In this document: positions 1-64,000 of the stretch, piece by piece
How positions within the stretch are numbered: the first letter of the stretch is position 1
Layout: the number at the start of each line of letters is the position of its first letter
Assembly (NCBI GenBank): GCA_963813895.1
Contig: CAWFAS010000004.1
Span: forward strand, 571,798 to 635,797
DNA: 64,000 nucleotides
Direction: 5' to 3'
Source of the DNA: an uncultured Gammaproteobacteria bacterium
GTDB taxonomy: Bacteria; Pseudomonadota; Gammaproteobacteria; JAURND01
Notes under the pieces: model-generated
What the model was told of the DNA's origin: nothing
Databases searched by the model: none
Seen by the model: the letters and a program-made list of their open reading frames with translations, nothing else
Made by a program: the position numbers and the translations under genes

Positions 1-243
1 AGCTTGTCCTATAAATTGGCCCGTACTTTTTTCAAACACCGAGCAAAAGTCCATGCCATATCGCTCTTGATAGCCGATAGCCAGGGTTAAAAATTCCTCC
101 ACTTGATTCTGGGTCTGGATATTACCATTGCCGATATAACGCATGACTTCAGGATTGGTACGTAACTTTAACAACGCTGACAAATCATCACGGGTTGAAA
201 ACTTCAACAACAATCGGTTAGTTTCTAAAAATAATGTATTCAT
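1..243 (-). CDS. RimJ/RimL-type GNAT acetyltransferase, partial (runs off the left edge)
   Basis: Manual translation, open to base 1: MNTLFLETNRLLLKFSTRDDLSALLKLRTNPEVMRYIGNG...; LETxRLxL and xPEVMRY are typical RimJ/RimL N-terminal motifs. Confidence 0.8.
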   Translation of the reverse strand, partial: MNTLFLETNRLLLKFSTRDDLSALLKLRTNPEVMRYIGNGNIQTQNQVEEFLTLAIGYQERYGMDFCSVFEKSTGQFIGQA

Positions 244-262
244 AGTTAAGTACATTAAAAAA

Positions 263-2752
263 TTATTTACTGTCCTGTGCATCAGATGATGGATTCTGCA
301 CGATGTGATCTTTATTCATTTTCCCGTCAGTTGAATGCGACTGCTGATGAAAATTACTGAGATATTCCTGCGTCTTAGCCTGCACAAATTGATCTGCCAT
401 GGCTTGCGCCTGTGCTGGATGCCTCACCATGATTTCTTCCACATCGCGGTTAGAATGGCCACTATGTTGTAATTGTTCCATGAACGCTTGTGTAGCATTG
501 CTGTTGATGTTATCAGCTTTTTCCTGACTCATGCTAGCTACCTCGCGATAACTTTGCGCTTGCTGGAATTGTAGACTTGCTGATTGTTGTTCCTGATGCG
601 CTCTTTCCATGGAGGAGGAAATGTTATGTAGCAACCGCTCTCCTTCTTCGGTAGAAGCGCGGAAACTCCCCTCTGAAACTGCCCGCAAAACATGATCCAT
701 GTTCTGGCTATAGCTGGCATTACCACTCAGTTCCTGAGAATCCGCATGCGACTGCTGTTTGGCTTGGCTGCCTGTCCAAGATTGACTGACACCTCCACTG
801 ACTGAAGCAGAAGCTTTGATCGGCAAGGCCCCTGGTAAGCCTACACCCACGCTCCCTTGCGCGCCGATTGTAGCTGTATGGCTTTGTGAGGAAGTTTTAG
901 ATTGACTATTGCTATCAGTTACCCGATTGCTTTGCTGCACCATTTGACTGAGAGCTTGCGTAGCACTGGCGCTGTCACTGGTAACAAAAGACTGACTGTG
1001 CGATTCAGAAATTCCCTGCTGTACACTCAGCTCTTGCACACCTCGTTCTGCTTCCGAGATTGCCTCACTATAAGCTTGTTGATGGCTTAACGCAGTTGAA
1101 TAAGCCGAGTCCGACTGCTGCATAGCCGTGCTGCGGATGGATGAAGCCAGATTAACAGTGGTGCCTAAATTGGAAATGGCACCTTGGTTATTCATCACAG
1201 CCGAACCATCTGGAGTAATGCTCAACATGGAGCCACCCGGCATTTGGCTGGTGATCATACCGGAAAATGTTCTGGCCGTAGTGTCAAAATGGTTGGCGGA
1301 AGTGTTATGTGCGTTATGTGTACTGAAATGGGTGTTTGCCAGGCTGAAGTTGCCGCTGGCCGCTTCTCCAGCGCTAGCCGATGCACTGGATTGCAATGCC
1401 CCGCCCACATATTGCGCAGCGTGTGACAGCATTCGGTGCATCCCTCCTACAATGCCAGTCACCAGTAAGGGTACGCTGAGCGAAAGATAGCCAGCCAGGC
1501 TCGACATATCAGCGTTCACCTGTGCCAACCCAGAGACGGTGGAAAGCGTTAATCCTTGCGTATTACCAGGTAGCGTAGCTGCACCCAAGCTATGGTACTG
1601 CGCATAAAAATTCATAAAGAGATTAATAATCGCATATAGAGGTGCCCACAGCTGCACCCACAGCAATGAATACGCATAATTACGCAGCACCACCAAGCCG
1701 AAGGGAAACAGCAGCATCACAAAAACAAATATAAATGAGCCGTACAAAATGCCTTCAAAAATGTTTTTAAGTAACGGCAACCAATAAGCAGCCATATCAC
1801 CGATGGTACGATTGCTGATACGATTTTGTTGTTGCGCTTTGTTGAATGCATAAGATTCCAACGCGGCAGGCGCTTTACTACGCGCACCCCACCCTAAGAT
1901 GCCATTTTGCAAAGCATTAGCCATCATATTCTGCTGCATCAAACTGGAGGCATCCTCGGACAAATTGGTGAGAAAATCATAGCTGACAGGCAAGTATTGC
2001 AATAATTGGGCTTTGGCATTCGTTTGATTGGGAAACAGCCTGGCACCATAGCGTTCTTCCGCCTGCTCGATGGCTGTTTGCCAATCCTTAGCCAGTGATC
2101 CCACCCCATCTTTACAGGTGACGACGGTGTGGTTATACATGAAGGCTCTGGCTGGAGAAGCATTCTGGGTTACAAATTGCCAAATGTTAGGAGTTGTTAG
2201 TAAGTCCTGCGCTGAATATTTATTGAGCAGGATGTCATAAAACACACACTGGTTGATAAAATCCTGCAGGTTATCTTCAAAGACGGGGTCTGTGATCTGG
2301 AAAGTACTAGCTGCCGTCACCAGGCTGGAAGCCATCACCATGCCAGTCTGACCGTAATGCAGATCATCCGGTAGAGAAAAATTTTGTTCGGTCAATTGGG
2401 TTAAGCTATCACCGATGACACTGGTGTAACTGGCCAGCACGGCTAAGCCTAGTGGCACATTATCTACTGCATAAACCTTGCCTTGCGCCACCCGGTCAAC
2501 GATATTAACCGTAGCCTTGGGGAAAAACACCACATAAAAGGCCAAATAATACAAAGCGAACCAGCGTACCAGTACCGTCAAGCTGCGCTTGCCGACCAGA
2601 TCCAGCATAGCCCATGCACCCGCTATGCCAATGGCTAGATGAATCAAAGTACTGTAAGCTGAATCAGTGTTCATGGCGGCGGCGATGGCGTTAAATACTT
2701 CGCGCAAAATATCGCCGTTACCATAGGTGACGACTGAAAGTTCTATGGCCAT
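263..2752 (-). CDS. traG: F-type conjugal transfer mating-pair stabilisation protein TraG
   Basis: TraG_N-like multi-TM N-terminus (TYGNGDIL..VFNAIAA, LWVQLWAPLYAIIN), Ser/Gln-rich C-terminus, follows traH. Confidence 0.9.
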   Translation of the reverse strand: MAIELSVVTYGNGDILREVFNAIAAAMNTDSAYSTLIHLAIGIAGAWAMLDLVGKRSLTVLVRWFALYYLAFYVVFFPKATVNIVDRVAQGKVYAVDNVPLGLAVLASYTSVIGDSLTQLTEQNFSLPDDLHYGQTGMVMASSLVTAASTFQITDPVFEDNLQDFINQCVFYDILLNKYSAQDLLTTPNIWQFVTQNASPARAFMYNHTVVTCKDGVGSLAKDWQTAIEQAEERYGARLFPNQTNAKAQLLQYLPVSYDFLTNLSEDASSLMQQNMMANALQNGILGWGARSKAPAALESYAFNKAQQQNRISNRTIGDMAAYWLPLLKNIFEGILYGSFIFVFVMLLFPFGLVVLRNYAYSLLWVQLWAPLYAIINLFMNFYAQYHSLGAATLPGNTQGLTLSTVSGLAQVNADMSSLAGYLSLSVPLLVTGIVGGMHRMLSHAAQYVGGALQSSASASAGEAASGNFSLANTHFSTHNAHNTSANHFDTTARTFSGMITSQMPGGSMLSITPDGSAVMNNQGAISNLGTTVNLASSIRSTAMQQSDSAYSTALSHQQAYSEAISEAERGVQELSVQQGISESHSQSFVTSDSASATQALSQMVQQSNRVTDSNSQSKTSSQSHTATIGAQGSVGVGLPGALPIKASASVSGGVSQSWTGSQAKQQSHADSQELSGNASYSQNMDHVLRAVSEGSFRASTEEGERLLHNISSSMERAHQEQQSASLQFQQAQSYREVASMSQEKADNINSNATQAFMEQLQHSGHSNRDVEEIMVRHPAQAQAMADQFVQAKTQEYLSNFHQQSHSTDGKMNKDHIVQNPSSDAQDSK

Positions 2753-2808
2753 AATGAATGAATCCTATTGTTTCTAAAATATGTGTTTTAAGTAATTTTG
2801 GAGAAAAT

Positions 2809-3537
2809 ATGACGAAAATTTCTAAAATAGGTTTAATAGGAGACTATAACGACAAGGTTGTTGCTCACAGAGCCATTCCTTTAGCTCTTGAATTAGCAGC
2901 CAAACATCATAAGACAGAAGTAACCTGGGAATGGTTAGCAACCTCTGCTTTAACAACAGATGTTAATGAGCTGAATAGATTCTCCGCTATCTGGATAACC
3001 CCAGGCAGTCCCTATGCAAATATGGAAGGTGTTTTGCAAACGATTCGCTTTGCACGTGAAACGAAAAAGCCTTTATTAGGTACATGCGGCGGTTTTCAAC
3101 ACACGTTAATTGAATATGCCAGAAATGTATGCCAGATAGTTGACGCTGATCACGCCGAGACTGCCTCAGAAAAATCCTCTCTCATAGTCACACCATTAGC
3201 TTGCTCCTTACGTGAAAAAACAGGAACAATTACTTTCTTAAAAGGTACTCAACTGTACAAAATCTATGAGGGAAAATCCGCTGAGGAAGGCTATTACTGT
3301 AATTATGGTTTGAATGCGCAGTGGAAATCCAAGTTAGAAAAATCAGGCTTATATTTTTCTGGTTTTGATCCTGAATCTGAAGTGCGGGCATTCGAATTGC
3401 CTAGCCATCCCTTTTTTATTGGTGTGCTTTTTCAGCCGGAACGATCGGCACTGCAAGAAAGATATCATCCTTTAATTCAGGCGTTTGTTGAAGCTGCGAT
3501 TCTAGCCAAGATCATATCTAATGAAAAACCCATTTAA
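2809..3537 (+). CDS. Stand-alone CTP-synthase-like glutamine amidotransferase domain protein
   Basis: IGLIGDY, PGSPY, LGTCGGFQH nucleophile elbow, GVLFQPE; no synthase domain; start 2809 preferred over 2758. Confidence 0.8.
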   Translation: MTKISKIGLIGDYNDKVVAHRAIPLALELAAKHHKTEVTWEWLATSALTTDVNELNRFSAIWITPGSPYANMEGVLQTIRFARETKKPLLGTCGGFQHTLIEYARNVCQIVDADHAETASEKSSLIVTPLACSLREKTGTITFLKGTQLYKIYEGKSAEEGYYCNYGLNAQWKSKLEKSGLYFSGFDPESEVRAFELPSHPFFIGVLFQPERSALQERYHPLIQAFVEAAILAKIISNEKPI

Positions 3538-3571
3538 CTATGAAGATTTTTAATCACCCGTAGGAATAGCA

Positions 3572-3969
3572 ATGGAAGATCTAGCTCTTGATTTAGCTCA
3601 GCAATACATGAATGGTTGGAAGCAAAATAATTTACCTCTAATTATTTCTTGCTTGACAAAAAACTGTATTGTCATTGAATCACACGGCCCGACGTATCAT
3701 GGCATAGAAGCCATTGAACGATGGTTCAAATTTTGGATGGAAGCAAAAGCGCCATAATCCATTGGAATCTACATAGCTTTTATTATTGCGAAAATAAATC
3801 GACCGCTTTTGTTGAGTGGGATTTTGCCTGCACCTCAAACGATACTAAGTACGCATTTTCAGGCTGTAGTCTTTACAAATTCTTAAATCAAAAGATTGAT
3901 GTTATTCAGGAATATCGCATGACACACCATGCATATCCCTGGCGTGGTGATACTTTAACCTCAGAATAA
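3572..3969 (+). pseudogene. NTF2/SnoaL-like protein split by a 1-bp frameshift
   Basis: ORFs 3572-3757 and 3721-3969 join as WMEAKSAIIHW if one A is added to the run at 3745-3748. Confidence 0.7.
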
Positions 3970-4022
3970 AATAATGAAACTGGTCAATATGAAGTTCATT
4001 TTGTATTTCTAGACAACAGATT

Positions 4023-4685
4023 TTAATCTCTTTTTTTCAGAATATTATAAATTGATGCCCGAGAAACACCGACTGCTTCAGATATGGTCGATACGGCATT
4101 GCGCAGATGCAGAAATCCTGAATCCTCTAATACTTTTATTAGTTCACCTCTTTGTTTTAAGGATAAATTTCTAGGATTGGCATTTTTTTGCGCTGCGAAA
4201 TTTTCTATTGTCTCACGAAGCTCCAGCATTGTTTTGGTACGCAAGCTTTCCTTTATAGCTAGCGTTGGCTCGGTTGATATGAATTGTTTTAAAACATGTT
4301 GCATGGATGAAAAGAGCGAAACATCTAAATTAAGACAAATGGCAGCTATATATTTTCCTTTACTATTTTTCAGTCCGATGGATGTGCTTTTAACTGCTCT
4401 GCCGTCAGGAAATGTATTAGGGTAATTTTGAACGATTTCCGGAAATTCTGGGTCATTAATGCGAGCTAAGCCTAATTCTGTTGTTGCCTCTCCTATGTTG
4501 CGGCCTGAAAGGGGGCATTCTATTGCCATGATAGATTGGTTAGGTTGAGTGAGATCATGTAACACGACTTCACAACAAGGATAAAACATTTTACCGATCG
4601 CAGTGACAATTTTCTTTGCTTCTCGCAGTAAAATGGCATTTTCTTCACCCAATAAGGGTAATTTTGGACGAATCTTTTTAGGCAT
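4023..4685 (-). CDS. YheO/DauR-like regulator (PAS + HTH)
   Basis: CEVVLHDL, SGRNIG, KSTSIGL..ICLN; C-terminal VSRASIYNIL HTH. Confidence 0.85.
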   Translation of the reverse strand: MPKKIRPKLPLLGEENAILLREAKKIVTAIGKMFYPCCEVVLHDLTQPNQSIMAIECPLSGRNIGEATTELGLARINDPEFPEIVQNYPNTFPDGRAVKSTSIGLKNSKGKYIAAICLNLDVSLFSSMQHVLKQFISTEPTLAIKESLRTKTMLELRETIENFAAQKNANPRNLSLKQRGELIKVLEDSGFLHLRNAVSTISEAVGVSRASIYNILKKRD

Positions 4686-4702
4686 AGTTTAGAAAAAATG
4701 AG

Positions 4703-4745
4703 TTGACAATTTGTATAATATTATACATAATGTTATAAATGTCAA
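4703..4745. promoter_or_regulatory. Divergent promoters with a palindromic operator
   Basis: TTGACA at 4703 and TGTCAA at 4740 face opposite ways around the perfect 16-bp palindrome TGTATAATATTATACA (4712-4727). Confidence 0.6.
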
Positions 4746-4819
4746 GGGGGGTTGGGAAGCCTTTTCAATGAATCTCTCACGGCTAATATGTACAATTTTT
4801 AAAAATCGAGTCAAATTAT

Positions 4820-5536
4820 ATGAGCAAATTCTTCTTAGTAACTGGGGCAACTAAAGGCATTGGGCTTTCCATTGTTCAGCGTTTAGTTGGACAAGGTCAT
4901 GAAGTGATCGGAGTTGCTCGAACAAATTCCCCTAAATTTCCTGGCATATTTTATGCAATCGACCTGAGTGATCCCATTGCAACATTAGAAGGCTTCAAGG
5001 CTATAGATAATAAATACTGTATTCATGGTGTGGTAAACAATGTGGGTATAGCGATGCCACAACCATTTGCCGAAATTCAGTTGAGTGATTTTGAAACGGT
5101 ATGGGATTTGAATTGCCGTCCAGCATTGCAAGCGGTTCAGATTTTCACACCTAATATGATCGAAAATCACTGGGGAAGAATCATCAATATCACAAGTCGG
5201 GCAGTGTTAGGGGCAGAAAATCGAAGCAGTTACGGTGCTGCAAAAGCTGCCTTAGGCAATTTAACTCGTACCTGGGCATTAGAGTTGGCGAAAACAGGCA
5301 TTACTGTTAACGCAATTGCTCCTGGCCCTACGGAAACTGAGCTATTTCGTCAAAAACACCCTGTAGGTAGTGAGGCTGAACTCAAAACCATAAGTACTAT
5401 CCCGATGGGCCGCTTGGGCAAGCCAGATGAGATTGCAGCTGTGGTTGAGTTTTTATTATCCGATAGCTCTAGCTTTATGACTGGCCAAACATTGTACGTC
5501 GATGGTGGAGGCAGTATTGGCCGGCGCCTTGACTAG
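4820..5536 (+). CDS. Short-chain dehydrogenase/reductase
   Basis: TGATKGIG, NNVG, YGAAK motifs. Confidence 0.9.
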   Translation: MSKFFLVTGATKGIGLSIVQRLVGQGHEVIGVARTNSPKFPGIFYAIDLSDPIATLEGFKAIDNKYCIHGVVNNVGIAMPQPFAEIQLSDFETVWDLNCRPALQAVQIFTPNMIENHWGRIINITSRAVLGAENRSSYGAAKAALGNLTRTWALELAKTGITVNAIAPGPTETELFRQKHPVGSEAELKTISTIPMGRLGKPDEIAAVVEFLLSDSSSFMTGQTLYVDGGGSIGRRLD

Positions 5537-5589
5537 AAGAGGCTTATAAAATTCAATGTGGTTGCACTATTAATTCTTGGAGATTGTAA

Positions 5590-6567
5590 ATGAACGAAAC
5601 TAATTTATCGGTTACTTATGATGATATTATAAATGCAGCAGCAAGGTTAAAAAATATTGCACACCATACTCCAGTACTCACCTCATCTCAAGCAAACAAA
5701 ATAACCGGAGCACACGTATTTTTTAAATGTGAAAATTTTCAACGGATTGGGGCATTTAAATTCCGTGGCGCATACAATGCCATTAGCCAGCTCACCCATG
5801 CGCAAAAACAAAAAGGCGTTGTTGCTTTTTCATCCGGTAATCATGCCCAAGCCATTGCATTAGCTGCACAGCTATTAAATGTCCCTGCCACTATCGTGAT
5901 GCCCACTGATGCTCCTAGTGTCAAATTAGCCGCAACACGCGGTTATGGGGCAACAATAGCGCTTTATGACCGAAAAAATGCGAATAGAGAGGAGATTGCA
6001 GCCAATTTAGTGGAGCAGCATGGTTTTACCTTGATTCCACCCTATGACCATCCTGATGTGATTGCAGGGCAAGGTACCGCAGCCAAAGAGTTGTTTGAAG
6101 AAGTTGGGGAGCTTGATTACCTTTTCGTGCCAGTCGGTGGAGGTGGACTCATCTCTGGCTCAGCCATTTCTGCTGCGCATTTATCGCCACAATGTGCGGT
6201 GATTGGCGTAGAACCTGAAGCTGGAAATGATGCCCAACAATCCTTGGAAGCAAAAAAAATTGTTCGTATTCCCGTACCAGATACTATCGCGGATGGGGCG
6301 CAAACCCAATTCGTGGGAAAGTTGGTGCTACCTATTTTAATGAAGCACGTTAAAAATATAGTCACAGTCAGTGACGATCAATTGCGTGAACAAATGCATT
6401 TTTTTGCAGAGCGAATGAAAATCATCGTTGAACCTACAGGCTGTCTTGGCGCTGCTGCTGTTTTTAATAAAAAAGTAGATGTTCAGGGTGCGCGAATCGG
6501 CGTGATTCTCAGTGGTGGTAATGTCGAAATGAGCAAATTTTGTGATTCTGTGAGGAGTGCTGTATGA
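5590..6567 (+). CDS. PLP-dependent threo-3-hydroxyaspartate ammonia-lyase / serine-threonine dehydratase family
   Basis: KCENFQRIGAFKFRGA, SSGNHAQA, PVGGGGLISG, LSGGN. Confidence 0.88.
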   Translation: MNETNLSVTYDDIINAAARLKNIAHHTPVLTSSQANKITGAHVFFKCENFQRIGAFKFRGAYNAISQLTHAQKQKGVVAFSSGNHAQAIALAAQLLNVPATIVMPTDAPSVKLAATRGYGATIALYDRKNANREEIAANLVEQHGFTLIPPYDHPDVIAGQGTAAKELFEEVGELDYLFVPVGGGGLISGSAISAAHLSPQCAVIGVEPEAGNDAQQSLEAKKIVRIPVPDTIADGAQTQFVGKLVLPILMKHVKNIVTVSDDQLREQMHFFAERMKIIVEPTGCLGAAAVFNKKVDVQGARIGVILSGGNVEMSKFCDSVRSAV

Positions 6568-6947
6568 ATTTCATTGAAACAAACCTAGCCCCTCTCCCAG
6601 GCGGCCATTACTCCCAAGCGGTTGTATCTAATGGATTGATCTTTGTTTCTGGCGTTTTACCTTTGATTCCAGGCCAAGGGCTGAAAATACCGGACGGGAT
6701 TATCGCCCAAACAGAACAAATTCTTCACAACCTTCGGGCTATCTTAGAAGCGTCCGGCGCTAATCTCCATTCTCTTGTTAACGTGCAGGTATTCATCACA
6801 AATATCGACTTCTGGAAAGAAGTGAATGATGTTTATCAAAAGGCACTTGGCTCACATAAACCAGCTCGCACGGTGATTCCATGCGGCAGTTCATTACATT
6901 ACGGCGCGTTAATTGAAATGTGTGCAACTGCAGAAATACCCATTTGA
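6564..6947 (+). CDS. RidA/YjgF family imine deaminase
   Basis: GHYSQAV, FVSG, PAR, LIE motifs; overlaps the lyase stop. Confidence 0.88.
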   Translation: MNFIETNLAPLPGGHYSQAVVSNGLIFVSGVLPLIPGQGLKIPDGIIAQTEQILHNLRAILEASGANLHSLVNVQVFITNIDFWKEVNDVYQKALGSHKPARTVIPCGSSLHYGALIEMCATAEIPI

Positions 6948-7007
6948 ATCTAGATATATGCTAAAACATTTCATAAAAACCAGTTTGAACCTCGATCGAG
7001 AATTTAC

Positions 7008-7964
7008 ATGGCAAGTATAAATGCGCTTTTCCCTCCTATTGAGCCTTACCATACTGAATTTGTAAATGTATCACCATTACATACTGTCTATGTTGAAGAA
7101 TGTGGCAATCCTTGCGGAAAACCCGTGCTATTTATTCATGGCGGTCCTGGCGGTGGTATCCGCCCCTTCCATAGAACTTTTTTTAATCCATTATATTATC
7201 GCATCATTTTAGTAGATCAACGTGGTTGCGGAAAAAGTACGCCTCATGCGGAAATACAGGAAAATACACTGCAAGACTTGATCGATGATTTTGAAAAAAT
7301 ACGCAGATTACTTAAAATTGATCAGTGGATGTTATTTGGCGGCTCATGGGGATCTACTTTGGCACTGGCCTATGCACAAACGCATCCTGACTGTGTTTCA
7401 GAACTAGTACTTAGAGGGATATTTTTGGGTCGGCAAAAAGAATTAGAATTTATATATCAATATGGAGCAAGTGAAGTTTTTCCAGAAGCCTGGGAACAAT
7501 ATGTTGCCTTAATCCCTACGGATGAACGCACTGACTTGGTCGCAGCTTATCAAAAACGTCTATTTGGGTCAGATAAAAATTTACAATATCAAGCAGCTCA
7601 AGCATGGGCTAGTTGGGAGGCAAGCATCAGCAAATTAGTTTATGACCAAGATTTTGTTGACACTTACAATGATCCTGAGTTTGCACTAGCCATGGCGCGT
7701 ATTGAAAATCATTATTTTATGAACCATTTATTTTTGGAACCCAATCAATTATTACGCGATATTTGTAAAATCCGTCATGTCCCAGCGGTAATCGTGCATG
7801 GCCGTTATGATATGTGTTGCCCTGTTAGCAATGCATGGGATTTGCATAAAGCGTGGCCTGAATCTGAACTTTTTATTGCGCCGAAATCTGGCCATTCTGC
7901 AACTGAACCAGATATTGTTTCATATTTAATACATGCCACTAATCAACTTGCTATCAAAAGGTGA
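7008..7964 (+). CDS. pip: Prolyl aminopeptidase
   Basis: HGGPG, DQRGCGKS, GGSWGSTL, GRYDMCCP, GHS. Confidence 0.92.
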   Translation: MASINALFPPIEPYHTEFVNVSPLHTVYVEECGNPCGKPVLFIHGGPGGGIRPFHRTFFNPLYYRIILVDQRGCGKSTPHAEIQENTLQDLIDDFEKIRRLLKIDQWMLFGGSWGSTLALAYAQTHPDCVSELVLRGIFLGRQKELEFIYQYGASEVFPEAWEQYVALIPTDERTDLVAAYQKRLFGSDKNLQYQAAQAWASWEASISKLVYDQDFVDTYNDPEFALAMARIENHYFMNHLFLEPNQLLRDICKIRHVPAVIVHGRYDMCCPVSNAWDLHKAWPESELFIAPKSGHSATEPDIVSYLIHATNQLAIKR

Positions 7965-7967
7965 ACG

Positions 7968-8909
7968 ATGAAATCTTTCGCGATTTTAGGTACAGGCGCT
8001 ATTGGTGGCTTTTTCGCCGTTCGTCTGGCCCATGCTCGATTTCCAGTGCATTGCTTATTGCGAAGTGATTTTTCTTTTGTTAAAGAACATGGGCTGACCA
8101 TAGTCTCCTCGGAAGAAAATATTCATGAAAAAGTGCATGCCTATCAAAAAGTATCTATGATGCCAGCCTGTGATGTAATTTTAATCGCATTAAAAACAAC
8201 TCAAAACCACCTACTGAAAGAAATGCTCCCCTCCATTATGCATTCGGAAACTATCGTTGTAATGCTGCAAAATGGTATTGGCATGGAACAAGAGCTTGCC
8301 GAATTTATTCCACAAAAAATTGTAGGCGGTATTTGCAACCTAAAAGTTAGCAAAGAATCTTCTGGAGTTATTCGGCATTTTGGACAGAATTTCATTCAAT
8401 TAGCCCAGCATTACCTCGATGAAACCAAGCAGGATATTCCGCCAGCTATCGAAGAATTGTGTCAAAATTTTCAGCAGGCTGGTATTCCATGCACCGCCAG
8501 GGCACATTTGCCGACTTTGCGCTGGGAGAAATTAGCATCAAATATTCCAGTCAGTGGTTTAACAACTGTATTGGATGCTTCTTTACAAGCATTAGTGGCA
8601 AATCCTGCCAGTTTCTCTCTGTTATGCGCCATCACCCAAGAAGTGATTGATACAGCCAATCAATGCGGCGCTTCATTATCACCTGATTTTTTTCAGTTCA
8701 GACTGAAAATATTAAAATCATTTGTTGACATGGAGAAAAGTTACAGTAGCATGAAAGAAGACTTTGATGCTAAGCGACCTCTGGAGCTGCAGGCTATTTA
8801 TGAAAATGCCATTAACATCGCCAAAGCGCACCATTACAAAATGCCACTAACCGAAATGCTTTATCAGATGCTTTGTTATTTGGAAGATGAAAACAGATTG
8901 ATAAAATGA
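7968..8909 (+). CDS. panE: 2-dehydropantoate 2-reductase family (PanE/ApbA)
   Basis: GTGAIG, LQNGIG, WEKLASN, SSMKED..RPLE. Confidence 0.82.
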   Translation: MKSFAILGTGAIGGFFAVRLAHARFPVHCLLRSDFSFVKEHGLTIVSSEENIHEKVHAYQKVSMMPACDVILIALKTTQNHLLKEMLPSIMHSETIVVMLQNGIGMEQELAEFIPQKIVGGICNLKVSKESSGVIRHFGQNFIQLAQHYLDETKQDIPPAIEELCQNFQQAGIPCTARAHLPTLRWEKLASNIPVSGLTTVLDASLQALVANPASFSLLCAITQEVIDTANQCGASLSPDFFQFRLKILKSFVDMEKSYSSMKEDFDAKRPLELQAIYENAINIAKAHHYKMPLTEMLYQMLCYLEDENRLIK

Positions 8910-9019
8910 ATATCCTCCCATTAAAAAATCCTGTAGATCTTATTGCAATTAAATACTTAATTGATCAAACTCAATTCAAGTTGCAAATCTGACTGGAACA
9001 AATCCAGAAATAGGCGTTT

Positions 9020-10417
9020 TTATTGCCGCAATGAATCTGCCCACTTAAGCGTATTTGTTAATTGCGCCGATAACTGTCCTGCCAACATTTGCTCAATATT
9101 CTGCGTCTGCTCGATCAACTGACTGGCGATGGCTATTTGTGAATAAGCACTTTGCTGAGCGGCACGAATTCCAGCTCTTGCCTGGCTGATGCTGCGTTCG
9201 AATTGTGCCATAATGTTATCTGGATATTGTAAACTGCCGACGCTGGTGTGCACTACTGATAAATTCTCATCCAAGTATTGAAATAAAATATCTGTCGCAA
9301 TCACATCCGAATAGCTGGCGAGATCCATCACGGATTTATCACCAGCAAAGGCACTTTGCACGTTAAGCATTTTGTAAACAGGCAATCGAGTAGCTTGTAG
9401 TAAGCCAATTTCTTCCTGGGTTAAAGCAGTATCTGAAAGAATTTTATCGGTCATGTCGTTTAATAAATTTGCTACTTGTGTTTGTAGCCCAGCATTTTGT
9501 GAAATCGTGATGGTTTGAATAGCGGGATTTAAGCAACCATCACTGGATGTGGTGTCGCAAGCATAGATTTTCGCAGAGCCGCCATGCAACAATGCTTTCA
9601 GTAATTGATCATCAGCGGCTAAAGAAGAAAGCACTTTAAACTGATTACCTGCTTTATCGTTGCCTCCACCTTGCACGATAACTGTCCCAGACAGTGACAT
9701 AAATAATTCTGCAAGCTGTACATCACTACTCAAAAAACTATTTTGTTGAATGGCTTTCCATGCAATATTGCCACTTGCTAATAACATACTCTTATAATCG
9801 GGATTATTACTTGCACCATTTAAAGTTCTAGTCATATCGCCACCAGTACTGCATCCTTCGCGCGCAGCTGCCCAATCAGTAAATATTCCGTTATTAGTGC
9901 CGATATCTTGGCAGACTTGCTGCTGGGCAACATGGGTCTTCGGCCAGGCTGCGCCGACTAGACCTGCAGCAGTTTCGCAGGAATTGATGTTGGCACGATT
10001 GATATCATTGGACAATGTATTGATGTATTTCATGACGTTGGCGATTTCCGGCGTTGTACTTTCCAGCGCCAGATTAAAGGCATAGCCTAAAGAATTATTG
10101 ATGATATTTTGCATGGCTTCGACCAATTGTTTTGAATTCACAAAGGAGAAGCCACCGGTAAATAAGTCAATACCACCACAACCTGAACGAAAACTTGGCA
10201 AGTCAATTTGAACGATCTGGACGTCGCGGACACTGTCTCTAGCAAATAAACTGCCACCACTGTAGAAACCTGCTTCTTGGCTTTGATACGCATTAGGCGC
10301 AGTTTCGTTATTAGAAAACCCCATGCCATTAAAAAAATTATTTAAATCTGAATCGATGCTAGCTTGTGCAGAAGCTATAACAATTAGGCCTAAAAGTAAT
10401 GCTGTTATTTTTTTCAA
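9020..10417 (-). CDS. traH: F-type conjugal transfer protein TraH
   Basis: PSFRSGCGGIDLFTGGFSF signature; probable TTG start overlapping the traF stop. Confidence 0.92.
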   Translation of the reverse strand: MKKITALLLGLIVIASAQASIDSDLNNFFNGMGFSNNETAPNAYQSQEAGFYSGGSLFARDSVRDVQIVQIDLPSFRSGCGGIDLFTGGFSFVNSKQLVEAMQNIINNSLGYAFNLALESTTPEIANVMKYINTLSNDINRANINSCETAAGLVGAAWPKTHVAQQQVCQDIGTNNGIFTDWAAAREGCSTGGDMTRTLNGASNNPDYKSMLLASGNIAWKAIQQNSFLSSDVQLAELFMSLSGTVIVQGGGNDKAGNQFKVLSSLAADDQLLKALLHGGSAKIYACDTTSSDGCLNPAIQTITISQNAGLQTQVANLLNDMTDKILSDTALTQEEIGLLQATRLPVYKMLNVQSAFAGDKSVMDLASYSDVIATDILFQYLDENLSVVHTSVGSLQYPDNIMAQFERSISQARAGIRAAQQSAYSQIAIASQLIEQTQNIEQMLAGQLSAQLTNTLKWADSLRQ

Positions 10418-11163
10418 AGCGCACCTCTTTGAGCTGGCCAATGCTGAGCAATTTGCAAGATCCGTTCACGCAGTTCATCTTCACTCATTAAGCCATAACC
10501 AACAGGTACAGCCTGGTGAGTATAAGGATCAACCGTAAACAACGCGGGTTCTTGAGTGATATTAAAACGTTCTGATTGACCTTGATCAGCATGAGAATTA
10601 GGAAATTCAGGCAAAGCCACGCCATCGGTTGTAATAGGCACGACGCTAATTCCATAACGCTGTGAGAAATTTTTAACAATGGGCGCAAAACGTTGGCAGT
10701 AAGGGCAACTGCTGCGGTAAAAGAAAAATAACCCGCTGTGCTGAGCTAATTGTTGTATTGCTTTAGTTTCATCTTGCTGTTTCTGATCAAGATAGACTTG
10801 TTTAGCGATATTATTAGTGGGATGTTGCAATGAATAATCTAATTGTGGATAGCTTAACAACACAGCTTGCCAAGTTTTAGAGAATTGATTGGCTTGAGCA
10901 CTAATCTGGTTCTGTAATGTTATATAAGCACGCACATTTTCCGATGTTGGATTTAAAATAGCCTGGTCGAGGGAATATTTGATTTTCTGTTGCCAAGCTT
11001 CCATGATTTGCACGGGATTCATCGGCGTTACTGATGGTGTTTGATTTTCTTGTGGATCCTGGTACCAATGCCAACCAACAGAATGTTGTTCCCAATAATT
11101 ATCAGCTAACGCTGTCGAGCAAAAACCACAAAATACCATCATAAACAAAATCCATTGTTTCAT
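10414..11163 (-). CDS. traF: F-type conjugal transfer protein TraF (thioredoxin-like)
   Basis: GWHWYQDP, FFYRSSCPYCQRF. Confidence 0.92.
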   Translation of the reverse strand: MKQWILFMMVFCGFCSTALADNYWEQHSVGWHWYQDPQENQTPSVTPMNPVQIMEAWQQKIKYSLDQAILNPTSENVRAYITLQNQISAQANQFSKTWQAVLLSYPQLDYSLQHPTNNIAKQVYLDQKQQDETKAIQQLAQHSGLFFFYRSSCPYCQRFAPIVKNFSQRYGISVVPITTDGVALPEFPNSHADQGQSERFNITQEPALFTVDPYTHQAVPVGYGLMSEDELRERILQIAQHWPAQRGAL

Positions 11164-11684
11164 GGCGCATTCTCTCTCATCTTCTGCAACAAATTTTGTG
11201 CAACAGCTGCATTCTCTCCTTGCTGAGCGATAGTTTGCAGCGCATATTCCAAACTCACATCGCCATACACCACATCGTAGGGATAGATGCAGCTTTGATT
11301 TGGCAAACAGGAAGCAGATGTATCACGCACAATCACCGCAGGAACCTGGTTAATCTGATATTGCTCAAACAAACGTGGGTCTAAAATAAAACCACCTGAG
11401 CCCTCTTTAAGTAATGCATGAACCTGTGTCTGCGTTTTTTGAAACGATTGATCGACTAAACCCCGGATTACGATAGGCGCTTGTATTTTTTCAGCTTGGT
11501 TAAACCACTGTGTTAAACTAGCTGGCGGCATAGAAAATGAGACAAAAATTAACACGGAGTCATTCGCACTATACCCAGAAGGATCAGCAGTTGGATCAGA
11601 AAAGGCTTTCAGGGTGACTGAAACCAAAATCAGCCCAATAACAAGGCTTGTTAAATGGTATTTGATTAGAGACATAATATTCAT
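11160..11684 (-). CDS. trbC: F-type pilus assembly protein TrbC
   Basis: LIFVSFSMP, IRGL, DPRLFEQYQINQVPA. Confidence 0.9.
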   Translation of the reverse strand: MNIMSLIKYHLTSLVIGLILVSVTLKAFSDPTADPSGYSANDSVLIFVSFSMPPASLTQWFNQAEKIQAPIVIRGLVDQSFQKTQTQVHALLKEGSGGFILDPRLFEQYQINQVPAVIVRDTSASCLPNQSCIYPYDVVYGDVSLEYALQTIAQQGENAAVAQNLLQKMRENAP

Positions 11685-11731
11685 GATGAATATGGAACTC
11701 CATTTTTATCAATAACTTAGAGGTGATAGCT

Positions 11732-11896
11732 ATGCAAATCGCATTTCTATTCTACGAAGGTATGACTGCATTGGATGCCGTAGGCCCACATGAGATTCTT
11801 TGTCGTTTACCGAAGGAATTGGCCATGCTGGTGGTAGAAGAATTCCTGCGATCACATAGGGTATTTTTTGAGAAGATCAGCTGTGATCATAATTGA
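11732..11896 (+). pseudogene. DJ-1/PfpI family N-terminal remnant (54 aa)
   Basis: MQIAFLFYEGMTALDAVGPHEILCRLP with GAGGTG RBS; similarity is then lost. Confidence 0.65.
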
Positions 11897-12888
11897 TCTC
11901 CAACAATTTCAATGACACCAGGTATAACCGCTTGTAATCGCAGAATCGTGGCTAAGGTCTGATTTACTTGTTCAATTCCCATAGTTTTATGTTCCGAATC
12001 TCCAGGAACACAAGAGCGCTCTATGTTATAAACTAACCAACCAATCCAACTAAATGCACCATAAATCGCTGCGATGACATGATCCTTATTAATTACACCG
12101 CCTGATTTTTGATAGGTCTCGATCATTTTAAAAAAGAGGTGCTTATCAAAATTACTGGTAATTCCGCTCCAATAAAACGCCGTGTTGATGATGTCATAAG
12201 TGGGATTGACTTTGCAGGCAGATTCCCAATCTATCAGGATTGGATTATTGTCGATATCCCACAAAACATTTTTTTGATCCAAATCACCATGGCTGACGAT
12301 AATATGTGTTTTTAGTGCCGGTATTGCCTTTTGGTACAATTCATTAGCTGCCAATATGTTTTTCTGATTTTTCCGTAAATTTTCAGCAAAAGAGCAATTA
12401 AAAGTTTCAGCCTTGTCGAATAACTCAAGAATCTTTTCGTTTGTGTGAATATAAAATTCTGGTTGGATTATTTCAGGTTCATTCAAATTAAGACCATGCA
12501 TTTTGGCGATGATAGTAGCTATTTTTAGAGCATGCTTTTCTGACACAATGTGGATGTCTAGCGCCTTTGCATCGACCCATGGATATACTAGAAAACCAGT
12601 ATCATCTATTATGAAGAGATGTTTGCCGGATTGCGCGATAGCACAAATGCCTGGGATACCTTGTGCTACAAAATGTGATGCAACTCTTTCACTCAATTCA
12701 TAGTTTTTAATGACCTGCTTATTTTTCAGATCAATGTCTTTTGATAGCTGCTTGATTGCATAAGAGCCTTTATCTGTATCAAGCCGCCACATAATGTGCA
12801 GTAAGCCACCATGTACTCTTTTTGGAAGTTTTACTGGCTGTCCAAGGTTAAAATGCTGGCTTAAATGTTTGAGATGGTTGTGGTTCAT
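11887..12888 (-). CDS. Aminoglycoside phosphotransferase (APH/choline kinase) family protein
   Basis: HGDLDQKN and IDWE motifs; resembles 46472-47488. Confidence 0.85.
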   Translation of the reverse strand: MNHNHLKHLSQHFNLGQPVKLPKRVHGGLLHIMWRLDTDKGSYAIKQLSKDIDLKNKQVIKNYELSERVASHFVAQGIPGICAIAQSGKHLFIIDDTGFLVYPWVDAKALDIHIVSEKHALKIATIIAKMHGLNLNEPEIIQPEFYIHTNEKILELFDKAETFNCSFAENLRKNQKNILAANELYQKAIPALKTHIIVSHGDLDQKNVLWDIDNNPILIDWESACKVNPTYDIINTAFYWSGITSNFDKHLFFKMIETYQKSGGVINKDHVIAAIYGAFSWIGWLVYNIERSCVPGDSEHKTMGIEQVNQTLATILRLQAVIPGVIEIVGDQL

Positions 12889-12911
12889 ATAATTGGACTA
12901 ATTTAATAAAG

Positions 12912-13889
12912 TTAAAAACTACAACAATTCCGCTTGCGCCAAATCAAATAACCATAATTCTCGGTGCTGGTTGGTGACTCTAGCGCTGAACCCCAAGTCA
13001 TCGTAGTGCGGCCGAATGGCTGGCAGCCAGTGCTAGAAGTGGTAGCTTTTGGATTCACCATCTGATAGCGATATCGAGACTTAGGCATAATTGGTTCTAT
13101 GGTAGAGCTACATAGATGGGAAGCGCTACTGTCGCTGATTTGACCCATGCGATGCAGTTTGAAGGTGAGCCGCTCACTGAGTAGCACGCTGGCTTGTACT
13201 CCGCCGATATGCTCACCAACATGTCCCGTCAATGGATACATGGCTCCTTGTGCTCCAGCGCACCAGAAAAGTTGATCATTGGGTAGACCAGTATCTGCGG
13301 CAAGTGCGTCTTCACTACAAGCCATCTGCGAGGCAAGATTGGCAAACTGGGTAGTCTCTGGATACAAGGTTAACGCTAAAGTGTCATTTCGCCAAGTGGG
13401 ATCCAATTCACTCATGTAGGTCAATGATACATCACCGCCTTCTCTACATTCACTGCTGAATTCATTCAGCATTTGCATTACGGGGTAGTTATACCAGTGC
13501 ACATGGAAGAAGCTGGTATTTTCATTGACATTATCCACGGCGACAGTGCCATCATTAGGGCTGCCACCGATTCGTATACCACCCATATTCACCAAACAAT
13601 AAGGCGATCGAGTAACGTCTACCAAAGCCATCGGCTCCCAATACCCCATGGCGGTGCCAACTTGTGGGATGGGGTTACCAGGACATATGCAAACAGGGGA
13701 ACCCGGATTAGGTGTATCTGGATTATGGCCAGATACAATCTTAGTAGAACCAATAGTGATAGGCAGTAAGCAGTCCCAACAAATATCTGTAACTGGATTG
13801 ACTAAGTGGCCCGTGCAAGGCGTAGTGCCGGCCCATGCAGAAGAGATCATCAATGTAATCACGGATGCACTTGCCAGCTTCCAGTTCAT
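12912..13889 (-). CDS. traU: F-type conjugal transfer protein TraU
   Basis: NPVTDICWDCLLPITIG, YWEP, ELDPTW, WRKRNCC. Confidence 0.93.
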   Translation of the reverse strand: MNWKLASASVITLMISSAWAGTTPCTGHLVNPVTDICWDCLLPITIGSTKIVSGHNPDTPNPGSPVCICPGNPIPQVGTAMGYWEPMALVDVTRSPYCLVNMGGIRIGGSPNDGTVAVDNVNENTSFFHVHWYNYPVMQMLNEFSSECREGGDVSLTYMSELDPTWRNDTLALTLYPETTQFANLASQMACSEDALAADTGLPNDQLFWCAGAQGAMYPLTGHVGEHIGGVQASVLLSERLTFKLHRMGQISDSSASHLCSSTIEPIMPKSRYRYQMVNPKATTSSTGCQPFGRTTMTWGSALESPTSTENYGYLIWRKRNCCSF

Positions 13890-14509
13890 AATTTAGCCTC
13901 AGTTATCTTAAGCTGCTTTCCTTCCTGCACAACCAGTGCGGGTAGATGGGTAATATTCAATCGCGTTACTAAATGCCCCCCTTGATCAAAGTACACCTGT
14001 TTCTGAAAATTCTGCATTTGTTCAGAAATGGAACCGTTCACGAGAATTAGTTTGGTTTTCCCTCGGTATTGCTGATCCATCTGTTGCGCCCATGCCACTT
14101 GCTGAGGGTTGCCGCCATCGTAAAAAATTAATGCGTTAGACCAGGTCAATGTATCCAATGGATTAAATCGGGAACCATTGGCTTTGATGAGATGATTGTG
14201 GTTATCATGGATATCATATGGGAGGATCATAGTGGGATCGTAAAGCCAACTCCTGGTCTCCTGGGCAGGGGTTAATCCACTCACGGGTGTTGGCCTATCG
14301 GCGTAAGTTCGCAAAGTGGCGACTTGTTGTTCTTGCCACTTCGCCCATTCGCCACTTTGGATTTTTTGCTGCACTTCAGCTTGAATGGCCTGTAAAAAAT
14401 CTTGCTCAGCAATGGGGTAAGTTGCGCCAACAGTCCCCAAATTTTTTGCTGATACGATAAATGGTAGAAAGAGTAGCAACCAACCTACCCAATATTGCCT
14501 TTTAACCAT
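13886..14509 (-). CDS. traW: F-type conjugal transfer protein TraW
   Basis: KNLGTVGATYPIAEQD, G.RFNPLD, YFDQGG.L. Confidence 0.92.
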   Translation of the reverse strand: MVKRQYWVGWLLLFLPFIVSAKNLGTVGATYPIAEQDFLQAIQAEVQQKIQSGEWAKWQEQQVATLRTYADRPTPVSGLTPAQETRSWLYDPTMILPYDIHDNHNHLIKANGSRFNPLDTLTWSNALIFYDGGNPQQVAWAQQMDQQYRGKTKLILVNGSISEQMQNFQKQVYFDQGGHLVTRLNITHLPALVVQEGKQLKITEAKL

Positions 14510-14525
14510 AAAGCATATCCTTTTA

Positions 14526-14909
14526 TTAAAAATTACGACTAATCGGCGGCAGTTGTGCTTTTAATTGTGCTTCTACTTCGGGACTTACATCTTTTGCACC
14601 GGCAATGACAGCTTCTCTGGGCAGCAAAATAACTTGTTTATTATTCGCAAAATTATGTAATGTATTCTCCAAAAGTGTTCCAAACAGCTGCACTTGCCTT
14701 TGTTTTTGCTCAGCGGGTAATTTAACCGTCACCTCGCTTTTAATAAATCGGTTAATGATGCTGGTTACATCAACAGTAACCACAGGCTTGGATGGTTCGA
14801 TCAAGTGGAATAGAATAAACAGTGCTGCTGCGCCTAACATGCTAATGAAAAACTGTGTTGTAAAATCCAGTAACTTGGCTCTACTTAGCTTAGGAAGATC
14901 CAATGCCAT
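14526..14909 (-). CDS. trbI: F-type conjugative protein TrbI
   Basis: Single TM, VVTVDV, VILLPREAVIAGAKDVS; position before traW. Confidence 0.8.
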   Translation of the reverse strand: MALDLPKLSRAKLLDFTTQFFISMLGAAALFILFHLIEPSKPVVTVDVTSIINRFIKSEVTVKLPAEQKQRQVQLFGTLLENTLHNFANNKQVILLPREAVIAGAKDVSPEVEAQLKAQLPPISRNF

Positions 14910-15048
14910 AGGGGTACTCCTTTATGGAAAACTTGATTAAAATGTGATTTAAATGGCAACTTTGCCCATCTTAAGCTGCCTGCTGATCATCCTTTGTCGC
15001 AACATATTTTTTATCGACTACCAATTGATGAATATTTGAAGGTGAAAA

Positions 15049-15567
15049 ATGAGTGAATTGATTATTCGGGAACCGAGAATGTCAGATGAAGAAGCTTTTA
15101 TTGCTGCTATGCAACGTAGCCAGAATTTACATTTTCCTTGGGTAAAATCACCTCAAACTAAAGAGGAGTTTGAAAAATATCTCCAACGCTCACAACTTGT
15201 CAATCAAAAATCTTTCTTAGCATGCGGTATTTCAGGAAATATTGTGGGTGTATTCAATATCAATGAAATTGTTTTAGGGTTATTTCAGAGTGCATACCTA
15301 GGATTTTATTCGGTTAGTGATTATGCTGGTCAAGGGTATATGAATCATGCGTTAAAGTTAGTTTTAAGAAATATTTTTGAAGAAATGAAATTACATCGAA
15401 TTGAAGCTAACATCCAACCTAAAAATATCCGATCAATAAACTTAGTAAAAGCGAATGGTTTTTCTAAAGAAGGTTTTTCTCCTCGATATTTAAATATCAA
15501 TGGTGTGTGGTGTGACCATGAGCGTTGGGCATTGACCTACGAGGACTGGATTCAGTGCAAATCCTAA
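15049..15567 (+). CDS. RimJ/RimL-type GNAT acetyltransferase
   Basis: SAYLGFY, GQGYM, LHRIEANIQPKN.RS, GFSKEG, DHERW. Confidence 0.9.
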   Translation: MSELIIREPRMSDEEAFIAAMQRSQNLHFPWVKSPQTKEEFEKYLQRSQLVNQKSFLACGISGNIVGVFNINEIVLGLFQSAYLGFYSVSDYAGQGYMNHALKLVLRNIFEEMKLHRIEANIQPKNIRSINLVKANGFSKEGFSPRYLNINGVWCDHERWALTYEDWIQCKS

Positions 15568-15628
15568 AGCACCACTTCATAGAAACCTTTAATTAGGTTT
15601 TAAACAAATTCAACCAAGAGAATCGCAT

Positions 15629-16351
15629 ATGCCAATAAAACCGGTTTTTAATCAATTAGCGCCTTATTACGATCTAATTTATGCCTGGAAGGACTACCAG
15701 AAAGAAGCCAATAGAATTAAATCTCTAATAAAAAAATATAAAAAATCTGATGGCAATGATTTGCTGGAGGTCGCCTGTGGCACAGGAAAACATACACAAT
15801 ACCTGAAAGATGATTTTTTGATTCTGGGCACGGATGCAAATAAATCCATGCTAACAATTGCTCAAAAGAGCAATCCAGATGTGAAGTTCAAGCAGGTGGA
15901 TATGGTCAAAATGGATTTGAGTAATACCTTCGATGCGATTATTTGTCTTTTCAGTTCGATTGGATATGTAAAGACATATAAAAACCTTAGCGCCACCATT
16001 AAAAATTTTTCGCAGCACTTGAATAAAGGAGGTGTAGTTATTATAGAGCCTTGGTTCACAGAATCCGCTTATATTACTGGATTACCCAGCATGACTATTC
16101 ATGATGGCAAGGATATAAAAATTGCCAGACTCTGCGTCTGTAAAAAACGTGGCATTCTGTCTGTCATGGATATGCACTACCTTATCGCGGAAAAGAACCA
16201 AACTATGAAACATTTTATCGAACGGCATGAGCTTGCCATGTTTGATGTGGACAAAGTACTCAGTATCATGGAGAAAAATAGCCTGAAAGCTCAGTTTTTA
16301 AACAATGGTTTAATGAAAGATCGCGGTTTATATATTGGTGTAAAGAAATAA
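15629..16351 (+). CDS. Class I SAM-dependent methyltransferase (DesVI/TylM1-like)
   Basis: LLEVACGTG, FDAIICLFSSIGY, GGVVIIEPWF. Confidence 0.85.
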   Translation: MPIKPVFNQLAPYYDLIYAWKDYQKEANRIKSLIKKYKKSDGNDLLEVACGTGKHTQYLKDDFLILGTDANKSMLTIAQKSNPDVKFKQVDMVKMDLSNTFDAIICLFSSIGYVKTYKNLSATIKNFSQHLNKGGVVIIEPWFTESAYITGLPSMTIHDGKDIKIARLCVCKKRGILSVMDMHYLIAEKNQTMKHFIERHELAMFDVDKVLSIMEKNSLKAQFLNNGLMKDRGLYIGVKK

Positions 16352-16366
16352 CGGCTTTCAACATGA

Positions 16367-18868
16367 TCATCTTTGTTTGAACCGTTTTTCTGTTATGGCT
16401 GCGATAGCATCTTTCAGAGATAAACCTTGTGCTTGTAATTGTTTAACTGCTTCAAACTCTTCACCTTTAGATGAATAAAGAATCCGTGAATAAGGATCTA
16501 AAACAATGCGATGGAGTGATAATCCCTGCGGGCTTTTAATCACACATTCGGAATAATCATCTGTTTTTTTCAAGTCTTTAAATAAGCGCTCAGTATAAGC
16601 ATCCATATTCAGGCGTTTAGCTGCTTTTAGCTGATCAATGCTTTCCGTTTTTTGTCCTAAAATCAGGTTGTAATCGGAGTTTTCATACGCGGCAATGGCA
16701 GTGGCATTTTTAAAATAATCATTGATGGATTGAGTAATCGTAACAAAATTAGCATTGTAGCGTCGTGCTCTACGATAGCCGGTTTCGATAAATTTAGCTG
16801 CACCTTCATTATCACCATCCAACAAATCCCAGGCTTCATCGATCACACAGGATTTAGTTTGTGTGCGAGAACCTAAATACATACGCTCAGAGATTTGGTA
16901 CATCAACACCAGTAATACGATTTTTTGGAGATCTTTTTTGGCTTTGAGTTCTTCCAATTCTAAAACCACCAAAGGATTCTCAAAATTCAACGTGCAACGT
17001 CCTTCAAAATATTTACCGTACATGCCATCTTGGGTATAGGTGTATAGTAAATGTCCCAGACGTTCGCAAATTTCATTGTGCTGTTGCGATAACCAGTTGG
17101 CAACCTGGGTAATACTGGCTTGATTACCACACTCTGTCCACGCTGCTTTTAGGGCTTTTTCTAAATAAGTCATTTCTTCATCGGTAACGTTACCGTTGGG
17201 TCTTGCCATCGCTGCTAATAGAGGCTTTAGAATTTCAAGCGAATCATCAAAAGATTGGATGAACGTGAATGGGTTTAATGAAATGTGACTATCAGTCTTG
17301 AATTCAATAAACTCTCCGCCGAGGATATGGCAGGTTTTCTCATAAGAACGGCCGACATCGATCACCCAAACTCTGCCGCCAGAACCTAATAAGGCCACAA
17401 TGTATTCTTGCGTCAGCACAGATTTACCGCTACCCGATTTAGCAGCAATAGCCACATTATAATTACCGTCGGGATTATCAAAAGGATTCCAGATGGCGAT
17501 TTGACCTCGTCGACCTGGCAACAGTAAGCTTGGCCGTTGCATCCCTTTCCATTCACCCTGTAGTGGTAATAGGTTAGCAGCCGCGAAGGCATTGATTGAG
17601 CGCAGGCGACCAAATAGGCGTAGATCATCATACAATCCTTCACTCATCATCATGGGCAACATCGCAAGCCAAGATTGAAATTGCAAGAATGCTTCTTTGC
17701 GCAGTTTCCAGCCATTGGCGCGATACAGATCCCGCACTTTACGCTCGGCGGCGTTAGCTTGTTCTGGTTGCGCATAAATAACCACTTGATAAAACACTTT
17801 TACCAAGCGATCACCTTCTGCCAACCGGTCACGGATAAACGCCCAATCCTGATATTCCTGACGGATGGTGGGTTTAAATTTAGCCAGTGGACTTTTCGCT
17901 GTAGAATCTTTATTGAGGAAATGCATTTGTGCACGAGAGCTGGATTTTTCCTGATCTAATGGTCGTACATGAAAGCTAATTAAGAATGGGCATGGAATTT
18001 GCAAAGCGCTATTGAATAATTGGCCTAAATTTTCGCCCATCAACCATTGCGTCATTGTCTGTGGAAAATCGCGCACGGTAAAACAGCGCACTGCCCAATC
18101 TTCATGTTCGCTCTGTAATTTTAATTGGTTAGGATGCACTGTCAGCTGATATTCGGGATCTGTCATTTGTAGCGATAATGCATCTAATTCATGCCAAGCT
18201 TGCTGTGCTGCGTAGCAGGAAGTAGAAGGGTTTAACAAATCCGTCATCAGACTAAGAAAATTCTCAATCGGGATATTGCGACTGACCACTTGTAACGAGC
18301 GCAGCGAACTGCTGATATCCTCTCGCACCTGCATTAAAGATTCGGTACTTTCCTGATTTTTATGTGGCATCGACACCACCAGATGCAGGCGAAAGTCCCG
18401 CAAGACGAAATTACCGTCAGAAGCTATGGATTTTAATGTCCCGCTTTTTAAGAATTCAGCCCGCTTTTGCGCCAACCAAGAAAATATGCCACTATGTTGA
18501 GAGCGTTCCATCGCAAAAGCATCAATACTGTCGCCGATTTTGTCGGAAGCCCATAACAGGCACTGCATATCGGCTGAAGTAGGCAAGACATCAGTAAGCA
18601 AACTGGCTAAAATCTGTACTGTTTGTTCACTGGCTCCGGTGAGTGGGGCTACTTCTAATATAAATCCCTGGCTTTTTTTGTTATAAAAGATCTGTGTATC
18701 GGGATTGTAGGTTTCATAGGGTAACAAACTAGACAGAGGGTATTGGTCAAAGAAATCACCCAGCAGGTGGGATGGCGGTGTTTTTTTACTGACACCAAAT
18801 TGGATGGACTCTCCCAACCAGCCAGCGATTGTTTCTTTCCAGTCGGAAAAGTTAAACCAATCTTTCAT
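16367..18868 (-). CDS. traC: F-type T4SS ATPase TraC (VirB4 family)
   Basis: Walker A AKSGSGKS, VIDVGRSY, Walker B CVIDEAW, TGYRRARRY. Confidence 0.95.
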   Translation of the reverse strand: MKDWFNFSDWKETIAGWLGESIQFGVSKKTPPSHLLGDFFDQYPLSSLLPYETYNPDTQIFYNKKSQGFILEVAPLTGASEQTVQILASLLTDVLPTSADMQCLLWASDKIGDSIDAFAMERSQHSGIFSWLAQKRAEFLKSGTLKSIASDGNFVLRDFRLHLVVSMPHKNQESTESLMQVREDISSSLRSLQVVSRNIPIENFLSLMTDLLNPSTSCYAAQQAWHELDALSLQMTDPEYQLTVHPNQLKLQSEHEDWAVRCFTVRDFPQTMTQWLMGENLGQLFNSALQIPCPFLISFHVRPLDQEKSSSRAQMHFLNKDSTAKSPLAKFKPTIRQEYQDWAFIRDRLAEGDRLVKVFYQVVIYAQPEQANAAERKVRDLYRANGWKLRKEAFLQFQSWLAMLPMMMSEGLYDDLRLFGRLRSINAFAAANLLPLQGEWKGMQRPSLLLPGRRGQIAIWNPFDNPDGNYNVAIAAKSGSGKSVLTQEYIVALLGSGGRVWVIDVGRSYEKTCHILGGEFIEFKTDSHISLNPFTFIQSFDDSLEILKPLLAAMARPNGNVTDEEMTYLEKALKAAWTECGNQASITQVANWLSQQHNEICERLGHLLYTYTQDGMYGKYFEGRCTLNFENPLVVLELEELKAKKDLQKIVLLVLMYQISERMYLGSRTQTKSCVIDEAWDLLDGDNEGAAKFIETGYRRARRYNANFVTITQSINDYFKNATAIAAYENSDYNLILGQKTESIDQLKAAKRLNMDAYTERLFKDLKKTDDYSECVIKSPQGLSLHRIVLDPYSRILYSSKGEEFEAVKQLQAQGLSLKDAIAAITEKRFKQR

Positions 18869-18930
18869 GATGCATATCTCAATTTGTAGTTTGTGGTGTG
18901 GAATATTATTTATTTAAAATCGGAGCTTTT

Positions 18931-19365
18931 ATGAAAACACTTACTGGACGTTGCCTTTGCGAAGCTATTACTTACGAAATCACAGGACAACTCGGCCCAA
19001 TTGTGAATTGTCATTGCTCGAAATGTCGGCGTTGGCATGGTGCTGCGTTTAGAACACGTGCCTCTGTTAAAAAAGATCAATTTAAATGGGTAGCAGGCGA
19101 ACAACTTTTGTCCAAATATCCAGTTTCAGAAAATGCTATTCACACATTTTGTTCGATTTGCGGTTCTTGTTTGGTTACGTTTTACAAGAATCCACCGGAT
19201 TTGATTCGCCTACCTTTGGGTGGTTTGGAGCAAGATCCAGGCTCTCGTCCTGAGGCTAATATTTTCGTGGGTTCTAAAGCACCCTGGTATACGATTTGTG
19301 ATGGATTGCCTCAATATACGAACAGACCAGAATCAGATGCTAACGTTTCTTTAGAAAAAAAGTAA
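18931..19365 (+). CDS. GFA (CENP-V-like) family protein
   Basis: GRCLCEAI, CHCSKCRR, FCSICGS zinc motifs. Confidence 0.88.
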   Translation: MKTLTGRCLCEAITYEITGQLGPIVNCHCSKCRRWHGAAFRTRASVKKDQFKWVAGEQLLSKYPVSENAIHTFCSICGSCLVTFYKNPPDLIRLPLGGLEQDPGSRPEANIFVGSKAPWYTICDGLPQYTNRPESDANVSLEKK

Positions 19366-19399
19366 ATATGTAGTTTTATCGATGACAATGTCACAAATC

Positions 19400-19816
19400 T
19401 CAGTTAACTGTTGAAGTGGAAATATTTGCCCATTGTCCTGGTTTAACTACACTATAGAGTGTGCCAGGCTGATGATAATTACCATCTTGGTCTTCATAGG
19501 GCGCGATCCAAATGCGCATCACGGTTTCTGGTTGGCGCAGCCATTCAGGATTCGCAAAGGAGCCGCTCTTACTTGCGAATGTACCAACCTGATTTTGAAT
19601 GGTTGCAGTTGTGAGATTGGAATTTCCTACAGTTCTTTTTGCACCAACCTTACCTTGGTCAATCATCGTATTTACCTGATCCAGGCTATTGCATTGCACG
19701 CCAGGTTGCATTGGGCAGCTGAAATTAGAGTTCAGGCCAGTACATCCGGTTAACATGAATGAAAATATACAGGCGCAGAAAAATAACTGTTTTTTAAAAA
19801 GTGATGATGCAGTCAT
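19400..19816 (-). CDS. traV: Conjugative lipoprotein TraV
   Basis: Lipobox LTGC, FSCP..G..C.SLDQVN, RIWIAPYED. Confidence 0.9.
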   Translation of the reverse strand: MTASSLFKKQLFFCACIFSFMLTGCTGLNSNFSCPMQPGVQCNSLDQVNTMIDQGKVGAKRTVGNSNLTTATIQNQVGTFASKSGSFANPEWLRQPETVMRIWIAPYEDQDGNYHQPGTLYSVVKPGQWANISTSTVN

Positions 19817-19825
19817 GGCAGTTTC

Positions 19826-21163
19826 CTAAGAATTGGCGGATTGCGTGGTTTGGGATTTGAGAAGCTCAATTTGTTGCGATGTTAATGGTAAGGTTTGTGG
19901 TGGCGGTGGTGGCAGTGTGTTTGGACTGGTAGCATTAGTGGTCATGGCAAAAGGAGAAGCAACCGTATCAGCTTTCTCATCATGCTTTTGCCCATCCAGA
20001 TAAAAGCCTTCTAAAAACACAATATCCACTACTGTTCCTGCACTGAGCTGAATCACAGGATGATATTGATCGGCACGGCGGATATTGTATTCAGCTAATT
20101 TATCCATCGCATTGCTGACGCCTTGCGCTGCGCCATATTTAAAAACATCGCTGTTGCTGACAGTGGTCACCGCACCATAGGGATTTAAAGCAGTCGATGT
20201 ATATTGCTGAGCAATGCCGCTAGACAATCCTGACAAACTCCCTGCGATAAAAGCACGCTTCAATAGCGCACCTTCACGCCATAATGGAACGCCGCGAACA
20301 CCATTTTTACCTTCTGGCCCAAACACAGTACCCAGCACAGGAAGATCTATGATTTGCCCTGTGGGGCCAACACAGCTTAATCGCTCCAGGCGCATCTGAC
20401 CACGCTCAGAAGAAATATCACCGATAGCAGCCGCAGTGGCTACACAATCTTTTAGATGACTTTTATGGTGATTAGGTAAAGTGCCAGGGTCGATGATGCG
20501 AAATAGTGTTGGTGTAGGATTACTTTGACTAGTTGTGCCAGCGGAAGCATCTGCACCACCGATCATCACTGCACGAACAAAAGTACCAGAAGGTACATAG
20601 GTATCAGGATTTTTAGAAGGAGTAGTAGGCGCTTTGAAACCGAGATTTTGCGGCGTTAATTGCAGAATGTCTTCACTGATGCCTGTGCCATCATTTACCG
20701 GAGATCCATCCCCAGCGCTTGAACCTGGAGCAAACATCGTGCCATCACTATTGCCGGTTTTATTTTTAGTTAATGTTTGTTCTAACTGCTTAACTTGATT
20801 TTGTAAATCTTTGACTTGCTGGTTCTCATTTTGATTGGCTTGTAATTGTTTTTCTTTATCCTGATTCAGCAATTCTAGTTGTTGCTGTAAAGTTTCAGTG
20901 GTTTTCTGCTGTTTTGTTAATGCATTTTGTGTACGCTCAACCCAGATACTGTTCTCATTGACGTGATTTAATGGGCTAGTGAAATCGGTTGAAGTTTCCT
21001 GCTTTTTGGTAGCTGTTGATTTTGAGCTGGAATGCGAGAATAGCAAGGATCCAGCCCAGAACAAAACAATCACAGCAATACCAGCAATCATAAAGTTTCG
21101 TTGTTGTTTCTTTTTGACGGCACTGTTTTTGGTACTAGGATTTTTGGAGTCTGATTTATCCAT
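19826..21163 (-). CDS. traB: Conjugative protein TraB (VirB10-like)
   Basis: N-terminal TM, coiled coil, YVPSGTF, GDISSERG..RLERLSC, HPVIQLSAG. Confidence 0.92.
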   Translation of the reverse strand: MDKSDSKNPSTKNSAVKKKQQRNFMIAGIAVIVLFWAGSLLFSHSSSKSTATKKQETSTDFTSPLNHVNENSIWVERTQNALTKQQKTTETLQQQLELLNQDKEKQLQANQNENQQVKDLQNQVKQLEQTLTKNKTGNSDGTMFAPGSSAGDGSPVNDGTGISEDILQLTPQNLGFKAPTTPSKNPDTYVPSGTFVRAVMIGGADASAGTTSQSNPTPTLFRIIDPGTLPNHHKSHLKDCVATAAAIGDISSERGQMRLERLSCVGPTGQIIDLPVLGTVFGPEGKNGVRGVPLWREGALLKRAFIAGSLSGLSSGIAQQYTSTALNPYGAVTTVSNSDVFKYGAAQGVSNAMDKLAEYNIRRADQYHPVIQLSAGTVVDIVFLEGFYLDGQKHDEKADTVASPFAMTTNATSPNTLPPPPPQTLPLTSQQIELLKSQTTQSANS

Positions 21164-21854
21164 GACGTGTCACCTTGTAGAGTAAAGTTTCACCTTTGGG
21201 TAATAGCTGATCGTTTTGCAAAGCAATGGCTCGATCGCCGGGGCGATAAAACTGCGATTCATTTAATTGCATGGTTTGATGCGACCGATTTGTGATTCGA
21301 TACACTGACCCTTGAAATTGCGCGCCATCAAATACAGCTAAAAGACGAACATTGAATTGTGAATTCCAGCGCTGATTTTTCGCGGAGTTGACAACCGTCA
21401 TGGCATAGTCATCGGAGTCTTTACCATTCACCATTGTGCGAACCAACTGAACCAGTTGCGTTTCAGATGAAGGGCTATTATCCCAAGGTGAGGTTGTGTT
21501 GTTGGTTTGTCTGGGTTGCAATACGAGGATACTTGCAGATCCAACTTTTGGTGTCAGTTGCAACACGTAGTTGTGGTTTTGCTCGGTGCTGATAAACACG
21601 TAAAATGGTTTGTGTTGGTAGCTCTCAGTGGGTTTGATAAATACTGCACCTTGAACAGTGTCGTTTTGATAAGTGTAAGCACCTTCGACACCACGCAAAG
21701 CCCGAATGCGATCATCAGCGACGGCAATACGTGTAGGTTCAGCAGAAGAAATGCTGGCTTTTATTGTGGTGTTATCATTGACTCGAACCGTATAAGCACC
21801 TGCCAGTACCGGCATTATCAAACTCAATAATCCGATAATTAAAAATTTACGCAT
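21156..21854 (-). CDS. traK: Conjugative secretin-like TraK
   Basis: Signal peptide MRKFLIIGLL at an ATG overlapping the traE end; TRIAV.DDRI; upstream extension of the ORF track is spurious. Confidence 0.85.
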   Translation of the reverse strand: MRKFLIIGLLSLIMPVLAGAYTVRVNDNTTIKASISSAEPTRIAVADDRIRALRGVEGAYTYQNDTVQGAVFIKPTESYQHKPFYVFISTEQNHNYVLQLTPKVGSASILVLQPRQTNNTTSPWDNSPSSETQLVQLVRTMVNGKDSDDYAMTVVNSAKNQRWNSQFNVRLLAVFDGAQFQGSVYRITNRSHQTMQLNESQFYRPGDRAIALQNDQLLPKGETLLYKVTRHG

Positions 21855-22416
21855 GCGGTTTATCCTCCAATTCTTGAAACGACTGCAATCGTAATTGCCC
21901 ATTGATATAGCGGTAACGCACTTGGTAAATGACGCGCGCTGCAGGCAGTGGTGCATTACCAATAGTAGAAATGAGATCACCCGTAATGCGCGCATTAAGA
22001 TTTTGAGAATCCACCATAATGTTAGTGGGATAAAAAGCCAAACTTAGATGACTTTTTGTTAAGTGATCTGCTTCTGCCACCAGTTCATTTTTAAATCCAC
22101 CGTAAAAAGAAGCATCGGTATAGCGTAGTAACGTCTCGCGTTGGTATTCAGCACTGGTTGGCGTGACAGTAAGCCGCAATTGCGCTAAAAAAATAGTCAT
22201 TTCGGTCAGATATTCTGGAGATACTTGGCTGTTATCCACCCAAAAAGAGCGTTGAATCACCGGCGGCGTAATCACAATCCGTTCACGGCCAATCAGTCGC
22301 AAAATCATCATCGACAACAAAACACACAGCAGTAATAACCCGACTGACAGCACCAAATAACCATTACGTTTAGCTATCAATTCTTGCAGACGGGATTGTT
22401 GAATCGCAGTTTTCAT
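21847..22416 (-). CDS. traE: Conjugative protein TraE
   Basis: N-terminal TM, VITPP...FWV..S.VSPEYL, LTVTP. Confidence 0.9.
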   Translation of the reverse strand: MKTAIQQSRLQELIAKRNGYLVLSVGLLLLCVLLSMMILRLIGRERIVITPPVIQRSFWVDNSQVSPEYLTEMTIFLAQLRLTVTPTSAEYQRETLLRYTDASFYGGFKNELVAEADHLTKSHLSLAFYPTNIMVDSQNLNARITGDLISTIGNAPLPAARVIYQVRYRYINGQLRLQSFQELEDKPHA

Positions 22417-22419
22417 GAT

Positions 22420-22707
22420 TTAGCCTATGAGTTCGCGTTGATAGGATGGCGGTGTGGCCTTGAATCGAAACCAGGTAGGTAAATACCAATACAACAGGTT
22501 ATAGAGAAAATAATGCCCTTGTTCACCCTTGATTCGTTTTAAACCCCAAAGCAGACCTACACCAACGCACAGGCCAATCAAAGGGCTATCCAGAAAAGCC
22601 ATTCCAATTACAAAAGGTAAAACCAGTAAGATAAATTCATCCACTGTCCATAAAATTAATTTGAAGGGTTCATCTAAATGTTGAGGAATGTGGTAGCGAT
22701 CGTTCAT
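22420..22707 (-). CDS. traL: Conjugative protein TraL
   Basis: YHIPQHLDEP, LYWYLP, TPPSYQRELIG. Confidence 0.9.
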   Translation of the reverse strand: MNDRYHIPQHLDEPFKLILWTVDEFILLVLPFVIGMAFLDSPLIGLCVGVGLLWGLKRIKGEQGHYFLYNLLYWYLPTWFRFKATPPSYQRELIG

Positions 22708-23024
22708 GATGTTTGCCCCGCAATATGCAGGTACACATCGATAAATACAGCCAACGCGACAATACCGGCAAAAACAATCATGTTGCGGGATTTAATAAAC
22801 ATGACAATAGCAAGAATGGCTTCGCCCGTATAAAGATAGACTTTGCCTGTGCCATTAAATGTTGCCCACCAACTCGCATCGGTTCCTTTCAGTAAATCTG
22901 TGCTGTCGGCAAAAGCATTTACATAGCAGCCAAAAAACAAACCCAAAGCCAGCAATACTTTAAAAACAATTTGCAAACGAGGGTCTGCCAGGCTGTACCA
23001 AAGTGATTGACATAACGATTTCAT
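22704..23024 (-). CDS. traA: F-type pilin TraA
   Basis: Leader ending AFA, DLLKG...ATF, two hydrophobic helices separated by IKSRN; directly upstream of traL. Confidence 0.75.
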   Translation of the reverse strand: MKSLCQSLWYSLADPRLQIVFKVLLALGLFFGCYVNAFADSTDLLKGTDASWWATFNGTGKVYLYTGEAILAIVMFIKSRNMIVFAGIVALAVFIDVYLHIAGQTS

Positions 23025-23076
23025 AATGATGTCCTCGAAAAATGGTAAATAAATCAGTTAGAGTTAATGTCATAAA

Positions 23077-23454
23077 TTAATAAGAATCGTCTTCATCTTC
23101 TTCAAAAGATTCAGCTTCTTCAGCAGAGATAGATTTGGCCGCCGGCTTGCCATAATGCTTTGGATGTAGTCGTTCCAATCTCCAGGCAGCAGCTTTCCAA
23201 TGTTTGGCAGTGGCTTGATTGATTCTGAGCAGAAGAGAGATTACTAACTCAGCGTTAGCTTTTTCGATTTGTTGCCAAAACAAATAAAGTGTTCCGCCCT
23301 CTGGTTCAAACTTACTCTTTTGGATCCAGCGCTTTAAAGTGCGACGACTGATACCGGCATATTGCGCAGCATGTTCCAGCGATGCACCGATGCGTAAAGC
23401 CTCACAAATACGTGTCTTGATGGTTTCTGTGGGTTCAATGGTAGGTCTAACCAT
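23077..23454 (-). CDS. Terminase-small-subunit-like HTH protein
   Basis: ICEALRIG..EHAAQYAGISRRTLKRW HTH and WKAAAWRLERLHPKHYG tail typical of phage TerS-like proteins. Confidence 0.62.
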   Translation of the reverse strand: MVRPTIEPTETIKTRICEALRIGASLEHAAQYAGISRRTLKRWIQKSKFEPEGGTLYLFWQQIEKANAELVISLLLRINQATAKHWKAAAWRLERLHPKHYGKPAAKSISAEEAESFEEDEDDSY

Positions 23455-23569
23455 AAAAATATTTCTCGATAATGCGCAATCAGCATTGTCTGGATAAAAT
23501 AAAGAGCATGAGTACAAACGAATTTTTTTAAAGATGGGGCAAAACGGGCAAAACTCCTAAACGGAATTT

Positions 23570-24823
23570 TTAATGCGATGCTGATTGGCGTTTAAATTCT
23601 ACTTCTGCAATGCTACATCCATCAGCAACCAAGGTAGCAGTGCCTTGCGTTTGAAGCTGCCAACGGCGAATAATCACATCGACGTAACGCGGCTGAATTT
23701 CCATAACAAAAGCATTGCGCTGGTTGTAGTGACAAGCCATTAACGTCGAACCAGAACCGCCAAACAGATCCATCACCCGATCACCCGGTAGACTGCTGTT
23801 ATGCAACGCTTGTTCAATCAGGGCAATGGGTTTCATAGTGGGATGTAAATCGCTATTCACTGGGCGATCGAAACACCATAATGTGCTTTGACGGTTATCA
23901 CCATACCAAGTATCTGTTTGACCGGTACGATGGCAATAGAGAATCGGTTCATGCTGGGTTTTATAACGGCCAAAATTCAACACGAAGTGCTGTTTAGCCC
24001 AGATTAAAACATTTCGGACGGAATAATCCGCTGCTACTAACACGGCTTGCAATGCTGGTAAATGTTGATCCGCATGACATAAATAAAGAGAAGCTTCTGG
24101 CTCAGCATGCATAGCCATTTGACATAGTGCATTTTCTAGGAGTTGATAATAGGCATCTGATGGCAGGTCATCATTATATACATCACGCCTGCCTCCCTTA
24201 CGTCTTGCTTTGGGCCCGCCTTGATAACTAACATTGTATGGTGGGTCGGTAAAAATCAGGTCGGCTTTTTGCCCATCCATAAGCTGTTGAACCTGCTCAG
24301 GATTAGTTGCATCACCGCACATCAACCGGTGAGACCCCAAAAGCCAAATATCTCCCAATTGACTGATTACCTTTTTATCGGCAGGATTGATACTATCGGG
24401 ATCAAGGGATATTTCATCAGTCGAACCCAGTAGCTGTGTGAGTTCAGATTCGCGGAAACCAGTCAGAGATAGGTCTATATCCAACTCTTGCAAAGCCGCC
24501 AATTCTTCGCTTAAGCCTTTGGTGTCCCATCGTGATTCATCGGACAGGCGGTTGTCTGCTAAGCGGTAACTGCGGACTTGTGCATCTGTTAGATTGGTAG
24601 CACACAATACCGGGACTTGTGCCATCTTAAGCTTTTGAGCAGCCTGCCAGCGAGCATGACCCACGATAATTATGTTATCTTTATCAACGACGATGGGCTG
24701 TTGCCAACCATAGGTAGACAAGCTTTTAGTGAGTTTTTCGACGGTAGTAGTATTTTTACGTGGGTTGTTCTCATAAGGACGGATTTGGTCTGGGGATATC
24801 CAATTAATCTGCATAAGATTCAT
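23570..24823 (-). CDS. ParB-N domain fused to N4/N6 DNA methyltransferase (phage type)
   Basis: PYENNPRKN/GWQQPIVVD/GHAR ParB domain; TDPPY, HPTMKP, DLFGGSGST. Confidence 0.9.
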   Translation of the reverse strand: MNLMQINWISPDQIRPYENNPRKNTTTVEKLTKSLSTYGWQQPIVVDKDNIIIVGHARWQAAQKLKMAQVPVLCATNLTDAQVRSYRLADNRLSDESRWDTKGLSEELAALQELDIDLSLTGFRESELTQLLGSTDEISLDPDSINPADKKVISQLGDIWLLGSHRLMCGDATNPEQVQQLMDGQKADLIFTDPPYNVSYQGGPKARRKGGRRDVYNDDLPSDAYYQLLENALCQMAMHAEPEASLYLCHADQHLPALQAVLVAADYSVRNVLIWAKQHFVLNFGRYKTQHEPILYCHRTGQTDTWYGDNRQSTLWCFDRPVNSDLHPTMKPIALIEQALHNSSLPGDRVMDLFGGSGSTLMACHYNQRNAFVMEIQPRYVDVIIRRWQLQTQGTATLVADGCSIAEVEFKRQSASH

Positions 24824-24842
24824 CTCTACAAATTGCAGGCAT

Positions 24843-24876
24843 AAAAAAACCCACAAAGCCGAAGGCCAAGTGGGTT
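24843..24876 (-). terminator. Intrinsic terminator 2 in the backbone-operon leader
   Basis: Minus strand AACCCAC...cTTCGg...GTGGGTT followed by a T run. Confidence 0.75.
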
Positions 24877-24893
24877 CAGGGAGTTTTAGACAT

Positions 24894-24917
24894 AAAAAAA
24901 CCTGCATCCGCAGGTTT
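24894..24917 (-). terminator. Intrinsic terminator 1 in the backbone-operon leader
   Basis: Minus strand AAACCTGC-GGAT-GCAGGTTT followed by a T run. Confidence 0.8.
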
Positions 24918-24933
24918 CAGTTACAACTATGTC

Positions 24934-24974
24934 ACGATAGAGAATTTATAGCACCTTTGGTTTTACAAAGTCAA
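24934..24974 (-). promoter_or_regulatory. Sigma70 promoter (pR'-like) with a downstream -10-like element
   Basis: TTGACT (24974-24969), 18 bp, TATAAA (24950-24945), then TATCGT (24939-24934). Confidence 0.65.
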
Positions 24975-25029
24975 GAAAAAATTTTACTTTATTTTAAAAA
25001 AGAAAATACATGAGAAAAATCATGTCTGT

Positions 25030-25488
25030 ATGATTAGTCATTGCTCTCCCATTGCAGAGGAATTTTTTATGATGCTACCTATTTTCGCAGGAAATGCAGA
25101 AGATCGGGACTTTCTTGAGAATAAAATTGTTGAATTTAACCAACTAAAAATTCCTTTTACACAAGAGGAAAATTTTATCCACTTGGATTATGTCATAAAA
25201 GATGAAGATATCACTGTAGGCGGTATTACAGCTACTGTATATTGTTGGAAATGCTTGTATGTAAATGTCCTTTGGATTAATGAACAATACCGCAACCAGG
25301 GATTAGGCATAAAATTGCTGAGCAAAGTAGAGGAAGAAGCTAAAAAATTGGGTTGTCATTTATCACACTTGGACACTTTCGATTTTCAAGCTAAAGATTT
25401 CTATTTAAAAAATGGATATACCATCTTTGGTGTGTTAAATGATTGTCCAATAGGACATTCGCGATTTTACTTAAGTAAAAAACTATAG
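25030..25488 (+). CDS. GNAT acetyltransferase
   Basis: LYVNVLWI..QYRNQGLG, LDTFDFQA..FY.KNGY; start may be slightly downstream. Confidence 0.88.
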   Translation: MISHCSPIAEEFFMMLPIFAGNAEDRDFLENKIVEFNQLKIPFTQEENFIHLDYVIKDEDITVGGITATVYCWKCLYVNVLWINEQYRNQGLGIKLLSKVEEEAKKLGCHLSHLDTFDFQAKDFYLKNGYTIFGVLNDCPIGHSRFYLSKKL

Positions 25489-25538
25489 AAATCGTCCAAA
25501 TTATCTTATTTTTAAATTTCCTATAATCTGGAGTATTT

Positions 25539-26084
25539 ATGAAAGCACATTGCGCCGTATTCATTGCCACTAGCTTGGATGGTTTTATTGCTCGCGAAGA
25601 TGGGCGAATTGACTGGTTGGATCAAGCCAATTTAGCAGTTCCAGCTGGAGAAGATTGTGGCTTTGCTGAATTTATGGCAACCATTGATGTGCTGGTAATG
25701 GGAAGAAATACTTTTGAGCAGGTTCTCTCGTTTGGGCAGTGGCCTTATGGAAAAACGTCAGTGATTGTCATGAGCCATTCACTACAATCATTGCCGTTGA
25801 TTTCGCCCGCAACAGTTTCATTATCGGCTGAAGATCCCGAAAAATTAGTGGAAAAGCTTAGCAAACAGGGAGTCAAACGAATTTATGTGGATGGCGGATT
25901 TACTATTCAAAGTTTTTTGGCAAAAAACCTCATTGATGAAATTACCATCACAACAGTACCTATTGTACTCGGTTCGGGTAAGCCATTGTTTGGTGATTTA
26001 ATGCAGGACATCCATCTGAGACTAATAGAAAGCAAATCTTATAATTTTGGTTTTGTACAGAGTAAATACCAAGTTATTTTTTAA
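25539..26084 (+). CDS. Dihydrofolate reductase-like / RibD C-terminal domain protein
   Basis: FIATSLDGFIA, VMGRNTF, IYVDGG, LIDEI, LGSGKPLF. Confidence 0.88.
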   Translation: MKAHCAVFIATSLDGFIAREDGRIDWLDQANLAVPAGEDCGFAEFMATIDVLVMGRNTFEQVLSFGQWPYGKTSVIVMSHSLQSLPLISPATVSLSAEDPEKLVEKLSKQGVKRIYVDGGFTIQSFLAKNLIDEITITTVPIVLGSGKPLFGDLMQDIHLRLIESKSYNFGFVQSKYQVIF

Positions 26085-26163
26085 TCGAGTACTTTAGGTG
26101 ATCATTTTTGCAAACTACAATACATATTCCAAATATAAATAAATTTCTGAGTTAGAGTTACCG

Positions 26164-27063
26164 ATGGCTAATCACGATAAAATTTCTATTGATATCCCAC
26201 AAGTACAGGCGCTTATTGCTGAACAGTTTCCAGAATGGGCTAATTTAGAAATTAAACCGGTCGCATCTGGCGGATGGGATAATAAAACATTTCATCTAGG
26301 TCGATACATGACAATTCGACTGCCAACTCACGCCCAATATTCCGATCAGGTGAAGAAAGAACAATATTGGCTGCCAAAATTAGCACCGAAATTACCTTTA
26401 CCTATCGCTACCCCACTTAAAATGGGTAACCCTGGAGCGGGATATCCTTTTTGTTGGTCTATTTATAAATGGCTGGATGGCGATACTGCATCGATTGAAC
26501 GTATCATTAATTTGAATCAATTCGCTAAAGACTTAGCTGAATTCTTAAGCGCATTACAGCACTGTGATATTACCGACGGCCCTTTGCCAGGAGAGCATAA
26601 CTTTTATCGTGGCGGTAATCTTGTAATTTATGATTCTGAAACTAGGGGGGCCATAAAAAATTTAGATGATAAAAATTATAGAGAAGCCGTGACAGAGGTT
26701 TGGAATCTGGCGCTTGCATCCACTTGGCAACTTCCTCCCGTTTGGATTCATGGGGATATCGCTGTTGGCAATTTATTAGTGAATAATGGACAATTATGTG
26801 CTGTCATTGATTTTGGCCAACTAGGCATGGGTGATCCAGCCTGTGATTTGGTCGTTGCTTGGACTTTATTTACAGCCAAAAATCGCGATACTTTCCGCAC
26901 TGTACTCAATCTTGATAAAGAGACTTGGGCGCGCGGACGTGGTTGGGCACTGTGGAAGGCTTTATGCTGGGCATTTCCAGGCGAAAAACGTGTCGATTGG
27001 CGCGTTATTGATGAAATACTTGCAGATCATCGAATGAACAAAATGGCATCCTCTAGTAAGTAG
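26164..27063 (+). CDS. Aminoglycoside phosphotransferase family protein
   Basis: SGGWDN, WIHGDIAVGN, VIDFG..GDPACDL, RGRGWAL. Confidence 0.9.
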   Translation: MANHDKISIDIPQVQALIAEQFPEWANLEIKPVASGGWDNKTFHLGRYMTIRLPTHAQYSDQVKKEQYWLPKLAPKLPLPIATPLKMGNPGAGYPFCWSIYKWLDGDTASIERIINLNQFAKDLAEFLSALQHCDITDGPLPGEHNFYRGGNLVIYDSETRGAIKNLDDKNYREAVTEVWNLALASTWQLPPVWIHGDIAVGNLLVNNGQLCAVIDFGQLGMGDPACDLVVAWTLFTAKNRDTFRTVLNLDKETWARGRGWALWKALCWAFPGEKRVDWRVIDEILADHRMNKMASSSK

Positions 27064-27072
27064 ACAACAACA

Positions 27073-27612
27073 ATGAAATTAGATATTCAAATTACAATAG
27101 CTGCAATGGCAGATTACCCGGTGATTCAAAACATGGCGAGGTTTTATGCTTATGAACTTTCTCGTTCATGTGGATTCTTGTCGGAAGATTGGACAATGCC
27201 CGAAGATGGATTATATACGTGCTTTGATCTAAAGCCTTATTTTGAAGAGGATTCGCGTCGTGCATATTTGGTTCGGGTCAATAGCGAATTAGCTGGCTTT
27301 GTATTACTCAACAAAATCGTATTTGATAAGCATAGCAATTGGAATATGGGAGAATTTTTTATTTTGGCTAAGTTTCAAGGCAAAGGTGTAGGCAGTTATG
27401 TGGCACAAACCATATGGGATCAAAATCCCGGCATTTGGGAAGTTCCTGTGATCCCGGAAAATCAATCAGCATCAAAATTTTGGCATAAGACAATCAGTCA
27501 TTATATGCAAAACCAATATCAAGCTGACACAAAATTGGCTCGACCCGGTCAGCACCAACCCTATCGCATTATTTTTACTTTTGATACGCAATTAAGGAGG
27601 CAAAACAAATGA
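27073..27612 (+). CDS. GNAT acetyltransferase
   Basis: GEFFILAKFQGKGVG, N.SA.KFW. Confidence 0.85.
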   Translation: MKLDIQITIAAMADYPVIQNMARFYAYELSRSCGFLSEDWTMPEDGLYTCFDLKPYFEEDSRRAYLVRVNSELAGFVLLNKIVFDKHSNWNMGEFFILAKFQGKGVGSYVAQTIWDQNPGIWEVPVIPENQSASKFWHKTISHYMQNQYQADTKLARPGQHQPYRIIFTFDTQLRRQNK

Positions 27613-28298
27613 ACTCAGTTGATTGTGTCGAGATCGTTTCAATCGTTGACCCCAAAGTGTTAGCTATTCCTGTGCAGGAATGTGGCGAAGGCATGGTGGA
27701 TTTAACACAGCAAGAAGCCCTTATGTTTGGCGAATCTCCTGAAATACCTAATAATCAGGATTATACTAAAATTCGCGTCACGGTTTATGAAAAGTTGTTA
27801 GTAGCACAACAACTCTTGCCTACCCATCTGAAATTTTGCTTGTACGAAGGCTATAGAAGTTTGCAATTACAAGAACAATTATTTAATCAACGCTATCAAA
27901 TATTAAAGCAAAAATACCCGGACTGGGAGCATCAACATCTTTTCCAAGAAACAATAAAGATGGTTTCTCCCACCATTAATTTAGATGGCTCTGCAAATAT
28001 ACCGCCTCACGCCACTGGAGCAGCTATCGACATTTATCTAGTCGATACCAATAGCGAAGTGGTTGAGATGGGTATTCGTACTGCAGATTGGATGCAAGAT
28101 TATGACGGTTCATTATCACAAACTGATTCTGCAATTATATCCGATACTGCAAAACATCATCGCTCCATCATGAGTCATGCGCTTTCATCTGTCGGTTTTG
28201 CCAATTGCCCAACGGAATATTGGCATTGGTCGTATGGTGACCGCTACTGGGCGCATCAGTTTAAGATGCCTTGCGCTTTATACGGAATTGTTTTATGA
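27609..28298 (+). CDS. M15 family D-Ala-D-Ala dipeptidase (VanX-like)
   Basis: EGYRS, PPHATGAAIDI, EYWHWSYGD. Confidence 0.85.
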   Translation: MNSVDCVEIVSIVDPKVLAIPVQECGEGMVDLTQQEALMFGESPEIPNNQDYTKIRVTVYEKLLVAQQLLPTHLKFCLYEGYRSLQLQEQLFNQRYQILKQKYPDWEHQHLFQETIKMVSPTINLDGSANIPPHATGAAIDIYLVDTNSEVVEMGIRTADWMQDYDGSLSQTDSAIISDTAKHHRSIMSHALSSVGFANCPTEYWHWSYGDRYWAHQFKMPCALYGIVL

Positions 28299-28375
28299 CT
28301 TACATTACGCGCGCATAAGCACAAATAGTTTTATTTTTATAGAAATATTAACTAAGATTCACCCCTTAAAGGAAA

Positions 28376-28789
28376 ATGCCCATGCACGAAAATGAAAAAA
28401 TCATTAGAAGATACTTTGATGAAGCTTGGAATCAGGGAAAGCTGGAAGTGCTAGATGAAGTCATCGACCCTAATTATATAAATCATAGCCCTGGGCTGCC
28501 TAACCCTTTACCAGGACCTAATGGATTGAAGCCTATTATTGCAGCTATTCGCACTGGCTTCCCTGATTTGCATTTCCAGATAGATGATCTCATTATTGCA
28601 GAAAATAAAGTCGCTGTTAGATGCACTATGCAAGGCACACATTTAGGTGATTTATTTGGTATACCGCCTACAGGTAAAAAAGTGAAGGTTAACCAAATGC
28701 AAATAGAATATATAAAAAATGGAAAAATATTCGAGCACTGGCGGCAATCAGACGATATGGGCATGATGAAACAGTTGGGGCAAATTTAG
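28376..28789 (+). CDS. SnoaL-like ester cyclase
   Basis: FPDLHF, GTHLG.LFGIPPTGKKV. Confidence 0.88.
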   Translation: MPMHENEKIIRRYFDEAWNQGKLEVLDEVIDPNYINHSPGLPNPLPGPNGLKPIIAAIRTGFPDLHFQIDDLIIAENKVAVRCTMQGTHLGDLFGIPPTGKKVKVNQMQIEYIKNGKIFEHWRQSDDMGMMKQLGQI

Positions 28790-28803
28790 TTTGATTTTGT
28801 TAT

Positions 28804-28977
28804 TTATTCAAGAATCAGAGATTGCAAATTGTCTTCCGTATAAAAAATATTTTGGAGTTTAAAACTAGGAAACTGTGGGTACAGTATTAAAACATCAACC
28901 TGTTCATTAGCAACGACCAATGATTCACTGGTCTTAGTATCAACGCCAGTAGTGATCCTACGCATTGGTTTTAACAT
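28804..28977 (-). pseudogene. Possible cupin N-terminal remnant (57 aa)
   Basis: GGAGGTG RBS; MLKPMRRITTGVD resembles the RRVVTGHD start of cupin proteins; ends early. Confidence 0.35.
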
Positions 28978-29026
28978 GAAGCACCTCCATTGTTGTGATT
29001 TTTTTGACTAATTTTTTGCTAACCTT

Positions 29027-30100
29027 TTAGCTACAAATACCATTAATAGGTGGATTTCTTGTAAATTCATGCTCAACAAATGTTGGGTATGAATTTGCGA
29101 ATAGTTTAGTCAGGCTGGAATTTAATTCTTTATATTTTATTAATTGTCTTCCTCTGCTGTCAGTCGTTATGGAGTCGAGCATTCTCAAATTAATATATGA
29201 GCTATTTAAATCTCCATCATTACTGACCACCATGCTGCTCACTGTACCATAGATTTTATCATTGCCACTAGTTAGATAGACCGATTTAAATCCCTGCAAA
29301 TTTGAACGGAATAAACTGGTATTTTGACAGCTATTTGCAGCTCTATCGTTGGAGACATTAGAGCTGGTATTCATAAGCCAGCTTAGCGCTGCATTCATAT
29401 TTCCCACATTTGCATTGAGAAGATCAGTAATTTTTTGTAACCTATTTTGGGAACTATCAAAAGAATCTGGATTGGCTTTTAAGTTATTTAGAGGGGCATA
29501 TTCTTGCGTTAAATAATGGTTGGTGTGAGCAAAATTATCACCGCGTTTAGATAAAACTTGATAGGTAAATTTACGCACCGGATCTAGATTATTGTCGGCA
29601 TAGGCTACTTCAACGGTTAGTATCTTTTTGCCGTCGGCAATTTGATAAAAATGTGGATCGGCGACACTGAATATTTTTGATAAGAAAGGAAGTATTTCAT
29701 CAACGGTATTAAAATTTTGTAAGATACCGTATTTAATCATGCCTTCTGCCGTTCCATTTTCTGGCTGCTGAAATCTTCTATTTTGTTTCGCATTAGATGG
29801 CAATGGAGAATCTTCTTCGATAATGGTTAGCCCATGCTGGTTTATCCCCATGGACACATTATTTTTTGACGTGAGTGCATAAAATTCATTGTTGTGATTA
29901 TAGTTATTTTCGTACCAATTATTAAATTGTTGTATCGGCATCATACGCTCAAACTTCTGAGGTTGATAAAAATAATCGCGATTTCTTCCCATTAATGTTC
30001 CAGACTCGGTGATTATTCCAAATCCAGTGCACGCATTGGCAAATTGGGAAATCAATATCATGGTAGCTAAAATAAACGTTTTCATTTTCATCATTCTCAT
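29027..30100 (-). CDS. Secreted Ntn-hydrolase (peptidase C45 / linear amide C-N hydrolase)
   Basis: Signal peptide then ANA/CTGF N-terminal Cys nucleophile, GRNRD, GINQHGL, HTNHY. Confidence 0.72.
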   Translation of the reverse strand: MRMMKMKTFILATMILISQFANACTGFGIITESGTLMGRNRDYFYQPQKFERMMPIQQFNNWYENNYNHNNEFYALTSKNNVSMGINQHGLTIIEEDSPLPSNAKQNRRFQQPENGTAEGMIKYGILQNFNTVDEILPFLSKIFSVADPHFYQIADGKKILTVEVAYADNNLDPVRKFTYQVLSKRGDNFAHTNHYLTQEYAPLNNLKANPDSFDSSQNRLQKITDLLNANVGNMNAALSWLMNTSSNVSNDRAANSCQNTSLFRSNLQGFKSVYLTSGNDKIYGTVSSMVVSNDGDLNSSYINLRMLDSITTDSRGRQLIKYKELNSSLTKLFANSYPTFVEHEFTRNPPINGICS

Positions 30101-30123
30101 TTTGTCTATCTGCGGTAAGATAC

Positions 30124-30729
30124 CTAGGTCAAAGCTTGTTCAAAACCAGCAATAATCAAATTAATATAATTATCACGTATTTTTTGATTATGAAATATTT
30201 TCAAATCATCTTGAATGACAGCGTTGATGCTTGCCGCTAACCATATGGCGAGCAATTCAGCTGGTAGTGATTTTTTAATTTGTGAATGTTTCTGTAAATG
30301 ATGAATGGCTGGAATCCAAGTGTCAGTCGCCGAAGGATTAGGTGCCAACAGTGCATCGCGTTTATCTTCCAGGCGCTGCCATTGCACAATTTTATGCAAC
30401 AAAGGGGCGCGATCATAAAGGGCTAAACGCTGCTCAATCGCCTCTTCTAAAAATGCACGTAGAGAAGCTGGTTGAGGGTTAATTCTGCCGATTCGACCGT
30501 GTTCAGAGATTTCCGCCTTCACTTTTTTCCATAATTCCTCTTTATTACCAAAATGGTGAAAGATTAATGCCTCGTTCACTTTGGCTGCTTTGGCGATACT
30601 CAAAGTTGATGTGCCTGAAAATCCACCGGCTGCAAATAATTTAGTGGCCGCTTTAATAATAGCGTGGCGAGTTTTATCGGCGTCTTTGCGTTGGTTTAAT
30701 TTAGGTTCCATTGTGGTTACTCTCAGCAA
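30124..30729 (-). CDS. TetR/AcrR family regulator
   Basis: AATKLFA..GFSGTS...IAKAA.VNEALIFHHFGNKEEL. Confidence 0.92.
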   Translation of the reverse strand: MLRVTTMEPKLNQRKDADKTRHAIIKAATKLFAAGGFSGTSTLSIAKAAKVNEALIFHHFGNKEELWKKVKAEISEHGRIGRINPQPASLRAFLEEAIEQRLALYDRAPLLHKIVQWQRLEDKRDALLAPNPSATDTWIPAIHHLQKHSQIKKSLPAELLAIWLAASINAVIQDDLKIFHNQKIRDNYINLIIAGFEQALT

Positions 30730-30759
30730 AAATCTGCTTGGAATTTTAAATATTCATCT

Positions 30760-32202
30760 TTAGACTTGATGCACTGAATGTCCTTTGTTCAGTAATTTAT
30801 TGATTATCGGTGTGAGCATTAAACACAAGATAAAGAAAGTAAAACTAAACATTGAAAACTTTTGTAAAGCTGATTGATAAATCATTTTTATGTTTGTTAT
30901 ATTCGTGATCTGCGTAGGCACATCCGCGTAGCTTGCTAATAACCCTGCAAGCTTTCCCCCTACTGCTGCTGTAAAATACCAGGCACCCATCATTAGTCCG
31001 CGGTAATTTTTGGGAGCATATTCCGTTACTGCAGCAAGCCCAATAGGTAAAATCAATAGCTCACTGACCGTGAACAGGAATCGATATAGGATGATAACAG
31101 TGATCTGTACCAATTGGGTCTCAAATTTTAACCAAGTTGCCAACATAGCCATACAGATACTTACCAGCAATAAACTTAAAGCAAATTTAATGGGTATCGA
31201 CAGCTTGATTCGATTGGACTGCCAAACATAGGCGAATAACGGACCTAAAATCAGCGTAAACAAACTACCAAAGGAAAGAAATACCAGAGCTGGGATTTCA
31301 TGCCCATATATTCTGCGATCAATCAGTCTATCGGTGAGTACATTGATGACTAAATAATTTTCAAAAAACATCGCTTTGTAAAAGATGGCAATAATAAACA
31401 ATATCATTAAGCCTAAAAGCTTATAACGATCGGATACTACTAATTTCCGAGAGATGCTCAGCAGATAAAAAACAAATAATAGCCCAAAAATAGCCAGGCT
31501 ATAATTACCTAAATCGATAGTCCTCATGGAAATGTAAACCAGAATTAAAGCAATACAAAGCCCTAAAATGATTTTTAAAAATTGCCTGTTTAAAAAGATC
31601 CACAATGAGTTGGACTGAATAGTTGCAGGAAGTCCTTTATCATTAAAATAACGAAATCCTGAGCTAAAGATGGTTATACCCAAGAATAAAGCAAAGCTGG
31701 CAGCGCCAAAACAGGCTCCCCAGCCAATATATTGTTGGATATAGCCGACACCAGCTATAGCGAGCAATGATGCCAGGTTAATAGCTACATAGATCAGCGT
31801 GAATCCAGCTGCGCGGCGTGAATCACCTGACGCATAGAATTCACCCATAAAACTAGAAATGTTAGGCTTGAATAATCCACCACCAACGATGACTAATGAT
31901 AGCCCGGTAAGTAAGGTGTGTTGACCCAAGGCCAAAATGGCATAGCCAATGCACAGCAAAAAACTACCCAATAATATAGCGACTCTAGCCCCCAGAAATT
32001 GATCGGCAATCCACCCGCCCACCATAGGTGACAACCATGCCAACGCAATAAATTGCCCGGAAAAAGCATAGGCGTCTGCATCCGAAAAGGATAATTGCTT
32101 CGTTAAGTAAAATATAAGAATAGATTGTAATGTGAAATAACCATAAGTTTCCGCCATTTGGGTCGGCAGAAGTATTCTCAAGGCTTTCGGTTGCGCTTTC
32201 AT
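30760..32202 (-). CDS. POT/PTR family oligopeptide:H+ symporter (MFS)
   Basis: GGWIADQFLG, GLFKPN, GFTLIY..IN, SELLILPIG. Confidence 0.88.
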   Translation of the reverse strand: MKAQPKALRILLPTQMAETYGYFTLQSILIFYLTKQLSFSDADAYAFSGQFIALAWLSPMVGGWIADQFLGARVAILLGSFLLCIGYAILALGQHTLLTGLSLVIVGGGLFKPNISSFMGEFYASGDSRRAAGFTLIYVAINLASLLAIAGVGYIQQYIGWGACFGAASFALFLGITIFSSGFRYFNDKGLPATIQSNSLWIFLNRQFLKIILGLCIALILVYISMRTIDLGNYSLAIFGLLFVFYLLSISRKLVVSDRYKLLGLMILFIIAIFYKAMFFENYLVINVLTDRLIDRRIYGHEIPALVFLSFGSLFTLILGPLFAYVWQSNRIKLSIPIKFALSLLLVSICMAMLATWLKFETQLVQITVIILYRFLFTVSELLILPIGLAAVTEYAPKNYRGLMMGAWYFTAAVGGKLAGLLASYADVPTQITNITNIKMIYQSALQKFSMFSFTFFILCLMLTPIINKLLNKGHSVHQV

Positions 32203-32342
32203 CGTTTGTCATATACCAGGGTCATTTAGCACTCAATATAGTTAAGTGTTTACTTAATGTCAAGCATCTGCAATACTCATGGCCGGAACTAACCCGCACC
32301 CTGTTTACCAGTCAGAACTAATTTTATGACAGAGAATCATAT

Positions 32343-33269
32343 ATGAGCTACTTAAAGTATTTATTGCTAATTTTTACTATCTTCTTCAGCCATTGTGCAA
32401 TTTCGCTTGCCAATAGCAACCAGATGGATTCGACAGCGATTCAAAAAGAATTGGCCGAACTTGAAGCATCTTCCGGTGGAAGAATAGGTCTGTTTGCCAT
32501 CAATACCGCTAATAATTCGCGTATAGCCTATCGGAGTGAAGAACGTTTTCCATTTCAAAGCACATTTAAAGTAATCGGGGTGGCAGCCATACTTAAACAA
32601 AGCATGGCGGATAATCATTTATTGCATGAAATGATTAATTATGACGAAAAAGACGTCGTTTTTTGGTCGCCCACCACTACCCAGCGCCTTGTTGATGGCG
32701 CTTCAGGAATGACAATTTTTGACTTATGCGCTGCAGCCATCAGCTATAGCGATGATACTGCGATCAATCTGTTGGTTAAAAAGCTAGGTGGGCCCAAAGC
32801 AGTGACTGCATTTGCCCGCTCCATCGGCGATCATACTTTCAGATTGGACGGTTGGGAACCTACATTAAATGCGAATCCGGATGAGGCGCGTGATACCACT
32901 ACACCAGCAGGGATGGCTGAGAGTCTGCAGCAATTAACGCTTGGCCATGCATTGGGCTCCCAACAACGGGATCAACTAATAAGCTGGATGAAAGGGAATA
33001 CGACCGGTAATAAACGAATCCGGGCGGGTGTTCCGCAGGGGTGGATAGTTGCCGATAAAACGGGAAGCAACCGCCATTACGGGATAACTAATGATATCGC
33101 TGTAGTTTGGCCGCCGAAATGTGCTCCCATTGTGATGGCAATTTATTTTAGCCAAAAACAGGCAAATGCACCCCATCGCGATGATATACTTGCCTCAGCT
33201 ACCCGGTTACTGATTAATGAATTCGCAAAGGAAGATTCATGCGTCAAGGGCGCAGAGAGAGGTTTATGA
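32343..33269 (+). CDS. bla: Class A beta-lactamase-like protein
   Basis: STFK, SDD in place of SDN, omega-loop E (DGWEPTLN), DKTG, DTTTP; signal peptide. Confidence 0.9.
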   Translation: MSYLKYLLLIFTIFFSHCAISLANSNQMDSTAIQKELAELEASSGGRIGLFAINTANNSRIAYRSEERFPFQSTFKVIGVAAILKQSMADNHLLHEMINYDEKDVVFWSPTTTQRLVDGASGMTIFDLCAAAISYSDDTAINLLVKKLGGPKAVTAFARSIGDHTFRLDGWEPTLNANPDEARDTTTPAGMAESLQQLTLGHALGSQQRDQLISWMKGNTTGNKRIRAGVPQGWIVADKTGSNRHYGITNDIAVVWPPKCAPIVMAIYFSQKQANAPHRDDILASATRLLINEFAKEDSCVKGAERGL

Positions 33270-33381
33270 TTGGTTGGCGTCCCAAGAAAACCTGCGTGTT
33301 TTTAAATATCATGCGCCAGTTCACGGGTCAACTCCACTATTTTCAAATAAAAAAATCTGCCACAGCTACTGAGGTTTATAA

Positions 33382-34563
33382 ATGAAAAAAATACGCTGTA
33401 AGAAAATATTTAAATTTTTTTTCGGTCTCTTATTTTTAAGCAATGCTTGTGCGCAGAATCAAGAAAATATTTCAATAGAACCGAAATTACCAGAAAACCT
33501 AAAACCTTTCGTCGCTTTGTTGGAAAAGCAGAAAACGCAATTACAAGGTGGTGCTATTGCAATCTTGTATCAAGGTCATGTTGTGTATAAATCAACTTTC
33601 GGTTTTCAAAAAGGTCAGGAGTATCCTGTGACGGATACAACCCTATTTGAGCTTGGGTCTGTTTCTAAATCAGTTTCCTCTATGGCTGTTGGATTAATGG
33701 TAGATCAAAAAAAGCTTTCATATGATGAAGCATATCGATTACCTTACTTAAAATATCCTGTTAGTTTGATGAATATTTTAAGCCATACGACAGGCTATAA
33801 ATTTTCTGGTAATACACAAATTGAGCATGGCGTAAACCGTCATGAATTGTTAAATATTTTGGCAACGCAATCGCCTAACTGTAACCCTGGCAAGTGTTTT
33901 TATTATAGCAATACCTTATTTAGCTTATTGGAAAATATAGTTGAGACAAAAAATATATCTTTTCATCAATTAATAGATAATCTCAATTCTAGCCTGCAAT
34001 CTAACAATGATTTTGTAATATTTCCATTAATGTCTGAAGCCAATATCGCTTATCCGCACATGAAAACTATCACAAATGGCAAGGAAACAACGAAAGTGTT
34101 ACCTCTTCCAAAATACTATCCAAAAGTTGTACCTCCGGCTGCTGGAATATTTGCCTCTTTGAATGGAATGATAAAATTCTTTAGGTTGTCTTTTGGCTAT
34201 AGGCCAGATCTGATTTCTAATAGTACCCTAAATGCTATTCAAACACCTATTATTGTAGCTAACGATATTTTTACCTGGCCTTTTAATTGGCCAATAAACT
34301 TAAAGTATATTAACTCATATTATGCGATGGGATGGCGCGTGCTTAGACTAAAAAACCACCCAAATAAAGAACTCATTTTTCATGGAGGGTATATAAATGG
34401 GTATAGAGCTTATATTGGCTATATCCCTAATGAAAAAATAGGATTTATTATGTTGGTAAATCAAGCAACAGAAATACCAGCGGAAGATGGTATGAAACTA
34501 TGGAGCATATATCTTCCCTCAAATACGAAATTAAAAATATTAAAAGAGCAGTCCAATGACTAA
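33382..34563 (+). CDS. Serine hydrolase, beta-lactamase/class C-like family
   Basis: FELGSVSK (SxxK), YYSN, HGG; signal peptide. Confidence 0.8.
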   Translation: MKKIRCKKIFKFFFGLLFLSNACAQNQENISIEPKLPENLKPFVALLEKQKTQLQGGAIAILYQGHVVYKSTFGFQKGQEYPVTDTTLFELGSVSKSVSSMAVGLMVDQKKLSYDEAYRLPYLKYPVSLMNILSHTTGYKFSGNTQIEHGVNRHELLNILATQSPNCNPGKCFYYSNTLFSLLENIVETKNISFHQLIDNLNSSLQSNNDFVIFPLMSEANIAYPHMKTITNGKETTKVLPLPKYYPKVVPPAAGIFASLNGMIKFFRLSFGYRPDLISNSTLNAIQTPIIVANDIFTWPFNWPINLKYINSYYAMGWRVLRLKNHPNKELIFHGGYINGYRAYIGYIPNEKIGFIMLVNQATEIPAEDGMKLWSIYLPSNTKLKILKEQSND

Positions 34564-35515
34564 GTTTTTTAAATTTGCTTTCTACATCTTGTTAGCATTT
34601 GATTTTATGAGTGGACAAGCAAGCGCAAACGTCTGGCAAGCGTCACCAGGACATACACAAATACCCATATGGCCAGGATCAGCGCCTGATTCGCAACCGA
34701 CAGCAAAGCCTGAAGAGATGAAAATAATTAATGATCCACTGGTCGCTGGCAGACCGTGGATTATGATTGGTCCTGTGGCCCAACCCACGGTGACGGTTTA
34801 TTCACCAAAGGGAAAAAATACCGGAGCTGCTGCAATAGTATTTCCTGGCGGTGGCTATTGGATTCTGGCCATGGATCTTGAAGGAACTGAGGTTTGTGAT
34901 TGGCTAACTTCGAAAGGAATCACATGTGTACTATTGAAATACCGCGTGCCAGGTGAAGGAGCGAATGGTAAAGGGCTAGATCTACAATCAGGACCCTATC
35001 CAAATTCATCAATGGCTTTAGAGGATGCACAGAGAACGGTAGGGCTGGTGCGTTTTCATGCCAAGGATTGGCATATCGATCCGCATAAGATTGGTGTGAT
35101 TGGATTTTCGGCAGGTGGGCATTTGGTGGCTGCAATCAGCACTCATTTTAATCAACGTTTGTATAAAGCCATTGATGCAGCGGATAAGGAAAGCTGTCGC
35201 CCAGATTTTGCGATCGCAATTTATCCGGGACATCTATGGATTGATAAAAAGAAATTTGAATTGAACCCAAATGTCCCCGTTACCCATCAAACACCACCTA
35301 CCTTTCTGCTGCAGGCAGAAAATGATAATGAGGATAATGTGAATGACTCACTTGTTTACTACATCGCCCTCAAGAATGCTGGCGTTCCTGTAGAAATGCA
35401 TTTATACGCGGAAGGTGGACATGCATTTGGGCTAAGGCGCACGAAGTATCCGATAACCGCATGGCCGCAGCTGGTGGAAACATGGTTAGGTACTATTGAA
35501 ATGATTTCTAATTAA
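34556..35515 (+). CDS. Secreted alpha/beta hydrolase (esterase)
   Basis: PGGGY, GFSAGG nucleophile elbow, GGHAFG. Confidence 0.85.
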   Translation: MTKFFKFAFYILLAFDFMSGQASANVWQASPGHTQIPIWPGSAPDSQPTAKPEEMKIINDPLVAGRPWIMIGPVAQPTVTVYSPKGKNTGAAAIVFPGGGYWILAMDLEGTEVCDWLTSKGITCVLLKYRVPGEGANGKGLDLQSGPYPNSSMALEDAQRTVGLVRFHAKDWHIDPHKIGVIGFSAGGHLVAAISTHFNQRLYKAIDAADKESCRPDFAIAIYPGHLWIDKKKFELNPNVPVTHQTPPTFLLQAENDNEDNVNDSLVYYIALKNAGVPVEMHLYAEGGHAFGLRRTKYPITAWPQLVETWLGTIEMISN

Positions 35516-35539
35516 AGAATTATGCAAAACTGACAATGT

Positions 35540-36493
35540 TCACTCAGCTAGCCAAATTCTAAATTTCTTCGCTAATCTGCCCTGACCCAGTAGTTTCGAT
35601 AATGAATTAGAATCAACGCTGGTCAAAAGCCGATACTCCCCTAATAGGGCATCAATCCACCAATATTGTTGAAATAAAGATATCATTTTTAATAAATCTT
35701 CTTGAGATGCTAAATCTAGCCAGGGTTGCAAAGCCTGCTGTTGTAAAAATTGATAAACGTTTTCATCTAATGAGCAATTTTCTTTAACACGATGTATCAG
35801 GTTTACAAGTGAAAAAAATGGATGCGCTATGGCAACTTCACCTAGATCAATAAAAGTTATTTGTTTTGTGTCTGGATGGATCAGAATATTCTTGTCATGG
35901 AAGTCAGAGTGGCTGAAAGTGCTTGGGATAGGATAATCAGATAATTGTTTACAGACTGAAATGAACTTTGGCGTTAATTCTGCGATGCGTGATAATTCAG
36001 CGCTAGTTATACCATCCGCCAACAATAATTCTTCTTGCTGAATCAATAGTTGATAATAATCCGGAATTTTTGTTAATCGCCAATCTGGTACGCCCATATT
36101 TAGAAAAAGAGGTAAATGACTAACGCTGGCACGCTGCATATCGATATAAGCATGAATCGCTGCAATCAATATATTGGCATCAAAAAAATTTTGCGTGAAA
36201 AATTCATGCAATTGTATACCCGCATCCCGCATTAAAAAACAATGCTGTTCAGGGTTATCAGCTATTAACGTAGGCACGGATGCCGTACAGGTTTGTCGCA
36301 GAGAACCGATCACTTGCGGCTCTATAGATAAAGTAGATGGAACTTGCTTTAGATAAAAATAGCCTTGATCTGTATCGAAACGATAAACACTCGACCAGGG
36401 TGTTTGCAGGATAGCTTTAGGCGTGTAATTTTGGATGGAATAATTCAAATTCTGTAATGTATTTAACGCCCATTCGATACATGTTGATGTCAT
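35540..36493 (-). CDS. Phosphotransferase (APH-like) family protein
   Basis: HSDFHDKN, FIDLGE, HPFFSL. Confidence 0.8.
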   Translation of the reverse strand: MTSTCIEWALNTLQNLNYSIQNYTPKAILQTPWSSVYRFDTDQGYFYLKQVPSTLSIEPQVIGSLRQTCTASVPTLIADNPEQHCFLMRDAGIQLHEFFTQNFFDANILIAAIHAYIDMQRASVSHLPLFLNMGVPDWRLTKIPDYYQLLIQQEELLLADGITSAELSRIAELTPKFISVCKQLSDYPIPSTFSHSDFHDKNILIHPDTKQITFIDLGEVAIAHPFFSLVNLIHRVKENCSLDENVYQFLQQQALQPWLDLASQEDLLKMISLFQQYWWIDALLGEYRLLTSVDSNSLSKLLGQGRLAKKFRIWLAE

Positions 36494-36507
36494 ATGCCTA
36501 ACCTTCC

Positions 36508-37092
36508 TTAATCAACGGATCTTAATCGTTTAACTAAAAAATGAGTTTTTCTCCCTGAAAAACAGCCGCTTCCTTCTAAGACGAAATCAGAAATAAATTC
36601 AAATCCTGCTTTTTCGTAAACGTGCTTTGCTCTTGGATTATTTACATCTGGATCAATAAAAAATGTATCTGCATGGGAATCTATAGATTGGCTAAAAAAT
36701 GTAATGAATTCGCTCAATGTTTCAGAACCCAACCCCTTGCCGAAATAGGCTGGATTCCCAATCATAAAATCAATACTGTATGTTGTGCCAGTCTTGGATA
36801 AGTGGGAATTTTTTATGGCTTCTCGATTTTTCCTAGGCTTTTCTTGTATGGTCATTATCATGCAAAAAGGAATATCGTCAATAAAACCAATCCAATAGTT
36901 ATACTCTCCATTCGCATATGTTGAAGAAGTTTTTCGCCCATCCATAAAATTAAGGATATCATCCTTGTGTGCTTGAGTATTATCCCAAAATTCTTGGATA
37001 TGCGGTTCATTAAGCCAATTGAAAATAATTTCTTTATGACTCAATTTTGCCGGTTCAAATCGCATATCAATTAGTTTATCGCGTTTGGACAT
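36508..37092 (-). CDS. GNAT acetyltransferase (AAC(6')/IucB-like)
   Basis: WLNEPHIQEFW, IDFMIG...GKGLG, IDPDVNNPRA..YEKAGF. Confidence 0.85.
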   Translation of the reverse strand: MSKRDKLIDMRFEPAKLSHKEIIFNWLNEPHIQEFWDNTQAHKDDILNFMDGRKTSSTYANGEYNYWIGFIDDIPFCMIMTIQEKPRKNREAIKNSHLSKTGTTYSIDFMIGNPAYFGKGLGSETLSEFITFFSQSIDSHADTFFIDPDVNNPRAKHVYEKAGFEFISDFVLEGSGCFSGRKTHFLVKRLRSVD

Positions 37093-37192
37093 AGGTTTGT
37101 TCGCATTGAATTAGTGATTGTTAACGTGTTAATAAATGGCGCTCTCTAAAGCCTATATCATGCACTAGAGCAGCGCCATTTAATAATACTCT

Positions 37193-37804
37193 CTATCCAA
37201 AAATTAAAGAGATTACATTTTTCATATTTGTTTCTGGTTTAATTCTGATCTCTTCAATCATATGCTTTAGACAATTTCGCAGCGCCTGTAAAAAATCCTT
37301 ATAGTAACTTGGGTGATCCAGGCAACGGAAAAAATCACTGCCCAAGCAAACCATATTGGCAATAGCGGATGCTAATCTAGCATGACGAGAATCGGAACGT
37401 AGAAAAGATTGATTTCTCTGAAAGATTCGTAAATAAGAGTTAAAGAACTCCAGTAAATCGCCTTCAACCAAAGTTGCCGTAAAGCTTAAACCCACTAACG
37501 TGCGAATATTATGCACAAAAATTTGAAATGATGATTCCTTTGATTGATTTTGCCAATGGTACTGAAAGGCTTGTTCAAAGAGTTTTGCCAGTGCTGCAAT
37601 GTCATTGTGCGATAGCGGTGTAGCCGCTAGAATGCGATTAGCCATATTACCTCTCCAAAGGTGAATGTGGTTAGCGTCAGCGGTGTGTTCTAAGCACCCC
37701 GTTGGCGCGCTATATACGCTTAAAAACTTCCTGTAAGGCGGTTCAAAGCAGTTGTTTGCCTCTTGAGGCGTGGTGATGTTGCGATGGTTCTGCATGATTG
37801 TCAA
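37193..37804 (-). CDS. Hypothetical protein (203 aa)
   Basis: Long ORF with GGGAG RBS; no recognised motif. Confidence 0.55.
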   Translation of the reverse strand: MTIMQNHRNITTPQEANNCFEPPYRKFLSVYSAPTGCLEHTADANHIHLWRGNMANRILAATPLSHNDIAALAKLFEQAFQYHWQNQSKESSFQIFVHNIRTLVGLSFTATLVEGDLLEFFNSYLRIFQRNQSFLRSDSRHARLASAIANMVCLGSDFFRCLDHPSYYKDFLQALRNCLKHMIEEIRIKPETNMKNVISLIFG

Positions 37805-37842
37805 CTCCCTGTTGATGGATAAATCTAAGTAAAATTTCCGTA

Positions 37843-38226
37843 TTATTTGCGCTTTTTAGCGCTTAACCTGCCTGCCAACCACTGGTGCCCCATTTCCACA
37901 CAGTGTTTGAAATGCGAATGCGACATACTGAGATGGGTGGCCTTACTTCGCAAGGTGCCAGTTTGAAAATACTGACAACGCAGTGCCTTGGCCATCGTGG
38001 GGTTATATTCCGCCATCTGCTTCACTAGATCTTCGATTTCCTCAGCGGCTTCATTGGTGGGCAGAGGCTTAGGCCCAGTGCTACGCTGGATGCACCCTTC
38101 CGTCAAAATGCGGTAAATAATGGAGCATTTCGGGTAGTCCAGGCCGTAGGAATTACCTCGTAGATACCATTCAGCCCACTGATAAAGCCGTTCTTCCAAA
38201 TAATCCGCAAAAGAAGATGCTTGCAT
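37843..38226 (-). CDS. Phage antiterminator Q-like protein
   Basis: LEERLYQWAEW..G..YP N-terminus and C-terminal HTH (LRSKA.HL.MS...F); sits after the replication genes; start 38226 follows the upstream stop. Confidence 0.7.
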   Translation of the reverse strand: MQASSFADYLEERLYQWAEWYLRGNSYGLDYPKCSIIYRILTEGCIQRSTGPKPLPTNEAAEEIEDLVKQMAEYNPTMAKALRCQYFQTGTLRSKATHLSMSHSHFKHCVEMGHQWLAGRLSAKKRK

Positions 38227-38230
38227 TGGA

Positions 38231-38887
38231 TTATTCCTCGCTAACCTGTGAGGATGGTGCAGGTAACGCCACTGGCTCAGCTGACTGAGGGAGCATGGAC
38301 GTCTGACAAAGTTTTGAGGTGGAATCACCGCCTTTCTGGTAAACCAATGCTGCTCTACTTTGATCACCCAGCAGTAAAGGTGGAGATGCTATGCAAGCAG
38401 GGTTGTCAGTATCAAAACGACCGGGCAATTTTTTCGGGTATTCAATGCTTGGGTTTAATGCGTAAGTGGCGTACAGTTTTTGAAACGTCTGCCCTAAAAA
38501 ATTCAACTCCCGGACGGTGGTTTCACACAGGCGGATCCAGCCACCCATATCATCGATAACCTGGTGCAAAATCGGATCATCGAAAACAATGGATTGATAG
38601 CTACCAACGCAGCGAATTACTTTGAGTACATATCCCCAGGCTTGCAACGCTTTGACCTGCGTGCTGCCTTCAAGATAACGCAGCACATCCGAAGCCTCAG
38701 GCATTTTGTACCCGCGATCAGGATTGTGAATGGTCAATGCTTCCAGGGCGGTTTTTACGGCGCTAAACTCAAAACGTTCCAGCGTCTGCCAGTAACGTTC
38801 AATCGCAAATTCGTTTAAGGTTTCGCTGTAGGACAAGCTCAACGCTGTGAGTAATTTAACAAAGTCCGGCATTTGATCGTGGGTCAT
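38231..38887 (-). CDS. DUF6475-like phage replication-associated protein
   Basis: YW..L, MP...D, QAW..V...I..VGSY.SIVFDDP..H.VI..MGGW..LC; ATGA overlap with the replication gene. Confidence 0.72.
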   Translation of the reverse strand: MTHDQMPDFVKLLTALSLSYSETLNEFAIERYWQTLERFEFSAVKTALEALTIHNPDRGYKMPEASDVLRYLEGSTQVKALQAWGYVLKVIRCVGSYQSIVFDDPILHQVIDDMGGWIRLCETTVRELNFLGQTFQKLYATYALNPSIEYPKKLPGRFDTDNPACIASPPLLLGDQSRAALVYQKGGDSTSKLCQTSMLPQSAEPVALPAPSSQVSEE

Positions 38888-40086
38888 AATTTTGCTCCTG
38901 TAGGATTTCTTTTGTTCAACCAATTGGTGGCAGCATCGACATTTGCTTGTAGCAACTTGTCGGCAGGATTAGGCGGGCGAGGTGGGTTGTGCTGATTGCG
39001 AATAAAACGCTCAATTTGATCGCTGTCGCGCAGGATGATATGCAATCCATCGTAACATTGGCCGCGATCGTTATCTCCCATGTTGTGTGAAGTTTTAGAG
39101 CAACCGCTGATGGCATCGCAAAGCTGCGCCACCGAGTATCCTGACTGCAATGCTTGCCGAATCAGTCGTTGCCGCTTTGGGTCAAGAACCGCCTGCGGGT
39201 GCTGAAAAGTGATTTTCCAAAAATCAAAAATGGAAAGAATGTCAGCGCTGATCACCGGTTGACGTCGCGCTTGCGCGACAATGTTTCGGTTAGCGCCTAA
39301 CTCTCCTGTTATTTCCTTTCCTTTTCCTGATCCACTTCCTTTTCCCCTTCCTATTCCTCTTCCAGTTCCCTTCCTTTTCCCCACGTGCATGCACGTGCAC
39401 GCACCTGCTTCATCAGGTAGTAACAGCGGGCATTCATCAAAATGGCTGGTTTCGTCGCTGGAAAAATTATTCAATTCAGTCTGTGTTTCTAGTGGTTTAT
39501 CATCACTTTGTAAGTTTTCTGATTCAGCAGTATTAGATGGTGAGTCGAGCTCAATTATAGATTTAACTTCGAGTATAATTTTATTTTGGTGGACGTCAGG
39601 TGAAGAAGGGGATATGTCTGGCTTGTATGGGGAGTAACGTGCTTCGTCACTGCTTTCATATGCTGACACTGGCTGTGTATGTGTTTGCACGTGCATGCAC
39701 GTGTAAGAGAATGCAGCTTGGTTATTGGGTTTTAACGCTTCACTGCCTTGTTCAATACTTGGCAAGGTGCTAACGGGTTCGCGAATATTGATATGCTGAT
39801 GTTTTTTCCAAGAAGGGATATAACCATAGTATTCCTTAACAACTTCATAGCGGACAATAAAGCCGCTCTCGACCAGTGCATTTAGGACATCATCCATGTT
39901 TAAATCGTCATAGGGCAATACATCCAGTTTCAATTGTCTTGGCTTCCAACGAAACCGACCATCACGGTCGCAGCAAGTAAATAAACCTATAAATGCTAAT
40001 CGCAGCGGTAGGCGGTATTTCTTTTCAGCTTCAAATAACTGCTCATGACGAAATAATTCAGGTTTGACAGTGCGGATTCTACTCAT
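38884..40086 (-). CDS. Phage replisome organiser (O-like initiator)
   Basis: MSRIRTVKPELF, RLAFIGL.TCCDRDGRF.W, IP.W.KHQ, G/K-rich linker, C-terminal helical domain. Confidence 0.82.
   Translation of the reverse strand: MSRIRTVKPELFRHEQLFEAEKKYRLPLRLAFIGLFTCCDRDGRFRWKPRQLKLDVLPYDDLNMDDVLNALVESGFIVRYEVVKEYYGYIPSWKKHQHINIREPVSTLPSIEQGSEALKPNNQAAFSYTCMHVQTHTQPVSAYESSDEARYSPYKPDISPSSPDVHQNKIILEVKSIIELDSPSNTAESENLQSDDKPLETQTELNNFSSDETSHFDECPLLLPDEAGACTCMHVGKRKGTGRGIGRGKGSGSGKGKEITGELGANRNIVAQARRQPVISADILSIFDFWKITFQHPQAVLDPKRQRLIRQALQSGYSVAQLCDAISGCSKTSHNMGDNDRGQCYDGLHIILRDSDQIERFIRNQHNPPRPPNPADKLLQANVDAATNWLNKRNPTGAKL
39382..39703. repeat. Two copies of the perfect 16-bp palindrome CACGTGCATGCACGTG (39382-39397, 39688-39703)
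   Basis: Read directly; both encode TCMHV within the initiator linker. Confidence 0.9.
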
Positions 40087-40999
40087 GTGTTTCTCCTGTA
40101 TAGACTTTTTTAAACGTTCGCTTTTTACTGATATCCAAAACTATTTGGCGTTGTTCATCCTGTGGCAGTTGGGCGATTTTCTTTGCCTTAGATATTGATA
40201 ATTTCTGGTTATCCATTGCTTGGATCAAAGATGAGATGCCTTTTTCTGTGACTTCTTTGGCTTCACCATATAAAAAATGACTGGAGAACCCGGCAATCCT
40301 GGCAGCTACCACTCTTGTTTCCGATCCATGTCTAGCCTCTAAATTATCTTGCAAAAATTTAAAGCGCTCGCTTCCATTTGATTTGCTCACTTCCGCAGAT
40401 TTATGCGGAAGTAAATCTGTTCTTTTGCCTTGGCGGTTACCTAATTCACGTTCTATCGCTTTACCGACAGCTACTTGTTCACTGACAGGTAATGTTTGGA
40501 TCAAAGCCGCTATAGAAATTCGTCCAGCAATAACGTCTGGCAAATTAATTTTATGAACAAAAATACTCTTGTTTTTAAGCATCCTATTAGCATGAATCCG
40601 GCAGCTACATGTGATAACCCTGCGGGAAGAGTCAACTAAAATTGGGCGTAGCAGCATCTCATTATTCAAATCAAAAACGAGGAATTCTTGATTCAAATAA
40701 ATAGGACAGTTCATTTCAGAAACATTGATCTCATCAATCGGCAGAAGAATTTGTGGGAATTTTTGAAAAAATCGCACTGAATCAAATAACTGACAAATGC
40801 TGGTAGCATCAGATGAAAGCTCATCTAAAGGTATTAACCCCTTGACTGCAGCAAATATTTTAAAGGCAAATAAAGTAGGAATTTTTTCATCGCGATTCAG
40901 CCACAGACTCACCGTCTGTTGCGTAACGCCAACAGTCGAGGCTAGCGCCTGCTGCGAGCCGAAATATTTAATCGCTTTGTAAAGCCCATTTAGATGCAT
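40079..40999 (-). CDS. Cro/YdaS-like HTH fused to a degenerate ParB-like domain
   Basis: KAIKYFGSQQALASTVGVTQQTVSLW; QGKRTDL; KLSISKAKKIAQLPQDEQ. Confidence 0.72.
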   Translation of the reverse strand: MHLNGLYKAIKYFGSQQALASTVGVTQQTVSLWLNRDEKIPTLFAFKIFAAVKGLIPLDELSSDATSICQLFDSVRFFQKFPQILLPIDEINVSEMNCPIYLNQEFLVFDLNNEMLLRPILVDSSRRVITCSCRIHANRMLKNKSIFVHKINLPDVIAGRISIAALIQTLPVSEQVAVGKAIERELGNRQGKRTDLLPHKSAEVSKSNGSERFKFLQDNLEARHGSETRVVAARIAGFSSHFLYGEAKEVTEKGISSLIQAMDNQKLSISKAKKIAQLPQDEQRQIVLDISKKRTFKKVYTGETHE

Positions 41000-41052
41000 A
41001 CGTGTGCAAATCCCAAAAAAACTTCATTCCTTGTCGCATAGCGTACACATTT

Positions 41053-41220
41053 AATTCACAACATAAGTTGTGAATTTTTATGTTACATTTGATTTATTGG
41101 TTCTTGATTTTATTTAGATGAAATCGAAAAAAATATGGATATAACGCTAACATAGCGCTAGAAAACATCAATAAGTGGAACCTACGTAAAATGTAAAAGT
41201 TAATACGTGGAATCTACGTA
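41053..41220. promoter_or_regulatory. Operator-like repeats in the divergent control region
   Basis: Inverted repeat AATTCACAAC-4-GTTGTGAATT (41053-41076); direct repeat GTGGAA(C/T)CTACGTA at 41175 and 41207. Confidence 0.6.
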
Positions 41221-41306
41221 GAAATAGAAAAAATTTTTGTATGAATTATTTTTTAGGAAGTTGGAAGGATACATTTTTTGATAATCAACGACGATAAGGA
41301 CTATCT

Positions 41307-41561
41307 ATGACTATTGACCGAGCAAAATTAATTAAAGATTTTTGGGAGGCACCCAATGAAGCTTTTTTTGATCAGAAAACGGTAGCAGCGGTTGCATGCC
41401 GGTCAACTTATTGGTGCGAAAAACTGCGCTGCGAAGGCGGAGGAATTCCATTTAGTAAAAATCGGAAGAAATGTCTTTATCGGAAGGCAGATATCGTTGA
41501 ATGGCTTGGTCAATTTAAAATTGTTAAATCAACTAGTGAATATGGAAACTCCCATATTTGA
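41307..41561 (+). CDS. Excisionase-like HTH protein
   Basis: Small basic protein, R..GGGIPF.K..KKCLYRKADIVEWL; convergent with the integrase. Confidence 0.65.
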   Translation: MTIDRAKLIKDFWEAPNEAFFDQKTVAAVACRSTYWCEKLRCEGGGIPFSKNRKKCLYRKADIVEWLGQFKIVKSTSEYGNSHI

Positions 41562-41628
41562 AAAAATATTTTTGTATCTAGTTCTCTTATTTCTTGTTTA
41601 AATTTTTTGCAATCCAGACCTTGTCATG

Positions 41629-42489
41629 TCAAAGAAAGGGAACTCCGGAAAATGGCTCATCAACTAATTTTATGAACTGGTTGGGATCATCAAAATTAAT
41701 CAATGAAGCGCATTCATTGATTTTGCCTACCATAAAATCTGCACAAGGCTTTACAAGCTCTTTGATATCATCCCAAAATTCATTTTCTACACCAATACAA
41801 ATTAATTTGGCGCGCTCAATTACGGGCTGATACACTTTAGGTAAATGACTGATTACCCAATCTGCCGCAGCAGGCTTAGATCGGATCGCACTTGTCTCCA
41901 AAGTACTCCAGATACGCGCGTAAGTCAGCAGAACATTTCGAGTGTCATGCTCAAGATCCACAGCAAGCCTATCTAAATCATGAAGCATAGCTTTTATAAA
42001 GTCATGATATGGCACATGCGCCAATAGTCGTTCAGGCTCTAGCCCTAATAAGGTTTGACTCTTCAATAAAACTTGAGTAACAATTAGCGCAAGATCAGGC
42101 ATTTCATGAGTCGACCAAGGTTCAATGATGCCCTGCTCAAAAGATTTGCGTAGCCACTCCCCATATTGAAAATCAAAATGAGGCGGATACTGCCAAGGAC
42201 TAATCGCTGCCTGCTGAACAATGGTTATTTCAATAGGTAACTTTGAACTTTTCATGTAAATGCCAGAAATTTGAAGCAGATTGGAAATTAATCTGGTTTT
42301 TTCATCTGGAGTTGTTACACGCTTGGTGACAACGAATAAATCAATGTCACTATATTTTTGCAGCCCACCCACAAGGGATGAACCATAAAGATACACACCT
42401 AAAAGGTCAGCTCCTAGGATCATTTTCAATAATTCTAGGCTATCCTTGAGTTGTTTCTGTATTTCATGGCTATAAATAGAATATGTCAT
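41629..42489 (-). CDS. ant(9): ANT(9)-like aminoglycoside adenylyltransferase (DUF4111)
   Basis: GVYLYGS...GGL..YSDID, DFQYGEWLR, DTRNVLLT.ARIW. Confidence 0.85.
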   Translation of the reverse strand: MTYSIYSHEIQKQLKDSLELLKMILGADLLGVYLYGSSLVGGLQKYSDIDLFVVTKRVTTPDEKTRLISNLLQISGIYMKSSKLPIEITIVQQAAISPWQYPPHFDFQYGEWLRKSFEQGIIEPWSTHEMPDLALIVTQVLLKSQTLLGLEPERLLAHVPYHDFIKAMLHDLDRLAVDLEHDTRNVLLTYARIWSTLETSAIRSKPAAADWVISHLPKVYQPVIERAKLICIGVENEFWDDIKELVKPCADFMVGKINECASLINFDDPNQFIKLVDEPFSGVPFL

Positions 42490-42542
42490 AGGTTTTCATT
42501 GATGGCTGATCTCTAAAAAATAACTTTATAAAAGATACAAAA

Positions 42543-43589
42543 ATGAAATTTACAAAAGTACTTCTAATCATTTTATTTATCTCCACATCAGCATTCGCTA
42601 ACGATACAACAGGAACCAATGCTGCAGGAGGAATTCAGTTCACCCAAGAGCCGTCAATAAAGATGACGAGTGAAGATTTAACCATTAGCCGTAACAAAGT
42701 GAGAGTATCTTACCTATTTAAAAATATCAGCGACAAATCCATTGCGACTACAGTTTTCTTTCCATTACCCGCTTTTCAAGATGGGGGTCAGTTAACGGAA
42801 AGCGATTCTGTGGCGGATTATATCAAACAAGCTAAAGAAAATGATCCTTTGGTCAATTTTTCTGTGGTTGTAGATGGCAAACCCGTTGCTTATCGCATTA
42901 AAATTCAGGCGATAGCAGATGATGGTAAAGATATTACTCCCCTATTGAGTCAGGCGCATATTCCACTTCTTCCTGAATTGGTCGAGCGAGGTTACACGGG
43001 ATATTTTGTTGAGGATTTGAATAAAGATGATTTAAAACAGTGGCAAACCAAGGCGAAACAATTTGGACTATTAGATAAAGAAGGGAAAGCACATTGGAAA
43101 AAACAAGTTATTTTTTATTGGCCTCAGCTATTCCCTGCCAGCAGAACAATTGCGATTACGCATGAATATACACCAATAACGGGAGATTTTTACTATGGAA
43201 CTGGCTATGCATCGAAGGAGGACTGTTTCAGAGATATTGGGCGTAGTCTTCAAGAAACCTTCCACATGGATTTTTCTACTATAGAAAATAAGACCACATT
43301 CGAAAATTGGCTTTCGGCCCACATTACAAATACTGACGATGACAAACAACCTTATTTCTATTTGTATAATGTCGGTTATATTTTAACAACAGGGGCTAAT
43401 TGGGCGGGGCCTATTGAAAAGTTCACATTAAATCTACAATATCCCGCTGATACTGCGGTGGTATTCGCGCCTTTCTATCATGATCCATCTGCTAAAATAA
43501 CCCGAACGAGCAGGCAATTGCAGATAATTTTAAATAACTTTACCCCAAAGCAAGATTTAAATATTGTATTTGGAGAGGTTACGGTTTGA
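42543..43589 (+). CDS. DUF4424-family secreted protein
   Basis: Signal peptide, AND..G..AGGI, M.SEDL.IS, YILTTGANWAGPI..F.L. Confidence 0.75.
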   Translation: MKFTKVLLIILFISTSAFANDTTGTNAAGGIQFTQEPSIKMTSEDLTISRNKVRVSYLFKNISDKSIATTVFFPLPAFQDGGQLTESDSVADYIKQAKENDPLVNFSVVVDGKPVAYRIKIQAIADDGKDITPLLSQAHIPLLPELVERGYTGYFVEDLNKDDLKQWQTKAKQFGLLDKEGKAHWKKQVIFYWPQLFPASRTIAITHEYTPITGDFYYGTGYASKEDCFRDIGRSLQETFHMDFSTIENKTTFENWLSAHITNTDDDKQPYFYLYNVGYILTTGANWAGPIEKFTLNLQYPADTAVVFAPFYHDPSAKITRTSRQLQIILNNFTPKQDLNIVFGEVTV

Positions 43590-43642
43590 TATTATTTTCA
43601 CAAACCAATGGTACCGAAAGATCGTAAATTTTCATAAAAAAT

Positions 43643-44062
43643 TTATAGAAAATCTTTTCTCAAAAAATAAAATATTGAATTTTTCGGCAACCCATGTCGC
43701 TCAAGTTCAACACGATAGCCAAGTTTCTGATAAAAATCGAGTGCTTCCCAGCTGGTTGTGTTGACAGCCGCTGATATACATCTTTTCTCTAAGCCTAATT
43801 TTTCAGCGGCCTGCATTAATTTTGTGCCATAGCCATTTCCACGAAGCGATTCATCTATCCACAACTGATCAACATAGAGCCAGTTGTATCCGATATTACC
43901 ATTGCAACCGCCTTTTATTATATTGTCCTCATCACTAATAAAAAACGAAAAAGGTTCTATTGGATCCAATCCATGTTGTTTGGCATTATTGGCTATGCCT
44001 TGGGCCAAAATATCAGTATCTTTTGATGAGGGATTTTGTTCATATACAATGGAATAAGTCAT
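43643..44062 (-). CDS. GNAT acetyltransferase
   Basis: LYVDQLWI...RGNGYG..LM, ALDFYQKLGY. Confidence 0.88.
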   Translation of the reverse strand: MTYSIVYEQNPSSKDTDILAQGIANNAKQHGLDPIEPFSFFISDEDNIIKGGCNGNIGYNWLYVDQLWIDESLRGNGYGTKLMQAAEKLGLEKRCISAAVNTTSWEALDFYQKLGYRVELERHGLPKNSIFYFLRKDFL

Positions 44063-44316
44063 TTTTTCACCGAAGCTGTAAAATTGGCTATCAAGTTATT
44101 CGCAAGTTCATTCGGCATCTTGTATTCCAAAATATCTCCGGGCTGACAAGAAAGGTAATTACAAATTGCATTAAGCGTTTCTAATCGAATCGCTTTGGCC
44201 TTACCCGTTTTTAATATTGATAAGTTCTGTTCGGTGATACCTATCGCTTCTGCAAGTTCTTTCGAACGAATTTTTCTTTTTGCGAGCATTACATCTAAAT
44301 TCACAATAATTGTCAT
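44059..44316 (-). CDS. Cro/C1-type HTH regulator (YozG-like)
   Basis: NLDVMLAKRK..SKELAEAIGITEQNLS.LKTGKAKAIR..TL..IC..L.CQPGDILEY. Confidence 0.92.
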   Translation of the reverse strand: MTIIVNLDVMLAKRKIRSKELAEAIGITEQNLSILKTGKAKAIRLETLNAICNYLSCQPGDILEYKMPNELANNLIANFTASVKK

Positions 44317-44324
44317 GGCCTCGC

Positions 44325-44912
44325 CTATATTGTTAGTTGTTGCTCTTCACGCAAATTACAACCCTCAGCCATAATCCAAGAAATTAAAATAACCAAAAAT
44401 GCTGTTAGTAAAATTCCAACATTTGTTTGATCTAATGTAATTGCTGCGAAATGGTGGTGAGGTGGATTATGCATCGTTAGCACAAAGCCCATTACAAATT
44501 GATAGAAAGGTTCAATCAATTGACTGATTAGCAAAGCATAACCAATATTACGAATATATCTAACATGATTAATTGAAAAAATATCTCCATTTTCATACAA
44601 CTTAAATAATTTAATAAGGCAATACAAAAGAAACATTTTAACCATCATAGGGATAGCGCTGACTAAGCAACCCAAACTTTTCTCACCTACGCTAAGAGTA
44701 TGTAAGATAGCCTTCTCTGGTAAGCCCTGTGCAGTATATGTATGCATTCCACTGTATGTAGCTGGGATAGCATTTAATTTAATAAACCCGACTAATAGCA
44801 CTAATTCATCGGGTGCATAAACCCAGCTTATGATTAACAATACAGGTAATACAATGAAAATAATTTGAAACACTAATCTAAAAAATAGACTGACATTTTT
44901 AATTTTGTTCAT
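44325..44912 (-). CDS. DUF2975 membrane protein
   Basis: GDIFS..N/V.YIR.IG, C-terminal MAEG..L.EEQQLTI; paired with the YozG-like HTH. Confidence 0.85.
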   Translation of the reverse strand: MNKIKNVSLFFRLVFQIIFIVLPVLLIISWVYAPDELVLLVGFIKLNAIPATYSGMHTYTAQGLPEKAILHTLSVGEKSLGCLVSAIPMMVKMFLLYCLIKLFKLYENGDIFSINHVRYIRNIGYALLISQLIEPFYQFVMGFVLTMHNPPHHHFAAITLDQTNVGILLTAFLVILISWIMAEGCNLREEQQLTI

Positions 44913-44940
44913 ATAGTTCTCTAGTAATTAAGTCAAAATT

Positions 44941-44964
44941 TATGGGCACAGTTCTGTGCCCATA
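44941..44964. terminator. Hairpin / probable terminator
   Basis: TATGGGCACAG-TT-CTGTGCCCATA perfect 11-bp stem. Confidence 0.55.
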
Positions 44965-44995
44965 AAGCTTATTCAAGCACTCCGCAAGTAGACAA

Positions 44996-45391
44996 TTAAT
45001 AGAATACTCCGCCGTAAGCATGACAATTGATAGAATGGGGAGATAAAGTAAATTCTAATGCACCGCTCGGTTTTGATTTATTTGTTGTCATAGAACATTG
45101 CTCACGTTGGTCAAACTGGTTAGCTGATGGTGGCAATTCATGCCCATTGACAGAGACAATAATTATTCCTGCCCGATCATAGTTATCTAAAGGCACCGGA
45201 ATAGGAATAGTGACATTTTTACTTAAATCTACTGATTGAAGTTCCCCAAAAACGGGTTTATCACTTTGATTTTTATGCGCTACCCGAAACGTAATTTTCA
45301 GTGGTTGATTCGACGTAAATAGCACCTCATTTGCATGCGCCGACAGTGCAAACCCTAAGCAGCCTAATAAGGCTATTGCTCTTAATTTCAT
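44996..45391 (-). CDS. Hypothetical secreted protein
   Basis: Signal peptide ending AHA; two Cys residues in the mature C-terminal region. Confidence 0.6.
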   Translation of the reverse strand: MKLRAIALLGCLGFALSAHANEVLFTSNQPLKITFRVAHKNQSDKPVFGELQSVDLSKNVTIPIPVPLDNYDRAGIIIVSVNGHELPPSANQFDQREQCSMTTNKSKPSGALEFTLSPHSINCHAYGGVFY

Positions 45392-45598
45392 ATTGACCCC
45401 TCATTATTTAGTTAAAATAAAAAATCTATCGTCGACGATGAAGGCAATATACACAATTAATTATCGAATTACAATAATTATTTATTGGTCAGGGGGCCAT
45501 AAAATTGAGGCCATAGCACGTAAAGTTCTTTCTTAACTGTTCAATAATTTTCGAACATAATGAATGTTCGATTAATTTGGGACAATTGAAAGCTATGT

Positions 45599-45910
45599 AT
45601 GGTTCGTATCTACAAACACCCTCAGCTTGAAGATATCCTTCTTTCGCGAGTATTGTTTGCACTGAGTGATCCAATTCGGTTGCGCATGGTCAAGATCTTA
45701 GCTAACAATGAAGCAGTCAACAGCCTAGATCTGGGCCCAGGGATGCCTAAATCTACGGTGACACACCATACTCGTATTTTGCGCGAAGCAGGCGTAACCC
45801 GCACCAAACCGGAAGGTCGTAACTGTTGGATTAGTCTGCGCAGAGATCTTCTCGATAAGAAATTTCCTGGTTTATTGGATTTGGTGTTGGCTGCCCAGGA
45901 GGAGGTATGA
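45599..45910 (+). CDS. ArsR/SmtB family regulator
   Basis: ALSDPIRL, KST.THH..ILREAGV, L...FPGLLD. Confidence 0.88.
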   Translation: MVRIYKHPQLEDILLSRVLFALSDPIRLRMVKILANNEAVNSLDLGPGMPKSTVTHHTRILREAGVTRTKPEGRNCWISLRRDLLDKKFPGLLDLVLAAQEEV

Positions 45911-46471
45911 TTCGTCAACTTTGGCCATTGACCCTAGGTGCCTTCGTACTGGGCCTGGATGCCTTTGCACTAGCCTGGCTACTGCCAGGCATGGCGTATA
46001 GTCTTGGCACAACACAAGCCTCAGTGGGATTAGGGGTGGCAATGTTTACTGCAGCTTATGCGGTGAGCGCACCTACACTGGCGTTTTTTGCTGAGAAATA
46101 CTCAACTCGGACAGCTTTGTTAATAGGACTTGCTGTATTCACACTCGGGAATGTGGCCACCATGTTAGCGCCTTCGCTGGCAGTTTTGCTTGTCGCACGA
46201 CTAGTGGCTGGGGTTGGCGCAGGGCTTTACTCACCACTTGCCTCGATAAGTGCAGCCAATAGCGTGGAAGTCAAACAGCGCGGTCGAGCCTTATCTATGG
46301 TGCTGGCTGGGCTAAGTACCGGCACCGCTTTGGGAGTTCCCAAGCGCGGTCGGTGCGACAATTGGCTTAGTGGTATTAAGTGCGCACATATCCGCATCCA
46401 TGCTCCCAATAGGAGCAATAGCGGCTGTAACTGTAGCAACAGGGATTCATCTTGTTAAAATGAGAGGGTAG
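45907..46471 (+). pseudogene. MFS transporter with an internal deletion
   Basis: About TM1-5 intact to GTALGVP; a C-terminal-like AVGATIGLVVL...VKMRG* follows in another frame. Confidence 0.7.
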
Positions 46472-47488
46472 TTAATTTGGAAAGAGATGCGTTATTGAGT
46501 TAAGTAAACGCGGATACAACTCTATTAATTTTGAACCTACTACTAAACTACGATTTATTTCATTGATAGCAGCATCTTTTTTATCAGAGGTGTCAGCACT
46601 ACAGGCCAATTCAATATTATAAAGTAACCAAAATATGACATTTCCATAACCCGCGCTCAATGCAGCATCAATATGATTTTTTTCCAACGGTCCGCCAAAA
46701 TTAATATATGTTTGCAACATTCTCATGCACAAAGGTAAAGAAAAAAGATCAGTACCAAATCCACTCCAAGCCAAACATGCTCGAATTGCTTCTCTTGATG
46801 GATTCATGTTTTTTACTGCCTCCCAGTCAATTAAAAATGGCTGATCTGGTTCTTGCCAGATCACATTATGCGGAAAGACATCGCCATGAGTAATAACCGT
46901 TTTTTCCTTGAGTATAGGAGTAACAGACAAATAATGCTCATTCATCGATAAAATCATGTTCTGATTTTTTATCAAATCTGTGGAGGCTGATATTCCACAT
47001 GAAATAGCCCTCTCAATACTAGCAACAATTTTTTCGTTGGTGTGTATATCTAATTTTACCTCAACCTCAGGAACCTTTAAATTTATGCTATGAATTTTTG
47101 CTAATATTTCCGCGATTTTTACCGAGTGTTTTTCAGAAGTTTGACTTCCATGTTGCATATATCCTTCTATCCAGGGAAAGACTAAATATGCTATATTTTC
47201 TAAGACAATGACGTATTTATCATCATTTTTTATGGCATGCACAGCAGGAATGTCCAGCTGTGCAAAGCGAAATGCAATCGACTCGCACAATTCATACCTG
47301 GCAATATTTTTTTTATTATTCACATCAATTGCTGGGTCGAGCTGTTTTATAAAAAAAGTTCCCTTATCAAATTTTACTTCCCAGCACAAATGGCCGCCTC
47401 CAGGCCCCCCAGGAATTTGTTGAGCCGGTTCAGCGGTTAAATTAAATTGCAACTGATTAGCAATAATTTTCAAATGTTGTATGTTCAT
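46472..47488 (-). CDS. Aminoglycoside phosphotransferase family protein
   Basis: THGDVFPHN, LIDWE; similar to 11887-12888. Confidence 0.85.
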   Translation of the reverse strand: MNIQHLKIIANQLQFNLTAEPAQQIPGGPGGGHLCWEVKFDKGTFFIKQLDPAIDVNNKKNIARYELCESIAFRFAQLDIPAVHAIKNDDKYVIVLENIAYLVFPWIEGYMQHGSQTSEKHSVKIAEILAKIHSINLKVPEVEVKLDIHTNEKIVASIERAISCGISASTDLIKNQNMILSMNEHYLSVTPILKEKTVITHGDVFPHNVIWQEPDQPFLIDWEAVKNMNPSREAIRACLAWSGFGTDLFSLPLCMRMLQTYINFGGPLEKNHIDAALSAGYGNVIFWLLYNIELACSADTSDKKDAAINEINRSLVVGSKLIELYPRLLNSITHLFPN

Positions 47489-47551
47489 TGTAATCTTTAT
47501 TTATTTAAAGCGCGCTCAATCCTAAATTTGATCAGACAAAACAATTTCATC

Positions 47552-48289
47552 TCAAACGGTTGAAAACCCACCGTCTACTACAACAATCTCGCCATTAATA
47601 TAATTTGATTTAATTAAAGCTATGGCAATTTGCGCAATGTCTTCAGGATCACCGGTACGTTTTAGAGGGGTGCGTTCAGTGAACTTATCAATGGCAGCCT
47701 TAAAATCTTGTGTGCGTGGTGTTTTAATCAATCCGGGAGCAATGGCGTTTACTCGGATTTCTGGGCCTAATTCTTTCGCCAGTAATTTAGTCATATGATT
47801 TATGCCTGCTTTGCAAACAGCATAAGGCATAGCGCTTGTCGCTGCCGCAGCATCCGTTCCTGCGACCGATGTAATATTAATAATCACACCATCTTGAGAT
47901 TGTTTTAGATACGGGATGGCATAACGTGTTAAACACCAAGTGCCTACCACATTGGTATTGAGCATGCGAGAAAAAATCTCATTGCTGACATCTGCAAGAT
48001 GATTGCTTGGCAATCGACCTACAGCACCTGCATTATTAATCAAAAAATCTAGCCGCCCATAATGTTGAATGGTTGTACTAATCAGACGTTCACAATCCGC
48101 TTCCACACCAATATCAGCTGAACAATAAGCACCCTGCAATTCGCGAGCCAATTTTTGGCCTTTTTCTTGCGACGTTACTGAATTAATCATCACTTGGGTG
48201 CCTTCTTGGCTGAGAAGTCGCGCAATTGCTTCACCTATGCCACTGGTAGAACCTGTTACAATGGCTACTTTCTGATTCAATGTGGTCAT
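47552..48289 (-). CDS. Short-chain dehydrogenase/reductase
   Basis: TGSTSGIG, NNAG, YAVCK. Confidence 0.9.
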   Translation of the reverse strand: MTTLNQKVAIVTGSTSGIGEAIARLLSQEGTQVMINSVTSQEKGQKLARELQGAYCSADIGVEADCERLISTTIQHYGRLDFLINNAGAVGRLPSNHLADVSNEIFSRMLNTNVVGTWCLTRYAIPYLKQSQDGVIINITSVAGTDAAAATSAMPYAVCKAGINHMTKLLAKELGPEIRVNAIAPGLIKTPRTQDFKAAIDKFTERTPLKRTGDPEDIAQIAIALIKSNYINGEIVVVDGGFSTV

Positions 48290-48314
48290 GCTATTTCCCG
48301 TATTTAATTCAAGT

Positions 48315-48629
48315 TTAGGCGGCCTTTTTGACACTTCGGAATGCTTTTAAAAATGCTTCCGGCACTTTTTTTGCTATTAGTAATAAACTTTTTGCAGAAC
48401 CATGTGGTTCGCGTCTGCCTTGTTCCCAGTTGCGCAAAGTGGCTACACTTACACCCATAAACGCAGCAAAAGCCTGCTGGCTAAGCCCTAGCTTGTGGCG
48501 AATTTTCGCCACATCTCCCGCTGTTGGCAAAACAAGACGAGTCTCTTTTAATTTCTTTTCGCCTTTCTGCCATGCTTTGATTTCTTCAAGGCCCGATAAT
48601 ATTTCTTGGCCGATATCTCTGTCTTTCAT
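48315..48629 (-). CDS. higA: HigA-like HTH antitoxin
   Basis: LGLSQQAFAAFMGVSVATLRNWEQGRREP. Confidence 0.82.
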   Translation of the reverse strand: MKDRDIGQEILSGLEEIKAWQKGEKKLKETRLVLPTAGDVAKIRHKLGLSQQAFAAFMGVSVATLRNWEQGRREPHGSAKSLLLIAKKVPEAFLKAFRSVKKAA

Positions 48630-48961
48630 TTGAGTGCCTCCAAAGATTTAGCAATGCGCGCTAATGTTTTGGTATCAATGTTTTCACGCTCTGATTTGCT
48701 ATACATGGTTAACATATAAATTTGATCTCGCGCTTTAGCCCAATAGTAGATAACCCGAACACCGCCTGATTTCCCCATGCCTTGACGAGCCCAACGGAGC
48801 TTACGAATACCGCCACTAGCTGTAATAATTTTTCCTGCTTCGGGATGCTCCATCAAATAATATTGCATCTCCCGGTACTCTTCATCGTCCAAATATTCCT
48901 TTAACAGCTGGCTAAAATGCGAAGTTTCCACAAATACTAGATATTGTATATTATACGCCAT
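48626..48961 (-). CDS. higB: RelE/HigB-2-like toxin
   Basis: P.AG.I..SGGIRKLRW, GKSGGVRVIYY, YSKSE; lies upstream of the antitoxin. Confidence 0.85.
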   Translation of the reverse strand: MAYNIQYLVFVETSHFSQLLKEYLDDEEYREMQYYLMEHPEAGKIITASGGIRKLRWARQGMGKSGGVRVIYYWAKARDQIYMLTMYSKSERENIDTKTLARIAKSLEALK

Positions 48962-49066
48962 TGACGCACTCTCCGCAAGCCGGCAACCATTTGCCTGCTA
49001 GCAATTTTTAATATATGAAAGAAAATCTTTATTCCAGACTGGTCATTTTGGCCTATAAAGCTAATT

Positions 49067-50302
49067 TTAAGCATATTCCGCAACTTTTTGAGGCATTGAT
49101 TGGCACAAATAGTCTGAAATCATCTGCATAGGTTTACGAAGACGTTCCACATCGATAATAATATAATCCATCGTTATATCGCCTTTTGATTTGTGATTCA
49201 ATAAGCGTTTTAGTGCATAAGCAGATATCTCCAAGCTTTCAGCAATCGTAATAAAAGTCCGGCGTAAATCATGCACGGTAAACTTAATATTTGTTTCCTG
49301 GATTACTTTATCCATTTGTTTGCGTGGTTCTGTCAGAAAACCACCTTGTCCCTCGCCTGGAAATACGTAAGGGCTATTACTCATCTGTTTTCGATTCAGC
49401 AACAATGTATAAAGAAAATCTGAAAGCGGCAATACATGGGGATGGCGATTTTTCGGATCAGGAATAGTTAAGATTTTTTCAATTAAGTCTATTTGATCCC
49501 ACGTTAACTGCGCGGCTTCATTACGACGAAGGCCAGTAAATAAGATAAGCAATAAATAATCCCGTATAATGGAATTCTCTAATCCTAAAATACTAGGAAA
49601 CCAAGCCTCTAACTGATGTCGCTTGATATACGTTTTTCTAGGTTGTGATGGGAACCAGGCATGGGTTAGTGTCAAGATATGAACTGGATTTTCAGAAATT
49701 AATGGCTTTTTTTGAGCATCCCGATACTTTACAATTGAAAAATTAAATAGCGCCCTTAATACTCTCATAGCTAAATTAGCATAATCTTCACCATGTTTTT
49801 CGGCCAAACCCTTATGACGTTTTTCTACTTCTTCTCGGTCGATGGTCAATAAAGATTTAGTTTGCCAATCCCCAAATGCAACATTCATGACGCGAGCGTA
49901 ATCGTATAGGGTTTTCTTCTTCAGGGATTTCCTGGTGGTCTTGTATTCTTCAAATACCTCATTTAAGGAAATGGCTTTAACCCTGGACTCTTCTTTTTCA
50001 GAAATAGGGTCAATCCCAGTAGCAATTTTACCCAGCACCTTTTGTGCTTCTTTCCTGGCCATTTCTACTGTCAGCGCAGGGTAATGTCCCAAGGTGATCC
50101 TTCGCAGCTTGCCCTGGATGCCTTTTTCAACAAAGAAGGCTTTGGTGCCCCCGGAAGTAATTCGCAGCCCGAATCCTTTTAGGGTATCATCGTAGTACCT
50201 TTTCTGGTTGGTTTGACCCTGAGCCTTAAAAGGGGGTATAGGCAGCTTATCTACTGTAGATTTGGTCAGACGCATATTTGCAGCTCCTTTTGTGTCGAAC
50301 AT
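49067..50302 (-). CDS. Tyrosine integrase with Arm DNA-binding domain
   Basis: YYDDTLKGFGLRI..GG.K arm domain; catalytic TGLRRNE, PKN, HDLRR, LNH, DY all present. Confidence 0.92.
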   Translation of the reverse strand: MFDTKGAANMRLTKSTVDKLPIPPFKAQGQTNQKRYYDDTLKGFGLRITSGGTKAFFVEKGIQGKLRRITLGHYPALTVEMARKEAQKVLGKIATGIDPISEKEESRVKAISLNEVFEEYKTTRKSLKKKTLYDYARVMNVAFGDWQTKSLLTIDREEVEKRHKGLAEKHGEDYANLAMRVLRALFNFSIVKYRDAQKKPLISENPVHILTLTHAWFPSQPRKTYIKRHQLEAWFPSILGLENSIIRDYLLLILFTGLRRNEAAQLTWDQIDLIEKILTIPDPKNRHPHVLPLSDFLYTLLLNRKQMSNSPYVFPGEGQGGFLTEPRKQMDKVIQETNIKFTVHDLRRTFITIAESLEISAYALKRLLNHKSKGDITMDYIIIDVERLRKPMQMISDYLCQSMPQKVAEYA

Positions 50303-50431
50303 GTGTCGAAGATTCAGTTACAAAAGTCTACAAGATAGCGCCAAACAAAACAATACTAACGTGCTGATTACATTGGTTTTTTACAAGAGATTACAAGAAG
50401 TTAAAAAGTGCTCCAAGTGGTATTTTTTTAA

Positions 50432-50478
50432 TTCGTAATCAGTAGGTCGGAGGTTCGACTCCTCTTTTCGGCACCATT
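50432..50478 (+). repeat. att site: 3' part of tRNA-Thr(CGT), copy 1
   Basis: TTCGTAATCAGTAGGTCGGAGGTTCGACTCCTCTTTTCGGCACCATT; CGT anticodon loop, T-arm and CCA present, 5' half absent. Confidence 0.88.
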
Positions 50479-51120
50479 AAAAGTTATTAAAATCAATAAG
50501 ATATGGTTACGCATCCAGCCCATATCATCATAAGCTATTTTAATTTGTGTAATTTTGGTGTAACTATAACACCATATTCTTTAAATGGAGCCCTTGGGTC
50601 TGTCTTTCGGGGCTTTTCCGCTTTAGGGGCATTTCGTCGTCCATGAAATACTTGCATTCAATCGATAACTAAAAATTTCAAACACCTTGTCTTTGCGGAG
50701 AGCTTTGTCGTGCCGTTCTCAAGAAAATGCTAACTTAAATACTTACTAACCCCCTACAATTTAGCGGCTTTTAAACAGCATCTATGCCACACACCATTGA
50801 ACTCCATGCCACACTTCGCACTTTCTTTCTTTTTGCCTGTCTATCATCTTAAATCTTGAGCATGGCGCATCCGCCAGAGAGGCCTAGTTAGGGATAACAG
50901 TATACTCATAGTTATTGAACTATGAGGTCTGGCAGGTTTTAAGAAGCTTTGTGCCAACCTTGTTATCTTTTTGCATATGGGAACTTTGAGTATTTAGCAC
51001 TCGGGAACGCAGAATCATATTATTCGCCACAATAATTTTCTATGTTTTCTATATTATTCTCTTGATTTCCATTTTTCCATGTGGTAAAAATGCTTTTCCA
51101 TTTCGCCGCGAGTTTCAAAG

Positions 51121-51531
51121 ATGAATGATTTTAATGCTATTGAGAAAGAGCATAAAAAATTGACAGATAAAATAGAGGCTATCAATCAGCAAATTGCTAC
51201 CCTCACTGCGCAGAGAAATGATCTAAATAATCAAATGATTGGCGTGCAATTGGCGCTCAAACATCTTAAAAAGCCAACTCGCGCTTCTATTCCGCCTAAG
51301 ATATCAGAGCCACGTCCGGATTCAGATATTTCAAAGGTGCTAAATCTCTTGCGAGAATCAGATAAACCATTACATATAGACGAAATTCTAAAGAAATTAG
51401 AATATGAACATGACAAAAGGAAAAAAGTTTCTCTGGTAGGCTCATTAACGTCTTATATAAGAAATGGACGTTTTTTTAAACGGTATGGGCCCAATGTATT
51501 TGGATTACTAAAAGAGAATTTTGATGAGTAG
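51121..51531 (+). CDS. Hypothetical protein, coiled coil plus probable winged HTH
   Basis: N-terminal heptads; VLNLLRESDKPLHIDEILKKL...SL...F.RYGPNVFGL. Confidence 0.6.
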   Translation: MNDFNAIEKEHKKLTDKIEAINQQIATLTAQRNDLNNQMIGVQLALKHLKKPTRASIPPKISEPRPDSDISKVLNLLRESDKPLHIDEILKKLEYEHDKRKKVSLVGSLTSYIRNGRFFKRYGPNVFGLLKENFDE

Positions 51532-51756
51532 AATAACAATTTTAAGGTTGCTGTAAGGCGCGGTAACGCCTTACAGCATATAGCAAAAAAACAATAAAGA
51601 AGCCCTAGAGCGATTCTTATTGTTTCTTGATAAGCTATAGTAGAAACACTACATTTCCAATTATAGCCCGAATTTCCAGGGTTGTACACTATGTACAATT
51701 TCTCTGGAACCCTTCACAAGTTTCCTAATGTCGCTCTAATTATTAAGGAGCGTATT

Positions 51757-51852
51757 ATGACTAGTACAGTCTATGTACGCGCTTATACTCGGCTGCGATA
51801 TTTGCAGATTGAGCATGTGCGCGCTCATTTTAGACGATTCCCTAATCGTTAA
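51757..51852 (+). CDS. 31-aa basic small protein
   Basis: TAAGGAG RBS; MTSTVYVRAYTRLRYLQIEHVRAHFRRFPNR; terminator directly after. Confidence 0.5.
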   Translation: MTSTVYVRAYTRLRYLQIEHVRAHFRRFPNR

Positions 51853-51857
51853 CAAAA

Positions 51858-51893
51858 AAACAGAGCCAAACTTTTATAAGTTTGGCTCTGTTT
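51858..51893. terminator. Terminator hairpin between convergent genes
   Basis: 16-bp stem AAACAGAGCCAAACTT / AAGTTTGGCTCTGTTT, with a T tract on the minus strand. Confidence 0.8.
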
Positions 51894-51923
51894 CAAATTG
51901 AAATAAAATAGAATTAATAGAAA

Positions 51924-53057
51924 TTATAAATGATAGCGTTCTTGTAGTTTATCCATCGCCGACTGAATATGTGCCCCATTCTGATGACTATATCGCTCCA
52001 CCATCTGTAAAGTCTTATGGCCGGAAATTCTCTTTACCGTTGGCAAATCGACTCCAGCTTGTACTAAATGAGTAATAGCCGTGTGCCTCAAGGTATGGCG
52101 AACAATTTGTTTCGGGTCTAATCCAGCAGCTACAATCACTCGTCGGAATGGTTTTTCAATACTGTTGGTATGTCCTTTTTTAGAAGTTTTAGAATCGAAC
52201 AGCCATTCTTGCTCAGGATTGGCATTCTGAATATAGCCAGCTAGTATTTTAGCTAAATGGTTAGTGATAGGCTGCTGGCGACCACCAGCTTTGGCGTGAG
52301 GAATGAGAATGATTAAGCGTTCTAAATCGATATGCTCTAACCTGATAGATAAAATTTCCATTCGGCGCATAGCGGTTTCTAAGCCAATTGCCATAAACAG
52401 ATAAATTTGAGGATTTGGGTCTTGTTTGGCTACTGCTAATACCTTATTGACCTGCTCTGTGGTCAAGTAAGTAATCTTACTTTGATCTTCTTTAAAGCGT
52501 TTTATATTCGCTGGCTTTTTCTCCAGCCATTCCCATTCTAAAGCCTTCGTGAACAAATGAGATAAAGTAGCTAATTCTCGGTTTATTGTGGTTGGCTTAA
52601 CATTTTGTTCTTTACGGAGTTTTTTGTAACACTCAACATCATGGCTGCTAATCTTAGTTAAAATTTTATCATTGAAAAAAGGAACGAGGTGCATACGCAG
52701 CTGATATCTTTTTGAGTGTAAATTCTTTCCACCCTCTTCTTCTTGTTTAATTAAATACTTTTCGGCGGCTTCTTTAAAATTAACACAGATTTTACGACCT
52801 TTAGGCAAATTTAATCTTCCTAACTTGGCATCTTGCCTAATTTTCTCGATAAATTCTTCTGCCTGTGTACGTGTTGTACCATCAGACTCCCGGCCAATAA
52901 CCCGGTGAATTCTTTGCCCATCTACCATAATGTTTACAGAATAAATCCCATCACCATTGGCTAAGCGCTCAAAACTGATGCCATGCTCAGTAAGTTTCTG
53001 ACCGGGAGCTAACTTGCGCAGTTCAGTACGCACTAATTTATTGAACTTTAATGCCAT
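51924..53057 (-). CDS. Tyrosine integrase/recombinase of element 2
   Basis: ETAMRRME, HAKAG, HTLRH, SGH, RY catalytic residues. Confidence 0.92.
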   Translation of the reverse strand: MALKFNKLVRTELRKLAPGQKLTEHGISFERLANGDGIYSVNIMVDGQRIHRVIGRESDGTTRTQAEEFIEKIRQDAKLGRLNLPKGRKICVNFKEAAEKYLIKQEEEGGKNLHSKRYQLRMHLVPFFNDKILTKISSHDVECYKKLRKEQNVKPTTINRELATLSHLFTKALEWEWLEKKPANIKRFKEDQSKITYLTTEQVNKVLAVAKQDPNPQIYLFMAIGLETAMRRMEILSIRLEHIDLERLIILIPHAKAGGRQQPITNHLAKILAGYIQNANPEQEWLFDSKTSKKGHTNSIEKPFRRVIVAAGLDPKQIVRHTLRHTAITHLVQAGVDLPTVKRISGHKTLQMVERYSHQNGAHIQSAMDKLQERYHL

Positions 53058-53084
53058 AAGATTTCCTCACTATTATTAATGGTT

Positions 53085-53768
53085 TTACGATTGTTTGGTT
53101 TTACGCTGCACTTCAACAACTTCTGGATAATATTCAGGTTTTTTGACTTTTTTACCCATGCCGCTTACCGAGTCCCATAATTTACTGGCCGGTTTATTTC
53201 CTGCTGCAATTTCGTTAAGTAAAGACCAATACTGATGCAATCGCTCGCTGATTACTCCTGAATATTCTGTTACCGGAAACCAGCGTTTACCAACTACTTT
53301 GCCTTTCTCATTTTTCACATCAATCTGAAAATGCTGCCAGAAATATTCGCAGGTGCGGATTAATGTCCATAACTTTTCTTCATAATCACTCAATAAATCC
53401 GGCGCACAAAGCGCGAAGGCTACAAAACGATCTGCTTCCTCTGGCTCCCACATCTGCCGAACCGCTTTTTCTACGGTAGTGCGCACCCGCGGTGAATTGG
53501 CAGGTAATATAAATGATCCATGCGCCTGATCGCGAGGAATAATTTTAATTTCGCTATCCTTTGCTGCTTTTTCAATTAAGCCTTCAATAAAGCTGGAAAC
53601 GGTGCGTCGTTCCAGGCGTGCCATTAATTCTACAGTAAACCGTAGTTTTGGATTTAAACGTGCTTGCAGTATTTCGCTACGATTCAGTTTGCCACCAGCA
53701 CCTTTTTTCTTGATTAAGTTTGTTGTAGTTTTTTTATTATTCATTAAATTATCTCTACGTTTATCCAT
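53085..53768 (-). CDS. Hypothetical protein with an RHH-like N-terminus
   Basis: SEILQARLNPKLRFTVELMARLERRTVSSFIE. Confidence 0.55.
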   Translation of the reverse strand: MDKRRDNLMNNKKTTTNLIKKKGAGGKLNRSEILQARLNPKLRFTVELMARLERRTVSSFIEGLIEKAAKDSEIKIIPRDQAHGSFILPANSPRVRTTVEKAVRQMWEPEEADRFVAFALCAPDLLSDYEEKLWTLIRTCEYFWQHFQIDVKNEKGKVVGKRWFPVTEYSGVISERLHQYWSLLNEIAAGNKPASKLWDSVSGMGKKVKKPEYYPEVVEVQRKTKQS

Positions 53769-53901
53769 GTTTATATCAGCTATCAGAACAATTGTTCTGA
53801 CTTATTCTAAATTGCGTTGTAGTATTTTACAATACGGTATTCATCAATTATCCTGATGCAGATCACAGCTTAATTATTTATCTATTGAAGGAGATATTTT
53901 T

Positions 53902-54174
53902 ATGATGAGTACTAACACGGAAACTTTCAAGATCGAAATGTACCCGGATGGTCGGCTGGATGTTAAAAATGCCGCCCTCTATACCGGCTATTCTGTAAAA
54001 ACCTTAGCGATGAAACGTTGCAGGGGCGATGGCCCACGATTTATCAAAATGGGATACATCTATTATTTTCGTGCTGACCTGGATGCCTGGATAGATGCTC
54101 AGGGTAAACAGACCAGCACTGCTCAGCAGTTACACAAGCGTCAACTGAATATCGTCACTGTGGGAGAAAAATAA
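53902..54174 (+). CDS. AlpA/excisionase-like HTH
   Basis: KNAALYTGYSVKTLAMKR..GDGPRFIK.G...YFRADLDAWI. Confidence 0.8.
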   Translation: MMSTNTETFKIEMYPDGRLDVKNAALYTGYSVKTLAMKRCRGDGPRFIKMGYIYYFRADLDAWIDAQGKQTSTAQQLHKRQLNIVTVGEK

Positions 54175-54506
54175 TGGCAGCGCAGAAAGTATTTTTATCT
54201 CCACTTCACAATCCCGCACTCAAATGGGGTGATCCTGTTTTCCTGGCAGTCGATTGGCCAAGCTGGCATTGCATCCATCGATTAAAAGGCCGCTGCCGAT
54301 ATTACTCAGAAGTATCTGCAGATTTCAGCTTTTGTTTCCAACGTGAAGTATGGGTGTTGTATGCCAAGCGTGCTTATTTTTCTCGTGCGCTTCATCTGGG
54401 ATATGCGGTACAAGCACATAATGCTGAAAAAATTCTGCTGATCTTACTGACTGATTCTCTGATACAAGGAAATAGATATGCTGGACATGCCTGCAACACT
54501 CATTGA
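54174..54506 (+). CDS. Hypothetical protein
   Basis: Translationally coupled to both flanking genes. Confidence 0.5.
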   Translation: MAAQKVFLSPLHNPALKWGDPVFLAVDWPSWHCIHRLKGRCRYYSEVSADFSFCFQREVWVLYAKRAYFSRALHLGYAVQAHNAEKILLILLTDSLIQGNRYAGHACNTH

Positions 54507-55998
54507 ATTGCCCCCATTGACTGATCCAGCGGCCTGGGAATCACCGTTGTTATTTTCAGAGTTGGAAACGCCCGAGATCGCTGCCGATTATCTGCCTGCC
54601 GCGTTGAAGGATTTCGCTAAGGCACTGGCCTGCGCTACTGAAACGCCCGAGGCACTGAGTGTAATGACCGTGCTCGGAGTTATCTCTACTGTAGTAGCCA
54701 AGCAGATATTCATTAGCCCAAAACCCGGCTGGCGTGAACCAATCAATATTTATACATTGATCGCTCTGCCTCCCGCTAATCATAAATCCGTGGTTTTAAA
54801 TCATTGCCTGCGACCCTTGATTGCCTGGGAACAGCAACAGATTGCCGAACAAGAACCCTCTACCAAGAAAAAAATTTCCGAACGCAAGACTCAGGAAAAA
54901 ATTATCGACAATCTACGCGTAAAGGCCGCCAAAACCAACGATTTGGTAGAACAAAAGCAACTCATTCAAGAAATCACCACGCTGGAAGCAACATTGCCAA
55001 CCATACCCGCTTTACCTATGTTATTCACCAATGATGCCACCCCAGAATCATTGGCGAATTTAATCCATGAGCAACAAGGCAAGCTGGCAATTATTTCTGA
55101 TGAGGGTGGAATTGTAGAAACCCTGGCCGGTCTATACAGTAATGGTTCAGCCAATATTGATATTTTGCTCAAAGGTATCGATGGCGGTGAAGTGCGCATC
55201 CGTCGCAAAGATCGTTCTATTCGCTTAAATCCCTATTTAACTGTGTTGTTGGCGGTGCAACCGGCCATTATCCAGAACATGAGCGAGAAGCGTCTCTATA
55301 CTGGCAGCGGTGTTTTAGAACGTTTCTTATACGTCTTACCCAAAAGCCGATTGGGTTATCGCACCCATAACACGCCTGCTGTTGCTGAAGCTGTTCAAAC
55401 GGCTTACCACAGTAAAATTACTAACCTGCTAAACCACTTTGCCAATCCCCACAAAACTTTGACGGTCTATACGCTGACTCTATCAACAAAGGCGTATGAG
55501 CTATGGCGTGAATTTCAGGCAAATATAGAGAAGCAGTTAAGACCGGAAGGCAATTTGGCCAACTGCCCAGGTTGGGGCGGCAAGATTTGTGGTTTTTCAC
55601 TAAGGATTGCAGGCTTATTGCACATTGCTGAATTTGAAACAGATAGTCTTATTATTAATGAAGGTACCATGGGGAATGCGTTAGCCATTGCCGAGTTATT
55701 AACGCAACATGCGATAGCTGCTTTTAATCTGATGGGTGTGGATGCGGCTATTGAAGACGCTAAAGTGATTCTTCAATGGATACAATCTCATACTCATAAC
55801 ACCTTCCGGCAGACGGAATTAGTCTTAGCCATGCGTAACAGAAAGTCGGGTAAACCAGAACGGTTATCTAAAGCACTCCAGGTACTTTATCAACGCAACA
55901 TCATCAGTTCCGCCATAAAAATTACCACCACCAGAAAACCCACCACCATTTATCAAGTGAATCCGCAGTTATTTTCCCATTCTTCAGCAGTGATCTAA
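54478..55998 (+). CDS. DUF3987/YfjI-family replication-associated P-loop protein
   Basis: W.EP.N.YT....PPANHKS, DATPESL, SDEGG, GVLERF, RIAGLLH, C-terminal wHTH. Confidence 0.85.
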   Translation: MLDMPATLIELPPLTDPAAWESPLLFSELETPEIAADYLPAALKDFAKALACATETPEALSVMTVLGVISTVVAKQIFISPKPGWREPINIYTLIALPPANHKSVVLNHCLRPLIAWEQQQIAEQEPSTKKKISERKTQEKIIDNLRVKAAKTNDLVEQKQLIQEITTLEATLPTIPALPMLFTNDATPESLANLIHEQQGKLAIISDEGGIVETLAGLYSNGSANIDILLKGIDGGEVRIRRKDRSIRLNPYLTVLLAVQPAIIQNMSEKRLYTGSGVLERFLYVLPKSRLGYRTHNTPAVAEAVQTAYHSKITNLLNHFANPHKTLTVYTLTLSTKAYELWREFQANIEKQLRPEGNLANCPGWGGKICGFSLRIAGLLHIAEFETDSLIINEGTMGNALAIAELLTQHAIAAFNLMGVDAAIEDAKVILQWIQSHTHNTFRQTELVLAMRNRKSGKPERLSKALQVLYQRNIISSAIKITTTRKPTTIYQVNPQLFSHSSAVI

Positions 55999-56000
55999 TC

Positions 56001-56069
56001 AGAAAAAGTGAAATAAGTGAAATTTGTTCCAGATGCAAGGGAACAAATTTCACTTATTTCACTTTTTCT
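56001..56069. repeat. Perfect 30-bp inverted repeat with a 9-nt spacer
   Basis: AGAAAAAGTGAAATAAGTGAAATTTGTTCC (56001-56030) and its reverse complement (56040-56069). Confidence 0.95.
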
Positions 56070-56259
56070 TGCCAAGAGGATTAAAAAAACTTGTTGCGCC
56101 TGTGGGTATGTGGGCGAGAAGTCAGTGAATGGGGTCAAGCTGTGGGTAACGCGGTAGCGTTATCCATAGTTTGTCCCCATGTTCCGCAGGACACTGACTG
56201 TTCCGAAGGACTCGTCCATATATCCATAGGTGATTTGGGTGTTATAGAGACTTACAAGA

Positions 56260-56628
56260 TTAATCATGGTGGGAAATCATAGCCAGGACGGCGCGCTGTT
56301 TTTCTTCTGGTAATGCTTGAAAAGCTTCTAACAGCGTCCTTTCTTTTTCAGTCAACGCTTGTAATGCCTGACTGCGGGTGATTTTGTTTTTGGCGAGGGT
56401 GGATTCAATTTTATCGGCTGATTTCTGTATTTGCGCTGCTTGCTGTCGGATGAGTGTAAACTCATTGGTAACGTTCGCCGGTTCCAGCAATAAGCTTTTC
56501 TGAAGCCGATCGATGATTTCAGCTGTGATGGAGCCTGCATTGCCTTTTTTAACCAACGTGACTAAAGCTTCCCGAACTTCTTTGGGAAGACGCAATGTCA
56601 TGCGGATGGGGTCGTGTTTAGTAGCCAT
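56260..56628 (-). CDS. Arc-family (RHH) DNA-binding protein
   Basis: DPIRMTLRLPKEVREAL...SITAEIIDRLQKS. Confidence 0.78.
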   Translation of the reverse strand: MATKHDPIRMTLRLPKEVREALVTLVKKGNAGSITAEIIDRLQKSLLLEPANVTNEFTLIRQQAAQIQKSADKIESTLAKNKITRSQALQALTEKERTLLEAFQALPEEKQRAVLAMISHHD

Positions 56629-56764
56629 AAAATATTATGGCATTTCTCAAAACCAAAGTATTGACATCAATAGCGTGTCTTATATATCATTAGTAGACAT
56701 TATTTTTATGTCTCTATCTTGCTATTTAAAGCTCGTCCCTACCAACAATCCCAGGGAGTCACCT

Positions 56765-57037
56765 ATGGTCAACGGCAGCCTCAATCAATTAACCCAGCTA
56801 ATTGCGCAACAAATGGATTCACAGGAATTGCTTGGGGAAAATCTTACCAAAGCCAACCTGCTCACTGAAATAATTCTGGAACGGAAACTGCTAAATTATC
56901 CACCCGTAGTTTTTCTGCCTTATTTTTGGGCTGTACACGATTACTTAAGTATAGCAATGGAGCTACACGAAACGGCCACCTGTGACCTGACCAGACTGAT
57001 GAGCAAAGCCTTAGCGGAGAAGCATTATGAGTGCTAA
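56765..57037 (+). CDS. Hypothetical protein
   Basis: GGGAG RBS before ATG 56765; upstream part of the ORF track overlaps arc. Confidence 0.5.
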   Translation: MVNGSLNQLTQLIAQQMDSQELLGENLTKANLLTEIILERKLLNYPPVVFLPYFWAVHDYLSIAMELHETATCDLTRLMSKALAEKHYEC

Positions 57038-57317
57038 TCAAACTTTGGTGTGTATCCAAAACGCACAACAGCTTCATGCGGACATCATTCACTTAAATGA
57101 AGCACTGGCGAAAAAGGTTCATGATTATCCAGAGCATGAACAGCTTTGTAACATACGCGAGAAGCTCAGTATTATGAAAGTTTACCTGGATGAAGCGGGG
57201 GATGATCTGCAATCGCGCCAGGAGATTAAGACCCGATTTAAGCGTGAAGCTGCGCTATTCCCCTGGGCAGTCATGGGTACATTTCTAGGCGCATTTTTAG
57301 GCACGCACTTCCATTAA
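57027..57317 (+). CDS. Hypothetical protein with a C-terminal hydrophobic segment
   Basis: Overlaps the previous ORF; ends LFPWAVMGTFLGAFLG. Confidence 0.5.
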   Translation: MSANQTLVCIQNAQQLHADIIHLNEALAKKVHDYPEHEQLCNIREKLSIMKVYLDEAGDDLQSRQEIKTRFKREAALFPWAVMGTFLGAFLGTHFH

Positions 57318-58085
57318 AGAGGTGAAACCGTCAGGCACTCTCTGTTGATAAGCGAATGCTTGTCAACAGAGAGTGCCGTTGAGGCAGACATAATCGATTG
57401 AAATGATTTAATTTTTTCTGATATTTCAACAGTGAAATAGCCTGTGAAGTAAAAGTGGAATGCTAAATTCAGAACAAGAATGCTATTGATTTCTATAACG
57501 TGACTGATAACATCAACGAATGGGTCGCTAATCTGTCCGACTGTAACGACAGATTTAGGGTAAGCGTAGCGGCGATGAAATATCCTTATCCACATGAAAA
57601 TGGCTCGCTGCCGTACCTGCAATTCATCGTTGCGGGGATTCTACTTGCACTTATGATGATGATCCAATGGCTCATCATTTCTACTGGATCAACGGATGAA
57701 CTCCGTTCTTGCGGTCAGCGTTGCTGGCTTGCAAGTCTACTGGATATTCCCCGCCACTGTGTAGATTTACACGGATTGGCAGGGCTAATGAAGGTGTTTT
57801 CCACATCTGCATTTCATTTTTTAATTCGTGCGCGTTAAACCTCGGGTTTACTGTTCTTTGTCGGGCGCTTTTCAGTGCTTGCAAGATCAGTCGGCGCATA
57901 ACAGAAAATTCTCTGTGGTGGCAACAGAGGGCTTATTTTCTGGACTCCAATTGCATGTTGTAACTTGACAGGCGGAATACCGCTACCCTTTGAGGGACTG
58001 TGACTATGGCAGAAATGTCGTACCTCAGTGTCAGTTAACACTCACGTACTGCCATAAATAAGCGTCTTTTCAAGGAGAACCGTGT

Positions 58086-59002
58086 ATGAACTGGAAAACC
58101 ACATTGCAGACTCTTATCAAGCAACACAATAAGACCGCTGCGGTCGGTGGCAAAGCCGTGAGCTTTGCCACCCAGGATGCCCGGCAGGAAATACTCTGGC
58201 TGGGATTTAAAGAATTACGCACCTTAGGATTTAAGCTGGATGATGTTCGCGGCTTTAAGGAGCGCCACATTACAGCTTTGGTGCAGGGTTGGGAAGCCAG
58301 AGGCTTATCTGCTTCTACTATCCAGAATCGCGTTAGTATCTTCAGGATATTTGCGGAATGGATTGGCAAAAAAGGAATGATTCGCCGTTCCGAGAACTAT
58401 GTCAAAAATCCAGATAGTGTGGTTCGACATCTGGTTACCCAAATCGATAAAACCTGGAGCGGACAGGGAATATCTTTGGAAGATAAGTTAGCTGGTATCC
58501 AAAAGCAGGATTGCCATATCGCCATTCAACTAAAGCTGCAACGTGTCTTTGGGCTCAGAATGAAAGAAGCTGCTTTATTGAAACCTCATGGGGCTGATAA
58601 AGGCAGTTACCTGGCAGTTAACTGGGAACGAAAGGCGGCCGAGACCGGATTGTCCCCATAACAACGAATTATCAACGGGAAATACTGGCAGAAGCCAAAA
58701 GGTTAATAATTAAACCCAATGATTCCATGACTCCGAATCGGTATAATTTCAAGCAATGGCGGAATCATTATTATTATGTATGCCAGAAGAGTGGTATCAG
58801 CCGCCAGGAGGGAATTACCAGCCACGGATTACGGCATGAACGGCTGAATGAAATCTACCAGGAAATAACTGGAATAGAGAGCCCTGTAAAAACTGGAAAC
58901 CCTAATTCAAATTGGGATATTGATAAAACTGCTCGCCAAGAAATTGCTGAGATTGCAGGGCACACCCGGCTGTCTATTGCAGGCGCCTATTTAGGCTCAT
59001 GA
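58086..59002 (+). pseudogene. Integrase-domain protein (phage-integrase N-terminal + catalytic domain), frameshifted
   Basis: Adding one G at 58624-58626 restores NWGTKGGRDR and joins to HGLRH..Y...GH; GLRMKE present. Confidence 0.8.
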
Positions 59003-59039
59003 TAAAATTTGGATAAGTTCCTTATTATAGGTTAATTCT

Positions 59040-60107
59040 ATGCCAACTAAACCACGAAATCTGGCACAAAAACATACTACGAAAAAATCAGTAAGCCCCA
59101 AAGTGTTATTAGCTGATATACGTCAGTTAATCAACGAAACTCGTCAGGCTGTCGCTTCTACAGTGAATACTAAGCTTACTATGCTCTATTGGCATATAGG
59201 GCATCGTATACATAAGGAGATTTTACAGGAAGAACGAGCAGAGTATGGACAATCAATTGTCGTGACACTGTCACAACAATTGGTTATGGATTATGGCAAG
59301 GGATTTGCAGAGAAAAATCTGCGACGTATGATCCAATTTGCAGAAGTATTCCCAGAAGAAAAGATTGTCGTATCGCTGATACGACAATTGAGCTGGACGC
59401 ATTTTATTGCTTTAATCCCTTTAAAAGAGGACGAAAAACGCGATTTTTACGCAGAAATGTGCAGAATTGAGCATTGGAATGTGCAGACATTAAGGAAACA
59501 GATCAGTTCTATGCTATATGAACGTACTGCACTGGCAAAGCAGCCTCAAGCAGTCATCCAAGCTCAGATCGATACACTACGTCAAAATGACACGCTTACC
59601 CCTGATCTAGTATTTCGTGATCCCTATGTGCTGGAATTTTTGAATCTAAATGACCACTATCTGGAAAAAGACCTCGAAGACGCTATTATGCGTGAGCTAG
59701 AACAGTTTTTGTTGGAATTGGGCACTGGCTTTTCCTTTCTTGCTCGACAAAAGCGCATTACAATTGATGATGAAGATTTTTATCTTGATTTATTATTTTA
59801 TCATCGAGATTTAAAGCGTCTAATAGCTATTGAATTAAAAATTGGTGATTTCAAAGCCAGCTACAAAGGACAGATGGAATTGTACCTACGATGGCTGGAT
59901 AAGTATGAACGCCGTTCTGGTGAAGATTCTCCCATTGGATTAATTCTTTGCGCCGGAAAGAAAACAGAGCAAATTGAATTGTTGGAGTTAGATCGTTCTG
60001 GTATCCATGTTGCTGAATATCTGACTGTGTTGCCAACTAAGGAAGTTCTCCAAGATAAGTTACATAAAGCTATTCAACATGCTAGATTGCGACTAAAAAA
60101 TGAATAG
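59040..60107 (+). CDS. YhcG/DUF1016 PDDEXK nuclease domain protein
   Basis: LYW.IG, LSWTH, RDPY.LEFL, ELG.GFSF.ARQKRI, IELK.G.FK, GQM..YL. Confidence 0.92.
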   Translation: MPTKPRNLAQKHTTKKSVSPKVLLADIRQLINETRQAVASTVNTKLTMLYWHIGHRIHKEILQEERAEYGQSIVVTLSQQLVMDYGKGFAEKNLRRMIQFAEVFPEEKIVVSLIRQLSWTHFIALIPLKEDEKRDFYAEMCRIEHWNVQTLRKQISSMLYERTALAKQPQAVIQAQIDTLRQNDTLTPDLVFRDPYVLEFLNLNDHYLEKDLEDAIMRELEQFLLELGTGFSFLARQKRITIDDEDFYLDLLFYHRDLKRLIAIELKIGDFKASYKGQMELYLRWLDKYERRSGEDSPIGLILCAGKKTEQIELLELDRSGIHVAEYLTVLPTKEVLQDKLHKAIQHARLRLKNE

Positions 60108-60164
60108 AATAAAAATTTAGTGGCAGATATTAAAAACAATTTAATAAATTTGGTTGTAATAAAA

Positions 60165-61109
60165 ATGCAGGACATTATCTTTTTATTTGGGGCAGGGGCA
60201 AGTAAAGGTGCTGGTTCTATTCTTCCAGAAGCTCCTCCTTTAGGCAACCCACTGTTTTATGAATTAATTAAATCTTTCCCTGGAAGTTGGGGTGGCCTGC
60301 CCAAAGAGATTGGAAGCGTTTTTAATAGTCAAGAGCTTGGTTTTGAGCAGGGCATGCAGTTGATCTATGAAAGATATCCCGTTTCTTTTATCCCGCAGTT
60401 AATGCGTGAAATGGCAATCTATTTTATTCAATTCAGACCCATTCCAGGAGCATCTCTATATTGCAAATTAATTAAATTCCTTAAAGATCACGGTATTTTA
60501 AATTATACGACTTTTTCTACTTTGAATTACGATTGCATTTTAGAGCTTGCTCTTTTCCATCAAGGGATAGATATCGACTATATATTTGGGAAGCTTATTT
60601 TCCATAACAACAATATTTCTTCTGTACTCAAATTACATGGCTCTTGCAATATGATGTTGGAGGGGATAAACGCCAGGGGGGAAGTATATTACGGTCAGAG
60701 CGTTGGGTTTGAAGGAGGGATTTCAGCAACACTGGATACTAATTTTATTTTAAATCATTTTCTTAATGGAACTTCCTTGGCTCCTGTCATGTGTTTATTT
60801 ATGAAGGGAAAACCTCTAAATATTGCTTATTCTAATATTAAACACTTACAAGAAAGCTGGACTGAGAAGGTACTAAACATCAATACAAAACATATTTTTA
60901 TTATAGGCGTTAGGCCACTTATAGAAGATCAACATATTTGGCAGCCATTGGCTAAAACTTCTGCCAGCCTATATTACATAGGAGATCAAGACCAATGGGA
61001 AGAATGGCATGAATCAAATAAGATAAAAAATGGAATTTACTTAGGTCAATTTTTTCATACCGCATTTGATTATTTACTGGAGAAACTAAATGAGTGCAGA
61101 AAGCATTAA
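60165..61109 (+). CDS. SIR2-like domain protein
   Basis: FLFGAGAS, TLNYD, KLHGS sirtuin motifs. Confidence 0.82.
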   Translation: MQDIIFLFGAGASKGAGSILPEAPPLGNPLFYELIKSFPGSWGGLPKEIGSVFNSQELGFEQGMQLIYERYPVSFIPQLMREMAIYFIQFRPIPGASLYCKLIKFLKDHGILNYTTFSTLNYDCILELALFHQGIDIDYIFGKLIFHNNNISSVLKLHGSCNMMLEGINARGEVYYGQSVGFEGGISATLDTNFILNHFLNGTSLAPVMCLFMKGKPLNIAYSNIKHLQESWTEKVLNINTKHIFIIGVRPLIEDQHIWQPLAKTSASLYYIGDQDQWEEWHESNKIKNGIYLGQFFHTAFDYLLEKLNECRKH

Positions 61110-61422
61110 CAAAGATATTTTTATTAGCAAGGAAAATCAAGAAAAGATTTATAAGTGGCTAAACGAAAAATGTATTGCTTTACGTTGTTTTTGTTGTGGC
61201 ATTAAAGATTTATCTCTTGTGGGGGAAGCCACTTCATCAATTGGGTATAATTTAGATACAACTAGAATGTACTATGGCGTTGCGATACCTAGTGTACAAA
61301 TAATTTGCAAAAATTGTGGGTACATACATCATTTCAATCCTATGGTTATGGGTGTAACACAAAAAGAATCAAGTGAAATGCCAGAAGCAGTATCCAGTGC
61401 CCAAACAGCGCTAGTAGAATAA
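61090..61422 (+). CDS. Small zinc-ribbon-like protein
   Basis: CFCC and CKNCG motifs; start overlaps the SIR2 end. Confidence 0.6.
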   Translation: MSAESINKDIFISKENQEKIYKWLNEKCIALRCFCCGIKDLSLVGEATSSIGYNLDTTRMYYGVAIPSVQIICKNCGYIHHFNPMVMGVTQKESSEMPEAVSSAQTALVE

Positions 61423-61603
61423 ATTTTTAAAATAATACTATTGGTTCAAGTCTGTTAGTGTAATTCCTGTGTAATCATGCCAAGAAAAGTATAGAATCTG
61501 AAAGCAATTCAAAGATAACGATAAAATCCTGATTTTTTAAAAATAGAAGAATAATCAACCTCTTAGGTAGGAAGAGAATTTCCAAGATAATTTGCCGGGG
61601 CTC

Positions 61604-61650
61604 TTCGTAATCAGTAGGTCGGAGGTTCGACTCCTCTTTTCGGCACCATT
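61604..61650 (+). repeat. att site: 3' part of tRNA-Thr(CGT), copy 2
   Basis: Identical 47 bp to 50432-50478. Confidence 0.88.
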
Positions 61651-61709
61651 TAATCAATGGGTTAGATAAGTTATTAAAGATGGAAATTTTTTGGTGCTAG
61701 GATGGTGCT

Positions 61710-62260
61710 ATGTTTGGTAATGTTTTGAGCCCTAGCAAAAAGGTTCAGGAGCAAAAATTTATGGAATCATACCCCACTAACAATGTTCCATGGCAATTTT
61801 GGAAAACACTTGAAGAGCTTAAACATAACGTCAAATATCTCGAGTTATTAAGCACCCGAGATGAAACTCGGAACATGTGGTTAAATATGATATTAGCCAT
61901 CACGTCATGTAGCAGTATCGCAGCTTGGGCAATATGGCAACAATACAGTATAGTATGGGCCATAATTATTGCTGCTGGACAAGTGATTACCGCAATTAAA
62001 CCTTATTTACCATTTAGAAAAAGGTTCAAAGCCTTCTTTAAAATTTTACCTGAAATATATGAATTATTTTTTGAAACCGAAAAGAAACGGAAAGAAAAAT
62101 CAATGCCTTGAGGATTGATATAAACCGAAAACAGCAGAAGCTACTGCATAGGTATTTTCCAAATCAAACATTGCCCGAGGATGATAAACTTTCTAAAAGA
62201 GCTGATGAGTTATTAAAGCAATACATGGACAGGCGCTACCCCACAGGAGAACAGAAATGA
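61710..62260 (+). pseudogene. SLATT-like two-TM protein, frameshifted
   Basis: LAITSCSSIAAWAIW..YSIVWAIIIAAGQVI.AIKPYLP; C-terminus continues in another frame open from 62075 to TGA 62260. Confidence 0.55.
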
Positions 62261-62406
62261 ATGAACCTAAAAAACATAATCCTTCAAATAGCTCAACTCA
62301 CGCTATGGATAAGAAACTTCCACTACCAAGGTATTCACATCCAATGCCACCAATTCAACCACCAGCTCCCGAGCCACCTAAAAAGCAAGAAAAAAGTAAA
62401 TCTTAG
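62257..62406 (+). CDS. 49-aa proline-rich small protein
   Basis: ATGA overlap with the previous stop; ...PMPPIQPPAPEPPKKQEKSKS. Confidence 0.4.
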   Translation: MNEPKKHNPSNSSTHAMDKKLPLPRYSHPMPPIQPPAPEPPKKQEKSKS

Positions 62407-62467
62407 AAATTTTAAACGTATATAAAATATGGGTTTCGCTATTCAACAATAAATCCTAGGAAACTAT

Positions 62468-63688
62468 GTGCAATTTACTATTGGATCACTAATAAGTGTT
62501 GTTGCTTTTCTTCTAGCTTTTTCTCAATTCCTAAGACCTATCATTCATCTACGCATAAACACTGGATGGCTAAAATTCAAACATGCAAAATGGTTGTTTT
62601 TTATCGGCGCAATAATGGTATTTATAGCTGCGATCATCGGACATTTACCCGTCATTATTCATAAACCCTATGTTTGGAGCTTTGGGAAAGCACTATTTTG
62701 GGAATTCTCAGCAGGCATTATTATCTTTACTGCTGCCATAATTCTTCTGCAACGAAGTTTTAGTCCTGCTAAATATAGTCAAAAGAATTCCAAAATATTT
62801 CTAGGTGAATGCTATCAAATTATAGCAAATGGTATAGAAAAGGATTTAAATGAACTGGCTAATGAAATGCAATATAGTATGGAAAAAATTTTCAACGCTG
62901 CCCTGAAACATATTAAATCTCCTGAGAATCCTTTCAAAAATTTAGAATACTCGTCTCCCATTTATTTACTAGACCTTTTCTCAGATCAAAGTTTTTGTAA
63001 AAGTATAGTTTGCAGCAACCCCAAAACTCTTCATGCAACTATCTTGGCCGCAAAAAATATTTCTGATGAAAGAGTTGGCTCACGATTTATAGCCCAGTTA
63101 CTTTTATCTTTATTAACTGAACATCAATCAATCTTGTATCGAGAAGAGAAAAACAAAGGACTTGGACTATTTTATGGCATTAAAATAGAAATATTTGAAG
63201 ATTTTAATTTTTTAATTGGCTCATATCAACCACTATCTATATGGAAATTTTCGGACAAAGATTCAGTGGGTGCAATTGAAATTAAGAAATACTTTGAGTT
63301 GGTAAATTCCGCTCTTGCAACCTATATGGATAAAAACGAAGATACTAAACCACAGATATTCTTTAGCGCTTTAACCAATATCGCTGAAATTATTACCAAT
63401 AATAATTATAGAACAAATATGCTATCAGAGAATAGAACATATGATTCACCCCAACAAAAAAACTTATTGGCTTGCTTTCTCGGAGTTAGTAATTTAATTA
63501 CAACAATTGCTAAACATTCAACTAATTTTCAAGTTGAAGAAAAAAGTATTAAAAAGAGTAAATTTGATTTTCTTCATGAAGATAGGACCTTATATGGCGC
63601 ACTCGCTTATGGAATTTACAAAATTATCGAGCAATTTTCAACAAAAGAATATAACAATGATTCAATCAAATTACTTGTATATTTTTAA
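62468..63688 (+). CDS. Membrane-anchored hypothetical protein, probably C-terminally truncated
   Basis: Three N-terminal TMs and an AT-rich soluble domain; ends at the junction with a gene remnant. Confidence 0.55.
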   Translation: MQFTIGSLISVVAFLLAFSQFLRPIIHLRINTGWLKFKHAKWLFFIGAIMVFIAAIIGHLPVIIHKPYVWSFGKALFWEFSAGIIIFTAAIILLQRSFSPAKYSQKNSKIFLGECYQIIANGIEKDLNELANEMQYSMEKIFNAALKHIKSPENPFKNLEYSSPIYLLDLFSDQSFCKSIVCSNPKTLHATILAAKNISDERVGSRFIAQLLLSLLTEHQSILYREEKNKGLGLFYGIKIEIFEDFNFLIGSYQPLSIWKFSDKDSVGAIEIKKYFELVNSALATYMDKNEDTKPQIFFSALTNIAEIITNNNYRTNMLSENRTYDSPQQKNLLACFLGVSNLITTIAKHSTNFQVEEKSIKKSKFDFLHEDRTLYGALAYGIYKIIEQFSTKEYNNDSIKLLVYF

Positions 63689-64000
63689 CTAAGCCAACAG
63701 ATTGACCCGCATAGTTTGCCAATGGTTCTAAATCTCCTTCCATCATTGGGTGTGACATATCATAACTGTAGCGCTCGACAGGACGATCTGGGGAGTATTG
63801 CGTGAATAATCTCATGTTCACCAAGCCGGTTTCCCTGCATTTACCCATTGCTTATACTATACGTGCTGTTATTGAGCACACGCATGTATGAATTTGGCCA
63901 TCACTTATCAAATATATGGCGGATTCAAACAATAAATGCAACTGGTTAATTAATTTTATATTATTGCCGCGCTTCTTCGTTCCAGCAACAACACATCACG
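63666..64000 (-). pseudogene. Decayed nitronate monooxygenase C-terminal remnant
   Basis: FDK*WPNSYMRVLNNST and EGDLEPLANYAGQSVGLV resemble FDIGWP..HRVLRN and GD....LYAGQSVGLV; stops and frame changes. Confidence 0.55.

What the first reader, a model, noticed from the sequence alone, without database searches (positions are those of the whole stretch)
2753..19405. Moron-like cargo blocks placed precisely between tra genes, with junction microhomologies and no transposase
Seen: four blocks split the tra operon (traH/traG 6.2 kb, traU/trbC, traC/trbI, traV/traC), mostly antisense, and every tra ORF stays intact. Junction direct repeats: TATTG at 2766 and 9021 (rejoining gives traH ...CAA TAG GATTCATTCATT ATG traG), TGATCATC(C)TTTGT at 14984 and 16364, and ATCTCA(A/G)TT at 18876 and 19397. 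None is convincing at traU/trbC. No IS, transposase or attC-like site was noticed. Known: lambdoid late operons tolerate morons because Q reads through their terminators. Inference: antitermination makes the tra operon a landing zone, with capture by microhomology or an unknown mechanism.
Basis: partly seen in the sequence, partly recalled or inferred. Interest (0 to 1): 0.75.

Follow-up and report, generated by a model that had tools for sequence, protein, structure and literature searches.

The report
Cargo hotspots inside a conjugation operon
Four blocks of unrelated "passenger" genes sit exactly between intact DNA-transfer genes of a chromosomal mobile element. This is the same kind of insertion hotspot known from SXT/R391 elements, but here the transfer operon appears to be wired like the late operon of a lambda-type phage.

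Summary
Four cargo blocks (6.27, 1.23, 1.46 and 0.53 kb) split an intact F-type tra operon on the minus strand. Nine of 11 cargo genes are antisense, and there is no transposase. More distant relatives are empty at these sites, with overlapping or closely spaced tra genes. Closer relatives (about 75-91% nucleotide identity) carry different cargo at the same sites, and homology breaks at the traH and traV stop codons. The blocks are composite: they hold a DJ-1 gene remnant, a GNAT module missing in the closest relative, and a private 5-kb operon.

TATTG and ATCTCA(A/G)TT are at chance level. The 13/14-nt repeat is nominally significant, but one copy lies inside a sub-module that the closest relative lacks.

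The Q idea gains indirect support. A Q-family gene is present, and a near-consensus promoter followed by two tandem terminators heads the operon. This arrangement is conserved in relatives and in a real prophage.

Verdict: these are ICE variable-region hotspots of the SXT/R391 kind, in a new phage-wired element family. How cargo is captured remains unresolved.

The parts
263..2752 (-). traG (829 aa), the last tra gene in the window; intact
   Evidence: Pfam TraG_N E = 8e-106; 63-73% aa identity to relatives over the full length
2753..3979 (+). Block A, older traG-proximal part: GATase-like gene (probable start 2810, stop 3537) plus small ORFs. Shared with the relatives in runs X1 and X2.
   Evidence: Pfam GATase. 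X2 contigs cover 2796-3979 at about 91-95% identity, and both X1 and X2 diverge at 3979. X2 has an extra 1044 nt in place of 3505-3561.
3980..9019 (+). Block A, private 5.04-kb module. The YheO-type regulator (4023-4685) is on the minus strand, diverging from the SDR, PLP enzyme, RidA, alpha/beta hydrolase and PanE-like reductase genes. The module ends at the traH stop codon.
   Evidence: Pfam. Divergent promoter-like sites at 4690-4745. Absent from the X1/X2 relatives. Homology with L026 stops at 9018-9021.
9020..11684 (-). traH, traF, trbC; intact and contiguous
   Evidence: Pfam TraH, TraF, TrbC_Ftype; 80.8% nt identity to L019 over 9021-11811
11685..12911 (.). Block B. It holds a remnant of the N-terminus of a DJ-1/PfpI gene (11733-11890, + strand) and an APH/choline-kinase-like gene (11887-12888, - strand, tra sense).
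   Evidence: Pfam APH. Homology to L019 extends to 11811, into the full-length DJ-1/PfpI gene of L019 at 15986-16630. The X2 relative has the same block with a 53-nt difference at 11812-11866.
12912..14909 (-). traU, traW, trbI; intact
   Evidence: Pfam; 74% nt identity to L019 over 12921-14943
14910..16366 (+). Block C: GNAT acetyltransferase (15049-15567) and SAM methyltransferase (15629-16351), both antisense. The GNAT sub-module (about 14935-15617) is missing in the X2 relative.
   Evidence: Pfam; joint 14934>15618 in X2; independent assembly L018 identical
16367..18868 (-). traC (833 aa); intact
   Evidence: Pfam TraC_F_IV E = 6e-102; homology to L019 runs from the ATG (18868) to 16376
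18869..19399 (+). Block D: GFA-family gene (about 18932-19365), antisense
   Evidence: Pfam GFA. The X2 relative's homology breaks exactly at 19400, the traV stop codon. L019 has LysE + SDR here instead.
19400..23024 (-). traV, traB, traK, traE, traL, traA; no insertions
   Evidence: Pfam
23077..24814 (-). First genes of the operon: ParB-N6/N4 DNA methyltransferase (23570-24814; true ATG at 24814) and a terminase-small-subunit-like HTH protein (23077-23517)
   Evidence: Pfam; PHROG 498 E = 3.5e-141 and PHROG 4102 E = 2.8e-24; start fixed by alignment with L019
24843..24974 (-). Operon leader: -35 TTGACT (24974-24969), 18-nt spacer, -10 TATAAA (24950-24945), conserved box GTGACATAGTTGTAAC, terminator 1 (24918-24894), terminator 2 (24876-24843)
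   Evidence: Sequence. The RNA folds into two hairpins each followed by U7, MFE -39.8 kcal/mol, z = -4.65. Conserved in L019, L025, L029, L030, L031 and L035, with changes that keep the stems.
37843..38226 (-). Q-family antiterminator-like gene (127 aa), preceded by a phage-type module: Cro-like gene 40079-40999, replication initiator 38884-40086, DUF6475 gene 38231-38923
   Evidence: Pfam Phage_antitermQ E = 3.9e-5, below the curated cut-off; PHROG 79 E = 9.8e-9; sources name homologs 'antiterminator Q family'; AF2 model pLDDT 85, best Foldseek hit Q21 6p1b

Best explanation
The blocks are variable-region hotspots of an integrative conjugative element (ICE), of the kind described for SXT/R391.

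Shown:
- The ancestral F-type operon was compact, with overlapping or closely spaced genes.
- In the lineage of this window, foreign modules accumulated at four junctions (traV/traC, traC/trbI, traU/trbC, traH/traG).
- The blocks were later remodelled by nested insertions, replacements and deletions.

Inferred:
- The events are ordinary illegitimate recombination, sometimes IS-assisted, with at most a few bases of microhomology.
- Selection for transfer removes every event that damages a tra ORF. As a result the conserved/variable boundaries come to lie on the stop and start codons.
- The operon tolerates up to 6.3 kb of untranslated antisense spacer because it is transcribed as a phage-type late operon. 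A Q-family protein would load RNA polymerase at the promoter at 24974-24945 and carry it through the two leader terminators. It would then also carry it through Rho-dependent and intrinsic termination inside the cargo.

For: Ancestral state and hotspots:
- Empty alleles: traV/traC overlap by 8 nt, traC/trbI overlap by 4 nt, traU/trbC are 6-64 nt apart and traH/traG 30-49 nt apart in L001-L006 and L012. Outgroups L008, L020, L021 and L034 and the Aquicella plasmid are similarly tight.
- Same sites, different cargo: L019 at all four sites; L026/X2 at traH and traV; L025, L007, L016 and L032 at traH/traG.
- Breaks fall on stop codons: traH at 9018-9021, traV at 19400.

Stepwise build-up:
- DJ-1 remnant.
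- GNAT indel bounded by CTTGATTA/CTTTAATTA.
- Private module 3980-9019.
- IS elements or IS fragments lie in the tra regions of relatives L012, L025 and L032.

Q wiring:
- Q homologs sit directly upstream of the promoter/terminator leader and the T4SS operon in L025 and L030.
- The same leader sits before the lysis, methylase and terminase genes in prophage L035.
- Leader fold, PHROG hits and Foldseek hit to Q21.

Other:
- No strong tra-sense intrinsic terminator lies in the cargo.
- The tra-sense RNA across blocks C and D has no ORF longer than 51 aa.
- The SXT/R391 precedent shows identical boundary behaviour (PMC2791158).
Against: - No transcript data exist for this element. All relatives come from metagenomes.
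- The Q assignment is weak by sequence: below the Pfam cut-off, Foldseek E = 0.39, TM 0.61.
- The link between the Q-type leader and filled junctions rests on one clade (window, X2, L019, L025). It is effectively a single observation.
- L030 has the Q module but a compact VirB-type operon.
- Relatives without the leader (L007, L016) still have cargo at traH/traG.
- The antisense bias (31 of 41 genes, p = 0.0015; 14 of 18 blocks, p = 0.03) suggests read-through is not indifferent to what is inserted.
- Internal promoters in front of trbI, traC, trbC or traG could replace antitermination. They were not excluded.
- That breaks fall exactly after stop codons in three independent comparisons could also point to a directed mechanism.
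Confidence: 0.6

Rival explanations
1. One reading: each block was captured in one step by microhomology at the named direct repeats (TATTG; TGATCATC(C)TTTGT; ATCTCA(A/G)TT). Rejoining on them would restore the empty site.
For: The repeats are present as stated. The block C repeat has a nominal p = 0.009. L026 and L019 end traH with CAATAG, which matches the CAATAG upstream of traG in the window. One resolved indel (the GNAT module) is bounded by a short AT-rich microhomology.
Against: Repeats A and D are at chance level. Rejoining would give 12, about 75 and 10 nt spacers, whereas empty relatives have 30-49 nt, a 4-nt overlap and an 8-nt overlap. The left copy of the block C repeat lies inside the GNAT sub-module that the X2 relative lacks, so it does not flank one event. 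Blocks A, B and C are demonstrably composite.
Confidence: 0.06
2. A dedicated site-directed system, such as an unrecognised recombinase or a stop-codon-proximal attachment site, places cassettes immediately after tra stop codons.
For: Breakpoints fall 0-2 nt after the traH and traV stop codons in independent comparisons. The same was seen at SXT hotspot 2, and its authors suspected a specific mechanism.
Against: No shared motif, inverted repeat or attC-like structure was seen at the cargo ends. No extra recombinase was found near the operon. The downstream boundaries vary, from 0 to about 130 nt before the next start. Breakpoints inside the blocks (3979, 11811, 14934) are not at stop codons.
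Confidence: 0.08
3. Cargo is exchanged wholesale between related elements by homologous recombination in the flanking tra genes, as in SXT/R391 hybrid formation. First captures are rare, and most diversity comes from shuffling.
For: Backbone identity to L019 differs by segment: 70.4, 77.0, 74.0 and 80.8%. The assembly that holds L019 also holds a second, decayed copy, L024, so co-resident elements exist. SXT precedent.
Against: The per-gene identity ranking is similar against distant relatives, so constraint alone can explain the segment differences. No cargo module was seen shared between otherwise divergent elements, apart from inherited ones (RibD_C, DJ-1).
Confidence: 0.2
4. The cargo is ancestral, and compact relatives lost it.
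For: Deletions clearly occur (DJ-1 truncation, possible GNAT loss).
Against: Overlapping stop/start codons at traV/traC and traC/trbI recur in many lineages. These include outgroups at 35-55% identity and a cultured Aquicella plasmid. Cargo at a given site is unrelated between elements.
Confidence: 0.04

Closest known systems
SXT/R391 ICE hotspots HS1-HS5 (Wozniak et al. 2009, PMC2791158)
   Same: A conserved, syntenic conjugation backbone is punctuated by variable DNA at fixed intergenic sites. Contents differ between elements. Boundaries sit immediately after a stop codon and a short distance before the next start. Remnants of earlier inserts and nested additions are present. Core ORFs are never interrupted. 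The mechanism is unresolved: selection versus a specific recombination system.
   Different: The element family is unrelated. It comes from uncultured Gammaproteobacteria, and its nearest annotated relative is an Aquicella (Legionellales) plasmid at 53% TraH identity. No SetCD/SetR and no bet/exo genes were found in the window. The hotspots are at different junctions. The cargo is mostly antisense, inside what appears to be one long transcription unit. Regulation looks phage-late-like.
Morons in lambdoid late operons read through by Q
   Same: Extra genes lie between conserved genes of a long operon. That operon starts with a promoter followed by terminators and is paired with a Q-family gene. 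The first two operon genes (ParB-methylase, small-terminase-like) are phage late genes.
   Different: Morons are defined by their own promoter and terminator and are usually co-oriented. Here no cargo terminators were found, 9 of 11 genes are antisense, and the composition differs only slightly (GC 40.1 vs 43.3%). The operon encodes a T4SS, not virions.
F plasmid tra operon with interspersed accessory genes (traR, trbA, antisense artA, traS/T and others) and RfaH/ops-dependent elongation
   Same: It has the same MPF-F gene order, with non-essential genes tucked between core tra genes. A long operon needs processive elongation control (my own knowledge; RfaH in PMC7593976).
   Different: The F inserts are small, mostly co-oriented and family-conserved, not kilobase metabolic or resistance-like cargo that differs between close relatives. 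The elongation factor is a host NusG paralog, not a Q-family protein.
Processive antitermination of Gram-positive conjugation operons (pLS20 conAn; Tn916)
   Same: A dedicated antitermination system lets RNA polymerase traverse a conjugation operon longer than 20 kb that contains terminators.
   Different: Those systems are RNA/protein systems encoded inside the operon of Firmicutes elements. They have no homology to Q, and no hotspot cargo has been linked to them.

Membership tests
ICE variable-region hotspots (SXT/R391-type phenomenon) | Conserved syntenic backbone shared by several elements | tested here: met
   The same order ParB-MT, TerS-like, traA-L-E-K-B-V-C-trbI-W-U-trbC-F-H-G is found in more than 15 loci.
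ICE variable-region hotspots (SXT/R391-type phenomenon) | Variable DNA of different content at the same intergenic site in different elements | tested here: met
   traH/traG is filled with unrelated genes in the window, L026, L019, L025, L007, L016 and L032. All four sites differ between the window and L019.
ICE variable-region hotspots (SXT/R391-type phenomenon) | Core genes uninterrupted; boundaries at gene ends | tested here: met
   Full-length tra ORFs; breaks at the traH and traV stop codons and at the traC ATG.
SXT/R391 family itself | SXT-type core genes (SetCD/SetR, bet/exo, prfC-specific integrase) and high backbone identity | tested here: not met
   No megablast match in PLSDB. None of these genes appeared in the Pfam/NCBIfam scans of the window. 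The nearest plasmid TraH is 53% identical and from Aquicella.
Phage morons | Autonomous unit: own promoter and own terminator | tested here: inconclusive
   Block A has a strong divergent promoter pair at 4690-4745. No convincing promoter was found for blocks C and D, and no terminator follows any block. These are consensus scans only.
Phage morons | Composition distinct from the flanking operon | tested here: inconclusive
   GC 40.1 vs 43.3%, Mann-Whitney p = 0.019; the GC3 difference is not significant.
Integron cassettes | attC sites and an IntI integrase | tested here: not met
   No repeated or palindromic end structures. The integrases at 49067-50302 and 51924-53057 are ordinary phage-type integrases and lie far from the operon.
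Transposon / IS insertion | Transposase, terminal inverted repeats, target duplication | tested here: not met
   None found in 2753-19405. IS elements do occur in the tra regions of relatives L012, L025 and L032.
Q-family (lambdoid) late-operon antitermination | A Q-family protein | tested here: inconclusive
   Pfam PF06530 scores 24 bits against a cut-off of 26. PHROG 79 E = 9.8e-9. The NCBI name for homologs is 'antiterminator Q family'. Foldseek top hits are Q21 (prob 0.97, TM 0.61, E = 0.39). There is no PDB match by sequence.
Q-family (lambdoid) late-operon antitermination | Late promoter followed closely by terminator(s), next to the Q gene, heading a long operon | tested here: met
   The leader lies at 24974-24843. 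It is adjacent to Q in L025, L030 and L031. It is separated from Q by cargo or TA genes in the window, L019/L027, L029 and L035.
Q-family (lambdoid) late-operon antitermination | Q-binding element, sigma-dependent pause, and terminator read-through in vivo | not testable with these tools
   Only a conserved box, GTGACATAGTTGTAAC, between the -10 and terminator 1 was seen.
MPF-F (F-type) conjugative T4SS | TraA/L/E/K/B/V/C/W/U/TrbC/N/F/H/G set | tested here: inconclusive
   All are present except TraN. TraN is also missing at this position in the close relatives, but it is present in the Aquicella plasmid. The window ends 262 nt beyond traG.

The most novel reading that the evidence does not exclude
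A family of chromosomal conjugative elements in uncultured Legionellales-like Gammaproteobacteria has placed its T4SS operon (F-type, and in a sister group VirB-type) in the late-operon slot of a lambdoid phage. That slot follows Cro, the replication genes, Q, the late promoter with tandem terminators, the methylase and the small-terminase homolog. In this reading, Q-type processive antitermination relaxes polarity and lets kilobases of mostly antisense cargo accumulate between translationally coupled tra genes. It would be a natural test bed for the idea that antitermination creates insertion-tolerant operons.
Probability: 0.3. Interest if true: 0.75.

Novelty: new variant of a known kind. 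Interest (0 to 1): 0.55.

Why it matters
Hotspots explain how conjugative elements carry ever-changing resistance and metabolic cargo without losing mobility. Why particular junctions are permissive has been open since the SXT/R391 comparisons. This element offers a clean contrast. Compact relatives have overlapping tra genes and a different regulatory region. Against them stands a clade with a phage-type Q/late-promoter leader in which four junctions have opened and turn over faster than the backbone diverges; cargo differs at 91% nucleotide identity. If Q-dependent read-through is confirmed, it would link transcription elongation control to the evolvability of mobile elements. It would also add Q-family proteins to the known regulators of conjugation. 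The cargo itself (GNATs, APH-like kinases, beta-lactamase-fold proteins) belongs to the environmental resistome.

Tried and rejected
- Megablast of 1-20000 against PLSDB: no match.
- tRNA scan of the window: none, so no attachment site was identified.
- Rfam at gathering threshold: no hit.
- The repeat finder on 1-25000: only short matches of the sort chance produces, nothing at block ends. The 26-nt imperfect inverted repeat 14933/15630 is no better than dozens of others.
- attC-like or integron reading: rejected, as there are no palindromic ends and no IntI.
- Terminator scan of the cargo: fewer hits than in shuffles, and none with a long T run in the tra sense.
- Fine alignment of junctions with L019: at about 75-80% identity the intergenic DNA is not alignable beyond about 35 nt upstream of trbI, so it cannot test the repeats.
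- Looking for the X2 loose end after 3979 inside the L026 tail, to size that relative's block A: no overlap.
- Profile of Q homologs against PDB sequences: nothing. tblastn of Q against INPHARED phages: nothing.
- Look-up of P0125: not on record.
- Mosaic test of the backbone against L019: the segment identities differ, but constraint explains this equally well.
Full report
**Anatomy**

The first 25 kb of the window carry an F-type type IV secretion (tra) operon on the minus strand. Pfam gives, in transcription order:
- a ParB-N6/N4 DNA methyltransferase (23570-24814);
- an HTH protein (23077-23517);
- traA, traL, traE, traK, traB and traV (19400-19816);
- traC (16367-18868);
- trbI, traW and traU (12912-14909);
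- trbC, traF and traH (9020-11684);
- traG (263-2752).

Four blocks lie between them:
- Block A, 2753-9019 (6267 nt): GATase-like gene, YheO-type regulator, SDR, PLP-dependent enzyme, RidA, alpha/beta hydrolase, PanE-like reductase.
- Block B, 11685-12911 (1227 nt): an APH/choline-kinase-like gene in the tra sense.
- Block C, 14910-16366 (1457 nt): a GNAT and a methyltransferase.
- Block D, 18869-19399 (531 nt): a GFA-family gene.

Nine of the 11 cargo genes are antisense to tra. None is a transposase. The element sits on a contig of about 657 kb and has a tyrosine integrase at 49067-50302. It is therefore an integrated conjugative element, not a plasmid. An independent Logan assembly is 100% identical over 12786-16855, which rules out a chimeric assembly for block C.

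**The stated repeats**

All three repeats are present at the stated coordinates. I compared the two boundary windows of each block with 1000 shuffles.
- Block A: better matches than TATTG arise by chance (p about 0.5-0.96).
- Block B: nothing.
- Block C: the 13/14-nt TGATCATC(C)TTTGT gives p = 0.009, about 0.04 after correcting for four junctions.

**Empty sites**

A scan of one genome per species with TraU gave 17 loci. Nine of them belong to the same element family, with the same gene order (TraU 62-67% identical). In L001-L006 and L012 all four junctions are empty:
- traV and traC overlap by 8 nt (ATGCTTAA);
- traC and trbI overlap by 4 nt (ATGA);
- traU and trbC are 6-64 nt apart (92 nt in L006);
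- traH and traG are 30-49 nt apart.

Outgroups are equally tight. These are L008, L020, L021, L034 and the cultured Aquicella lusitana plasmid 4, whose TraH is 53% identical. The compact, translationally coupled state is therefore ancestral, and the blocks are insertions.

None reproduces the empty alleles.

**Filled sites in relatives**

- L019 (a metagenome contig; TraC 87%, TraH 93% aa; 70-81% nt) has insertions at the same four junctions, with unrelated genes. LysE + SDR lie at traV/traC. A 228-aa protein lies at traC/trbI. A 498-aa protein + ABM + DJ-1/PfpI lie at traU/trbC. SnoaL + an ArsR-type regulator + a 157-aa protein follow traH.
- traH/traG is also filled with still other genes in L007 (3.9 kb), L016 (4.7 kb), L025 (0.95 kb) and L032 (3.2 kb). 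L032 includes an ART-like gene and an IS3 transposase fragment.
- traG/traD and traD/relaxase carry antisense ORFs in L025 and L032.
- The closest relative (Logan contigs of run X2, including L026; about 91% nt, TraH 97% aa) has a small cytochrome c next to traH. Homology with the window stops within 2 nt of the traH stop codon.
- On the traV side, homology stops exactly at 19400, the first base of the stop codon.

**The blocks are composite**

1. Window 11733-11890 is the N-terminal remnant of a DJ-1/PfpI gene that is full length at the same place in L019. DNA homology runs to 11811. The APH gene therefore replaced older cargo.
2. The X2 relative keeps the methyltransferase of block C but lacks the GNAT. 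The joint runs from 14934 to 15618, and its filler matches window 15590-15617. The private segment is about 14940-15595, bounded by CTTGATTA/CTTTAATTA.
3. In block A, both X1 and X2 share 2796-3979 (the GATase part; X2 has an extra 1044 nt nested after it). Both diverge at 3979. The YheO-to-PanE operon (3980-9019) is therefore a private 5-kb module that abuts the traH stop. I saw no direct repeat at its ends.

Cargo thus turns over faster than the backbone diverges, through several kinds of events.

**Composition**

Cargo genes are slightly lower in GC than tra genes (40.1 vs 43.3%, Mann-Whitney p = 0.019). GC3 does not differ significantly. The whole window is 40.5% GC. The cargo is not compositionally exotic.

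**The Q premise**

The ORF at 37843-38367 contains a 127-aa protein (37843-38226). Sources name its homologs 'antiterminator Q family'.
- Pfam PF06530 is just below its cut-off.
- PHROG 79, 'anti-termination protein Q-like', has E = 9.8e-9.
- An AlphaFold model (pLDDT 85) finds phage 21 Q as its best PDB match, and five further Q21 entries rank among the top 36 hits. The score is weak: prob 0.97, TM 0.61, E = 0.39.
- Upstream lie a Cro-like gene, a phage replication initiator (PHROG 16167, E = 1e-68) and a DUF6475 gene.

The decisive anatomy is at the head of the tra operon, read on the minus strand:
- TTGACT (24974-24969), 18 nt, TATAAA (24950-24945);
- a conserved box GTGACATAGTTGTAAC;
- two hairpins, each followed by seven U (24918-24894 and 24876-24843). 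MFE is -39.8 kcal/mol, z = -4.65, with 0 of 200 shuffles as stable;
- the true ATG of the methylase at 24814.

The same promoter and tandem-terminator leader, with stem sequences that differ but still pair, heads the operon in L019, L025 and L029. It also heads a VirB-type T4SS operon in L030/L031. In L025 and L030 it lies 200-300 nt after the Q gene, as PR'-tR' does in lambdoid phages.

In L035, a true prophage, the same Q module and leader precede a putative holin, an endolysin, the ParB-methylase and the large terminase. The HTH protein that follows the methylase in the window is a small-terminase homolog (PHROG 4102, E = 2.8e-24). The tra operon therefore occupies the late-operon slot of a phage regulatory module.

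The compact relatives L001-L006 lack this leader. They have arrays of TTTCCCGA/TCGGGAAATTTT boxes instead.

The 12.9 kb between Q and the promoter (24975-37842) is itself a cargo hotspot. Its content is partly shared with L019/L027 and differs in L029. It lies outside the tra transcript.

**Does antitermination explain the landing zone?**

For:
- The tra-sense RNA must cross 0.5-6.3 kb that is essentially untranslated. There is no ORF longer than 51 aa in blocks C and D.
- In an ordinary operon this would invite Rho-dependent polarity. Q-modified polymerase is known to resist both intrinsic and Rho-dependent termination (established knowledge of lambda Q).
- The only lineage with all four internal junctions open is the one with the Q-type leader.

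Against, or limiting:
- That lineage is one clade, so the association is a single observation.
- L030 has Q but a compact operon.
- L007 and L016 lack the leader yet have traH/traG cargo.
- No strong tra-sense terminator is present in the cargo to be read through.
- Cargo orientation is biased: 31 antisense against 10 sense genes over nine elements (binomial p = 0.0015), or 14 against 4 by block (p = 0.03). This would not be expected if read-through made the content irrelevant.
- Internal promoters were not excluded.

**Most likely mechanism**

Shown: the sites are recurrent, the contents differ, the boundaries sit on gene ends, and the blocks grew and shrank stepwise.

Inferred: capture is by ordinary illegitimate recombination, occasionally IS-assisted, followed by decay. 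IS elements or IS fragments lie in the tra regions of relatives. Selection for transfer trims the conserved/variable boundary to the stop and start codons. Once a junction is opened, its spacer is a larger target for further events. A Q-type late-operon design probably buffers polarity.

Exchange of blocks between co-resident elements by recombination in the flanking tra genes may add to this. The assembly that holds L019 also holds a decayed second copy, L024.

**Comparison with what is known**

This is the behaviour described for the five hotspots of SXT/R391 ICEs (PMC2791158):
- inserts are exclusively intergenic;
- at hotspot 2 the insert 'immediately follow[s] the stop codon of traA';
- remnants of earlier inserts are present;
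- permissive sites increase after a first insertion;
- the choice between a special recombination mechanism and selection remains open.

The present element is not an SXT/R391 member. The F plasmid itself carries small accessory genes, one of them antisense, between core tra genes, and depends on RfaH (my own knowledge). Processive antitermination of conjugation operons is documented for pLS20 and Tn916. I found no paper linking a Q-family protein to a conjugation operon. That is absence from a limited library, not proof of novelty.

**Verdict**

The microhomology mechanism is not supported. The finding is a new variant of a known kind: ICE hotspots, in a phage-late-operon-wired F-type element of Legionellales-like bacteria.

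Noticed in passing
window 24843-24974 (minus strand): A near-consensus promoter followed by two tandem intrinsic terminators lies just upstream of the ParB-methylase gene. The mechanical ORF call (start 24907) begins inside terminator 1; the true start is 24814.
   Followed up: yes
window 24975-37842: A 12.9-kb cargo island lies between the Q-like gene and its presumed target promoter. It holds GNATs, a RibD_C gene, two APH-like kinases, a VanY/M15 peptidase, SnoaL, an AAT-fold hydrolase, TetR + POT transporter, a class-A-like and a serine beta-lactamase-fold protein, and a BD-FAE hydrolase. Both ends are shared with L019/L027 and the middle is different. It looks like a fifth hotspot.
   Followed up: partly
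window 11733-11890 (+): Remnant of the N-terminus of a DJ-1/PfpI gene, truncated by the APH-like gene. The gene is full length at the same site in L019 15986-16630.
   Followed up: yes
window 9020-13889 and related loci L001-L007, L019: No traN between trbC and traF in this element or its close relatives, although the Aquicella plasmid (L036 13478-15262) has one. Large ORFs without Pfam hits at traH/traG in L007 and L016 (609-752 aa) were not examined as possible replacements.
   Followed up: no
L001-L006, about 400 nt upstream of the ParB-methylase gene: The compact relatives have 4-7 copies of TTTCCCGA / TCGGGAAATTTT boxes and a divergent upstream gene instead of the Q-type leader. This suggests a different regulatory system for the same operon.
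   Followed up: partly
L035 10001-16550: A real prophage carries the same DUF6475-Q module. A HigB/HigA pair is inserted between Q and the late promoter/tandem terminators, followed by a GH108 endolysin, the ParB-methylase and the large terminase. It shows the phage origin of the ICE module.
   Followed up: partly
L030 8148-20381 and L031: A Q homolog (57% identity) and the same leader sit directly upstream of a compact virB2-virB11 operon, with a csrA paralog nearby as in Legionella ICEs. The Q module is shared between F-type and P-type conjugation systems.
   Followed up: partly
window 51924-61109: Beyond the ICE integrase lies a second tyrosine integrase, a DUF3987 primase-like gene, a YhcG/DUF1016 nuclease and a SIR2-like gene. 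This may be a separate small island or defence cluster next to the ICE end.
   Followed up: no
window 41629-42489 and 45907-46458: An AadA-like nucleotidyltransferase gene lies between the Cro-like gene and the integrase. A 183-aa fragment of a Cmx-like MFS efflux gene (a probable pseudogene) is also present.
   Followed up: no
L024 (same assembly as L019) and L033: These are decayed copies of the tra cluster: fragmented traF, traG and traC, with cargo ORFs still present. The elements appear to degrade in place while the cargo remains.
   Followed up: no
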